A stretch of 64,000 nt of DNA, from positions 68,678,890 through 68,742,889 of the forward strand of contig NC_057725.1 of assembly GCF_004010195.1 (NCBI RefSeq). Reading direction: 5' to 3'. Source of the DNA: Chiloscyllium plagiosum (taxonomy: Eukaryota). Below the pieces are notes generated by a model that was not told the DNA's origin, did no database searches, and saw only the letters and a program-made list of their open reading frames with translations. Positions 1 to 64,000 of this stretch are shown piece by piece (within the stretch, counting starts at the first letter, position 1; every line of letters starts with the position of its first letter). A program made the position numbers and the translations under genes.

Positions 1-1384
1 TTTGATGAAAACATTTAAATTAATCCCATGCACTCTTGAAAAAAAGGATGTTTATCTCACTGTTCCAAATGAACTTCTGACATTCTGAAAAATCTACCTC
101 CAACAGAACTGAAATATAAAATTTATTTTGCTTGTACTTTAAAACACAAATTCCCAAAGACAACTTCATTGGACATTCTGCCATGGGAGAAATTCGGCAT
201 TGTACCTGAACCAGATCATTAGACATTTGGAGGCACATTCATGGCCTTCATAAGGGTTGACCAGTGATTATGAGTGGGAACCCTGGCTGATTTCTCTCCC
301 ACCAAAATGAGGAGGAATAAGGGCCACCACAGCACACCAGCATCATCACAGCCTAAAGAGGACAATGGAGCCTCTCTGCTGTCCTCCACTGAGAATAGGA
401 CAGTCCTATCAATGCTGGGCATTGACCTCGGGACAAATGTACTTGCAGTATCTGTACTGCCACCCCACCTCAGACCAGCTACCAGGACCAAGCAAAGATG
501 GTGACACTGGCCTCCGACTCAGTATTTTATTCCATGGTGTAACTACTAACTGTCAAAGCAGTCCCACAGGGGAGCACAGAGGAAGGGACCGTAATCTTAA
601 AAATCATAAATTAATTGAGATTAAATCAGGAAGGGGAAATCTGACACATACTCCCCTTAAAGGTTTTTAAGGCTGGTGATTAATTAAAATTGAAGTTGAG
701 TGAGTGAGAGGGGAAGTAGATCCTAGCCTCATATTGAATACTATGGAAGCACGGTGGTAGTTGGAGTTACAGCATAGATCAGACAGCATTTAAATGTACA
801 GTGGAACAGATAGATGGGGCTGAATGGGTCAACTCCAATTAAAAGCTTTAAAGGCTTAGAAAAACGTCAAACCTTATTTCAGTTTCACAAATGCCACCAT
901 TCCCCACTCTTGGAGCCAACACTGCTTTAAGGAGTAAAAAGATGTTCGGAACCATCGCACAGAGACCCTTGCAACTCCAAAGGGCTCGTCGGTGAGAACC
1001 GTCTTTTAATATATGTGGCACGTTCCAGCTACACCATATGTACTTGGTGATGCAGCAATAATAGAACTGCCACATTATGGTGTGAGGGATACAGACCAGC
1101 CTAACTCATACACATTAACTTACCTGGTAAAAGGTTGATTATTTCTAACAACTGAAACATGAGAAAGTAATTCAAATAATGGACAGAGAATGTAGTTTAT
1201 ATGGACTTTCAGATGTTATGCAGTAGGATTCCATGTCATAAATTTTTGAAATCAAAGCTGATCGCATTGAAGGAAAGCTATTGTCTGACAACTTTCTGTT
1301 CCCTAACCAAAATCCCAGAGTCAGGATCACTATATTTATTAAAATCTTAGGTACAAGAATGTACAAAACAGGAGGAATGGACTA

Positions 1385-1558
1385 TAGAGGAACCTCAATT
1401 ATACGAAGGACACGGGTGGAGAGCGTTTCATTTGATTAGTCGAATTCCGGATAATCAAATGCCGGATTACATCGTTTAACCAAGCATCGGAACCTTGTGA
1501 TCTTGCTAGATGATCCAATCTTCAGATAATTGAACATCAGATAATCGAGGTTCCTCTG
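1385..1558. mobile_element. Tc1/mariner (pogo/Tigger-like) MITE
   Basis: Terminal inverted repeats tagaggaacctcaattat / ataatcgaggttcctctg flanked by TA on both sides. Confidence 0.8.
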
Positions 1559-2369
1559 TACATGGTCTCTTGAGTCTACCACATCGTTCAATATAATCAT
1601 GGTTAATCTCAACATGTCAACTCTACTTTCCAGCCTGGTTTAAGAATCTGACTCTCTCTCTCATCCTTGAATTAAGCAAGTTTTTGTTAAAATGGTGAAA
1701 ATGCAGGGAAGAAGTTAGGAATCCACATGTATATAAAATAGACAGATAAAATGCAGTCAGATAAAAAGAATGGTGTACAGAATCGTTGTGTTATAGTGCT
1801 GGAGGACATTCAGCCCACTGCGTCTCCAAATGAATGCAGACAGTGCTATTCTCCTTCCTTTTTCCACTGCATCCGACACCATGTTTGAATTTAATCGATC
1901 AAGTCATGCAGGAATGTAGAGTCAATGTCAAAATCAGATCAGCCATCAGATCAAGGGGCCAAGTGACCTACTCTTGCTCCTTGTTTGTGTGCTCGCATTC
2001 CAAAGTTGCAATTGAACTGCCTCTATTACACTACTAAACTGTGCATTCCAAACCTGAACTGCTCATGAAAACTTTTTTCTCACATCAGTGAGCCAAACAC
2101 CGGTAGTGGCAAAAATGCTAGAATCTCTTAAGCACATGCTAACATGGCATTTAGGGAAATAAAGGTGACAATGATTAGGCAAAAGGTATACGAAATGAAA
2201 AAGCATTCAGCAAATCTACTTAGGATTTGTTTTTTTTTAAAATAGTGCAGCTGTTTAGCTAGACGGCAAGAGACCAGAGGAGTCACAACAGCCTTGAAAC
2301 ATTAGCTCTCCATAGGTGCTGCCAGACCTGCAGAGTTTCTCCAGCAGGAACAGACAGTACAGCCTCAGG

Positions 2370-3240
2370 CTATAAAATGTAAAGTAAGCTGTGAGGAGGA
2401 TGTGAAAAGGCTGCAAAGGGAAATAGTCTAATTCAGTGATTGGGCAAGTAGGTGACAGATAAATGTAATGTGGAGAAATGTAGGGTTATATATGACTGAA
2501 GATGAAATTGAAAAGCAGAAGTGTTTTTTTAGAAAAATGGTGAGACACTAATAAATGTAATATTCCAAGGAGTTTGGATGTTGTAATACTATTTAACTTG
2601 GTGATCTTATATGTTAGTTTTTAATGTAAGCGGGTTGGTGTGCAATATTATGGAAGTCTTGCTGCCTTTTGGTGAAAACACGTGAACCACAGCACTGTGT
2701 ACAGTTTTGGGCAAGATGTTCTGTTCTTTGGAGAGGATACAAATGTTCATTAAATTGATTCCTGGAATGGGTGGGCCATTCTGGGAGGAGGCCTGTAATT
2801 GTATCCAGACTCATCTTTGTTAAACAGGACAATTCCTACAGATCAGCATCGAAGTCTTTCTTTTAATTAGGTCATACAGCATGATCGAATAGAATGGGCC
2901 TAAATTCATTGGAGTTTCGAAGAACAAGAGGTTATCAAATTGAAAATATTCCTGGATGACGTTTCCCCTGGTAGAAAAATCTTGAACCAGGGGTCATTGG
3001 CTCAGGATAAATGATTAGGACTGAGAGAAGCAGAAATATGTTCGACTCAAAGTTGCGAATCTTTGGAATTCTCTATCCTAGACAGCAGTGAATACTCAAA
3101 TCACTGTGTATGCCAGAGATCAAAAAATAACCGGTTTGGGGAAGTGGAGAATCAAGGGACAGAGAGATAAGGCAGGCAAGTGGAGATGATGGTTCAGTGT
3201 TCTGTCTCATGTTAAGGTAATCAAAAAGGCTGATGGAATG
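2370..3240 (+). mobile_element. Old, degraded CR1 LINE 3' fragment
   Basis: Remnants of the RLQ..D...WA..WQM.FN..KC and CVQFW regions. Confidence 0.6.
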
Positions 3241-3499
3241 TTTCATTTCTAAAGCAGTAAAGCTGTTCAAAGCAACAGTTGAACACTCCTGGAGCCCTGT
3301 GTCTAATTCTCACAGCACACCCGAGAAACGGCAAGTTAACCTTGAAAGCGATTACTGCCAGGACCCAAAAACGTTGAATTATGAGGAAATATCATGACAT
3401 AGTGATTGTATCCCTAATTTCTGGACCAGAAGACCTTGGTTGAAGTCCCACGTGCTCCAAAGATGCATCGTGACTCATCTGAACAAGTTGATTAGAAAA

Positions 3500-4615
3500 T
3501 AAGTCTCACGTCTGTCGTCTGCAAAGTGTTAGAAAGGATTCTGAGGGATAGGATTTATGACCATCTGGAAGAGCATGGCTTGATTAAATGCAGTCAACAC
3601 GGCTTTGAGGGGGGCATGTCATGCCTCACAAACCTTATCGAGTTCTTTGAGGATGTGACTAGAAAAGTTGATGAGGGTCGAGCTGTGGATGTGGTGTAAA
3701 TGGACTCTAGCAAGGCATTTGATAAGGTTCCCCATGGCAGGCTCATTCAGAAGGTCAGGAGGAATGGGATACAGAGGAACTTAACTGTCTGGATACAGAA
3801 TTGGCTGGCCAACAGAAAACAGCNNNNNNNNNNNNNNNNNNNNNNNNNNNNNNNNNNNNNNNNNNNNNNNNNNNNNNNNNNNNNNNNNNNNNNNNNNNNN
3901 NNNNNNNNNNNNNNNNNNNNNNNNNNNNNNNNNNNNNNNNNNNNNNNNNNNNNNNNNNNNNNNNNNNNNNNNNNNNNNNNNNNNNNNNNNNNNNNNNNNN
4001 NNNNNNNNNNNNNNNNNNNNNNNNNNNNNNNNNNNNNNNNNNNNNNNNNNNNNNNNNNNNNNNNNNNNNNNNNNNNNNNNNNNNNNNNNNNNNNNNNNNN
4101 NNNNNNNNNNNNNNNNNNNNNNNNNNNNNNNNNNNNNNNNNNNNNNNNNNNNNNNNNNNNNNNNNNNNNNNNNNNNNNNNNNNNNNNNNNNNNNNNNNNN
4201 NNNNNNNNNNNNNNNNNNGAGAGGTTGACTGAGCTCGGACTTTTTTCATTGGAGAAAAGGAGGAGGAGAGGTGACCTAATTGAGGTATACAAGGTAATGA
4301 GAGGCGTAGATAGAGTCGATAGCCAGAGACTATTTCCCAGGGCAGAAATGGCTAACATGAGGGGTCATAGTTTTAAGCTGGTTGGAGGAAAGTATAGAGG
4401 GGATGTCAGAGGCGGGTTCTTTACACAGAGAGTTGAGAGAGCATGGAATGCGTTGCCAGCAGCAGTTGTGGAGGCAGGGTCATTGGGGACATTTAAGAGA
4501 CTCCTCGACATACATATGGTCACAGAAATTTGAGGGTGCATACATGAGGATCAGTGGTCAGCACAACATCGTGGGCTAAACGCCCTGTTCTGTGCTGTAC
4601 TGTTCTATGTTCTAT
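3500..4615 (+). mobile_element. 5'-truncated CR1 LINE (RT region spanning a gap)
   Basis: SCLTNLIEFFE, DSSKAFDKVPHGRL, RLTELGLFSLEKRRRRGDLIEVYK; tail ends in tgttctatgttcta. Confidence 0.9.
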
Positions 4616-5568
4616 AAACTAGTCTTCTACTCCCTGAAGTAAAGTTAAGCAGTGATTTAATTGAAGTTTTCAGAACTTTGAAAGGAATTGGTAGTCCAAG
4701 TATAGAGAAAACATTTATAAACTGATCAGGAAGCTGGACATAGTCTTCAAATCAGTCACGCTTATTCTCAGAGTCTCTCAGCACTTATCCCCTCCTCATC
4801 AGGCTACACATTTCATCAACTGCTTCCATCCACTGTCCTTGTGATCCCAATTCTCCTACATCCCACTGCAGCATTTCTAATGAACCAGCGTGTACAGTCA
4901 GAATACGTCTCACACACCTTTCCCTGTAATTGTAACCGACCAGCCTTATCTGTTAGACAGGACTCAGGTGCAATTGTCACAGATAAGCACCAAGGTCTTT
5001 TTGCTCAATCAGGTTAACACACAATTTCAAACTTTTCCAATCCTGACTTGCCTCAAACTGTTCGAGATCTTGAAGCTGAAGGATCTGTAATTGCAGTCCT
5101 TGCCCAGACTTTCCTGCGTCAATTTATCAAAGTTGTAATTTTCCAGCTTAAGTTGAGGAACCACTCATTACATCTGGGGTTGGGATGAAAGACTTCAAGG
5201 GGGAATGACTGTGACTCGTTGGCATGAATTGGCAGTCAGACAGACTGAGGCACGAGAACATACAGCATCAGCAGGCACTGTGCCAGGGTATTGAAATATC
5301 ATGAGATATATTAGGAAGGCAAATGGAATGTGGGTATTTATTGAAAAATGGTGGCGTATTAAAGCAGGGAACACTTGTTACAACAGTACAGGCATTAGTG
5401 AGAGCAGACTTAGAACTCTGTGCACAGCTTTGCACTCTTTACTTAAGGGATTGAAATCATTCCCTGAGCCCCTTGTGAGCCAGGGAGACTTTACACAGAG
5501 CGCACAGCAAATGCATTTGGTTCCAGCAGATCAAAATGGCTTGCAGCACAAACAGAACTTCAACTCAC

Positions 5569-5644
5569 CTCTCGGCTTAGCTGGCGCCAGCAGTCAATCC
5601 ATGAAGAGTATGCTGCAGCATAAGGAGGGAGACCACCAGCTAGC
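5569..5644 (-). CDS. MTCH2: MTCH2 exon 12
   Basis: cttccccag|G...GAG|gtgagt; LAGGLPPYAAAYSSWIDCWRQLSRE. Confidence 0.95.
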
Positions 5645-8600
5645 CTGGGGAAGAGAGTCACAATAGACAGTCATTCTGCAACCAAAAGTGGAGACAGCTC
5701 AGCACCGGTCGTACCCACATGCTGACACTCGGCAACAAAACAATGATTGTGTTTCCTTACAGCTGCAGCTCTGCGACGGACATTCTGACGGCTCTCACTT
5801 TCAATCTTATTCCATATATCAATCGGCCACTGCTGGAACTGTCACCTATGGCTGAGCTGCCACAGATGACATTGTGTGGGACACAATACTACATTAGGTA
5901 GAAACTAGAGCTTTCAACACTGGCATTAGATGATTTGCAAACATATTTTCCAAACCAAATAGGAGCAGTACTCCAGAGCAGTGCTGAAAGACAGTCATGG
6001 AACTGAATGGCAGGAGCTTTACTCTGTATCTAACCCGTGCTGTACATTTCCTGGGTCTCTTTGATGGGGACAACATCCAGAGAGCTTTATTTTCACAGAG
6101 TAGAAGTAGCTCTACTCTGTATCTAATCCCAAATTTTGCCTGGGAGCGTTTGATGGGGACAGTATTCAGGGAGCTTTACTTCCAATTTAAAAGTGTAGAG
6201 GTAGCTTTAGTCTATACCTAACCCTGTGCAGTACTGTTCTGATGATATAGTTGCAAATAATAGACCGCGGCGATAAGAAAAGTCTGTGGCTCAGGAATAA
6301 CATTCTTGATTTCTATCAGCAAACAATTCAAACGCAAGTAAATTTGTGGGTGGCACGGTGGCACAGTGGTTAGCACTGCTGCCTCACAGCGCCAGAGACC
6401 CGGGTTCAATACCCGCCTCAGGCGACTGACTGTGTGGAGTTTGCACGTTCTCCCCGTGTCTGCATGGGTTTCCTCCGGGTGCTCCGGTTTCCTCCCACAG
6501 TCCAAAGATGTGCAGGTCAGGTGAATTGGCCATGCTAAATTGTCCGTAGTGTTAGGTAAGGGGTAAATGTAGGGGTATGGGTGGGTTGCGCTTCGGCGGG
6601 GCGGTGTGGACTTGTTGGGCCGAAGGGCCTGTTTCCACACTGTAAGTAATCTAATCTAATCTAACCTAAATTAATGCCAGTTTGAGTCTGTTTGCAGCCA
6701 ACACCATGCACAGGGTTTGGGTCTTGTTTGCTGGTGGCCAGCCTCACTTTGCGCTAAAGCCTGGGGAATGAATGAATGCCAGACTCACCCACAGTTGTTG
6801 ACTGCCATCAGGTTGGAGACGAGCACGAAGGGGTACGTCAGCATGCTGGCTAGGAACTGTGAAGGAAACAAGGAGACAAGACAGTGACCGAGTACTCATT
6901 CCGAAAGCAAACACTTCCATAAAGCAGGAGCTGCAACAGGGGCCAGACACCTTTGGGATTTACTGCATGTGGAGCCGACTAGACAAGGATCAGAACACTA
7001 CGTTCTCGGCCTTCAGGTTTAAATTGTCAAGAGAAAACCTGTAAATTTAAGTCCTTGTTCATTGCAGAATCTCCAGCTTGTGCGTGTGTTGCGATTTTGG
7101 GTTATGTAAACCTCCAGACACACCAAGGTCAGTGTCACAACAAGAGAGCTGAAGTGTTACCAGAATTCAGGCGTCTGTTCGATGCTGGCCCCTCATGCCT
7201 TGTGTGGTGGGTGGGGTGTGGGAAAGAAGGCAAGCAATGTCCTGCCTAATTGCACAAAAACCAACAGAAGATGTTCCTGACACTAGTTTCTCTCTGCAAG
7301 CAGAGTTGGCTGGTTAATGCACTGGACAAGTTGCTCAAGATAAGAGCTAGTTTCAGCCCGAGTGAAGGCTGCACGGTTGAATTCCACCATTAGAGTGAAA
7401 AGTACAATTGCTGCTGTAAATGAATAAAACAATGGCTCAGATGGAATGGCACTCACCCCAGTCACGGCCTGCGAGTAACTTCTCAGCTCCCCGATCTGTG
7501 AGCCCTAGAACACATCAGGGTGAAAACTCAACAACACAGCTCACTGCTCAACAGTAATTCTCCCAGACTCTCCAGTGGAGGCATGCAGGGCACCAGTTAT
7601 CACAGCCTAACATTCCTATTCCAGCTCTGGTTGTTCAGTGCTCTCCACAGAAGACTGCAGATGTTGGGACTGTTGCCAATATTTGACTTGATGGTTTCAA
7701 AATTATGAGGGATCTGGACAGAAGGAGAGGGAGAAACTGTTCCTTGCCATCAGAGAATTGAGAACCTTGGGAACAGCTTTAGTGTAATTGGTTAAAATAG
7801 CAAAAGGAGTAAGAGATAAAATTTTTCTGCATAGCAACTGGTCAGGGTCTGAGTGTGTAGTGGAGGCAGGTTCAACTGAAGGAGCTGGAGAGAAGTAGTT
7901 TAAACTAATTCAGGGTTTAAACTAATTCAGCAGGGTGGTGGGAACCCAAATTGTAGTCCGAGTATACAGAAGGTTGGGGGTAGTGAGGCCAGAAATAAGG
8001 TTTCCAGGTCGCAAGAAGGCACCAGCAAGCAAGAAGTTAGCTTGAAGTGTGTCTACTTAAACAACAGGAGCATCTGGAATAAGGTGGGTGAACTTGCAGC
8101 AATGGGTTGGTACCTGGGATTTTGATGTTGTGGCCATTTCAGAGACATGGGTACAGCAGGGACAGGAATGGTTGTTGCAGGTTCCGGGATTTAGATGTTT
8201 CAGTAAGAACAGGGAAGATGGTAAAAGAGGGGAGAGGTGTGGCACTGTTAGTCAAGGACAGTATTATGATTGCAGAAAGGATATTTGAAGACTCGTCTAC
8301 TGAGATAGCGTGGGCTGAGGTTAGAAACAGGAGAGGTCACACTGTTGGGAGTTTTCTATAGTGCTCCAAATTGTTCCAGAGATGTAGAGGAAAAGATAGC
8401 AAAGATGATCCTCGATAGGAGCAAGAGTTGTTTTGGGGAACTTTAACTTTCTAAATATTGACTGAGAATACGATAATTCATACACTCTAGATGGGTCAGC
8501 TTTTGTCCAATGTGTGCATGAGGGTCTCCTGACACAGTATGTAGACAGGTCAACTAGATGCGAGGCCACATTGGATTTGGTACTGGGTAGTGAACCTGGC

Positions 8601-11600
8601 CAGGTGTTAGATTTCGAGGGAGGTGAGCACTTTGGTGATAGTGACCACAATTCGGTTATTTTACTTTAGTGATGGAAAGGGACAAGCATATACCACAGAG
8701 CAAGAGTTATTGTGGGGGGGGGGGGGCAATTACGATGCGATTAGGCAAGATTTAGGATGAATAGGATGGGGAAGTAAACTGCAGGGGATGGGCACAATTG
8801 AAATGTGGAGCTTATTTAAGGAACAGCTACTGCGTGTCCTTGATAAGTGTGTACCTGTCAGGCAGGCAGGAAGTGGTTGAGCAAGGGAGCAGTGGTTTAC
8901 TAAAGAAGTTGAATCTCTTGTCAAGAGGAAGAAGACGACTTATGTTAGGATGAGATGTGATGGCTCAGTTAGGGCGCTCAAGAGTTACAAGTTAGCCAGG
9001 ACTTAGAGAGCTAAGAGGAGCCAGGAGGGGACATGAGGAGTCATTGGCTGATAGGGTTTTCCTTGACCCTAAGGCTTTCTGTAGGCACATCAGGAATAAA
9101 AGAATGACTACTGTAAGATTAGGGCCAATCAAGGACAGTAGTTGGAGGTTTTGTGTGGAGTCAGAGGAGATAGGGTAAGCACTAAATGAATACTTTTCAT
9201 CAGTATTCACACTGAAAAAAGACAATATTGTTGAGGAGAATACAGACTACTAGACTAGATGGGATTGAGATTCACGAGGAGGTGGTGTTAGCAACTCTGG
9301 AAAGTGCAAAAATAGATAAGTCCCCTGAGCTGGATGGGATTTATTCTAGGATTATCTGGGAAGGAGTTTGCCAAGCTTTGATCTTTATGCTGTCATTGTC
9401 TACAGGAATAGTGCCAGAAGACTGGAGGATAGGGAACGTTGTTCCCTTGTCTAAGAAGGGGAGTAGAGAAACCTTGGTAATTATAGACCTGTGAGGCTTA
9501 CTTCGGTTGTGGGTAAAGTGTTGGAAAGGGTTATAAGAGATCGGATTTATGATCATCTAGAGAGGAAGAAGTTGATTAGGGAGAGTCAACACGGTTTTGT
9601 GAAGGGTAGGTCGTGCCTCACAAACCTTATTGAGTTCTTTGAGAAGGTGACCAAACAGGTGGCTGAGGGTAAAATGGTTGATGTGGTGTATATGGATTTC
9701 AGCAAGGCGTTTAATAAGGTTCCTCACGATAGGCTATTGCAGGAAATACAAAGGCATGGGATTGAGGATGATTTAGCAGTTTGGATCAAAAATTGGCTAG
9801 CTGAAAGAAGATAGAAGGTGGTGTCTGATTTAAAATATTCACCCTGGAGTGGTTTACCACAAGGATCTGTTTTGGGTCCATTGGTGTTTATCATTTTTTA
9901 TATAAATGACCTGGATGAGGGCAGAGAAAGATAGGTTGGTAAATTTGCGGATGACACTAAGATGAGGGTAGTGACAAAGGATGTTGCAGGCTACAGAGAG
10001 ACATAGATAAACTGCAGAGCTGGCCTGACAGGTGGCAAATGGAGTTTAATGTTGAAAAGTGTGAGGTGACTCATTTTCGAAGGAGTAACAGGAATGCAGA
10101 GTACTGGTCTAATGGTAAGATTCTTGATAGTGTAGATAAGCAGAGAGATCTCGGTGTCCATGTACATAGATCCCTGAAAGATGCCACCCAGGTTGATAGG
10201 TTTGTTAAGAAGGCATACAATGTGTTCGCTTTTATTGGTAGAGGGATTGAGTTTCGGATCCACGAGGTCATGCTGCAGCTGTACAAAACTCTGGTACGGC
10301 CCCACTTGGAATATTGTGTACAGTTCTGGTCACTGTATTATAGAAAGAATGTGGAAGCTTTGGAAAGGGTTCATGGAGATTTACCAGGATGTTGCCTGGT
10401 ATGAGAGAAGGTCTCACGAGGAATGGCTGAGGGACTCGAAGCTGTTGAGAAGGTTGAGAGGTGCCTTAATTGAAACATGTAAGATAAATCACAGTGTTAG
10501 ATAGGGTGGACAGTGAGAGCATTTTACCTCGGATGGTGACATTGCTTTAAATTGTGGGCTGTTATATATAGGACAGATGTCAGACATAGTTTCTTTACTC
10601 AGTAGTAGGGACGTGGAACGCACTGCGTGCAACAGTAGTAGACGTGCCAACTTTAAGGGCATTTAAATGGCCTTTGAATATGCACATGGACAAGAATGGA
10701 ATAGTGTAGGTCAGATGGGCTTCAAATTGGTTCCGCAAGTCAGCACAATATCGAGGGCCGAAGGGCCTGTACTGTTCCATGTTGGGTTATAGGGATAAGA
10801 CAGGAGAATGGCACAAAATTTAATCGCTCGTTTGGAGAGATACTGCAGACATGATGGCCTGTACCTCCTCCTCTGGGCCGAAACAATTTGGTTCTCCCAG
10901 CTGCCAGCCACCACTGTCTACTCTCCCCTCCCTCCCTGTTGGTTCTAAGTAATCAAGGGGCGTCAAGCAGAGCTGCTTCTATTACTTACTGTTTAGAACG
11001 GAGATTTCCAAGGATCCACAGGTCTTCTTCATAATTTGTAATTATTTAGATTTTTCTTCGATTCTCAGAAAAAGAGCTACCAATTATAGGGTGAAATCAT
11101 TTTCTAGGTGGAAGTTGCAGTAAGTAGAAGGGTGCATTATTGACCAGCCGCAATTACTGGGATGAGGTGGGACGTTTCATTGACCACGGGTTTGTGTGGA
11201 GAGGGAAGTTGCTAATGTTTAACCATGAAGCTGGAGAGCAGAGGCTCAGTTCACCAGTCAAACAAACCCCCTGGATTATGTCATCTTCAGTGCACCCATA
11301 CACCCTCTATGACCTCTTGCTGGGGTACTGTACCATCCGCCCATAAGCACCTCCCTTGCACTTCCTCCTAAACATTGGCCAGCGAGAGGAATCGCAACAC
11401 ACCAAGCCCACCACCCCCTCCTCAGATGGTGAGGAAATGCACCAGCAAAACCAATGACCAGGAGCAGGACTCAGTTTTTAACATGCTCCTGTCCACAATA
11501 ACTGGAAACTTTAAAGGGGTTTTAATATATTTGGCTCAGGAGCTTCATGCACTTTCTTCGCACCCAGTAGGATCATAGTCTCCACCCTAAATAACCCCCT

Positions 11601-14600
11601 TACCCCATCAAGTATGCCCTGTTACCGACTCACCCTGCCTCAAATATCCTCACCCCTCCTCCATCCAATTCCAATCCCTCCTCTTTCACACATCCTACCT
11701 CAGGGAAACGCTGACCTGCTGAGAGGTGCGTTAGAATTTTATAACCTACCTGACTGGGGGGCTCCAGTGCATAAGTGTTGATGAGATAGGCCAACATGTT
11801 ACAAAGCCATAAGGAAATCACATCACCCAGCAGTCGAGGAAACAGACCACTGCAAAGAGACACATAGCAATGAGCATGAGGTTCACACCAGCCTGTTTTA
11901 CACTGGAACAACAGATTCACACCAGGCTGCTCCAAACTGGGCTCAGAGAAAGATTCACACATGCCCAATCCACACTGGGACCAGACAGAGATTCACACCA
12001 AACTGCGCCACACTGAACTCAGTGATTCACACAGTCCTTCTCTACATTGGGCTCAGAGAGAGAAATTCACATTAGATTAAGTGACCAGACTACAGCGGAG
12101 ATGGAAATGTGTTGCTGGAAAAGCGCAGNNNNNNNNNNNNNNNNNNNNNNNNNNNNNNNNNNNNNNNNNNNNNNNGATGCTGCCTGACCTGCTGCGCTTT
12201 TCCAGCAACACATTTCCATCTCTGATCTCCAGCATCTGCAGACCTCACTTTCTCCTCAAAGACTACAGCGGAGCAAATGTGTTAAAGGAACTTTGCCTTA
12301 ATTTCTTCTCATTTAGGCAATTACCACATTTACGTCATTGGCTGTATAACACTCTGGGAGCCCCGAGGGTGTGAAAGGCATTTTGAAAAACTCGCACCTT
12401 TCACTCAGCCACATGCTGATTAACAGCAAGTTAGATTTATGCAGCACATTGAACATTATAGTGTTACATGGTTTGTACAGCAAGCAAGCCCTCTTCATCA
12501 TAGCTTCTAGAGGTTACACAATACCAAATCACAAAGTAAAATGCTTGTCAATAGACCACAATAGCAAATAGGACCAAAAGTGACTATACAGAAGAAACAG
12601 AAACTGTCAGGAAGAACACAGCAGTCACACTATTTACATGCTTTCTTACCAGCTTTTCACCAAGGTAAACATTCCTGACATTAACATATGCTCTTTTACT
12701 ATAAATAGTGCCCAGGATAACTACTGGGAGGGATGGTATGTGCCTTGTTTTAAGGGCCTGTTGCCACTTTTAACAGTGAGCAATCGACAATCACTCCACT
12801 TGCACCCATACGTAAACCAGCATTCTTTCCGAATAATGGGCAGCACGTCCCTGGATATTCAGAAATTGAATCAATCAGCTGACATTGGCAGATACAAAAA
12901 AAATTTCAAGTTCCATTCTCAAAACATTTGCAGCAATGTATACTTACGCAAAAAAGCCAAAAAATCCCTCTTCCTCATAGATCGTCACTATGGAACCGAA
13001 TAAGCCACTGTAAAGTCCAACAACGGAAAAGCAAACAATTAATGTTCAAAAATGGATAAAGTGTCAGAGTAGTGACTATACTTGCATAATTATTACCTTA
13101 TATTGAGGGTTTTAGGCCACGTAAATGCCACAGAAACACCGAACATGTTACACATGCTCATCTCTCTGAATAGTCTAGCTGCATTCAGACTCATTCACCA
13201 GTACGCAACCATCATGGGCATATCATCTGAATACGGCAATCTCACACATACACAATCGGGAGTCAACGACTGCACACTCGACTCCTTTAACATTGCAATG
13301 ATGTGCTCATACTTACCTCAATAGACAATAGTGCACACGTGCATTCAACTGCGAGAAGGGTCTGGCTGTGCCTGCGCACTCGTCTATGTGAACAGTCTAA
13401 CTGGACACAAATGCGTCTGTGTAAATGTTCTAACAAGCACATGCGTGTGTAAATGGTATAAATCTACAAACATGTGTGTAGATGTGTGAGAGAGAGCGAG
13501 AGCGAGAAAACAGAATAAATTGGCAGAGACGCATGCGTGTGAACAGTATAAATCTGCACACACAGACGTCTGCTTGAACTGGAAATGCATACTTTTGTGA
13601 ACACCATAACAGTGCAAACAGTGTGTGAATGTTACAACAGCACAGACTCATCTATGCATGCAAACCCATCTACATTGATGTGTGGAACCCATGCACTTGT
13701 GTTTGCCCAGTGGCATTGTAATTTGGAGGACATTGCCGAGCAGCACCCACAGAATTCTGGGATATTTGTGGCACAAAATATGAAGACCTGTGGGTGCTGT
13801 CATTAGACACATACTACACAACATTCCAGTGGTTCAAACGGCCCTTCGTTCTCTGATGGTGGATAGATTGTAGTCGACACGGTGGCACAGTGGTTAGCAC
13901 TGCTGCCTCACAGCGCCAGAGACCCGGGTTCAATTCCCACCTCAGGCGACTCTGTGGAGTTTGCACATTCTCTGTGTCTGTGTGGGTTTCCTCCGGGTGC
14001 TCCGGTTTCCTCCCACAATCCAAAAATGTGCAGGTTAGGTGAATTGGCCATGCTAAATTGCTCGTAGCTTTAGGAGAATGGGTCTGGGTGGGTTACGCTT
14101 CGGCGGGTCGGTGTGGACTTGTTGGCCCGAAGGGCCTGTTTCCACACTATAAGTAATCTAATCTAATCTAATGTTCTCTGTTCAACTGACTTGGGACTCG
14201 CTCCCACATTACACACTGAGGACAGGCAGTGTCAGAATGTAAAACAAGGTGTTTCTCAGCACTGACCTGTATTTGGTTTCTCGGCCGATAAATTGCACCA
14301 TGCATCGTAAGGTGATTACTGCAAGGGAACATGACAAAATCAATATTCCACCTTTGCTCACTTAGCACTAGTGCAACACAACAATGTTCAAGAACAACGA
14401 AGCATACTTACCGTGGAAAGGATGAGTGACAACAGTGGCTGTGGAGCGAGCAATCATCTCTCGCATCGTCTAGACACAAAGCAAAGAGTGAATATTGAAA
14501 AAGTTCAAGAGATCAAGATAACATACAAAAACAGAAATTGCTGAAGAAACTTGGCAGGTCTGGCAACATCTGTGGAAAGACAAAAAGAGTTAATATCTCA

Positions 14601-17600
14601 AGTCCAGGGGCTAGGGAAAAGTGGTGTATTTACTGAAGATGGATGATTAAAGGAGTAAACAACTGGGGGAAATTAAGCCCAGAGAGAGAAAGAGAACTGC
14701 AGTTCGGCAGACAAAACGATGGATAATGGTAAGTCAGGGGGAAAGAAGAGCTGCTTCATTTTCTGTTTACTTCTAGTTTAATAGAATAGAGCAGCTTTAG
14801 CTTTACTTGCAGTTTAAAAAGTAGAGAAAGCGTTACTCTGCATCTAACCCCATGCTGTCTCTGTATTGAATGCAAAGAGTGATTTCGCTGAGCATTCTGG
14901 AAGAGGTCAGTACAGTGACAAGGAGTGGTAAGCCCCAAACATCACTTTAGAACATAGAACAGGAATAAAACATTACTGTAGTGTTCCATCCTTCCCTCCT
15001 CCTTTAACCAAAACAAAAGAGAAGAGAAGAGAGATTGAGAGAGACTGTTAGGAAGCTTGCTGTAGCCGAGAGGTAGATGGTCCGCTTGTAAGGATGCGTT
15101 GTAATTTAAGTGACCAGTTAGTGCATCTAGTTGGTATAAGTGCAGGCTTTGGTGAATATTGGGCTTCAGTGAATTGGGTAAGCAAGGTAAAGGCAATCTT
15201 TCTTTGGGTAAAGAGACAGAGATGGCAGCTAGGGCAATGTTACACGGTTCCTGCCAGATGGAGGAAATCAGGAAGCAGTCTAGTGTCCTCGACAATTATA
15301 TCTGCAGAAAGTGTGACCGGCTGCAGCTCCTCAGAGGTCACGTCGTTCAGTTGGACACACTGAGGAGCATTCAGGGGTGAAAGAGTGTGATAGACACTAG
15401 TTACAAGGAAATGGTCATACCAGAGATTCAGTCAGATAGATAGGTGACTGCCAGGAAAGGCAGGCAAGTAGTGCAGGAGTTGCCTGTGGCTATTCCCCTC
15501 TCTAACAGGGTATATCATTTTGGATACTGTTGTGGGGGAATAGCCTCTCAGGAGAGTATAACAGCAGCAGCCAGGCCTGTGGCAGCATCACAGCTGGCTC
15601 TGCTATAGAGCAGGGTCAGGCAAGATCCAAGTGAGTGATAGTGGTAGGAGACTCGCTAGTTAGGGGCATAGACAGGTACTTCCGTGGCTGCGATCGAGAC
15701 TCCAGGATGGTGTGTTGCCTGCCTGGTGCCAGGGTCAAGGATATCTCTGAACGGTTGCACGAAATTCTTAAGGGAGAGGTTGAGCAGCCAGAGATCGTGG
15801 TGCACATTGGTACCAACGGTATAGCTAGTTAGGAGGGATGGGGTCCTGCAGAGCAGAGCAAGTACGGGGAATTAGGAAATGGGCTGAAGAGCAGGACCTC
15901 AACAGTAGCAATCTCTGGGTTACTACCAGTGCCACGTGCTAGCGAGGAAGGAGTAAGAAGGTCGGACAGATGAATGGGTGGTTAAGGAGCTGGTGCAGGG
16001 GGCAGCGTTTCAGGTTCTTGGATCATTGGGACCTCTTCGGGGGCAGGGTGACCTGTACAAGGGGGATAGGCTGCACTTAAACTGGACAGGAAAATCCTCA
16101 CGGAGGCTTGCTAGTGCTATTGGGGAGGGTTTACACTAGAATGGCAGGAGATGGGGAACCAGAGCAGTAGATCAGCAAGTGGAGGAATAGAGGGGAAGGT
16201 AGGTGTTAAGACCAGTAAACCACAAAGAAAGGTCAGGCAGAAACAGGTAAATGAACACAATGGCACTAATGTGTTTAATTTCAATGCAAGGAGTATTATA
16301 GGTAAGGCAGATGAGCTCAGAGCCTGGATTAGTGCATGGGACTAGGATGTTCAGGCCACTATAAAGACTTGATTGAGAGGGGCGACAGGACTGGCTGCTC
16401 AATGTTCCAGGGCTTCGTCTTTTAAAGGAGACAGAGGGGAAGGTAAAAGAGGTGGAGGAGTTGCATTACTAATAAGAGACAATGTTACATCTGCACTCAG
16501 AGAGGACATACTGGAGGGTTCGTCCACTGAGGCAATATGCATAGAGCTCAAAAATAAGATGGGTGCAATCAATGATATAATTATGCTATAGGCCCCCCAA
16601 CAGCTGAGCTATAAAGGAATAAATACGTCGGCAGATTATGGAAAGGTGTAATAAAAACAGCGTTATCATAGTTGGTAACTATCTTCCCCAAGGCTAACTG
16701 GGGCTCCCTTACCGCAAGAGGCTTAGACAAGGTGGAATTTGATAAATGCATCCAAGTGGGTTTCTTGAAACAGTGAGAGAACAGCCCAACGAGAGGAGGG
16801 GTGCGACATGCTGCTCCTTTAACAAGGTTATGGTGTCCTTGTTTCCTTTTTCAGAGAGGCCCTAAAAGATACAGACCCCAAAAAGTCTAAGTTGAAGGAC
16901 TTTAGGGGGTCAATTTGATTTTGGCTAACAGATATTGCCTCAGGAAAAAGGCTTTTTTAAAGTTTAAAAATACACTTGTCCAATGAAAGGGGAGTGGCCA
17001 GTTCTCCCTGCTCAGTCTCTCTCTGGCTTGGTTTGGTTTTTGCAAAGTGGAGTTAAAAAGAACCTGGACCTCAAAGAAGCAGTCCATGCTGATCTCTCTC
17101 TGACTTCTCTCCTGTCAGAACCTGGGTTTCATTTTACCTTTTGTGCTAAGGGTTTTAATAGGGATTGTTGCAGGTACTGGGTACAGCATCATTAAGTTGG
17201 GATTATCTGTTGGGTTTTTGAATAGGTTAAGTTATTCTCTTTTGTTTGTGTTTCATTCAGTAATCTTGTAAATAAATTCTGTTTTGTTTAAAACTATGTA
17301 GTTTGACCAACTGCATCCCTCCTGGACTATCCACATTACACAGACTTAAAACAACTAGCAGGGTTAGGGTCTGGGCTACTTTCTTGAAATGCTTTGAGGG
17401 GGTTGACCTGGTCTGGTGCATAACAGTTTGGAGTCTCTTGGCTGGATTTTTTCTATAGTTCCAAATTGGGATTAGGGTTGTTGGACTCGAAGGCAGCGAG
17501 TGGTAGGTGCTGGTGTCTTTCATTCTGGGTGTTGAAATTGGTTGGTTTAAACAGTGTTTGGGATAGCAGTGGCTCTTTCAGTCACCAAGATAGTCCTGGG

Positions 17601-20600
17601 GGTGGAAGTAGTGACTTTGGGGGTTTTACAAAACATGATTAAGGTCAAGCTGCTGGAATTAGCAAACCAATTGGAGCTGGAGCTGCCTTCTTCCGTGAGG
17701 AAAGGAGAGATAATTACAGTAGTAGCTCAGCATCTACATTTGCTGGAAATGCCATCAGAATCTTTAGAGATGGCTAAAATTCAATTGAAAATGAAGTAGC
17801 TTGAGTTAGAGGCAAACGTCAAGGAAAGGGAAACGGATATGAAATAGTTTGAATTACGATTAAAAGCAGAGGAAAGAGACAGAGAGAGAGAGAGAGAGAG
17901 AGACACAGACACACACACAAATGGAGAAAAGGAGAGAGAGGGAGTTTGAACTTCTGAAATTGGCACTTAGACAGGAAGGTCAGCTTAAAAGGATGATGGT
18001 AAGCTTATTGAGGCAGAGTGAGGATGAGCAAACCCATAGCAGCCAAAGTCCTGGTGAGAAACTGTTTAAGTATATTCAAGCATTACCCAAATTTGATGAG
18101 AAGGATGTGGAAGATTGTTTCATCTCACTTGAAAACGAGGCTAAACAAATGCAGTTGCCAGTGACCATGTGTGTTTTGTTGATCCAAACAAAACTTGTTG
18201 ACAGAGTTAATGAGGGATTCGCATCACTATCGAAGGAGGTATCTGTGGGGCGTATGAGGTGATGAAGAAAGCCATCTTAAGTGCATATGAGTTTATGCCA
18301 GAAGCCTACAGACAACATTTCAGGAATCTAAGGAGGGTCCCTGGTCAAACCTACAGACAGTTTGAAAGGATCAAACAAAGTAATTTTGATAGGTGGGTAC
18401 GGGCATTAAAGATAGAGCAAACCAATGATGTTCTTAGACTACTATTTTGGAGGAGTTCAAAAATTCACTTCCTGAAGTAGTAAGAACTCGCGGAAAGGCA
18501 GAGAGTTAAAACAGTAAGATTAGCAGCTGAAATGGCTGAATTCATGAAGGATTGAAATTGGGGAAAAGAGAAAGCCTCACGTGGAAAGGGAGATGTAGAT
18601 GTCAGTGAAGATCATAAGGATAACTTACCACAAGGTGAAAAGGAAACCCTTGAAGGGGAAAGACAAGTTATAAAGCTTCAGTGTTTTTACTGCAATAAAG
18701 TAGGCCACATGAAATCACAGCAGTCTAGGGTGGGTTAGGAAAAGCACTAGGAAGTCAGATGTAGGAAAACAGGACAAGCCAGTGAATTTTGTTGGAATGG
18801 CAACGGAAAACACAGGAGAGGCTAGAAAGCTGCACTAGAATGTACAAGCTGGTCGGAAATGGGTTAAGGAGCAAGTGCCAGATCTTCTTAAACATATACC
18901 TGCAAAGGAAAAGTTTACTCACACAGGCCAAAAGCAGCAGGCAAAGAGGTTACAATATTAAGAGACACAGGACCCTGTCAATCTGTAATGCTGAAAGATG
19001 AGATGGGTACCTCCGAAGGACTGTTGCCAGAAAAAGTGCTTGTAATGGGAATTCACGGTCAGACAAGAAGCACTCAATTATGTAAAGTGAGGTTAGAAAG
19101 TCTAGTGAAGAATGGAGAAGTTGTGGTAGGAATACTGGACAAACTCTCAGCTCCAGGAATACAATTTGTCCTTGCTAATGATATAGCTGGTTCACAGGTA
19201 GGATTGTTGCTTAGCCAACGGAACCTCGGGCAACTGAACTACTACAAGATACACATCCTCGTTTTTTTTCTGACTGTGTGGTAACGAGGTCACAAAATCA
19301 CCAGTTGAAACAAAGATCAAAGAGTACAGATAAGAAAGCGGAAATGGAATTAGCAGAGACTATGTTTGATCAGGGTGGTGCATGAGCTACCAGTAGGGGG
19401 TCATTTAGGAGTGAGAAAAACTCAAGCTAAAATACGAAGCCATTTTTACTGGCCTGGATTGCACAAGGATATAGTTGAATTTTATTTGACATGTCATACA
19501 TGTCACGTAATTGGAAAACCACAGGCAGTAATAAAACCTTTCATATCTATTCCCACATTTGAGGAACCTTTTACAAGTCTTAATTGTTTGCTTAGGACCC
19601 CTACCTAAAACAAAAACTGGGCATCAGTATTTATTAACAATCATGGATGTGTTGACTAGATTTCTGGAGGCCCTTCCATTACGCAACATCACAGCTAAAA
19701 GGATTGTAGAGGCATTGCTCAAATTTGCACCAGATATTGGACTACCCACAGAGATACAATTAGATCAAGGGTTAAACTTCACATTGAAATCATGCAAAGA
19801 AGTTATAGACAGCTGAGGATTAAAACAATTCAAATCCACTGCGTATCATCCAGAGTTATAGAGAGTGCTAGAAAGGTGGCAGCAGACATTAAAGACCACA
19901 TTGAGGACTTATAATTAAGGCTATCCAGATGATTGGGAGAAAGGACTTCCCTTTGTACCTTCAGAGATGCACCAAATTTAGTCCATTTTAATTAGTTTTG
20001 GGGCAGGAAGTGAGAGAACTGCTAAAATTGATTAAGGAGAAATTGGTAAGTCAGAATTCAGAGGCCATATTGAGGTCTGTGTGTCAAATTTTCAGGAACG
20101 ATTAAATAGAGCAGGGGCGTTAGCTAGACATTTAAAAGTATCACAGCATACAATGAAACAGGAAACAGACAAGAACTCAAAAACACGAAATTTTGCTAAG
20201 TGTTACTTCCAGTGATAGGTGAACCTTTAAAAGCAACGTTTAGTGGACTTTGTCAAGCCGAAAGGAAATGGAGTGAGGTGAACTATTTGGTAAGGGCTCC
20301 AGACAGAAAGAAATCTCGTAGAGTGTGTTATGTGAATATGCTCAAAAGATATTTTGACAGGGAAGTAAAGCCAAAGGCGACTGTGTTATCAGTTACAACA
20401 GAGTGAAGACCCAAGTTCAGAGGATTCTGAATTGGACATTCCTCAGATTAAATTGGTCAATGAGGAAGTTGTCAAAAATTGGGATAAATTGAGTTACCTT
20501 CTAGAGAAAAATCAAAATGACCTAAAAGACTTATTACTATCACATGGAGAGATATGTGGAAATAAGCTGGCAAGTACTTACCTAATTATGCATGATGTAG

Positions 20601-23600
20601 ATATAGAAGATGCTGTTCCAATTAAGCAACATCCTTATAGTAATAACCCTCTAAAGTTGGCACAGGCTCAAAAGGAGAGTGAACACTGATGACATAGTCA
20701 AAGTGAGTTACAGCGGCAGGAGCTCACCCATAGTAATGGTGTCAAAACCAGATGGTACCCAATGGGATTATCACAAAGTTAATACATTTACAAAGACTGA
20801 TGAATTTGGTTTAACCAATTGCATCCCTCCTGGAATATCTGCATAAAACAACTCACAAAGTTAGGGTCTGGGCTACTTTCTTAAGATGTTTTGATAGGTC
20901 TGACCTGGTCCAGAACAGGGGCCATACTGGACCTCGTATTGGCTAATGAGTCTGGCTAGGTGACTGACCTCTCAGTGGGAGAGCAATCGGAAACAGTGAT
21001 CACCACTCCTTAAGTTTTAAGATAGCTATGAACAAGGATAAGTCAGGACCTTGCGGGAAAGTACTAAATCAGGAGAGGGCAAATTATGTCAGGCAGGAGC
21101 TGTGGAGTGTTAATTCGGAGGAGCTGTTATCAAGCAAGTCCACATTTGACAGATGGAATTGTTTAAAGCCCTGCTGGGGACAGTTCAAGATCAGCATGCT
21201 CTAGTAAGGAGGAAGGACAAAGATGGCAAGATAAGGGATCCTTGGATAATGAGGGAGGTTGTGAATTTAAAATGAAAAAAAAGCAGCACATTTAAGGTTT
21301 AGGAAGCTAAAATCAGACCGAATCCTGTGAGGAATATAAAGATTAGGGGTTTAGATAGGGTTGACTGTGGGAACCTTTTTCCACGTATGGAGTCAGCTAT
21401 TACGAGGGGGCATAACTTTAAATTAAGGGGTGGTGGGTATAGGACAGATGTTAGGGATAGGTTCCCTTTACTCAGCGAGTCGTGAGTTCATGGAATGCCC
21501 TGCCAGTAGCAGTGGTGGACTCTCCCTCTTTATGGGCATTTAAGCGGGCATTGGATAGGCATATGGAGGATAGTGGGCTAGTGTAGGTTAGGTGGGCTTG
21601 GATCGGCGCAACTTCGAGGGCCAAAGGGCCTGTACTGCGCTGTATTCTTCTATGTTCTATGTTCTAAAACAGGAAAGTACTCAAGCAGGGAATTAGGAGA
21701 GCAAGATGGGGCCATGAAATGACCTTGGCAAGTAGGTTTAAACAGAATCCCAAGGCATTCTATCCATTCATTAAAAACAAAATGATAACTAGGGAGAAGG
21801 TAGAACCACTCAAGGATAATGGAGGGAACTTGTGCTTGGAGGGACAGGATGTGGGCAAGATCCTAACTGAGCACTTTGCATCGGTATTCACCCAGGAGCA
21901 GGATATGGAGGATAGTGAGATTTGTGTGGAGCATGCTAATACGCTCAGGCATTTTGAGATCAAGAAAGAAGTGGTGTTGGGTTTCTTGAAGAGCATTAAG
22001 GTGGATAAGTCTCAAGGATCCAAAGGTTTCTACCCCAGGTCACTGAGAGGCACAAGAGAAGAGATTTCTGGGGCTTTGGCCAAGATCTTTGTATCCTTGC
22101 TAGCCACTGGAGGTGCCCCGGTGAACTGGCGAGTAGCTAATGTTGTTCCTCTGTTCAAGAAGGGAAATAGGGATAATCCAGGAAACTTTAGACTAGTGAG
22201 TCTCAGATCAGTGATTGGGCAGCTATTGGAGAGAATTCTTAGGGATAAGATTTACGTGCATTTAGAAAAGCTTGGCCTAATTATGCACAGCTAGCATGGC
22301 TTTGTGCAGGACAGGTCATGTCTTACTTATTTTATTGAATTTTTTGAGGTGATAGTGAAGGTGATGGCTGAGGGTAGAACAGCAGATGTTGTTTATATAG
22401 GTTTTCATAAGACATTCAACAAGTTTCGCATGGTAGCTCATCCAGAAGATTAGGATGCATGAGATCCACAGTGACTTGGCCATGTGGATTCAGAATTAGC
22501 TTGCCATAGAAGATAGAGGGTAGTGGTGGAAGGCTGTTTTTCAGGCTGGAGGTCTGCGACTAGTGGTGTTCTGCAGGGATCCATACTGTTTGTTGCCATA
22601 TTACCTTTGCTGTTTGTTGGGTGAAAAGGTACGCAGATTAGCAAGTTTGCAGACAATACAAAGATTGGTGGAGTTGTGGATAGCGTAGAAGGTCGTCAAA
22701 GGATACAGCAGGACAGATCAGTTGCAGAAATGAGCAGAGAAGTGGCAAGTGAAGTTTAATCTGGGTAAGTGTGAGGTGCTGCACTTTGGGAGATCAAATG
22801 TTATGGAAAAGTATACAGTTAATGGCAGAATTCTGAACAGCATTGATGTACATAAGGATCTTGGGTTCAAGTCCATAGCTCCCTGAAAGTGGCCACACAA
22901 GCAGATCGCCTTTATTGTTTGAGGAGTTGAGTACGAGAGTGTCATGTTGCAGCTTTATAAGACTTTGGTTAGGCCACACTTAAAGAGTATTGGTTCAAAG
23001 GCTGCCATAGTACAGGAAGGATATGGAGGCTTGAGAGAGCGCAGAAGAGGTTTACCCCCAGGATGCTGCCTGGTTTAGGGGGTATGATCTATGAAAGAAA
23101 GGCTAGAAAAACTCCAGTTGTTTTCTCTTGAGTGGTGGAGGCTAAGGGGCAACTTGATAAATGTCTATAAAATTATGAGATACATAGATAGGGTTGACAG
23201 TCAGAACTTTTTTTCCCCCCCCAGAGTTGAAATGTCTAAAATTAGGGGGCATGCATTTATTTTGGCTGGGGGGGGTTCAAAGGAGATAAGAGGGACAGGC
23301 CTTTTACACAGTGTGGTAGGAGTCTGGAATGCACTGCCAGGGTGGTGGTGGGAGGCAGATACAATAAGGGCATTTAAGGGATTTTTACAAAAACACATGA
23401 AAATGCAGGGATATGGACCAAGAGCGTGCAGAAGGGATTAGTTTCATTTGGCACCATGTTGAAGGGCCCATTCCTGCGCTGTACAGTTCTACAAATGATT
23501 TTTTTTGAAACTGAATAACAGCATCTGGAGATGGTGTTTTTGAGAAGGATGAAGAACACGGAGCGTCAGGGCAAAGAGAGATCACATCACATCACTGGTT

Positions 23601-26600
23601 ATACCAGGAGGGGGTCACAGTGCTGGTAGCGGTGGTTTGGGTGGGGTGTGAATTTCAGTTTCTTCAAAATACCAAGAGGAATGAATGATAGTAATCTTAA
23701 AAAACACTTTTTTAAAAAAATTACTTATAGTGCAGAAACAGGCCCTTCGGCCCAACAAGTCCACACTGACCCGCCAAAGCACAACCCACCCAGACCCATT
23801 CCCCTACACCTAACACGACGGGCAATTTAGCATGGCCAATTCACCTAACCTGCACATTTTTGGATGGTGGGAGGAAACCGGATCACCCGGAGGAAACCCA
23901 CGCAGACACGGGGAGAATATGCAAACTCCACACAGAGTCGCCTAGATAGGAATTGAACCCAGGTCTCTGGCGCTGTGAGGCAGCAATGCTAAGTTGAAAC
24001 TTTATTGCTGGAACAGCACAGCAGGTCAGGCAGCATCCAGAGAACAGGAGATTCGACGTTTCGGGCACAGGCCCTTCTTCAGGAAGAAGGGCCTGTGCCC
24101 GAAACGTCGAATCTCCTGTTCTCTGGATGCTGCCTGACCTGCTGTGCTGTTCCAGCAATAAAGTTTCAACTTTGATCTCCAGCATCTGCAGACCTCACTT
24201 TCTCCTCGAAGGCAGCAATGCTAACCACTGTGCCACCGTGCCGCCCACCAAATGATATTAGAAAGGAAAGAACAGTCACTGCAGATTAATTAACAGCCAT
24301 AGTGGATAAATCCAAATGAACGGGCCCAATAAACTGGTTTTAGTTTTTGTGTTCAATGATTTAAAATGTGACCTGAATTAGTCAAGAGGAGCAAACAGAA
24401 TTCTGAGACTATCACTATAGCAGTGTCACCTCGTATACAAACTTGCCCAAGCACATTCAATGCTGCACCCTCCTCCCGGGAAGAGCTGGAAGCAACAGCA
24501 CTGGCTGGATATGGAGAAACAAGAGTCATGCTTAGTCTTACCTCTTCAAACACACGATGCAGTGATGGTTCCTCCCCAATTTTCTCCATTTCAGTGCACT
24601 GCAAGTCAAAGTAGGAAACATAATTGACAGGTCAGGAACAGTTATGACAGATGCATATTAACCTATGAAATACTGAAGTTCATCTTAGTGAAGAGAATTG
24701 TCAAGACTCCGAATGGTTAGGGGTCACACTGTCTGTCAGCAGCCAGGGAAAACTGATGGAAAGCAGCACTAGACTGACAGAATAGCTAGAATATCAAACT
24801 CAAACTAATCAAGGGGTTCGGGATTGTTTACATATAAAATAATAGCTGTTTGGGAGTGAATTACATACTGGAATCTAATCGAGGGACTTATATACAGAAT
24901 AACAGATACTGAGAAGTAAGTTATACTGGAATCTAATTGAGGGGCTTATAACAGATACCCAGGAACGAGAAGACTGGAATCTACTTGGGAGGGTGAAATT
25001 TCTGGATGGTTTATACATAGAATATCAGATACTGGGAGTGAGTTAATACTGTGCACATCAGTACAAGAGCTGAATTATAAGACTGGCACTTACCTCATTT
25101 TCTTTCATCTCCTGATAGCTCTGTAACAAAAAGATACAGAGGAAGTGAGGGTGGGACCGTAACATGAGGAGCACATGATACAGAGAAAGAGAGAGAGAAG
25201 GGGACTTCAGAGTGGCAGGGCCTTAGAAAGAAATTGAAAATAAAATCCAGCACGAGATGCATACTTTTTAAATCGGAGGAAAAGGACACAACCTCTGATA
25301 CCTACATGTAACCTGGCTCTGACATTCCAATTCTGATCAACTATTTCGTGGCTGTGTCCGTAATGCCAAAGTAAAAGTGCGGTTGAAGGCGGAGAGCTAC
25401 AGTGTGGGCTCAGAGTATCCACAGCCAAATTGCCCTGTACAGGTCCAACACAAGGAGTGTCGGTCCTTGCCTCAGTAAGATGCTGGCTCCTGGCATGTAC
25501 AGGTTAACAGGTTCTAGCTCCTCTCTACTAACAGTACCAGCCTCCAAGTCTGTTGTGACAGACACCGGTGCATACATCCCAGTTGTAAATTACCATGTGT
25601 CCATCCCAGACTCCAACCTGTCCCCACAATGCCTTGACGTGAAGTGCATTACCACCCACCCCACCATGCCACGAGCCCCCCGAATCCGCAGCACGATCAC
25701 CACACCCCTTTCCTCCCCACTCCGGTGCCTCAGTGTGCAATCATTCATAACACCAGTACGACGGCAGCTACCTGTAGTACTTTGCCATGTACAATGGTCC
25801 CGATGGTTCCTGCACACAAGCGAGGTGTTAGGCCTTTAAACAGACCCCACTTTCCATCAATGCTCACAATGTGCTTGGCTGCAAGACAAATGCAGAAAGT
25901 ATCAAATCCATCAAGTTTGATCTTCTCAAATGTAGGAACAGTGAAATGAAAAAAAAACTGGAAAAACACTGTAGTGTCCTACATCCAACCAGCATTATCG
26001 ATGACCTTCCCTCTTAATATCTAGGCTTGGGTTGATAGATGGCAAGTAACATTTGTGTCATACAGGTAATAGTCAATGACCATCTCCAATGATAAATATA
26101 CATATTGGCCCTTGACATTCAATAGCACTAACACATCCAGGACAAAGCCACTCATCTGCACTGGTACGCTACATAGTACCTTCAATTAGATTAGATTGGA
26201 GAAATTTGGGGGGAGTGGGGGGTGGTGGTGGTGGTGAGACTGTTTGAGGGTTACTCCACACCTGACTCATTTAAAAGCTAGTTTATCAGAGTTCATAACC
26301 GGCATATTCCTGAGGATGAAAGGTAAAGATGGCAAGATTTTTGAACTTGGATGACAAGAGAGGTTGAAATGTTAGTCATTAAAAAAAGGAAGCATTTGTA
26401 AGGTTTAGAAAATTGAAAAGGCCTTTGAACAGTACAAAGGAAGCAGAAAAGAACTTCAGCAAGAAATGATGAGGGCTAGGAGGGGCCATGAAATGTGCTT
26501 AGCACGTAGAATTAAGGAGAATACCAAGGCATTTTATATGTTTTCAGAAGCAAGAGGGCAGCTAGGGAAAGGAGGAAACTTACGCAAGGAGCCAGAGGAA

Positions 26601-29073
26601 ATGAGTGCACTCATTCATGGATATGTTGCATTGGTATTCACCAAGGAGAAGGACACAGATGGTGTTAAATTAGAAATGGGTATGCTGTTATTCTGGGGCA
26701 CTTTGACATTAAGGAGGACATGATGTTGGTGTCTTCAAAAACATTAAGGTAGATAAGTTTCCAGGGCCTGATAGGATCTGAGGGAGGCAAGGTAGGAGAT
26801 TGCTGAGGCCTTGACAGAGATCTTTGTATCCTTTTTAGCCAGAGGCAATATTGCAGAAGACTGGAGAATTGTCGATGTTGTTCTTTTGTTTAAGAAAGGC
26901 AACAGGGATAATGCAGGAAATTATAGGCCAGTGTCAGGGAAGTTATTGGAAAAGATTCATAGGGACAGCGTTTACTTGCATTTTGAGAAGAATGGACTTA
27001 TTAGGGACAAAAAGTGTGGCACTGGAAAAGCACAGCAGCTCAGGCAGCATCAGAGGAGGATGACAGTCGACATTTTGAGCATAAGCTCTTCATCAGTCCT
27101 CACTTCCTCCTTATTAGAGACAGACAGCATGGTTTTGTGTGGGGTAGGCCCTGTATCACAAACTTGACTGGGTTTTTTGAGGAAGTGACAAAAATATTTC
27201 ATGAGTGGAGGGCAGTGAATGTTGCACTTGTCTAAAGCAGAAAGATATTCTGGTCTTGAAGAGCGAAATTGCAAGAAAATCCCTGGTGTGTTGGCAAATT
27301 GGACATAAAATTGGCTTGCTCACAGAAGACAGAGGGTAGTTGGGGATGGGTGTTTTTTCTGACTTGAGGTCTATGACCATGATATCCCGCAAGGGTCAGT
27401 GCTGGGACCTCTGTTGTTTGCAGTGCATATAAATGATTTGGATGAAAATGTAGATGACCTGATTAGTAATTTTACAGATGACAAGGAAATCGGTGGAGTT
27501 GAGGATAGTGAGGCAGGTTATCAAAGGATACAACAGGATATAAACCAGGATAGAGTCAGGGTTGTACAGCATGGAAACAGATCACTTGGTTCAACACATC
27601 TGCCACAAACAAATGCCCTAAACTGATCTAGTCCCATTTGACAGCATTTGGCCTATATCGCTCTAAAGCCTTCCTATTCACATGCATCCAGATGGCTTTT
27701 AAATGTTGTAACTGTATTTGCCACCACCACCTCCTCTGGCAGCCTGTCCCATACACACACCCACCCTCTGCCTAAGTTGGAAAGATGGGCGGACAAATGG
27801 CGGATGGAGTTTAATCTGGACAAATGTGAGGTCATACATTTTGGTCAAATGCAAAAAGTAATGTACAGGAAATAGCAAGACCCTGAGGAGCATTGATATA
27901 CAAATGAATGTTCAGATACAAGTTCAGAGTTCCCCAAATGTGGCGATGCAAATGGTAAAGACAGCATACAGCATGCTGGTCTTCATCGTTCGGGAAACTG
28001 AGTATAAAAGTTGATAAGTGACATTGCAGCTGTATAAACCTTTATTTAGGCCACATTTAGACTATTATGTGCAGTTCTGATCACATTGTGTCAGCTGGTG
28101 GCTTTGGAGAGGGTGCAAAAGAGCTTTATCAGGCTGTTGCCAAGATTAGAATGTATTAGCTACAAGGAGAGGTTAGACAAACTTGGACTATATTCGCGAG
28201 AGTTGGAGGCTGAGGGGCAACCTGATAGAAATATATAAAATTATGAGAGATGTGGATAGATGGATAGACAGTGTCTTTGTCACAGGGTGAAAATATCAAA
28301 TATAGACTTAAGGTGAGATGGGGAAAGGTTTAAAGGAAATGTGCGAGGAATGTGTTTTGTTTTACACAGCGTGTGGTAAGTGCCAAGAACAAGCTGACAG
28401 GAGAGGTGGTAGAAGCAGATAGGATAGCAAGGTTTAAGAAGCAGAGAGATGAACAGTCAGATGGGATTAGTGTAGAATGGTCGACAGACATGGGGAGCTG
28501 AAGGGCCACTTCATGTGCTGTACTGTTCAATGTTGTGTGTTCAACATTCCCTCCCTTCACCACTGACAAACAGTGGCAACAGTGACTTAGGTACAGAGTA
28601 AGGATTTCTCCACTCTTTTAAACTGAAAGGAGAGCTTCCTCAACAATGTCCCCGTCGAACACTACCCAGAACAGGAACAAGTGTTAGATTAAAGCTCCCT
28701 ATCTCTCTCAAACTGAAAAAGTAATGCCTGCTATACTTTTTTTTAAACCTGGAGGCAAAGCTCCCTCAACACTGTCCCAAACACTGCCAGGACCAAGGAC
28801 ATTATGAAGTTAGATACAGAGTAATGTTCCCGTTGCCCTGCGCCTGTCAAACACTCCAAAGCAGTACTACAGTATAATATGAACGGCAGTGACTCTGTGG
28901 TGAAGAATGTGTTTGCTGAGTGCGTGTGGGCACTTGATGGACAGCAATCTCAGGAACGAACATTGACCTGCATCACTTCAGTACGCACCATATGTGAAGA
29001 GTCCGGGCAGCTGGAGAACTGGTCGTCTGAAGATGTTCCGACCCATCACTGGTGCAATGGGTTCATGGCCAAC
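5569..29073 (-). CDS. MTCH2: Mitochondrial carrier homolog 2 (SLC25A50), multi-exon CDS; 11 internal exons visible, first and last exons not found
   Basis: Exons 29073-28989, 25878-25772, 25120-25094, 24598-24542, 14469-14412, 14318-14267, 13007-12948, 11849-11750, 7504-7457, 6856-6789 and 5644-5569 are all AG/GT bounded and join in frame: [52 protein letters not shown]...REMIARSTATVVTHPFHVITLRCMVQFIGRETKY...[31 protein letters not shown]...SWIDCW. Recognised from memory of vertebrate MTCH2; REMIARS..THPFH favours MTCH2 over MTCH1. Confidence 0.95.
5995..6235 (+). repeat. Degenerate minisatellite (gagctttactctgtatctaacc...tttgatggggacag); related copies at 28570-28870 (-), 43795-43862 (-) and about 14830-14870
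   Basis: Repeated ctttactctgtatctaacc and tttgatggggaca motifs. Confidence 0.65.
6348..6665 (+). mobile_element. HE1-type V-SINE
   Basis: tRNA-like head with A box (tggcacagtgg) and B box (ggttcaatacc), central domain gggtttcctccgggtgctccggtttcctcccaca, LINE-like tail with (aatct)n. Confidence 0.92.
6789..6856 (-). CDS. MTCH2: MTCH2 exon 11
   Basis: ccttcacag|TTC...TGTGG|gtgagt; [23 protein letters not shown]. Confidence 0.95.
7457..7504 (-). CDS. MTCH2: MTCH2 exon 10
   Basis: gttctag|GGC...GGG|gtgagt; GSQIGELRSYSQAVTG. Confidence 0.93.
7900..10785 (+). mobile_element. CR1 LINE ORF2 (APE endonuclease + RT), disrupted
   Basis: DVVAISETW, DLVLGSEPGQV, VPEDWRIGNVVPL, QHGFVKGRSCLTNL, KFADDTK, RPHLEYCVQFW; frameshifts and stops. 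Confidence 0.92.
11750..11849 (-). CDS. MTCH2: MTCH2 exon 9
   Basis: tctttgcag|T...CAG|gtaggt; GLFPRLLGDVISLWLCNMLAYLINTYALEPPSQ. Confidence 0.95.
11870..12070 (+). repeat. Degenerate ~38-bp tandem repeat (about 5 units)
   Basis: Recurrent agattcacac...cacactgggctcagaga. Confidence 0.65.
12101..12259. mobile_element. Penelope-derived inverted-repeat insertion (contains gap)
   Basis: atggaaatgtgttgctggaaaagcgcag mirrored by ctgcgcttttccagcaacacatttccat; flanked by direct repeat agactacagcggag. Confidence 0.75.
12948..13007 (-). CDS. MTCH2: MTCH2 exon 8
   Basis: ctttacag|T...TTTGC|gtaagt; GLFGSIVTIYEEEGFFGFFA. Confidence 0.95.
13878..14170 (+). mobile_element. HE1-type V-SINE
   Basis: Same head, central domain and (aatct)n tail as 6348-6665. 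Confidence 0.92.
14267..14318 (-). CDS. MTCH2: MTCH2 exon 7
   Basis: cccttgcag|TA...TACAG|gtcagt; VITLRCMVQFIGRETKYS. Confidence 0.95.
14412..14469 (-). CDS. MTCH2: MTCH2 exon 6
   Basis: gtgtctag|ACG...CACG|gtaagt; TMREMIARSTATVVTHPFH. Confidence 0.95.
16802..20917 (+). mobile_element. Gmr1-like Gypsy LTR retrotransposon, decayed, with RT/RNaseH largely deleted
   Basis: 5' LTR TG..CA 16802-17425; gag with CFYCNKVGH knuckle (~18680), protease LRDTG (~18960), integrase HELPVGGHLG...CHTC plus core (19366-19950), start of RT PIKQHPY (~20620); partial 3' LTR ~20805-20917; GGGG duplication on both flanks. Confidence 0.88.
21343..21665 (+). mobile_element. Young 5'-truncated CR1 3' end nested in an older CR1
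   Basis: ORF2 C-terminus (TRGHNFKLRGG...WNALP) and (tatgttc)n tail interrupting the host ORF2. Confidence 0.85.
23720..24248 (-). mobile_element. HE1-type V-SINE interrupted by a Penelope-derived palindrome
   Basis: Reverse complement of the HE1 tail, centre and head; head split at 23993-24209. Confidence 0.88.
23993..24209. mobile_element. Penelope-derived palindromic insertion with hammerhead-like core
   Basis: Perfect ~88-bp inverted repeat centred near 24082; 15-bp target duplication aggcagcaatgctaa (23978-23992 / 24210-24224). Confidence 0.85.
24542..24598 (-). CDS. MTCH2: MTCH2 exon 5
   Basis: gacttgcag|TGC...GAG|gtaaga; CTEMEKIGEEPSLHRVFEE. Confidence 0.85.
24790..25060 (+). repeat. 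Degenerate minisatellite (aataacagatac..ggagtgagtta..ctggaatctaatcgagggg)
   Basis: About four decayed units. Confidence 0.65.
25094..25120 (-). CDS. MTCH2: MTCH2 exon 4 (27-nt microexon)
   Basis: tttttgttacag|AGC...GAG|gtaagt; SYQEMKENE. Confidence 0.88.
25772..25878 (-). CDS. MTCH2: MTCH2 exon 3
   Basis: cttgcag|CC...CTACAG|gtagct; [36 protein letters not shown]. Confidence 0.95.
26190..28540 (+). mobile_element. Decayed CR1 LINE ORF2 with nested small insertions (~27010-27110 Penelope-like end; ~27548-27770 antisense CR1-like 3' end)
   Basis: EDWRIVDVVLLFKKGNRDNAGNYRPVS, QHGFVWGRPCITNL, LGPLLFAVHINDLD; the 27 kb insert is flanked by cttattag(g/a)gaca. Confidence 0.85.
28989..29073 (-). 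CDS. MTCH2: MTCH2 exon 2
   Basis: ctctag|GTTGGC...ACATATG|gtgcgt; [28 protein letters not shown]. Confidence 0.93.
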
Positions 29074-30070
29074 CTAGAGTAAGCAGATAAATAATTTCAG
29101 CAACTTGGATTACAAAATCAATTTGAAGGGAGGACATCAAATCGAAGGCAGCTATCCTGACAAGCAGCCCACCCTCCGAGTGGCACAGCCTACTCTGTGA
29201 CAGATTTCAAAAGGGTGTTGAGTTTCTCTTCACCTTACACCCAATACTAATCCCTCAATGAGAATCTACGGGAATAAAAACAAAAGCAAAATACTGCAGG
29301 TGATGAAAATCTGAAAGAGTGCTGGAACTCCTTAGCAGTTCGGCCAGTATCACTAGAGGAGAGAAGAAGCAGACATTTCATATCAACAACTCTTCTTCAG
29401 AACTGGGGAAATCTGGAAGGGTAGGCTAGTGATAGGGCAGGAGATGGGAGACGCTGAATGATCAAAGAGTTGGCGGGAAGAACTGATGGAAGTGGGAATA
29501 GGACAAAACAACAATAGGTACAGAGGAGGTGTGGATGGCATAAAACTAAACCCCTGGATGAACTGGTCATTGTAACATTGCTTTTTGGGGGATCTCGCTG
29601 TGTAGAAATGGGTCACCCTGTTTTCTAAATTTGAAAGTATTGGAACTTGGCTGTGAAGTGCTTTGCAATCCTAGAGATTACAAAAGGCACAAGGGAAAGC
29701 CAGCCTCTATCTTTCAGAGTTGTGGAACTGCTAATTGCAGAGTGGGTGCTGGGCCAGGTTTGTGACTACTGCTATCAAACTGAGAGAGACACTCTGACAA
29801 ACACACAGTGCCTTAAAATAGCCCAGTCACAATGTGCAAGACACATTTATTTTCTTCCCCATAATTAGTTTGTGCAGTGCTTTTAACCAAGTGCAGGTCC
29901 CACCCGGGGCCAAGCATTGCTTCTAGCATTGGGTCTGGCTCCTACTGGACCTCTAATTACAGCCTGCTCATTGTATCCCTTTAACCTCACTGCTCGTTCC
30001 TAGAATCCAGTGCAAACAGTTACCACCTGCAGGTCAGTGACTGGATATTATCCAGAGTCAGCACCTTCTG

Positions 30071-30104
<34 letters not shown>

Positions 30105-31739
30105 CCAAATGGCCCATTCTGATTTCTGGACATATTGCCAGCATGGAGTTGGGCAGACAGCACCACCTTCACTGAACAGGAGGGGGTGTCGCACATCAGC
30201 CCCAAATGTATTGTGCTGGTAGACAGTCACTCGACAGTGATTGGCCACGGATGGGTTTGCATGCCCCTGTCACTTTAATGCCAAGACCCACTGTGGTGCC
30301 CCTCTGACCAACTGAGAGCCAGTAACTTGGCACCAGGTCCTCACTGGCACAGCCAGAAGCTGAGCTGGTAATGGAAAGCTACACTCCACTACTACCTGCC
30401 AATAAGAATTTGTCAATCAAAACAGACAAAAACCGAAGATAATAAAATGTTTGTTAGATAAGGCTATTGAGGGTTAAGGTAATAAATATCAGAGCAGGAT
30501 TGAGAGAGAGAGAGAGAGAATGCCCTCCACCTATTCCTAGATTTCTCTGGGTGCAACTTTCAGGGAAACCGAATAATGCACAAACTTTTTGCATGACCTT
30601 GCATGAATTAATCTTAACTCATAACCAGGTTAATGGTTTCAATGTAGTAACTGAAGAAGGACTAAGTTAAAATAACTGAATGAAATTATTAAATATCTGC
30701 CTCTAAGTTCTTAATGCCTGCTGAAATGGTCATGGCATTTGCAGAAGTTAGAGCAGACAGAAATCATAGTATAAAGTTGTGCAAGATTACATGCATCCAA
30801 CCAATAACAGGCAAGGTTTTGCCCATTTTCCGAAAGCATTAATGAAGAGGTGGGTTCAAAGCGCCTGGGTGAAATTCCCTTTGCCCTTGCTGCCACCAAC
30901 ACTGAATGCCAGCCTCTGGTGTAGTCACAGTTGGGATCTTGATCGAGAGTCATAAGCAGCACTCAGGTATGGAGGAGAAAATGGAAAAACCGCTGATGCA
31001 ACCCAATGCCGTATTTTGTACACAACGTAAATTACGAGTTGGGTTATATAATTTTTGGCTTCTGGGTTTGCTTATGTGAATCATCTTATTTGAAAAGAAA
31101 TCCAAATCATAGCTTAGCCGGTACAAAACGGTCTAACAGTGTGATATTTTACAACCCGTGACAAGATGCGAGGCCGTCTTAGGAGTAATTTAACAAGCTT
31201 AGCTACTTCACCAAAAGCACAAGTCCAAAGCTACGGGAAAAGACTCTGTTGGGGAAGTGACTGTGGTTGAAATTCTGACAAGAGCACTCTGACGTCCTTT
31301 GCAGACAGGGGCAAAAGCACTCTTTCACCTCGTTGTTAGGTCTCTTTTCATTGCCCATCAGCTCATTTTTACTTTACAAGGTAATGAAAATCGCTATACT
31401 GAGAAAAGGATCCAACTTTCTAACTATAGTTGAGCCAAGCCTGGTGTGGCTCTGTGGACACATTTACTTGCATCAACATTTTCTTAAATTACACTTGAGC
31501 CTCTTGTGGTTTCACCCCTAGCATTAAATAAATCCGCAATGGTGACATGGGGAGGTACTATACTGAGGACATTCATTCCTCCACTGAAGAATGGAGGAAA
31601 GGGCACAGATTATACATTGAGGGGGATGACTCCTGCAGAGATGGCAGTTACAGAAGTCTGAGAACAGGTCAAATTGATGTGATGGTCTGCTATAAAGAAA
31701 CAGGAGAGAAACTAAAGGACAGCTAGCCCCAAAATCTCA

Positions 31740-32690
31740 CTTAAAGTGAAAGACTTAATAGACAAAGGAGGGTGTAAAAAGGGTGGTGGTGTACCACTAT
31801 TAAGGAGTCAACTACTGGAATAAGGAGAGTAGATATCCTGGAAGGGTCCTCAAACAAGGCTTTGTGGATAGAACATAGGAATGTTTCAGGGGCAGCTACA
31901 TTACTGGGAGTGTATTACAGGCCAAGGAAGCAGGAAATAGAGGAGCAAATGTGTACAGTTCACGGAGGTAAGAGTAATAATTTGGTAATTAAAGTAGGAG
32001 ATTCCATCTTTCGCAACATAAATTAGGATAGTCATAGTGTTAAGAGTTTAGAGAGAGTGGATTTCTTGTAATGTATCCAGGGGAGGTTTTCTTGTATTAA
32101 TATGTAGAATGCCTAATAAGGGATGGTGCAGTGCTGGATCTGCTTCTGGGGAAAGAAACCAACCAAGTGTTCGATGTGGCGGCGGGGAAACATTTAGACG
32201 ATAGTGATCACAACATGGTACAGTTCAAATTTGTTATACACAAGGAAAAGGAAGGCCTGTAAAGAACACCTTTGGACTGGGGGAAGACAGATTTTTATTA
32301 AAATAAAGCAGGATCTGGCCACAGTAGACTGGGAACAGCTCGTTGTGAGGGTAAGTCTACGGTGGAGCAATGGTGTGGGCGGGAGGGGGCCATTCAAACA
32401 CAACCTGGTGAAAGTACAGGCCCAACATGTACCCTCTATTGGGAAATGTAGAAGCAATAATTTCAAATAATCCTGGATGTCTGGGACAATTCATGGCTGG
32501 ATAAGGAAGAGAACTAGGGCTTTTAGCAAGTTTAAAGGGTGCAATTCAGCTGCAGCTTTTGAGGAATACAGGAACTACAGGTGGGAACTTAAGAAAGCAA
32601 TTAGAAGAGCAAAATATGGGCATGAAAAAGGATTTGGGAACAATATTTGGGATGATAGCAATGGAAGACAGAGACCAAACATATTCTGAT
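31740..32690 (+). mobile_element. Old CR1 endonuclease-region fragment just upstream of the sPLA2
   Basis: GGGV.LL, LLGVYYRP, AVLDLLLGKE..QV, DSDHNMV remnants. Confidence 0.75.
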
Positions 32691-32969
32691 AGAACAGGAA
32701 ACATTCACTACATTTGTCTAAACACTGCCTGCAACTAATTTTAGACACAGCCATACCTACAATCATCCTTTTTTAAAATCCTTTCATCCAAAGCAAAGAA
32801 GCTGTCTTTTTGCCTGTACTTGGAACAGTCCTGCTAAAATGAATATTTAGAACCAAATTCCTTGGGATGCGCAGCCATCAAAAACTAAACTTCAGAGGCA
32901 CCATGAGATGGGGGAAGGGCCAGGGATCACATGATACCACGGAAGGGAGGGAAGAAATACAGGGCTTGA

Positions 32970-32975
32970 TATAAA
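32970..32975 (+). promoter_or_regulatory. Candidate TATA box of the sPLA2 gene
   Basis: TATAAA about 40 nt upstream of the ATG at 33011; positional inference only. Confidence 0.4.
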
Positions 32976-33010
32976 CCAGGACAACACAGAGTAGCAACAC
33001 AGAGGAGAAC

Positions 33011-33559
33011 ATGAGGAGGATGAGGACGAGCAGATTCTTAGTGATGGTTCTACCTGCAGTCATCTGGTTATGCCTGTGCCCCACAGCTGAACAGCGTCCT
33101 GGTGCAACCCGACAGCGGCGAGGCCTCTTTGACATGGCCATGACTCTGTGGTGTTACCGCTCCAAGCTGGGAATCTCCCTCCTCAAGCTACACAACTATG
33201 GCTGCTATTGTGGGACAGGCGGTTCGAGTAGGCCTGTCGATCAGGTGGACCAGTGCTGTTTCCTCCATGATTGCTGCTACTACCACACTAGAGTGATATT
33301 GGGCTGTCACAGCCAGGTCAAGTGGAGCACGTACAACTTCACATGCAAGAAGGCACAGACAGAGTGCAAGGGCCAGACTGTGTGCACCAGGATGTCATGT
33401 GAATGTGACAGGGCCTTTGCAGAGTGTTTGTCCCGGGCAAAACCCAGCGACATGCATTACTTCTACAAGACGCGATTCTGCAAGGAGAACAAATCCGTCT
33501 GCCCAGCCACCTTCCCCAACTCCTCCACCATCATGGACTGGATCAAACAAGGCAGTTAA
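33011..33559 (+). CDS. Secreted phospholipase A2, group X-like, single coding exon (182 aa)
   Basis: Hydrophobic signal peptide, propeptide ending RQRR, Ca2+ loop YGCYCGTGG, catalytic CCFLHDCCY (His48/Asp49/Tyr52), CECD (Asp99), 16 Cys in the mature chain; uninterrupted ORF. Confidence 0.93.
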
Positions 33560-33857
33560 ATGCAGGCCATCTCTGTCACAAGGAAGAAATGGCAATCTCC
33601 CGCCTAATCTGGCTTTTTTCTGGCCATGTTGTGCAATTGGAAATCCACCTGCCTCATATGAACCCAGAGAGGACAGCTGCATCTGCCACAGGCAGGAGAC
33701 AACTTTGGCAGGGGATTGAGTGCACAGTTACACCATCCAAACTGACATTCATGACTTTGAAACAGAAACTGCCATTCGCTTGAAGGTACTGTTTTAAACT
33801 AAGTATGGGTTACACTCAAATGTTATTATATCACTGTACCATTTTCAGCTTCTTCTA

Positions 33858-33863
33858 AATAAA
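33858..33863 (+). promoter_or_regulatory. Candidate polyadenylation signal of the sPLA2 gene
   Basis: AATAAA about 300 nt after the stop, followed by GT-rich sequence (tgaatgtgttaagtgt). Confidence 0.55.
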
Positions 33864-34094
33864 AGTTACTTGAATGTGTTAAGTGTACCAGTATCGTCCA
33901 GCTGGTTCAGGTCATCAGCTCTGCTTAATGTCACGGACTCATACACAGCAGGTCACTTAGTCTGACTGCTCCTCTCAAGCTCTTTTACAGGTTTCTACAA
34001 AACCCTCCTTCATTCTTCCAAATTCCAGTGAAAATACTCGTTAATGATTCTGTCTCTCTTCATACATTGATTCCTGAGATGGCCGGACTGGACT

Positions 34095-34700
34095 GGTAAA
34101 TCTTTGTTGCACAGTCTTCCTCAGAGCACAAAATTACACACTATACTCCAGATATGGTCCCACCAAGTACAATTGTACTTGAATCATCTTGCTATGAAAG
34201 CCAACATTCGATTTGCTTTCTTTAGCACCTGCTGCATCTGCATGTTTACTTTTAGGACACCCAGGGCTCATTGCACCTTCCTCTTTCCCAATATATTGCT
34301 ATTCCAATAATAATCTGCCTTCCTGTTTCAGCTACCAAAGTGGACATCCACACATTTATGCACGTATTTCATCTGCAATGCAATTGCCCACATATCCAAA
34401 TTATACTGAAGAATTTTCCCATTTCCCTCAGAGTTCACCCTCCCACCCAGTTTTGGTTTATATGCAAACATTAATTACATGTAGTTTGCTCACCTATTTA
34501 TCACTGTTGTGAATCGTTGATCCCTGATGTACCCTAATCGTCACTAGCTGCCATTCAGAAATTGTTCTGTTTATTCCTACTTTGCTTCATGTCTGCCAAC
34601 CAGTTCTCTATCCAGGTCACTAACCCCAATCCCATTCGGTTTGATTTTACATGCTAATCTCTTGTGTGGATGCTTATCAAAAGCCTTCTGAGTGCCAGAA
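34095..34700 (-). mobile_element. Old CR1 RT fragment
   Basis: Minus-strand QKAFDKHPHKRLACKIK and LEYSV remnants. Confidence 0.7.
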
Positions 34701-35032
34701 ATATCAAACAGAACAAAAGAGACATTCACTAGGCTTTTCAATAAACTCAAAAATAACATGATTATAGGAGACAATCATACTCTTCAAATAACACAGATGA
34801 TCAAAAATTTCAGTCCCACTACATCCCCTTAATAATCCAAGATGGAGGACGGGGAAAATTTCTGGCTGCAACAGGCTACTCCTTTTTTTTGAGATATTTG
34901 GAGGTGATTTCCTCGAATTCGAGGAGCAGCAATTACTGTTTTATATGCTGTCGCATTGTTTTGCAACTTTTGGAGAAAAAAAAGTCAAAACAATAGCACA
35001 GTTAAAAGGGAGAAGAACAGACAACGCAGTGC

Positions 35033-35728
35033 AGGGAGCGCGCGAGCGAGAGAGGGAGCGCGCGAGCGAGAGAGGGAGCGCGCGAGCGAGAGAGGGAGCG
35101 CGCGAGCGAGAGAGGGAGCGCGCGAGCGAGAGAGGGAGCGCGCGAGCGAGAGAGGGAGCGCGCGAGCGAGAGAGGGAGCGCGCGAGCGAGAGAGGGAGCG
35201 CGCGAGCGAGAGAGGGAGCGCGCGAGCGAGAGAGGGAGCGCGCGAGCGAGAGAGGGAGCGCGCGAGCGAGAGAGGGAGCGCGCGAGCGAGAGAGGGAGCG
35301 CGCGAGCGAGAGAGGGAGCGCGCGAGCGAGAGAGGGAGCGCGCGAGCGAGAGAGGGAGCGCGCGAGCGAGAGAGGGAGCGCGCGAGCGAGAGAGGGAGCG
35401 CGCGAGCGAGAGAGGGAGCGCGCGAGCGAGAGAGGGAGCGCGCGAGCGAGAGAGGGAGCGCGCGAGCGAGAGAGGGAGCGCGCGAGCGAGAGAGGGAGCG
35501 CGCGAGCGAGAGAGGGAGCGCGCGAGCGAGAGAGGGAGCGCGCGAGCGAGAGAGGGAGCGCGCGAGCGAGAGAGGGAGCGCGCGAGCGAGAGAGGGAGCG
35601 CGCGAGCGAGAGAGGGAGCGCGCGAGCGAGAGAGGGAGCGCGCGAGCGAGAGAGGGAGCGCGCGAGCGAGAGAGGGAGCGCGCGAGCGAGAGAGGGAGCG
35701 CGCGAGCGAGAGAGCGCGCGAGCGAGAG
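35033..35728 (+). repeat. Perfect 20-bp tandem repeat (CGCGAGCGAGAGAGGGAGCG), about 34 copies
   Basis: Identical 60-nt lines from 35041 to 35700. Confidence 0.97.
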
Positions 35729-38147
35729 GAAACTCACACTGTTCCCTGACACAGCAGTGAACCTGTGCAGGTACTGCCTTTGCCATCTGAATTCATGTAT
35801 CGCTGGACATTGGAGTATTTCTGAGAAAGCTAACAAACAGTGAAATTCACAATTGATCTTGGAGGAACTTGTTTTGGGAGAGGTCACAGCACAGAGACAG
35901 ATAAGTGAATAGTTTTAAGTCTGGCCTTGGGGTCTTGCTCTAAGTCTGCAGAGAGAGAGAGCGCGCGCGAGCGAGAGAGAGAGAGCGCGCGCGAGCGAGA
36001 GAGAGAGAGTGAATAGTTTTAAGTCTGGCCTTGGGGTCTTGCTCTAAGTCTGCAGTAGTGAGTATTGTGGGTTCTTTCTTGATTATGTGTTTTATTGAGA
36101 TATGTCTTTTGATTAAACTTAAAACTATAAGCATTAAGTTAGATTGGAGCAGTGTTTTGTAGAGGAGTAAGGCTGTGCTGTTTTCTGGGTCTGCGGATTG
36201 GAAGCAAAAATGGCCCATAGTAAAGTGATATGCTCTTCTTGGCAGATGTGGGACTTTAGGGAGAGTTTAAGTGTTACTGAGGATTATATCTGCAATAAAT
36301 GCTGTTGGTTGCGAATCCTATCAGATCGAAAGGATCGATTGGAGGGACAGTTAGAGGCAATGAAGAATTTACAAGAGCAAGGGGGTGTGATGGATGGCAG
36401 TTATAGGGAGCGGGGGGGGGGGGGTCTCAGATACAGTCACATTGATGGGTTAACTCTAGAAAAGGTGAGAGAGGAATGGCAGGTAGTGCAAGAGCCTTCT
36501 GTGGCTATCCCCATTTCAAACAAGTATGCTGTTTTGGAATATGTACTGGGGGTGGGGGTGATGGATTCTCAGGGGAACATAGCATGTATAGCCAAGTTTA
36601 TTGAGACTGGCTCTAATGCAATGAAGGGTGCATCCGGTTCCAAGAGATTAATTGTGTTAGGAGACTCTCCAGTCCAAGGTACAGGCAGACATTTCTGTGG
36701 CCAGCAGTGAATAATCAGAATGGTGCATTGCTTCCCTGGTGCCAGGATCAAGGTGCCTCAGAGATTCTAAAAGGAGATTACAGAGAGTTAGGCAGGAATT
36801 TAAAAAGGAGGTCCTCGAGAGTAGTAATATCTGGATTACTCCCAGCGCTACGGGGGCAGGAATAGGGGGACAGAGCAGATGAATGCATGGCTGAGGAGCT
36901 GGTGTATGGGAGAAGGATTCACATTTTTGGATCATTGGAATCTCTTTTGCGGTCGAAGTGACCTGTACAAGGAGGACAGCTTGCACCTAATTTGGAAGGG
37001 GACTAATATACTGGCAGGGAAATTTGCTAGAGATGCTCAGGAGGATTTAAACTAGTAAGGGAGGTGGGGGGGGGGGGGGGGAAAGGTGGGATCCAGGGAG
37101 ATAGTGAGGAAAGAGATCAATCTGAGACAGGTACAGTTGAGAGTCAAACAGTCAGGGCAGGCAGGGACAAAGCAGAGAACAAGGTAGGACCGATAAATTA
37201 AACTGCATTTATTTCCATGCAAGGGGCCTAACAGGGAAGGCAGATGAGCTTAGGGCATGGGACTGGGATATCATAGCAATTACAGAAACATGACTCACGG
37301 ATGGACAGGACTGGCAGCTTAATGTTCCAGGATACAAATGCCACAGGAAGGACAGAAAGGGAGGCAAGAGAGGAGGGGGAGTGGAGTTTTTGATAAGGGA
37401 TAGCATTACAGCCGTATTGAGGGAGGATATTCCCAGAAATACAGCCAGGGAAGTTATTTGGAAGGAACTGAGAAATAAGAGAGGGATGATCACCTTATTG
37501 GGATTGTATTATAGACACCCTAATAGTCAGAGGAAAATTGAGAAACAAATTTGTAAGGAGACCTCAGCTATCTGTAAGAATAATAGGGTGGTTATGGTAG
37601 GGGATTTTAACTTTCCAAACAAAGACTGTGACTGCCATAGTGTTAAGGGCTTAGATGGAGAGGAGTTTATTAAGTGTGTACAAGAAAATCTTCTGATTCA
37701 GTATGTGGATGTACCTACCACAGGAGGTGCAAAACTTGACTTACTCTTGGGAAATAAGGCAGGGCAGGTGACTGAGGTGTCAGTGGGTGAGCACTTTGGG
37801 GCCAGCAACCATAATTCTATAACATTTACAATAGTGATGGAAAAGAATAGACCAGATCTTAAAATTGCAGTTCTAATTTGGGGAAAGGCCAATTTTGATG
37901 GTATTAGGCAAGAATGTTCAAAAGTTGATTGGGGAGATGTTCGCAGGTAAAGGGACGGCTGGAAAATGGGAAGCCTTCAGAAATGAGATAACGAGAGTCC
38001 AGAGACAGTATATTCCTGTCAGGGTAAAAGGGAGGGCTGGTAGGTATAGGGAATGTTGGATGACTAAAGAAATTGAGGGTTTGGTTAAGAAAAAGGATGA
38101 AGGTAAGAAAAGGAAAGAAAAAGAAAATGACAGGTATAGACAGGATA

Positions 38148-38452
38148 GATTAGATTTAGATTACATTACAGTGTGGAAACAGGCCCTTCGGCCCAACAAG
38201 TCCACACCGACCCGCCGAAGCGAAACCCACCCATACCCCTACATTTACCCCTTACCTAACACTATGGGCAATTTAGCATGGCCAATTCACCTAACCCTGC
38301 ACATCTTTGGACTGTGGGAGGAAACCGGAGCACCCGGAGGAAACCCACGCAGACACGTGAGTCAGTCAGTCAGTCGCCTGAGGCGGGAATTGAACCCGGG
38401 TCTCAGGCGCTGTGAGGCAGCAGTGCTAACCACTGTGCCACCGTGCCGCCCA
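38148..38452 (-). mobile_element. HE1-type V-SINE inserted in CR1 ORF2
   Basis: Reverse complement of a full HE1 unit; host CR1 frame resumes at SSESLEECKG. Confidence 0.92.
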
Positions 38453-40013
38453 CTGGTGAATCGAGTGAATCCTTAGAAGAGTGTAAAGGCAGTAGGTGTA
38501 TACTTAAGAGGGAAATCAGGACGGCAAAAAGGAGACATGAGATAACTTTGGCAAATAGAGTTAAGGAGGAAACAAAGGGTTTTTACAAATACATTAAGGA
38601 CAAAAGGGTAACTCGGGAGAGAATAGGGTCCCTCAAAAATCAGCAAGGCGGCCTTTGTGTGAAGCCGCAGGAGATGGATGAGATACTAAATGAGTATTTT
38701 ACATCAGTGTTTACTGTGGAAAAGAACATGGAAGATATAGACTGTAGGGAAATAGATGGTGACATCTTGAAAAATGTCCATATTACAGAGGAGGAAGTGC
38801 TGGATGTCTTGAAACACATAAAAGTGCAGAAATCCCCAGGACCTGATCAGGTGTACCCCAGAACTTTGTGGGAAACTAGGAAAGTGATTGCTGGGCCTCT
38901 TGCTGAGATATTTGTATCATTGATAGTCACAGGTTGGCTTACACAGTGCCACTATTTAAGAAAGAGGGTAAGGACAAGCCAGGAAACTATAGACCAGTGA
39001 GCCTGACATCAGTAGTGGGCAAGTTGTTGGAGGGAATCCTGAGGGACAGGATGTACATGTATTTGGAAAGGCAAGGACTTATTAGGGATAGCCAACATGG
39101 CTTTGTGCGTGGAAAATCATGTCTCACAAACTTGATTGAGTTTTTTGAAGTAACCAAGAGAATTGATGAGGGCAGAGTAGTAGATTTGATTTATATATGG
39201 ACTTCAGTACGGTGTTCGACAAGGTTCTTCATGGTAGACTGGTTAGCAAGGTTAGATCTCATGGAACACAGGGAGAACTAACCATTTGGATACAGAACTG
39301 GCTCAAAGATAGAAGACAGAGGATGGTGGTGGACATTTGTTTTTCAGATTGGAGGCCTGTGACCAGTGGTGTGCCACAAGGATTGGTGCTGGGTCAACTA
39401 CTTTTTGTCATTTATAAAAATGATTTGGATGTGAGCTTAAGAGGTATAGTTAGTAAGTTTGCAGATGACACCAAAATTGAAGTAGCAGACAGCCAAGATT
39501 ACCTCAGATTACAACAGGATCTTGATTAGATGAGCCAATGGGCTGAGGAGTGGCAGATGGAGTTAAATTGAGATAAATGCGAGTTGCTGCATTTTGGGAA
39601 AGCAAATCTCAGCAGGACTTATGCACTTAATGGTAAGGTCCTGGGGAGTGTTACTGAACAAAGAGACCTTGGAGTGCAGGTTCATAGTTCCTTGAAAGTA
39701 GAGTCGCAGGTAGATAGGATAGTGAAGGCGGTGTTTGGTATGCTTTTCTTTATTGGACAGAGCACTGAATATAGGAGTTGGGAGGTACAGGACATTGGTT
39801 AAGCCACTTTCGGAATATTGCATATAATTCTGGTCTCGTTCCTATAAAGGAGGATGTCATGAAACTTGAAAGGGTTCAGAAAAGATTTACAAGGACGTTG
39901 CCAGGGTTGGAGGATTTGAGATACAGGGAGAGGTTGAATAGGCTAGGACTATTTTTCCTGGAGCGTAGCAGGCTGAGGGGTGACCTTATAGAGGTTTATA
40001 AAGTCATGAGGGG

Positions 40014-41450
40014 TAAGTCCTCGGGGCCTGATGGTCCACATCCCAGGGTACTGAAGGAGGTGGTTCGAGAAATCGTGGATGCGTTAGTGATTATTTTCCA
40101 GAATTCAATAGATTCGGGATCAGTTCCTACGGATTGGAGGGTGGCTAATGTTGTACCACTTTTTAAGAAAGGTGGGAGAAAGAAAACAGGAAATTATAGA
40201 CCAGTTAGTCTGACCTCAGTGGTGGGAAAGATGCTGGAGTCTATTATAAAGGATGAAATTACGACATCTGGATAGNNNNNNNNNNNNNNNNNNNNNNNNN
40301 NNNNNNNNNNNNNNNNNNNNNNNNNNNNNNNNNNNNNNNNNNNNNNNNNNNNNNNNNNNNNNNNNNNNNNNNNNNNNNNNNNNNNNNNNNNNNNNNNNNN
40401 NNNNNNNNNNNNNNNNNNNNNNNNNNNNNNNNNNNNNNNNNNNNNNNNNNNNNNNNNNNNNNNNNNNNNNNNNNNNNNNNNNNNNNNNNNNNNNNNNNNN
40501 NNNNNNNNNNNNNNNNNNNNNNNNNNNNNNNNNNNNNNNNNNNNNNNNNNNNNNNNNNNNNNNNNNNNNNNNNNNNNNNNNNNNNNNNNNNNNNNNNNNN
40601 NNNNNNNNNNNNNNNNNNNNNNNNNNNNNNNNNNNNNNNNNNNNNNNNNNNNNNNNNNNNNNNNNNNNTCCACTTTGGTGGCCAGAACAGGAAGGCAGAT
40701 TACTACCTCAATGGAATCGATTTATGTAAAGGGGCAGTACAGAGTGATCTGGGTGTTCTTGTACACCAGTCAATGAAGGCAAGCATGCAGGTACATCAGG
40801 TAGTGAAGAAGGCTAATAGCATGCTGGCCTTCATAACAAGAGGGATTGAGTATAGAATCAAAGAGGTTCTTCTGCAGCTGTACAGGGCCCTGGTGAGACC
40901 ACACCTGGAGTACTGTGTGCAGTTCTGGTCTCCAAATCTGAGGAAAGACATTCTGGCTATTGAGGGAGTGCAGCGTAGGTTCACGAGGTCAATTCCTGGA
41001 ATAGCAGAATTACCTTACACTGGAAGACTGGAGCGACTGGGCTTGTATACCCTTGAGTTTAGAAGACTGAGAGGGGATCTGATTGAGACATAAGATTATT
41101 AAAGGACTGGACACTCTGAAGGCAGGAAACATGTTTCCGCTGATGGGTGAGTGCCGAACCAGAGGACACAGCTTAAAAATACGGGGTAGACCATTTAGGA
41201 CAGAGATGAGGAGAAACTTCTTCACCCAGAGAGCGGTGGCTGAGTGGAATGCTCTGCCCCAGAGGGCAGTGGAGGCCCAGTCTCTGGATTCATTTAAGAA
41301 AGAGTTGGATAGAGCTCTCAAGGATTGTGGAATCAAGGGTTATGGAGATAAGGCAGGAACAGGATACTGATTAAGGATGATCAGCCATGATTGTATTGAA
41401 TGGTGGTGCAGGCTCGAAGGGCAGAATGGCCTACTCCTGCACCTATTGTC
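40014..41450 (+). mobile_element. Younger CR1 of another subfamily nested in the 3' end of the host CR1 (spans a gap)
   Basis: KSSGPDGPHPRVLKEV...RPHLEYCVQFWSPNLRKD...TRGHSLKIRG; distinct tail cctactcctgcacctattgtc. Confidence 0.88.
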
Positions 41451-42869
41451 TATTTATCTTATCCATACAATAGACAAAGTCTTTTCCCTGGGGTGGGGAG
41501 TCCAGAACTAGAAGGCATAGGTTTAGGGTGAGAGGAGGAAGATATAAAATAACCTAAGGGGCAACTTTTTCACACAGAGGGTGGTGCGTGTAGGGAATGG
41601 GCTGCCAGAGGACGTGGTGGAGGCTGGTACAATTACAACATTTAAAAAGACATCTGGATGGGTATATGGATAGGAAGGATTTGGAGGGATATAGGGCGGA
41701 TGCTGGCAGGTGGAACTAGACTGGGTTGGGATAGCTGGTTAGCACGGACGCATTCGACTGAAGGATCTGTTTCTGTGTTATACATCTCTATGACTCTACG
41801 ACAAGATATGAGTGGAAGAATAGGGAAAGCCTCTGGATCAAGACAATCTATAAAAGAATAAAATGGGCTGTCTTTCTCAGAGTTTCTCATTCTCATAGTT
41901 CCTTGCTGTCTCATGTCAATCACAGAATAATGGGAAATCTTGAAAACAGATTTTGGTGAGACAGTCAGAAGGACTGATATTTGGAACTTTGTCAACGCTT
42001 TGCAAACTACGGTACTGAGAGATATAAAGTGTGATACTTTCAGATCCAAGCTCTGACTCTTACATCTTACCGGGAACTGCTCATAGCTTCTAGGTTTGGA
42101 CTGAACATTCACTCACTTTTTCAGTCCTGAGGCTNNNNNNNNNNNNNNNNNNNNNNNNNNNNNNNNNNNNNNNNNNNNNNNNNNNNNNNNNNNNNNNNNN
42201 NNNNNNNNNNNNNNNNNNNNNNNNNNNNNNNNNNNNNNNNNNNNNNNNNNNNNNNNNNNNNNNNNNNNNNNNNNNNNNNNNNNNNNNNNNNNNNNNNNNN
42301 NNNNNNNNNNNNNNNNNNNNNNNNNNNNNNNNNNNNNNNNNNNNNNNNNNNNNNNNNNNNNNNNNNNNNNNNNNNNNNNNNNNNNNNNNNNNNNNNNNNN
42401 NNNNNNNNNNNNNNNNNNNNNNNNNNNNNNNNNNNNNNNNNNNNNNNNNNNNNNNNNNNNNNNNNNNNNNNNNNNNNNNNNNNNNNNNNNNNNNNNNNNN
42501 NNNNNNNNNNNNNNNNNNNNNNNNNNNNNNNNNNNNNNNNNNNNNNNNNNNNNNNNNNNNNNNNNNNNNNNNNNNNNNNNNNNNNNNNNNNNNNNNNNNN
42601 NNNNNNNNNNNNNNNNNNNNNNNNNNNNNNNNNNCCTCATTTATTCTTTATGGGAACCAACAAGGTATAGTTCCTGGAGTGTGGCCTCTTTGTACACCCG
42701 CCACAGGACCAGGGCCATGGCCATATTGGGCTGACCGCGGTGTGACTCCGCGTCAAGCACCTGCTTCTCCACATCCTAAATCCTGGAATTCCACCTCTTG
42801 TTGACTCCCGTGCATATTTCTGCCAGGCAAGAACGATTGGGGAAAACCCAAAGGTGTTCTACGTTTTAA

Positions 42870-43255
42870 TTGAGGAGTAGGAGAATGATCAGAGAGTAGG
42901 GCCAATCAGGGATAGTGCAGGGAACTTCTGTCTGGAGTCTGAAGAGATAGGGGAAGCCCTAAATGAGGTTTTTGCTTCAGTATTGACTGGAGAGAGGGAC
43001 CTTGTTGATAGAACACTGTGGACCAGATTAATAGGCTTGAACAGATTAATGTTAAAAAAGTGGATGTGCTAAAAGTGAAATGTGCTGGTTGCACCTCTGG
43101 CGATGATCTTTGCAGCTTCACTCTCCATGGAAGTAGTATTGGCTGATTGGAGGGAGGTGAATGTTGATCCTCTGTCCAAGCAAGGGAATAGGTAAATCCC
43201 TGGGAATTACAGACCAGTCAGTCTTATGTCTGTTGTAAGCAAAATCCTGGAGTTC
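42870..43255 (+). mobile_element. CR1 ORF2 fragment
   Basis: VGPIRDSAGNF, LNEVFASV, GNYRPVSL remnants. Confidence 0.75.
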
Positions 43256-45643
43256 CCCTTTGAGGATGCGGGGAGCCCCATCTGCGATCACCCTGCCCAC
43301 ACCCCACCTCGTGTAACTCAGCGGTGCTCACGACTTACCCCATTCTCCTCAGTTCTTCTGACCCTTTCCCCGTATGTGACACATCACCACCTTGCATCCA
43401 TCCCCAGGGTCGACGGCAGGAAAATCCTCTGCAGGGACCCCTGTGTCTTCAACTGAAAGGTCTCAAGGTGTGGATGAGACCTAAACTGGGTGGGTGGGAA
43501 GTGCAATATTGATGTCAACGCGCATGGGAGAACCTCATTTAGAAGAAACTGACTTGGAGGGAGCACCTGTATGAAGGGGCACAATTCTTTGAGAACACCC
43601 GTCGGCAAGAGAAAGTACGGAATAGGAACCAGAGAATGGAATGTGCTGTGATTTCAAGGGCAAGGACCAATTCCTTTTCCCCCAAATTATCTGCAAAACG
43701 TGTGCCTGGAGATGTGACTCAATGATCAAGGATCCACAGAATTTCCTGGATGGACAATTATATTGTGAGCAAGTGATTGCTGATGACACTGTCCTCATCA
43801 AACACTCTCAGGACACGGACAGCACAGGGTTAGATATAGAGTAAAGCTCTCTCTACAGTGTGTCTTTAGGAGTAATTTTTTGGGGGCTGTTTCTGTTGTA
43901 GTGAGGGGTTACCACATTGGCAGTGAAATATCTGTTTTAGAAGCTGTGGGTAAACAGCTTTGAGGCCCTACAACATCCTTGTAAATTTTTCTGTATGTTT
44001 TCTAGTTTAACAACATCCTTCTTATATCAGGGTGACCAGAATTGTACACAGTATTCTAAAAGCAGACTACCAATGTCTTGTACAGCTACAACATGACATT
44101 CCAACTTAATGCTTTGACCGATGAAATATATGAACAGATTAAGTTGTTTCCCTGGCACTCTCAAAAGGGGAAGTGGTCTGCTCTCTCCACTATCCTGGCT
44201 AATGTTTACTGGCAATAGCATATTGCTGTTTGGGGAGCTTGCAAATGAATTGCAGGGTTTCTTGTATTACAATGGTGACCACACTTTAAAGGTACTATGG
44301 AGCCAATGAATTACTTTCTGAACAGCATGTGGTTGTGAACAGTGCTATAAAGGTTGAGGCTTTTTTTAAAATTGTATTTGCAATGGGAGTTAGTACAAAG
44401 AAACACTGAATAAAAATAATAAAGAATTTATTTAAACAAATCAGAATCTTCTGAGTGGGCATTTCTGACAATGAGTGCAATGAACAGCCTCTGACTGAGA
44501 AAGCTGCAGGAAGGATTGGTTTCAAAGTTCACTGTCTGGTTGATAACAAGCTGGAAGGTGGCCAAGTGATTTGAGCTGGTGTCACTGTGTTTTCTGTGGT
44601 CAAGCTCCATGTTTGTGTTAGACTGTCTGTGTTGAAAGGACGCAGTGCTACAATGTGCTCTAACCCTGTTCTTTCGATGCTTCTTACAGCACTGTCCAAT
44701 CGGACATTGAGTGATTGATACCACCAAGAAAACTGAAAAATCAGTGTTGGGGCCAGCATCCCAAGAAACTCACATTTAATTAGTTCAAGCATGAGAACTC
44801 ACCGGAATCATGTCCTGGGACAGTGGGTCGGTTCTGGTTGGGGACTGGGTCCTGGAACAGGATTGGTGGTGGAGGGGGGGTGTCTGTTTAGGAGCTCTGT
44901 CCCAGGATGGGATGCAAAGGTGGGGTCTAGTTGGGGATGCTGTCTTGCAATAGTAGGAAGGGTCGGGTTGGGGATGCTGCTTTGGAATAGTGGGGGTGGG
45001 GGGAAGGGTCTGGTTGTATCACTGACATTGGGTCATGGAAATGAACTGACACTGTAACCTGTATCTGGGACAGGAATTGGCCAATTGTGGAGATTTATAT
45101 GAGGTACAAAAGAAAACTTCCAGAAAAATCTCCAATTACCTTATTGAACAGCTATTAGCCCCTCCCTGAAAGACAAGCATCAATCTATTTTTAAAAATCA
45201 CTTTCTATTTGTTTCTTCAAACATTGTTCTCGATTTTAAAAAACCCATTAACTGTGCTTAGCTTCAACTGGAGGAATGAGTGGAGAGGTAAAATTTGGTG
45301 AATGAGGTAGTGAAGGTGAAAGAATGGAATGTGTGCAGTGTAGCTAAAGGAGGACACTGGGTGGAAGTGACTGGGTAGGAGTCTTGGTGAGTGGGTAAGA
45401 TGTGAGGGGTCTTGGTGATGGGGCTGGGAGGTTTGAGGGGTTGACTGGTGCGAGGTTAGGAGGTTGGTGAAGGATCTTGGTGAGTGGCTGGGAGATGTGT
45501 TATGCAGGTGAGAGGGTGAATAATGGATCTACGTGGGTGAGGAGCGAGGTGAGAGGTCTGGTTGGGTGATAGTGTCGGCGATGAGAGAACGGGCGGGATA
45601 CTGTGGAGTTGACCTGGTTGTGGAATGCTCTGCTGCTGTGTGG

Positions 45644-48600
45644 CTAAAGGACAGACCGGACGTTCCGTGCTTTCACCGAGTGCAGTGACTGTTTGGTCTC
45701 GTCCCACAGGCAGATGGTGGACAATTGGTGTTTGAGGGTTTCCACCAGCGAGTTGCGTTTGATGCTCCTCTGCAGTTTCCTCCCACAGTCTTGATGTTGC
45801 ACTTCCCGGGATTTCCTGTGAGTTTGACGTCCAGGCCTCCATGCAGCTCCCGCCATGGTGGGATTGAGCAATAGCTTCTTACTCAGCACTAGCTTATTGG
45901 TTTGATGGATTCCTACTGTCCTCCCATTCACTCCTTTCAGCACGGTCAGTTTGCCTGCTCTCACAGGCAGCTTTAACGCTCTCTCACACCTTGCTGTGGT
46001 CGGGCTGTCACTCAGCAATGTTCGCTTTGCCTTAAGGGAGCGTGTGAGATTGGAGAGGCCCTGTTCAATATTCCTCATGTCTCTGTCAAGAAATCAAATT
46101 TCTGTGACTATAGTATTCAGCACCAGACCCTGTTTCCACAAGTGAAAGATGAAAGTGTTTGGTGTTGGGCTCCACTTTGCAAGATGTAGCTGAGAAGACA
46201 AGCTAGGGAGCAATCACTAAAAACTGGTGGAAAAAGGCAGAGAAACTGATGCAAAATGTTCCTGGAATTCTCGCCTTTATCTCAACGGCTTCAATTATTC
46301 TTTTATGGCAAAACTTGCTCAGGAAGGCAGCAGGAAACACCACTTCCCTCACTAGAAATGTTTTCTATGGAGAGCTGTTAACCTTAGGCTCAGCTGAAAA
46401 TGTCCAAGCTGAGATTGACTGGGCTTTTCCCCTCCGGGAGGGGCTGAGGATCCAAGGGAACTAGAATGAGTTAAGGAATGGCTCAGCAAGGATATAATTG
46501 AATGTGGAACAGACTGAAGGGGCTGAATGGCCTTCTCCTACCAGACACCTGGTTTAAGGTGCAAAGGCCTTTGCCAATTGAGGGGATCAAGTGTGTCTCT
46601 CTCAGGAACTGTGCCCACCCCAGATTGCCATCCATAGATACCATCTGCCATGGCTGGCTCCATTCTTGATTCTCTTCTGTGATTTACAAGTGTTTAAATT
46701 AGAGTGGTGCTGGAAAAGCACAGCAGTTCAGGCAGCATCCAAGGAGCAGTAAAATCAACGTTTCGGGCAAAAGCCCTTCATCAGGAATACAGGCAGAGAG
46801 CCTGAAGCGTGGAGAGATAAGCTAGAGGAGGGTGGGGTGGGGAGAAAGTAGCATAGAGTACAATAGGTGAGTGGGGGAGGGGATGNNNNNNNNNNNNNNN
46901 NNNNNNNNNNNNNNNNNNNNNNNNNNNNNNNNNNNNNNNNNNNNNNNNNNNNNNNNNNNNNNNNNNNNNNNNNNNNNNNNNNNNNNNNNNNNNNNNNNNN
47001 NNNNNNNNNNNNNNNNNNNNNNNNNNNNNNNNNNNNNNNNNNNNNNNNNNNNNNNNNNNNNNNNNNNNNACGGATACAATAAATGATATGAGTGGATGTG
47101 TAGGTAAAACTTTGATGGATGTGGAAAGCTCCTTTGGGGCCTTGGATGGAGGTGAGGGAGGAGGTGTGGGCGCAGGTTTTACAGTTCCTGCGGTGGCAGG
47201 GGGAGGTGCCAGGATGGGAGGGTGGGTCGTAGGGGGGCGTGGACCTGACCAGGTAGTCACGGAGGGAACGGTCTTTGCGGAAGGCGGAAAGGTGTGGGGA
47301 GGGAAATATATCCCTGGTGGTGGTGTCTGTTTGGAGGTGGCGGAAATGTCGGCGGATGGTTTGGTTTATGCGAAGGTTGGTAGGGTGGAAGGTGTGCACC
47401 AGGGGCGTTCTGTCCTTGTTGCGGTTGGAGGGGTTGGGTCTGAGGGCGGAGGTGCGGGATGTGGACGAGATGCGTTGGAGGGCATCTTTAACCAAGTGGG
47501 AAGGGAAATTGCGGTCTCTAAAGAAGGAGGCCATCTGGTATGTTCTGTGGTGGAACTGGTCCTCCTGGGAGCAGATACGGCAGAGGAATTGGGAATAGGG
47601 GATGGCATTTTTGCAGGAGGTAGGGTGGGAAGTGGTGTAATCCAGGTTGCTGTGGGAGTCGGTGGGTTTGTAAAAAATGTCGATGTCAAGTCGGTCGTCA
47701 TTAATGGAGATGGAGAGGTCCAGGAAGGGGAGGGAGGTGTCAGAGATGGTCTGGGTAAATTTAAGGTCAGGTTAGAATGTGCTGGTGAAGTTGATGAATT
47801 GTTCAACCTCCTCGCGGGAGCACGAGGTGGCGCCAATGCAGTCATCAGTGTAGCGGAGGAAGAGGTGGGGAGTGGGCGCCAATGCAGTCATCAATGTAGC
47901 AGAGGAGCACCAAGTGGATGAAAGTACTTACTCTTCCTGCTCCAGCACGGTGTCCATGCCGACCAGTGAGGCTGTTGCCATTGTGAAGGTGCCCACAGGC
48001 CTTTGTCGTCGTCCTCTGCCATCCTGAATCCTTGGTTGGCTGCCAACACACTGTGCCCCTTCAAGTGACTCACTGACGTCAGAAGATGCAGCCGGATTTG
48101 TTCTGTTTGCACAGGACAACCAAGTTTATTCAAAGGTAAAAGTGGACCTGAGAGGAGAGTGTCTCAGGACAGACATCCACGCAAGGTCCTGGTGAAGCAG
48201 ACCTGATCAAGTTCATCCTCTGATACCCAGGCATCGTTTGATGGACTGTGTCAGAAGCTAACACTTCCCTCTGTTCTAAACAGATTTCACTGCAAAAGAC
48301 ACTCCAAAACTAACTAATCAGGGATTAACTAATTAATAAATTAAGTCGAGATGGCTGGACAGGTGATGTGCTGTAGCTGCATGATGTGGGAGCTGGCTGA
48401 TCCCATTGCGAACGAGAGTGGTCACATCTGTAACAAGTGTTGGTTGCTGGAGGAACTTCAACTCAGGATTAATGAGCTGGAATCTGAGCGGCAAACACTG
48501 GCACACCCGAAATACCTGGACGCTGAATTCCAGGAGGCAGTCACACTACCTGAAATTCAGTCAGTGGCCAGGGACAGCAGGGTGTGACTGCAAGTGATGC

Positions 48601-51600
48601 AGCATCCCTGTGTAAATGAGGAACAGAGCTGGACGGAGAGTGAGCCAGTTGACCACAACATTGTGGTACAGGAGGCTATTCAAGAGGGGGGAGCAAAAAG
48701 ACAAGTAGTAGTTGTAGGGCATTCTTTAATTGAAGGAATAGACAGTATCCTTTGTAAACAGGATTGAGAGTCAACATGGTATGTTGCCTGCCAGTGCCAG
48801 GATGTGGGGCATATCTGACCAGCTTGAAAGGATATTTGAAAGGAAGAGGGAGGATCCAGTTGTTGTGGTCCACATCGGGACAAATGATATAAGCAAGACT
48901 TGGAAAGAGGACCTGTTTAGGGATTATCAGGAACTAGGGATCAAATTAAAGAAAAGTCCTCAAGGATTATAATCTCCGGATTACTGTCCGAGCCATGTCC
49001 CAATCGGCATAGGGACGTGAGAATAAGGGAAGTAAACACGTGGCTAAAAGAATAGTGCGGGAAAGAAGGATTCCTTTGTGTAGGGCATTGGCATCAGTAT
49101 TGGAATAGGAGGCATCTGTACCATTGGGATAGTCTCCACGTGGAGCCAGCTGGGACTCGTGGTCTAGCGAAAAGAATAAATAGGCTGGTCAACAGGATTT
49201 TACATTAGGAAGGGAAGGGTAAAACTCCAAGGAGTATAATGGCCAATGGGAAGCAAAGCTGCAGGTTAACATCTGTGGGGATGAATTCAACTAAATTGAA
49301 AAATATAAAAAAACAAGGAGACCTCGGAAGAGGTTATTAAAGTCTCCAGCGCACAAAATAGGACAGTGTTTGGAAAGGGTTAGGAATCAAACATCAAACA
49401 CACTGGGTAAACGAATAATGATGAGAAGAGGGAGGGTCAATACAGGACTGAGGGTGTTGTGTCTGAATGCGCGCAATATATGAAATAAGGTAAATGAGAT
49501 TGTGGCGCACAGCGAAATTGGAAGGTATGATGTGGCGGGCATCACGGAGACGTGGCTGCAAGGGGGTCAAGACTTTGAGCTAAATATCCAAGGATATCCA
49601 TCTTATCAAAAAGACAGGCAGGTGGACAGAGGGGGTGGGGTTGCCTTGTTTGTAAGGAATGAAAGTAAATCAATAGCGATAAATGAAATAGGGTCAGGTG
49701 ATGTAGAATCTGTGTGGGTAGAGTTGAGGAACTGCAAAGGTTAAAAAAGCATAATGGGAGTTATCTACGGGCCTCTAAATAGTCAGATTTTGGGGTGTAA
49801 GATACATCAGGAGATAGAAAATGCATGTCAGAAAGGCAAGGTTACAGTGATCATGGAGGATTTCAAGATGCAGGTGGACTGGAAAAGTCAGGTTGATAGT
49901 GAATCGCAAGAAAAGGAATTTGTGAAATGTCTACAAGAGAGCTTTTTGGAGCAGCTTGTGATGGAGCCCACTAGGTGTGATGATGATGCTCCTTTGACAG
50001 GGTTGTGTTGTCCTTGGCTTTGCTCAAATGTGTTTTATGAGACAAGGTTCCGAAATGTCTGGCTTGATCTACTTGAAGAAGCTTTTAAATTTTAAAGAAA
50101 ACACTTGTACAATGAAAGGGAAGTGGCCAGTTCTCCCAGCTCAGTTTGTATCTGGTTTGGTTTGGTTTGGTTTTAGCAGTCTGGTTGTTCAGAGCAAGCA
50201 GTCAGTCAATTTTGAGGCTGCTGGTCAAAGAAACAGCTACATGGAAGAAGATGTTCCATGCTGAATCTCTGACATCTCTCCTGTAAGACCCTGTGTTTGA
50301 TTTTACCTTTATTTTGCAAAGGGGTGTTTATGGAGATTGTTACAAGTATTTGGAACTGTATTGGGATAGTCTGTTCAGTTTTCAAATAGGTGAAGTTATT
50401 CTATATTGTGTTCTCTTTTGTTTGTGTTTAATTTGGTAAGTTTGCAAATAAATTCTGCTTTGATTAAAACCAAGTGGTTGGGCCAGCTGTATCACTCCTG
50501 GAATATCTATTATATACCTGCTTAAAACAATTCGCAAAGTTAGGGACCGGGCTACTTGCTTGAAATGTTTTGAGGGGGTCTGGCCTAGTCGATAACACTA
50601 GGGAACAGGCAATTCTGGATTTAGTGTGGTGCAATGAGGCAGACTTGCTAAGGGAGCTTAAGGTGAAGGAACCCTTAGGAGGCAGTGATCATAGTATGAT
50701 AGAATTAACTCTGCAATTTGAGACTGAGAAAGTGGAATCAGATATAACGGCATTATAGTTGAATAAAGGCAATGACAGAGACATGAGGGAGGAGCTGAGC
50801 AGAATTAATTGGGAGAGGAGCCTAGCAGGAAAGACAGTGGAACAGCAATGGCAAGAATTTCTGGGAGTAATTCGAGAGTCACAGCAAAGATTCATATTGA
50901 GGAAAAAGAAGCACACTAAAGGGAGAATGAATCAATGTGGTTGACCAGGGAAGTCAGGGACAGCATAAAAGCAAAAGAGAAAGCAAGTAATGTAGTGAAG
51001 ACCAGTGGGAAGCTAGAGGATTGGGAAGCCTACAAAGACTAACAGAGAAAAACAAAGAAAGAAATAAGGAGAGAGATGATTAAACATGAGGGTAAGCTAG
51101 CCGGTAATATTAGGAAAGATTGCAAGAGTTTCTTTAGATATATATAAAGAGCAAAAGTGGACATTGGGCTGCTGGACAGTGATGCTGGAGAAGTAGTAAT
51201 GGGGAACAAAGTGGAACTGAATAATTACTTTGCATCAGTCTTCATGGTGGAAGACACAAGTAATATCCCAAAAATTCAAGAGAGTTGGGGGTCAGCGATG
51301 AGTACGGTGGCCATTACCAAGAAGAAGGTGCTAGAAAAAAACTGAAAGGTCTGCAAGTGGATAAATCATCTGGATCAGATGGGCTACACCCTAGAGTTCT
51401 GAAGACGATAGCTGAAGAGATTGTGGAGGTTCTAGTAGTGATCTTTCAGGTATCACTGGAGTCAGGAAGGGTCCCGAGGACTGGAAAATGGCTAATGTAA
51501 TCCCCCTGTTTAAGAAGGGAGCAAGGCAAAAGTCACAAAATTATAGGCCCATTAGCCTGACCTCAGAAGTTGGTAAGATTTTGGTGTTCATTGTGAAGGA

Positions 51601-54600
51601 TGAGATCTCTGAATACTTGGAAGTGCACGGTAAATTAGGGCAAAGTCAGCATGGTTTCATTAAGAGGAGGTTGTGTCTGAGAAATCCGTTAGAATTCTTT
51701 GAGGAGATAACAAGTAGGTTAGACCAAAGAGAGCCAATGGATGTTATCTATCTGGACTTCCAGAAGGCCTATGATAGGGTGCTGCATAGGAGACTGCTGA
51801 ATAAGATAGGGGCCCATGGTATTGGCGGCAAGGTGCTAGCATAGTTAGAAGATTGGTTGTCTGGCAGAGAGTGAGGATAAAACGGTCCTTCTCAGGATGG
51901 AAGCTGGTAACTAGTGGTGTTCCACAAGGCTCAGTGTAGTGTTGCGAAGTCGAAAGAGTGTATGGTCACTTTAAGAGGGAGGTACCTTTTCTGAGCTGAG
52001 AGATTGACAACACATGTCTGTGATGAGCTAACAGCTGCAGGGAGGGCTGAGAATTGATAATATGTGACAATCAGCTTGGGGTTGTGGTTTGATGTTAAGG
52101 CAACAGATTTTGAATTTAACCAATTAATTTAAATTATGCCCAAGTACCAAAAACCAATTGAATTTGAATTTGATTGTGTTCACAACATCAGACCAATGAG
52201 AGGGTACGAGTTTAGGGGGTGTAAAAAGGAAGGTGAAGGGCAGTGTTTGTCACTGGCCACCCGGGTGTTTTCCTATCTTCCTGGTGGTGGAAATTGAATA
52301 AAGATTGGTGCACTTTGTGTCTTTCACTGTGTCTCACACCTGCACACACACACCATGGGTGCTGGGGATAAAATAAGCACTACCGCACTTAGGTGGTAGT
52401 GTGGGGGTTAAAAGAAAGAAAAAAAAAAAAAANNNNNNNNNNNNNNNNNNNNNNNNNNNNNNNNNNNNNNNNNNNNNNNNNNNNNNNNNNNNNNNNNNNN
52501 NNNNNNNNNNNNNNNNNNNNNNNNNNNNNNNNNNNNNNNNNNNNNNNNNNNNNNNNNNNNNNNNNNNNNNNNNNNNNNNNNNNNNNNNNNNNNNNNNNNN
52601 NNNNNNNNNNNNNNNNNNNNNNNNNNNNNNNNNNNNNNNNNNNNNNNNNNNNNTAAGCACTACCGCACTTAGGTGGTAGTGTGGGGGTTAAATTTTAAAA
52701 AAAAGAAAAAGAAAAAAAAAAGAATAAGAAAAAAAAAGAAACGGGGAGAAAACTGGAAAAAAAAACCAGGAGAAAGGGCAGTGTTTGTCACTGGCCACCA
52801 AAAAAAAATGTAAAAAGGAAGGGTATTTTGAAAATTAGTCAGAACCAACTGCCATCCAACCAAATAAATATCTCCATGTTCTCAAAGAAATCTCTCAGAA
52901 GACATCAACTATTAAAGGTACCAAGAAATTTTATACAAAGACACTCACAGTGAAAAATAAAAATCACAGAAGACGACCCAGGGAGAAATCACTCGGTTCG
53001 GAAAGACAGAAGGAAGCAACAGATTCAGAAGAGCAAAAGGAAGACAGCTTAAGAGACTGTATAGACTTTGAGAGATTAAGTTGATTTAATGTTTAATAAT
53101 TGTGTTATTGGAGCAGCGTTTTAATGGAGTTGGGGTCAGATTGTGATTAGTTGGGGTCAGGTTTGTTCATAGTTTTTGTGTCGTGTTCACTGTTAAGAGT
53201 TAGGAAAATAAATTGTTTTTTATTCTTTAAACAGTGGAAGTCATTCGTTTTCTTTCACTCATTCACATTTAACAGATTATGAGGTGAGCGAGCTTTTCTG
53301 AGGTGTTAGTTTTAATTAGCAGAGGGGTTTGACCTCCGCATCACAACAGTTAGGACCACAGCTTTTCACTTTACGATCTGGATGAAGGAACTGAGGACAT
53401 TTTGGCTAAGTTTACAGATAATACAAAGACAGGTGAAGAGGCAGGTAGGATTGAGGAGGTGGGTAGACTGCAGAAACGTTTAGACAAGTTAGGAGAGTGG
53501 GCAAAGAAGTGGCAGATGGAATACATTGTGGTAAAGTGTGAGGTCATGCACTTTGGTAGGAAGAATAGAGGTATGGACTATTTTCTAAATAGGGAGAAAA
53601 TTTAGAAATCTGAAGTACAAAGGGACTTGGGAGCCCGAGTCCAGGTTTCTCTTAAGGTATAGTTGCAGTTTGAGTCAGTAGTTAAGATGGCAAATACAAC
53701 GTTGTCATTCATTTTGAGAGGACGAGAATATAAAAGCAGGGATGTACTTCTGAGGCTTTGTAAGGCTCTGGTCAGATCACATTTAGAGTATTGTGAGCAA
53801 TTTTGGGTCCCATTCCTCAGGAAAGATGTATTGGCCCTGGAGCGGGCCCAGAGGATGATCCCAGAATGAAAGGCTTAGCATATGAGGAACGTTTGAAGAC
53901 TCTGAAACTGTACTCGATGGAGTTTAGAAGGATGAGTGGGGATCTGATTGAAACTTTCAGAATACTGAATGACCTGAACAGAGTGGACGTTGGGAAGATG
54001 TTTCCATTAGCAGGAGAAAAGGGTTAGTGTGGACTTGTTGGACCAAAGGACCTGTTTCCACACTGTAGGGAATCTAACCTAACTTCTCATTTAAAAAAGA
54101 AACCTATCAGCCGTGATTGAATGGTGGAGCAGACTCGATTGGCCGACTGGCCTATTTTCTGCACCGATGTCTTATGGTCAAATATGTCAGTGTGCAGTTC
54201 TGCACGAGGGAAGGAACACACCCAGCTCAACGATTGCAACCACTAAACCCAGTTTCAGGAACAGCTAGGAGGGTTGGGAACCATCTCACAGAGATGCCCT
54301 CAGGCCTGGCAGAGGAAGGGCCCTGAAATGGACATGTCTGGGTGGAAGATTGCTCAAACGAAAATGGTCACCCATGTTTGTAAATCACTCTGCAGTGCTT
54401 CTGAACTGAACATCATAACAATGCGAGGGACGACAGGAAAGAATCCCTGGCACCAAACTTGCACAATAGCCTGGACTGTGCAGGGAAAAAAGCCATGTAA
54501 TGGGGAGCACGGTAATCATTTGATTTGTTCACCTACCTGGAGGCTACCTCTGTTATCACACTCATCGTCTGTGTCTCAGTGCTGTCTGCTAGCCAGGATG

Positions 54601-57600
54601 TCTCCTCCGACCGGAGGTAATCTGTAGCTAGAACGAGATTCAAAAGGTAAAACGTAACATCTGATTACTGTTCTACAGCTGAGAAAAATAAACCCTTTTA
54701 AAAAGAATAAGTTTTCTGTGCATACCTCACCATGCAAACAAGGAACAAGAATCGACTACTCAGCCCCTTGGATTTGCTCTCCCATTCAATAAGACCATGG
54801 CTGATCTCATTTTAACCTCAATTCTACATTCCTGTGATTCCCCCAATAATGGTACATCTTCTTGGTAACCAATCATCTATCTAGCTCAGCCTTAAAAATA
54901 TTTAAAGATTCTGCATCCACTGCAATTTGAGGAAGGGAATTCCAAAGACTCTTAGAGAAAGAAATCGTTTCCTCATCTCTATTTTAAATGGACACCTCCT
55001 AATTTTTAAACAATAACCTCTAGTTCCAGGTTGTCCCATAAGAGGAAACATCATTCTCTAGCCGGTCAGTTTAACACAGCTTCCTGCTCACATACCCACA
55101 TATCTGTCCCCAGCATGCCGCAGTGCTCTGGTAAATCACAGCATACACTGGAGGAACAACATCTCATCTTCAGACTAGGCACCTTACAGCCTTCTGGACT
55201 TAATACTGAGTTCAACACCTTCAAATTGTGAACCAACTCCCAATTCTTCCCTTTCTTTTAGCGTGTTATGTTCTGTTATCATGTCCTCTCCCCTCTGCAC
55301 CCCCCCTCCATCCCAGTTACTGTCCTTTCAAATCTGGTAGTTAGACACATTGTCTGCCATTTTCACATTCTGATCACATAATCTCAACTACCAATATCTT
55401 TTCTCCACCAGCACCCTCTAACCTTGGGATCCTACAACCACATAGCATGAACATTGAATTCACCAGTTACCAAATCTCCCCTCTCCCCACCCCAGCCCAG
55501 ATCCAAGCCCCGACTCAGATCCGTCCTCTTGACCTGATCTACCTGTCCACCATCCTTCCCATCTGTCCACTCCACACTTCACACTGACCTATCACCATCA
55601 CCTTTGCCCAACTATTGCATCCCAAGGCTCTCACTGTCCATCCTCTGATTATCTTATATGTCTCAATTAAGTCACCTCTCAATCTTCTACTTTCTCATGA
55701 AAACAGCCTCAAATCCCTCAACCCTTCCTCATAAGACCATCCTCCCATACCAGGCAGCATCCGAGTAAATCTCCTCTGCACTCTTTCCAAAGTTTCCACA
55801 TCCTTCCCATAATGTTGTGATCAGAAGTGCACGCAATACTCCAAGTGTGGCCACACAAGAGTTTTATACAGCTGTGACATGACCTCATGGCTCTGAAACA
55901 CAATCCCTCTACCAATAAAAGCCAAAACACCATGTCTTCTTCACAACCCTATCAACCTGACTTTCAGCAATTTACGCACATGGACACCAAGATCTCTCTG
56001 CTCATCTACACTACCAAGAATCTTCCCATTAGCCCAGTACTCTGTATTCCTGTTGCTTCTTCCAAAGTGAATCACCGCACACTTTTCCGCATTAGACTCC
56101 ATTTGTCACCTCTCAGTCCAGCTCTACAGCTCATCTACATCCCACTGTAACCTACAACAGCCTTCGGCACTATATACAACTCCACCAACCTTAGTTTCAT
56201 CTGCAAATATATGAACCCATCCTTCTACACCTTCATCCAGGTCATTTACTAAAATGTCAAACAGCAGTGGAACCAAAACAGATCCTTGTGGTACACCACT
56301 AGTAACTGAACTCCAGGATGAACATTTCCCATCAACCACCACCCTCTGTCTTCTTTCAGCTAGCCAATTTCAGATCCAAACCGCCAAATCACCCTCAATC
56401 CCATGCCTCCGTATTTTGTGCAATAGCCTACGGAGGGGAACCTTATCAAACGCCTTCCTGAAATCCATATGCACCACATCAACCGCTTTAGACTCATCCA
56501 CCTGTTTGGTCACCTTCTCAAAGAACTCAATACAGTTTTTGAGGCACGACTTACCCTTCACAAAACTGTGTTGACTATCCCTAATCAACTTCTTCCTTTT
56601 TAGATGATTATAAATCCTATCTCCTATAACCTTTTCCAACACTTTACCCACAACCAAAGTGAGGCTCACAGGTCTATAATTACCAGGGTTGTCTCTACTC
56701 CCCTTCTTGAACAAGGAGACATTTGCCATCCTCCAGTCTTCTGGCACTATTCCTGTAGACATGACGACATAAAGGTCAAAGTCAAAGGCTCTGCAATCTC
56801 CTCCTTGGCTTCCCAGAGAGTCCTAGAATAAATCTCATCTGGCCCAGGGGACTTATCTATTTTCACACTTTTCAAGGTATTGATCTATCCTTTAGCCTAA
56901 ATTGTCAGTTTACTTTTGTGAGTTCTGCTTTCATGCTCTCATAACTGTCCTATTTTAAATTTACAATATTAGTCTCAGACCAACACTTCTGCCCTTTAAA
57001 CATTATGCAAAATTCAATTATGTTATGGTCACTGCTACCTAGGGCATTTTCACAAATGGTCAATAATTAAACATATCTTGTTGGACAAGACCAGGTCTAG
57101 TGTAGTCCACTCTCTGGTTGATGCTCTGTACTTCCCATTCCCATAACTAACTGAGTCCCGTTGCTCCTGAAGCTGAGCTCTCTCTGCTTCAGTCAGTCAC
57201 AGTACCTGGTTCTGTAGACAATTCTGACTTGCGTTTGATGTCAGGCATCTGTATTACTCTAGAGCTATTAGCCGGTGCATTTGGAAGTGCCCAAAGCCTC
57301 ACATTGTGTGTATCCCCCAGCTGAGGAGCTGCAGATCGACAAGTCGGCCGGCTGATAGATCTCAGAGATCTCGATTTCGAGGTCAACCAGGTACTTTGAG
57401 GTCTGCACAGGAACAAAGTCATGGCTAAGGAACATTACACACTAAAAGGAACACTGTGGCCAGAGGACCCCAACGCACACTGAGTCCTCGCACCCCAACA
57501 GTGAGTCCGTGTCCCCACCCCTCAGCAAACTCCCGACCCCACACCCATTCCCAACCCTCCACCTCCACCTCCATACTGATCCCCTACTCCCACAGTGAGC

Positions 57601-60600
57601 TCCCACTGCACCCACCAACTCACCCTGGGATATAATCTGGACAGTGCCTTCCCCACCCCGACCTCAGGCCAGTGTCTCATCTCCGGGACAGTTCCCCCTC
57701 CCCCCCACCCCCTCACTCATTGTAACATCAGTGTATATAGACTGTGCAAACATGTCTGTCACTCAAACCGCAGAGGAACTTGTGCAAATCTCTGAATGGC
57801 TGTGGTGTGTCTAACCCTCTGGTGTAAAACCTCGTCTAAAACAGCTTCTGGAGTTTTCATATCTGATGGCCATGTTGCTTATTTTTCACCCTAACAGTCA
57901 GTGAAGTTCTTGGGACAGAAACAGTTCTGTCTTCAGCAAGAGACTGGTTTAAATTCAAACCCTTATTATGTCCTCCCAGTAAACTGCCTCTGCTCGTACA
58001 TTCCTGTATCGGTAGCCTCAAGGGTTCAGAATGCGCCGTACAATTTACAAAACACTACAGATTGTACCGGACACCAGCACTGCAGCAGCACAGTTTTAGG
58101 CTTGAGGAGATCACCGGGCTGTAAGGCCATCAAGGAATTTGATAATGAGGATGAAAGTGTCCGTGTGTGTGTACATTATCTATGTACAGATACCTACCGT
58201 TGGGAACTTATTGCAGACGTGGAGGAAGAACAGGTCAAGGACAAACCACCTGGGGAAATGAGAAAAGGTTACACATCATTGCCATTTTTGTGCATTTACA
58301 ATGGAAGAGAATTTTGAATTTTTACTTGGTTTCCCTTTGAGAATCAGTGAACCTTCATCTTGATTTGTATCTCTCCAGATATAGTTGTAGAGTCCCAGTC
58401 TATGGCAGGAGAATGAATGGATGAGTAGTGTTGTATACCACACTGGGTAGAACTAACACTTGCTCAGTCATCAGCTGCTATCCTTGAATAACTTTCATTT
58501 CTCAGTGAAGAAAACAGCAGCAGAGAGGACTGTACACTACAGCGCCTCCCCACTTAAAGAAAAACATGCACATTAAAATGTGAAAAAGTATGTAATTTCC
58601 CAAAATATGATAGGACTAAGCCAACATTAACCGTGCCTTAAATTCAACAGGTTGGGATGCAAACTAGTTGTTACTATAATCACAACTGAAGCATGTATGA
58701 TTGATATTGCCAGAGTAAACATAAACAAAAAAGGAAATAGTGTTTTTCTTCTTCTCTGCTACGTATACTCAATTAACTTATTTGGTTTCTATCCAAGTAT
58801 TACCTGTTATTCCCATGAACTTGACTCTGCTCTCTCAATATCTTTTAAAATATGGATTCTGAGCTTTGATTTTAACTACCCAATCTACTTAGCCATTGGG
58901 ACTGTGACATTGGTTTTATTTTAACCAAAGACCCTGACTAGGTCTGTAATACCAGACAGTTTTCAATTTCTTTCTGAATTTCCCTTTAGGTTGTGGCAGG
59001 ATTTTGGATGGTCAGGGAGCTTCTCTGTTCTCCCTTTGTCAGATTTCCTCTTTCGGCAAGTGATCCAGGTGGCGTTGACAGAGAGTCTCTCTCTCTCTCT
59101 GGTCTTCACTGAGTGTGTGACTGTAGCTGGTCTTTTCACAACAACTTCAATCACCACCTTCAACTCATCCCCTCCCCCACCTCATCATGACCTTCTGACC
59201 AGCACCAAACTCTATCTGTTTCATGCCTCCCATTTCAGGAGTCAACTTCTCTTCTTTTGTATTTTGCCAGAGATCAGGCTTAAACAAACAAGACTTTGTC
59301 CAATATTCCTGGGAATACATCCAGGGTAGTTATTTGGGTGGAACTGAGAAATAAGAAAGGGATGATCACATTATTGGGAGTATATTATAGATCCCCTAAT
59401 AGTCAGCGGGAAATTGAGAAACAAATTTGTAAGGAGATCTCAGTCGTCTGTAAGAATAATAGGGTGGTTACGGGTTTAGATGGAGAGGAATTGGTTAAGT
59501 GATTTTTCTGAATCAGTATGTGGATGTACCTACTAGAGAAAGTGCAAAACTTGACCTACTCTTGGGAAGTAAGGCAGGGCAGGTGACTGAGATGTCAGTG
59601 GGGGAGCACTTTGGGGCCAGTGACCATAATTCTATTAGTTTTAAAATTGTGATGGAAAAGGATAGACCAGATCTAAAACTTGAAGTACTAAATTGGAGAA
59701 AGGCCAATGCTCACCAGTCTCCCATGGGGAACCTTGTTGAACGCCGTACTGAAGTCCGTATAGATCACATCTACTGCTCTGCCCTCATTAATCCTCTTTG
59801 TTACCTCTTCAAAAACCTCAATCAAGTTTGTGAAATATGATTTCCCACATAAAGCCATGTTGACTATTCCTAATCAGTCCTTGCCCTACCAAGCACATGT
59901 ATATCCTGTCCCTCAGGATTCCCTCCAACAACTTGCCCACTATCAGGCTCATTGGTCTATAGTTCCTGGCTTGTCCTTACCACCTTTCTTAAACAGTGGC
60001 ACCCACGTTAGTCAACCTCCAGTCTTCCAGCACCTCAAAGTGGCTATACAAATATCTCAGTAAGAGGCCCAGCAATCACTTTAATGGTTTAAATGGAGAG
60101 GAATTTGTTAAGTGTGTACAGGAAACTTTTCTGATTCAGTATGTGGATGCAACTACTAGAGGAGGTGCAAAACTTGACCTACTCTTGGGAAATAAGGCAG
60201 AGCAGGTGACGGAGGTGTGAGTGGGGAGCATTTTGGGGCCAGTGACCATAATTCTATTAGTTTTAAAATTGTGATGGAAAAGGATAGACCAGATCTAAAA
60301 CTTGAAGTACTAAATTGGAGAAAGGCCAATTTTGAAGGTATAAGGCAAGAATTTTCAAAAGGAGAAAGTGAGGACTGCAGATGCTGGAGATCAGAGCTGA
60401 AAATGTGTTGCTGGAAAATTGCAGCAGGTCAGGCAGCATCCAAGGAGCAGGAGAATCGACGTTTCGGGCATGAGCCCTTCTTCAGAAATGAGGAAAGTGT
60501 GCCAAGCAGGCTAAGATAAAAGGTAGGGAGGAGGGACTGGGGTCATGTCCGAAACGTCGATTCTCCTGCTCCTTGGATGCTGCCTGACCTGCTGCGCTTT

Positions 60601-63296
60601 TCCAGCAACACATTTTCAGCAAGAATTTTCAAAAGTTGATTGGGAACAGATGCTTGCAGGTAAAGGAATGGCTGGAAAATGGGAAGCCTTCAGAAATGAG
60701 ATAACGAGAGTCCAGAGAAAGTATATTCCTCTTAGGGTGAAAGGAAAGGCTGATAGGTATAGGGAATGCTGGATGACTAAAGAAATTGAGGTTTTGGTTA
60801 AGAAAAAGAAGGAAGCATATGTCAGGTATAGACAGGAGAGATCAAGTGAATCCTTAGAATAGTGTAAAGGCAGTAGGAGTATACTTAAGAGAGATATGGA
60901 GAGGGCAAAAAGGGAACATGAGTTGGCTTTGGCAAATAGGGTTAAGAAGAATTCAGAGGGATTTTACAAATATATTAAGGACAAAGGGTAACTAGGGAGA
61001 GAATAGGGTCCCTCAAAAATCAGCAAGGAACCACAGGAGATGGGGGAGATACTAAACGAGTATTTTGCATCAGTGTTTACTGTGGAGAAGGACATGGAAG
61101 ATATAGAATGTAGGGAAATAGATGGTGACATCTTGGAAAGTGTCCATATTACAGAGGAGGGTGTGCTGGATGTCTTGAAATGCATAAAAGTGGATAAATC
61201 CCCAGGACCTGATCAGGTGTACCCTAGAACTCTATGGAAAGATAGAGAAGTGATTGCTGGGCCTCTTACTGAGATATTTGTATCATTGATAGTCACAGGT
61301 GAGGTGCCGGAAGACTAGAGGTTGGCTAACGTGGTGCCACTGTTTAAGAAAGGTGGTAAGGAAAAGCCAGGGAATTATAGACCAGTGAGCCTGACATTGG
61401 TGGTGGGCAAGTTGTCGGAGGGAGTCCTGAGGGACAGGATTTAGATGCATTTGGAAAGGCAGGGACTGATTCGGGATAGTCAACATGGCTTTGTCCGTGG
61501 AAGATCATGTCTTACAAACTTGATTGAGTCTTTTGAAGAAGTAACAAAGTGGATTGAGGAGGGCAGAGTGGTAGGCGTGATCTATATAGACTACTAAGGT
61601 ATTTGATAATGTTCCCCATGGGAAACTGATTAGCAAGGTTAGATCTCATGGAATACAGGGAGAAAAAGCAATTTGGATACAGAACTGGCTCGAAGGTAGA
61701 AGATAGAGGGTGGGTGGAGGGTTGCTTTTCAGACTGGAGGTCTGTGACCACAAAGATTGGTGCTGGGTCCTCTACTTTTCGTCATTTATATCAATGATTT
61801 TGATGTGAGGTATAGTTAGTAAGTTTGAAGATGACACCAAATTTGGAGGTGTAGTGGACAGCGAAGAAGGTTACCTCAGATTACAATGGTATTGTGATCA
61901 GATGGGCCAATGGGCTGAGGAGTGACAGATGGAATTTAATTTAGGTAAATGCGAGATGCTGCATTTTGGAAAAGCAAATCAGAGCAGGACTTATACACTT
62001 AATCGTAAGGTCCTAGGGAGTGTTGCTGAAGAAAGAGACCTTGGAGTGTAGGTTTATAGTTCCTTGAAAGTGGAGTCGCAGGCAGATAGGATAGTGAAGA
62101 AGGCGTTTGGTATGCTTTCCTTTATTCATTAGAGTATTGAGTACAGGAGTTGGGAGGTCATGTTGTGGCTGCACAGGACATTGGTTAGGCCACTTTTCGA
62201 TATTGTATGCAATTCTGGTCTCCTTCCTATTGGAAAGATGTTGTAAGACATGAAAGGGTTCAGAAAAGATTTACAAGGATGTTGCCAGGGTTGGAGGATT
62301 TGAGCTATAGGGAGAGGTTGAATAAGCTGGGGCTGTTTTCCCTGGAGCATCGGAGGCTGAGGGGTGACCTTATAGAGGTTTACAAAATCATGAGGGGTAT
62401 GGATAGGATAAATAGACAAAGTCTCTTCTCTGGTGTGGGGGAAGTCCAGAACTAGAGGGCATAGGTTCAGGGTGAGAGGGGAAAGATATAAAAGTGACCT
62501 AAGGGGCAACTTTTTCACGCAGAGGGTGGTACGTGTGTGCAATGGGCTGCTAGAGGAAGTGGTGGAGGCTGGTACGATTTCAACATTTAAAAGGGATCTG
62601 GATGGGTATATGAATAGGGAGGGTTTAGAGAGATAGTTTGTCAAGTGCTGGCAAATGGGACTAGATTAGGTTGGGATATTAGTCGGCATGGACGTGTTGG
62701 ACAAAAGGATCTGTTTCTGTGCTGCACTTCTCTCTAACTCTATGATTCTATGAATGTGTTTAAACACTAATTCATAAGGTAAGCAGAACACAGTATTGTC
62801 TAGCCTGTGCTATAGAGAGAGCCATAAAATTACTGTTGAGCTTGTCACCTAGAATATACTTTAGCAAGGTTCAAAGTAACAGTATGTGTCGTCAGATTGA
62901 AACCGAAACTATCTGCACTTTACACTGGAATACTGTACCCCATTCGGAAGAAGCGTTGCTGGACCCGAAACTTTAACTCTGATTTCTCTCCATAGATGAT
63001 GCCAGACCTGTTGAGCTTTTCCAACAATTTCTGTTTTTTATTTGATTTCCAGCATCCATTGTTCTTTCAGTTTTTATTGGAACACTTTTACTGGATTCAC
63101 TCACTCGGCTCACTCTCATTTCGTTGAAGGGAATGAGAGTTCAAGGTTTCTACAACAGGAAACACTTTAGCAGCTTATCAATGATCAGGCTACATTGTGA
63201 ATCTCTGACCTTTATTTCCACAGTGTATGTCAAATATCATCTTCTGTCCGATTACTCCTATGGGCTGCTTCTCTCGTTCTCTGACAGAGTACCGCT
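45644..63296 (-). CDS. 3' coding exons of an upstream gene encoding a low-complexity Ser/Arg-rich C-terminal tail; possibly AGBL2/CCP2 by synteny only
   Basis: Exons 63296-63210, 58249-58198, 57402-57206, 54627-54537, 48102-47932 and 46082-45644 (stop) are AG/GT bounded with matching phases (1-1, 1-2, 2-1, 1-2, 2-2, 2-stop) and no internal stop. No recognisable domain. The 63 kb exon has a weak acceptor. Confidence 0.62.
46695..47905 (-). mobile_element. Penelope-like retroelement, 5'-truncated (RT C-terminus, GIY-YIG start, terminal repeat)
   Basis: YIDDCIGA/YTDDCIGA, FYKPTDSHSNLDY, CHRRNCKTC...IIYCIR; terminal segment with CTGATGA...GAAA core. Confidence 0.9.
46753..46790 (-). ncRNA. Candidate minimal hammerhead ribozyme in the Penelope terminal repeat
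   Basis: Minus strand CUGAUGA-a-gggc-uuuu-gccc-GAAA-cguug: conserved cores, 4-bp stem II and palindromic short stem III. Confidence 0.6.
49976..50597 (+). mobile_element. Solo LTR of the same family as the 16802 Gypsy element
   Basis: TG...CA ends, 5-bp duplication CTAGG, blocks shared with 16802-17425 (acacttgt.caatgaaaggg.agtggccagttctccc; gttaggg.c.gggctactt.cttgaaatg). Confidence 0.9.
51940..53348 (+). mobile_element. Solo LTR of a second family with a nested poly(A) element
   Basis: TGTTGCGA...TCACAACA inverted ends; flanks gtag/gttag; splits the CR1 GVPQGSV|LGP motif. Confidence 0.78.
52234..52808 (+). mobile_element. Short poly(A)-tailed retroposon in tandem arrangement (spans a gap)
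   Basis: Unit ends in hairpin cactaccgcacttaggtggtagtg plus A-rich tail, seen twice; 14-bp duplication tgtaaaaaggaagg (52220-52233 / 52809-52822). Confidence 0.7.
54740..55030 (-). mobile_element. CR1 3' end fragment
   Basis: Reverse complement of the FKIEMR..F...LWNSLP tail and gatcagccatg 3' UTR. Confidence 0.75.
55045..55620 (+). mobile_element. Old Penelope GIY-YIG C-terminus and 3' flank
   Basis: LEEQHLIFRLGTLQPSGLNTEF followed by pyrimidine-rich UTR. Confidence 0.75.
55625..56875 (-). mobile_element. CR1 RT fragment
   Basis: VPEDWRMANV, GVPQGSVLVPLLF, FADETKVGG. Confidence 0.9.
59299..62755 (+). mobile_element. CR1 LINE ORF2 with rearranged 5' end and a nested Penelope-derived insertion
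   Basis: ELRNKKGMITLLGVYYRSPN through RGNFFTQRVV; tail ctatgattctatga; inverted block at ~59708-60080. Confidence 0.9.
60361..60618. mobile_element. Penelope-derived inverted-repeat insertion with hammerhead-like core
   Basis: Inverted terminal segments; 16-bp duplication gcaagaattttcaaaa (60345-60360 / 60619-60634). Confidence 0.83.
62940..63078 (+). mobile_element. Degraded Penelope-type terminal repeat (similar remnants at ~2270-2345, ~14525-14605, ~29280-29402)
   Basis: gaagaa...ggacccgaaac...gccagacctgttgagcttttcca...ccagcatc pattern. Confidence 0.55.
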
Positions 63297-63404
63297 CTAG
63301 AGACAGTGCTCTCGATAACATCTCTCTCCACATCCATCAAATACACATTCTGGGCTTTGATTCACTTTTAGCCAAATAATTAACGTCTGTAATGTTAGTG
63401 ATTC

Positions 63405-63945
63405 TATAAGCTGAGAGTCATTTTGGGCCCTATCCCTCAGGAAAGGTGTACTGGCCCTGGAGCGGGTCCAGAGGAGGTTCGTGAGAATGATCCCAGGGGT
63501 GAAAGGCTTAACATATGAGGAATGTTTGAGGTCTCTGGGTCTATACTCAATGGAATTTAGAAGGAAAAGGGGGGATCTGATTGAAACTTTCAGAACATTG
63601 AACAGCCTGGACAGAATCGACATTGGGAAGATGTTTTAATTAGCAGGAGAGACTAGGACCTGAGGGCACAGCCTCAGAGTAAAGGGAAGACCCTTTAGAA
63701 TAGAAATGAGGAAAAGCATCTTCAGCCAGAGAGTGGTGAATTTATGGAATTCACTGCCACAGAAGGCTGTGGAGGCCAGCTCATTGAGTATATTTAAGGC
63801 AGAGATAAGTAGGTTCTTGATTGTCAAGGGGATGACAGATTACGGGGAGAAAGCGGGTGACTGGGGCTGAGAAACCTATCAGCCATGATTGAATGGCAGA
63901 GCAGGCTCAGTGAGCTCAATGGTCAAATTTCTGCTCCTTAGTCAG
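63405..63945 (+). mobile_element. CR1 3' end fragment
   Basis: LALERVQRRF..MIPGVKGLTYEE, GHSLRVKGRPF, atcagccatgattgaatgg tail. Confidence 0.88.
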
Positions 63946-64000
63946 TCCCTCTCTGTGACAGCTGACTGTTTCGCTTGAATGCAATATCCACCCTTCCGTA

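Follow-up and report, generated by a model that had tools for sequence, protein, structure and literature searches.

Two related LTR inserts, a decayed retrotransposon and a solo LTR, occupy almost the same position in two different CR1 LINEs of the 64,000-nt stretch of shark DNA analysed here (the window), and we conclude that they are probably a case of ordinary nesting, with no more than a weak local hot spot contributing. That both lie in CR1 is attributed to the abundance of CR1, a third or more of the local DNA, and to nested insertions being tolerated there; its share of the window's target space is at least 32%, and in the whale shark genome it amounts to 21.8% (PMC8455134). As it stands the find, LINEs that carry nested inserts of a decayed Gmr1-like family, is an ordinary one. 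Both inserts are old and belong to a type of retrotransposon already known from fish; a habit of targeting CR1, if real, would be new.

The element and its relation to the solo LTR

The features of the two loci are listed in the table. It can be seen that they have the marks of LTR retrotransposons, namely TG...CA LTRs, a primer-binding site (which we take to be of the tRNA-Pro type) and target duplications of 4 and 5 nt, within the 4-6 nt range. The sequence-only reading had called the element Gypsy. Its place in Ty3/Gypsy stands, but not as the ordinary type: because the integrase precedes the reverse transcriptase (RT), the element is, judged by its sequence, Gmr1-like. A SCAN-type capsid and a Gypsy-type integrase nearest to proteins of Gmr1 order were also found. 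The capsid domain matches PF02023 at E 0.004, which in this decayed copy is under the Pfam curated cut-off, and the gag region is alignable to SCAN-bearing relatives. The top protein match is Scyliorhinus torazame XP_072348726.1 (71%).

Table. Coordinates of the inserts, their hosts and the neighbouring exons in the window
Feature	Position	Strand	Details
Decayed Gmr1-like Gypsy element	16802-20917	+	TG at 16802, CA at 20917
5' LTR of Gmr1-like element	16802..17425	+	624 nt; TG...CA; TAACA-type end motif, as in relatives
Decayed primer-binding site	17428..17448	+	resembles site just 3' of 5' LTR in Gmr1-like relatives
Broken gag	17942..18740	+	SCAN-like capsid domain ~18298-18444; zinc knuckle 18679-18717
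Broken protease region	18950..19209	+	ILRDTG; 64% match to P0007 residues 1-75
Broken integrase	19357..20403	+	H2C2 finger E 2e-16; rve core E 3e-7; Integrase_p58_C end E 4e-6
Reverse transcriptase N-terminal stub	20411..20804	+	3' of integrase (Gmr1 order); matches P0018 residues 1003-1142
3' LTR remnant (3' end)	20805..20917	+	~113 nt, 83% identical to 5' LTR end
Left target duplication GGGG, element	16798..16801 (right copy 20918-20921)	+	
Solo LTR	49976..50597	+	TG at 49976, CA at 50597; 622 nt; related to 5' LTR
Left target duplication CTAGG, solo LTR	49971..49975 (right copy 50598-50602)	+	
Host CR1 LINE 1	15146..23500	+	endonuclease domain split by element; within intron of MTCH2-like gene (gene on minus strand)
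Host CR1 LINE 2	48360..54130	+	split at PTR by solo LTR, in RT by second LTR-like insert
Third, unrelated LTR-like insert	51940..53348	+	TG...CA, AATAAA, imperfect GTAG/GTTAG duplication, contains N gap; at GVPQGSV|LGP of host CR1 LINE 2
MTCH2-like coding exon, downstream of element	14412..14469	-	
Further MTCH2-like exons	near 5569, 6789, 7457, 11848, 12982, 14307, 25117, 25834, 29070		

In the accessible parts of PMC3587641 and 10.1101/2025.03.03.638093 the Gmr1-like clade is defined by a SCAN-like gag, a zinc knuckle, a protease and an integrase upstream of RT, all of which the element has, and its full-length relatives, with the order SCAN-IN-RT-RH, have an LTR end and a primer-site motif in common with it. 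The element differs in being broken and deleted, and the flanks of the relatives are mixed. Those same parts of the two sources yielded no target preference for Gmr1 elements. With P0007 as reference, about 88 codons are absent directly upstream of the integrase, and an internal deletion took most of RT-RNase H, save a stub of about 130 RT codons, together with most of the 3' LTR.

An alignment of the solo LTR with the 5' LTR spans 562 columns at 79% identity and is interrupted by several indels of 12-41 nt. As the distance between them is K 0.25, against 0.195 between the two LTRs of the element itself (113 nt compared), we take the two inserts to be close relatives, perhaps sister subfamilies, with duplication lengths of 4 and 5. 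LTR families usually hold one duplication length in >95% of insertions (PMC3276498); the 4-nt GGGG may be a 5-nt duplication that has lost one base. By BLAST, the LTR is present at these two loci alone in the window. An exact 25-nt LTR motif gave 0 matches in each of the viral, metagenome and prokaryote collections, as did a 23-nt LTR motif in viral contigs. The CR1-LTR read-through peptide of the solo junction, used as a probe for other junctions, gave no candidates, and with HMMER it gave six matches, four of which were inspected and were unrelated low-complexity proteins.

Junctions in the two host LINEs

Both hosts, whose clade we assume to be CR1, carry an APE endonuclease and then RT in ORF2; PF14529/PF03372 were detected in one window copy to which both align, and PF14529 in the second host itself at E 0.015. 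The inserts lie where the sequence-only reading had placed them, the element between S-P-T-R-G-G and A-I-L-D-L of the first host and the solo LTR between E-P-T-R and E-Q-A-I-L-D-L of the second. When the right-hand junctions are projected on one CR1 copy they fall at 1390 (element) and 1383 (solo LTR), which agrees with the claimed spacing of 7 nt, and both inserts are indeed in the sense orientation of their hosts. An assembly artefact at the inserts was ruled out, as the four junctions are without N and each insert has its own duplication. The hosts are unrelated (66-69% identical in local alignments, K2P 0.50), and since each insert also has its own target duplication, GGGG or CTAGG, the earlier claim of independent insertion events is supported.

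A single ancestral CR1+LTR junction that was copied, or gene-converted, into a second CR1 would account for position and orientation together. However, the hosts differ on both sides right up to the junction, at the K of 0.50 seen for any two old CR1 families in the window, the inserts share neither duplication nor cut position, and the sense AATAAA in the LTR should truncate a CR1 transcript. A copied junction is disfavoured and is the least probable of the explanations considered here.

The two targets (n=2) have no sequence in common in the register of the duplications and no symmetry, their flanks and duplicated bases differ, and the cuts lie 7-8 nt apart, whereas a sequence-specific element would cut a conserved target at one fixed base. 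A palindromic target was ruled out by the lack of symmetry at both sites, and a hairpin by the lack of signal at six of six empty sites (z -1.0 to +1.1). Direct recognition of the CR1 motif sequence by the integrase, in the manner of Dada transposons or R2/Tx1-type LINEs, would be consistent with the conservation of the motif at the protein level in eight CR1 copies, and with the 6-10-nt words that the final 25 nt of the 5' LTR have in common with 8/8 sites, a post hoc likeness with a background P of 0.21 for 6 nt and 0.06 for 7 nt. Against this, the likeness is weak, mostly 4-6 nt, in the solo LTR and the 3' LTR, the end motif is common to distant relatives and the two cuts share neither position nor palindrome. 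The integrase C-terminus of the element is the usual Integrase_p58_C, as in the relatives, and a search of the integrase end and linker for an extra targeting domain, such as a chromodomain, returned Integrase_p58_C alone at E <= 1, though short motifs would escape such a search. The unlike target sequences, the unlike duplication lengths, the ordinary integrase and the lack of targeting in distant relatives all count against direct recognition, which we regard as very improbable.

Nested insertions, orientation and proposed history

For one given pair, the chance of falling within 7 nt is P = 4.4e-4, or 1.2e-4 if both must also be sense, and from the former a likelihood ratio of several hundred in favour of targeting is obtained. 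The CR1 copies of the window carry nine nested insertions, spread over positions 1383 to 3363, and among their 36 pairs 0.16 would be expected within 7 nt, so that the probability of any such pair in the window is 15%; another of the pairs is 31 nt apart. The single-pair coincidence is strong (4.4e-4), but is modest after the possible pairs are counted. The window's sole same-lineage LTR pair is nevertheless the closest of the 36. If the family had 5,000-50,000 copies and the genome, by assumption, a size of 3.5 Gb, 0.1-10 such same-family coincidences would be expected. Both copies of the LTR (2/2) are inside CR1, and of the five older CR1 copies in which the site is retained, two are occupied. 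The third LTR serves as an internal control, having struck the second host about 1,350 nt past the solo LTR site.

Hot spots of this kind are common among nested human transposable elements, where 82% of the types of clustered insertion differ from background and LTR elements enter LINEs at preferred positions and orientations, as described in the available part of PMC2836564. The human biases described there extend over hundreds of events, mostly at short degenerate motifs, whereas the shark case consists of two events, in hosts with no more than 66-69% identity.

Retroelements lying in sense to a host gene are purged, which is an established pattern. The host of the element sits in an intron of a MTCH2-like gene (PDB match to MTCH2, E 3e-5; a first MTCH2 exon was not found in the window), so the argument that the sequence-only reading drew from orientation is partly confounded. 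Of the eight CR1 pieces within the coding span of the MTCH2-like gene, seven run antisense to it. Beyond 29070 just 7 of 12 CR1 pieces are on the plus strand, so the intron argument does not clearly reach the solo LTR, and a scan of 107 ORFs for a gene beyond 29070 able to set its orientation returned none that was informative. The MTCH2-like intron probably explains the shared sense orientation in part.

A history in keeping with ordinary nesting would start from a Gmr1-like Ty3/Gypsy lineage (SCAN-type gag, PR-IN-RT-RH) whose activity in a shark-like genome may date back about 0.10 substitutions per site. Its DDE integrase would have joined TG...CA ends to chromosomal DNA by a 4-5-nt staggered cut, the ends and duplications of which are seen. 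A later deletion would have removed RT-RNase H and the greater part of the 3' LTR from one copy, and the other was presumably reduced to a solo LTR via LTR-LTR recombination. The 7-nt spacing would be a coincidence, aided at most by a weak local hot spot such as those in human nested elements, and the co-orientation may derive partly from the purging of retroelements in sense to the host gene.

Tethered targeting and comparison with known systems

A different explanation is that a host protein on the conserved CR1 endonuclease segment, the L-D-L codons just downstream of the inserts, brings in the integration complex, giving a window of about 10 nt and a preferred orientation and making the element a hyperparasite of CR1. 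That two independent insertions, both sense, fell 7 nt from each other in hosts separated by K 0.50 (P 1.2e-4 to 4.4e-4) argues for such a tether, and a window in place of a single base, with unlike targets, suits it better than direct readout. The occupancy of two of five older sites points the same way; three of the six empty sites are in a younger CR1 subfamily (K 0.07-0.13) and may postdate the LTRs. Taking priors of 3e-4 to 3e-3, which are our own judgement, and a targeted likelihood of 0.3, we obtain a posterior of 0.08-0.64. However, there are only two events, neither a tether nor a targeting domain was found in the integrase end and linker, and among the papers listed by the literature searches there was no report of a Gmr1 or Gypsy element targeting CR1. 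The obvious partners of a SCAN-type capsid, the SCAN zinc-finger proteins, occur mostly in amniotes according to the accessible part of 10.1101/2025.03.03.638093, and a SCAN-SCAN tether was rejected as being without support for sharks. Distant relatives of the element were likewise not in CR1. We consider tethered targeting unlikely.

Those relatives were drawn from an integrase alignment of the best 80 of 181 in metagenomes, as 79 loci, and one viral locus, most contigs being collapsed and without flanks; a piece of the integrase gave one weak locus in viral contigs, which is not Gmr1-like. CR1-like protein was detected at 0/81 loci at E <= 1e-3 (the metagenome part being the best 80 of 181), and all eight defined LTR junctions, three of them from one family, have unrelated flanks. 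These relatives share no more than 31-65% protein identity, belong to other hosts and for the most part have no true flanks, so that they give no test of the target habit of the shark LTR family.

The fuller proposal, that the shark Gmr1-like lineage, across sister subfamilies, prefers in sense a window of about 10 nt of CR1 endonuclease coding sequence by way of a CR1-bound host tether, and so is an integrase-based parasite that disables the dominant LINE, is doubtful. If it is true, an LTR retrotransposon of animals would have a coding motif of a second transposon as its target, and one mobile element would be seen to knock out another; a CR1-binding host protein would be implied in sharks, and chimeric CR1/LTR consensus sequences would be likely in shark repeat libraries.

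Ty3 is a tethered LTR retrotransposon that integrates beside its tether. For Tf1, the part of PMC3706591 at hand provides an LTR precedent, and a tether would likewise yield a narrow site window in CR1 without a shared target sequence; the targets of Tf1 and Ty3 differ, however, in being promoters or tRNA genes, and their host tethers are known (for Tf1, PMC3706591). In the portions of PMC3706591 and PMC4640811 available, strict repeat targeting is almost exclusive to non-LTR elements and Dada transposons. R2, the Tx1 clade, Utopia and Dada follow the same safe-harbour logic of insertion into multicopy DNA, including transposons, but are non-LTR elements or DNA transposons with a fixed cut, whereas the shark cuts are apart and share no sequence (PMC4640811, PMC3706591, in the same portions). 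Nesting of plant LTR retrotransposons is also non-random, and more frequent for Gypsy families, but in the accessible part of PMC6911290 these prefer to enter other LTR elements at their 3' UTRs and avoid coding sequence, whereas the shark site is a LINE coding motif.

Two nested insertions in CR1

The sequence-only reading had described one LTR family inserted twice at nearly the same codons of two CR1 LINEs, and in the event the ends, the target duplications and the host reading frames all proved to be as it described them (see the table). The Gypsy element, here called element 1, interrupts its host frame at S-P-T-R-G-G / A-I-L-D-L, and the solo LTR interrupts a second CR1 copy at E-P-T-R / E-Q-A-I-L-D-L, so that both split the same endonuclease-coding segment (the PTR..LDL site). 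Projection onto a third CR1 copy in the window places the right junction of element 1 at 1390 and that of the solo LTR at 1383, an offset of 7 nt. The two hosts share 66-69% identity, and their K2P distance of 0.50 is similar to that among other old CR1 families in the window. Since the junctions are as described, the hosts are this far apart and no N lies at the junctions, we conclude that the insertions are real and independent; the distinct duplications bear this out. Against these observations, the proposal that a ready-made CR1+LTR junction was copied is the least credible of those considered here.

Features of the window discussed in the text, with positions and strands
Feature	Position	Strand	Remarks
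SCARNA14	941-1073	-	downstream of the MTCH2-like gene, same strand
MTCH2-like gene	5569-29070	-	about 11 coding exons found; PDB match, E 3e-5
Short inverted-repeat elements	12102-12256, 23992-24206, 27006-27104, 46694-46842, 60361-60618, 62926-63056		a perfect palindrome of 90 nt in one, a 16-nt duplication in another
Element 1	16802-20917	+	starts TG, ends CA; GGGG on both sides
Secretory phospholipase A2-like ORF	33011-33559	+	single exon, intact; PF00068, E 1e-25; signal-peptide-like start
Tandem array	35033-35726		20-bp GC-rich unit, 34.7 copies, 99% identity; at 5' end of a long CR1
RT-like ORF	46755-47771	-	1 kb; ends common to the short inverted-repeat elements
Solo LTR	49976-50597	+	CTAGG on both sides
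Third LTR-like insert	51940-53348	+	splits the solo LTR's CR1 host at RT motif GVPQGSV / LGP, in sense
CR1 fragment	56880-57136	-	starts exactly at its own PTR..LDL motif
Local duplication and inversion	59467-60081		inside a young CR1

The PTR..LDL site is kept in eight CR1 copies of the window and is empty in six, three of which belong to a younger subfamily (K 0.07-0.13); with these set aside, two of the five older copies are occupied. A single duplicated copy may account for both the site at 59493 and that at 60137 (K 0.07). The break of the CR1 fragment at 56880-57136 coincides in place with both LTR insertions (n=1).

In the gag of element 1, Pfam recognises a zinc knuckle and, at E 0.004, a SCAN-like domain; in its integrase, the H2C2 finger, the rve core and an Integrase_p58_C domain at the end. 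The sequence 3' of the integrase aligns with the RT start of the full-length relative protein P0018 (residues 1003-1142). It thus has the gag-PR-IN-RT order that excerpts of PMC3587641, PMC8220671 and 10.1101/2025.03.03.638093 give as defining for Gmr1-like Gypsy elements. There were 29 relatives among 109 candidates, the best a Scyliorhinus torazame protein (71%); the full-length relatives scanned have the order SCAN-IN-RT-RH, and the LTR end and primer site of element 1 agree with those of relatives. We conclude that this is a new yet ordinary member of the Gmr1-like clade, nested twice in CR1. The copy is dead. Its frames are broken by numerous stops and by frameshifts, it lacks about 88 codons upstream of the integrase, and everything between early RT and the final ~113 nt of the 3' LTR is deleted. 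Its own LTRs differ by K = 0.195, or ~0.10 each after insertion. The solo LTR differs from them by K 0.24-0.27 and several long indels, and may therefore represent a sister subfamily.

Chance, orientation and nesting

Our chance model took CR1 as 32% of 56,334 usable bases, with a projection that undercounts CR1. Under it, two random insertions both land in different CR1 copies and lie at most 7 projected nt apart with P = 4.4e-4, or 1.2e-4 if both are in sense, which for a single pair is strong evidence. The window's CR1 copies hold nine nested insertions of all kinds (positions partly hand-estimated), and for the resulting 36 pairs 0.16 are expected within 7 nt (P of any, 15%); a SINE and a CR1 fragment are inserted 31 nt apart in CR1 coordinates. 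We take the SINEs of the window to be HE1-like; these, the CR1 load and the Scyliorhinus match together suggest a shark host. Same-family coincidences expected in all the 64-kb windows of a genome assumed to be 3.5 Gb come to 0.1, 1.6 or 10 for 5,000, 20,000 or 50,000 copies. Among the 36 pairs, the sole one formed by LTRs of the same lineage has the smallest spacing, which counts against chance. Taking 3e-4 to 3e-3 as the prior that a family is narrowly targeted (our judgement) and 0.3 as the likelihood under targeting, we obtain a posterior of 0.08-0.64 for targeting, and we regard real targeting of CR1 by this lineage as doubtful. The reading that we prefer, and think probable, is that integration into CR1 would have been untargeted, the two sites lying close by coincidence or through a weak hot spot.

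Nested insertions in human TEs, among them those of LTR elements into LINEs, commonly show hot spots and orientation bias (PMC2836564, in part), which are also described in plants (PMC6911290, in part); in the whale shark genome CR1 makes up 21.8% (PMC8455134, excerpt).

Intron bias in the orientation of retroelements is a general pattern. Element 1 lies within an intron of the minus-strand MTCH2-like gene, the first exon of which was looked for in the window and not found. Of the CR1 pieces in a hand-made list, 7/8 that lie inside the gene's coding span are antisense to it, and 7/12 beyond that span are on the plus strand. The shared orientation of element 1 and its host is therefore expected. 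With the first exon not located, this explanation does not clearly extend to the solo LTR. The phospholipase A2-like ORF, on the strand opposite to the gene, is possibly a retrogene.

The third LTR-like insert is unrelated in sequence to the element 1 family; it too hit a conserved CR1 motif in sense orientation, and all three recognised LTR inserts in the window lie in CR1.

Possible recognition or tethering

The anatomy, the independence of the two insertions, their 7-nt offset and the improbability of a single such pair are established; any target preference of this lineage is an inference. Aligned in duplication register, the two target sites have no common sequence and no symmetry; LTR target motifs are usually palindromic, according to the accessible part of PMC3276498. 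The same text reports a single duplication length in >95% of a family's LTR insertions, whereas here the lengths are 4 (element 1) and 5 (solo LTR), which a later one-base loss could reconcile. None of the six empty PTR..LDL sites folds into a hairpin better than shuffles, and the element 1 integrase has an end like that of its relatives, without an added domain (Pfam). The 5' LTR ends in 25 nt (17401-17425) that, in a post hoc comparison, have 6-10-nt words in common with 8/8 CR1 sites, above background; in CR1 these words sit just downstream of the insertion site (10 nt with the copy at 57136, minus strand). The end motif is inherited, and at the other two LTR ends the match is weak and mostly absent. 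We treat this resemblance as unexplained. The results together make direct recognition of CR1 by the integrase very improbable.

If targeting exists, tethering fits better. Excerpts of PMC3706591 and PMC4640811 describe targeting by tethering for Tf1, while the strict repeat targeting that they describe concerns non-LTR elements and the Dada transposons. From the SCAN-type capsid, SCAN zinc-finger proteins might be expected as partners; these, however, are known mostly from amniotes (10.1101/2025.03.03.638093, in part), and tethered targeting of CR1 is in our view unlikely. The parts available of PMC2836005, PMC12440569 and PMC4131045 hold no Gmr1 target data, and the literature searched, coverage of which was incomplete, yielded no account of CR1 targeting by a Gypsy element.

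Relatives and other repeats

A search with an alignment of 12 integrase-bearing relatives gave 181 coding stretches in metagenomes, the best 80 of which represent 79 loci, and one viral locus. None of the 81 loci, including one earlier weak locus, matched CR1 protein (six pieces) at E <= 1e-3; most of the loci are collapsed contigs that lack true flanks. Where LTR junctions could be defined, in eight cases, three of them from one family (L068, L069, L075) and the least certain at L016, the flanks are unrelated. Targeting of CR1 is thus not common to the whole Gmr1-like clade, but these relatives are distant and of little bearing on the element 1 family. No third copy of that family's LTR was found in viral, metagenome or prokaryote collections. 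One locus (L078) has a LINE-like ORF, presumably a LINE ORF2 end, ~2.4 kb from its integrase piece, with no LTR junction.

The RT-like ORF, the ends of which recur in the short inverted-repeat elements, gave no Pfam match; we take it to be Penelope-like. The tandem array is the window's sole CpG-rich kilobase. Among the relatives, L005, L006, L008 and L010 lie head-to-tail on one 35.6-kb contig with a ~5.8-kb period and 96-97% identity, a tandem arrangement that may be genuine or a product of assembly.
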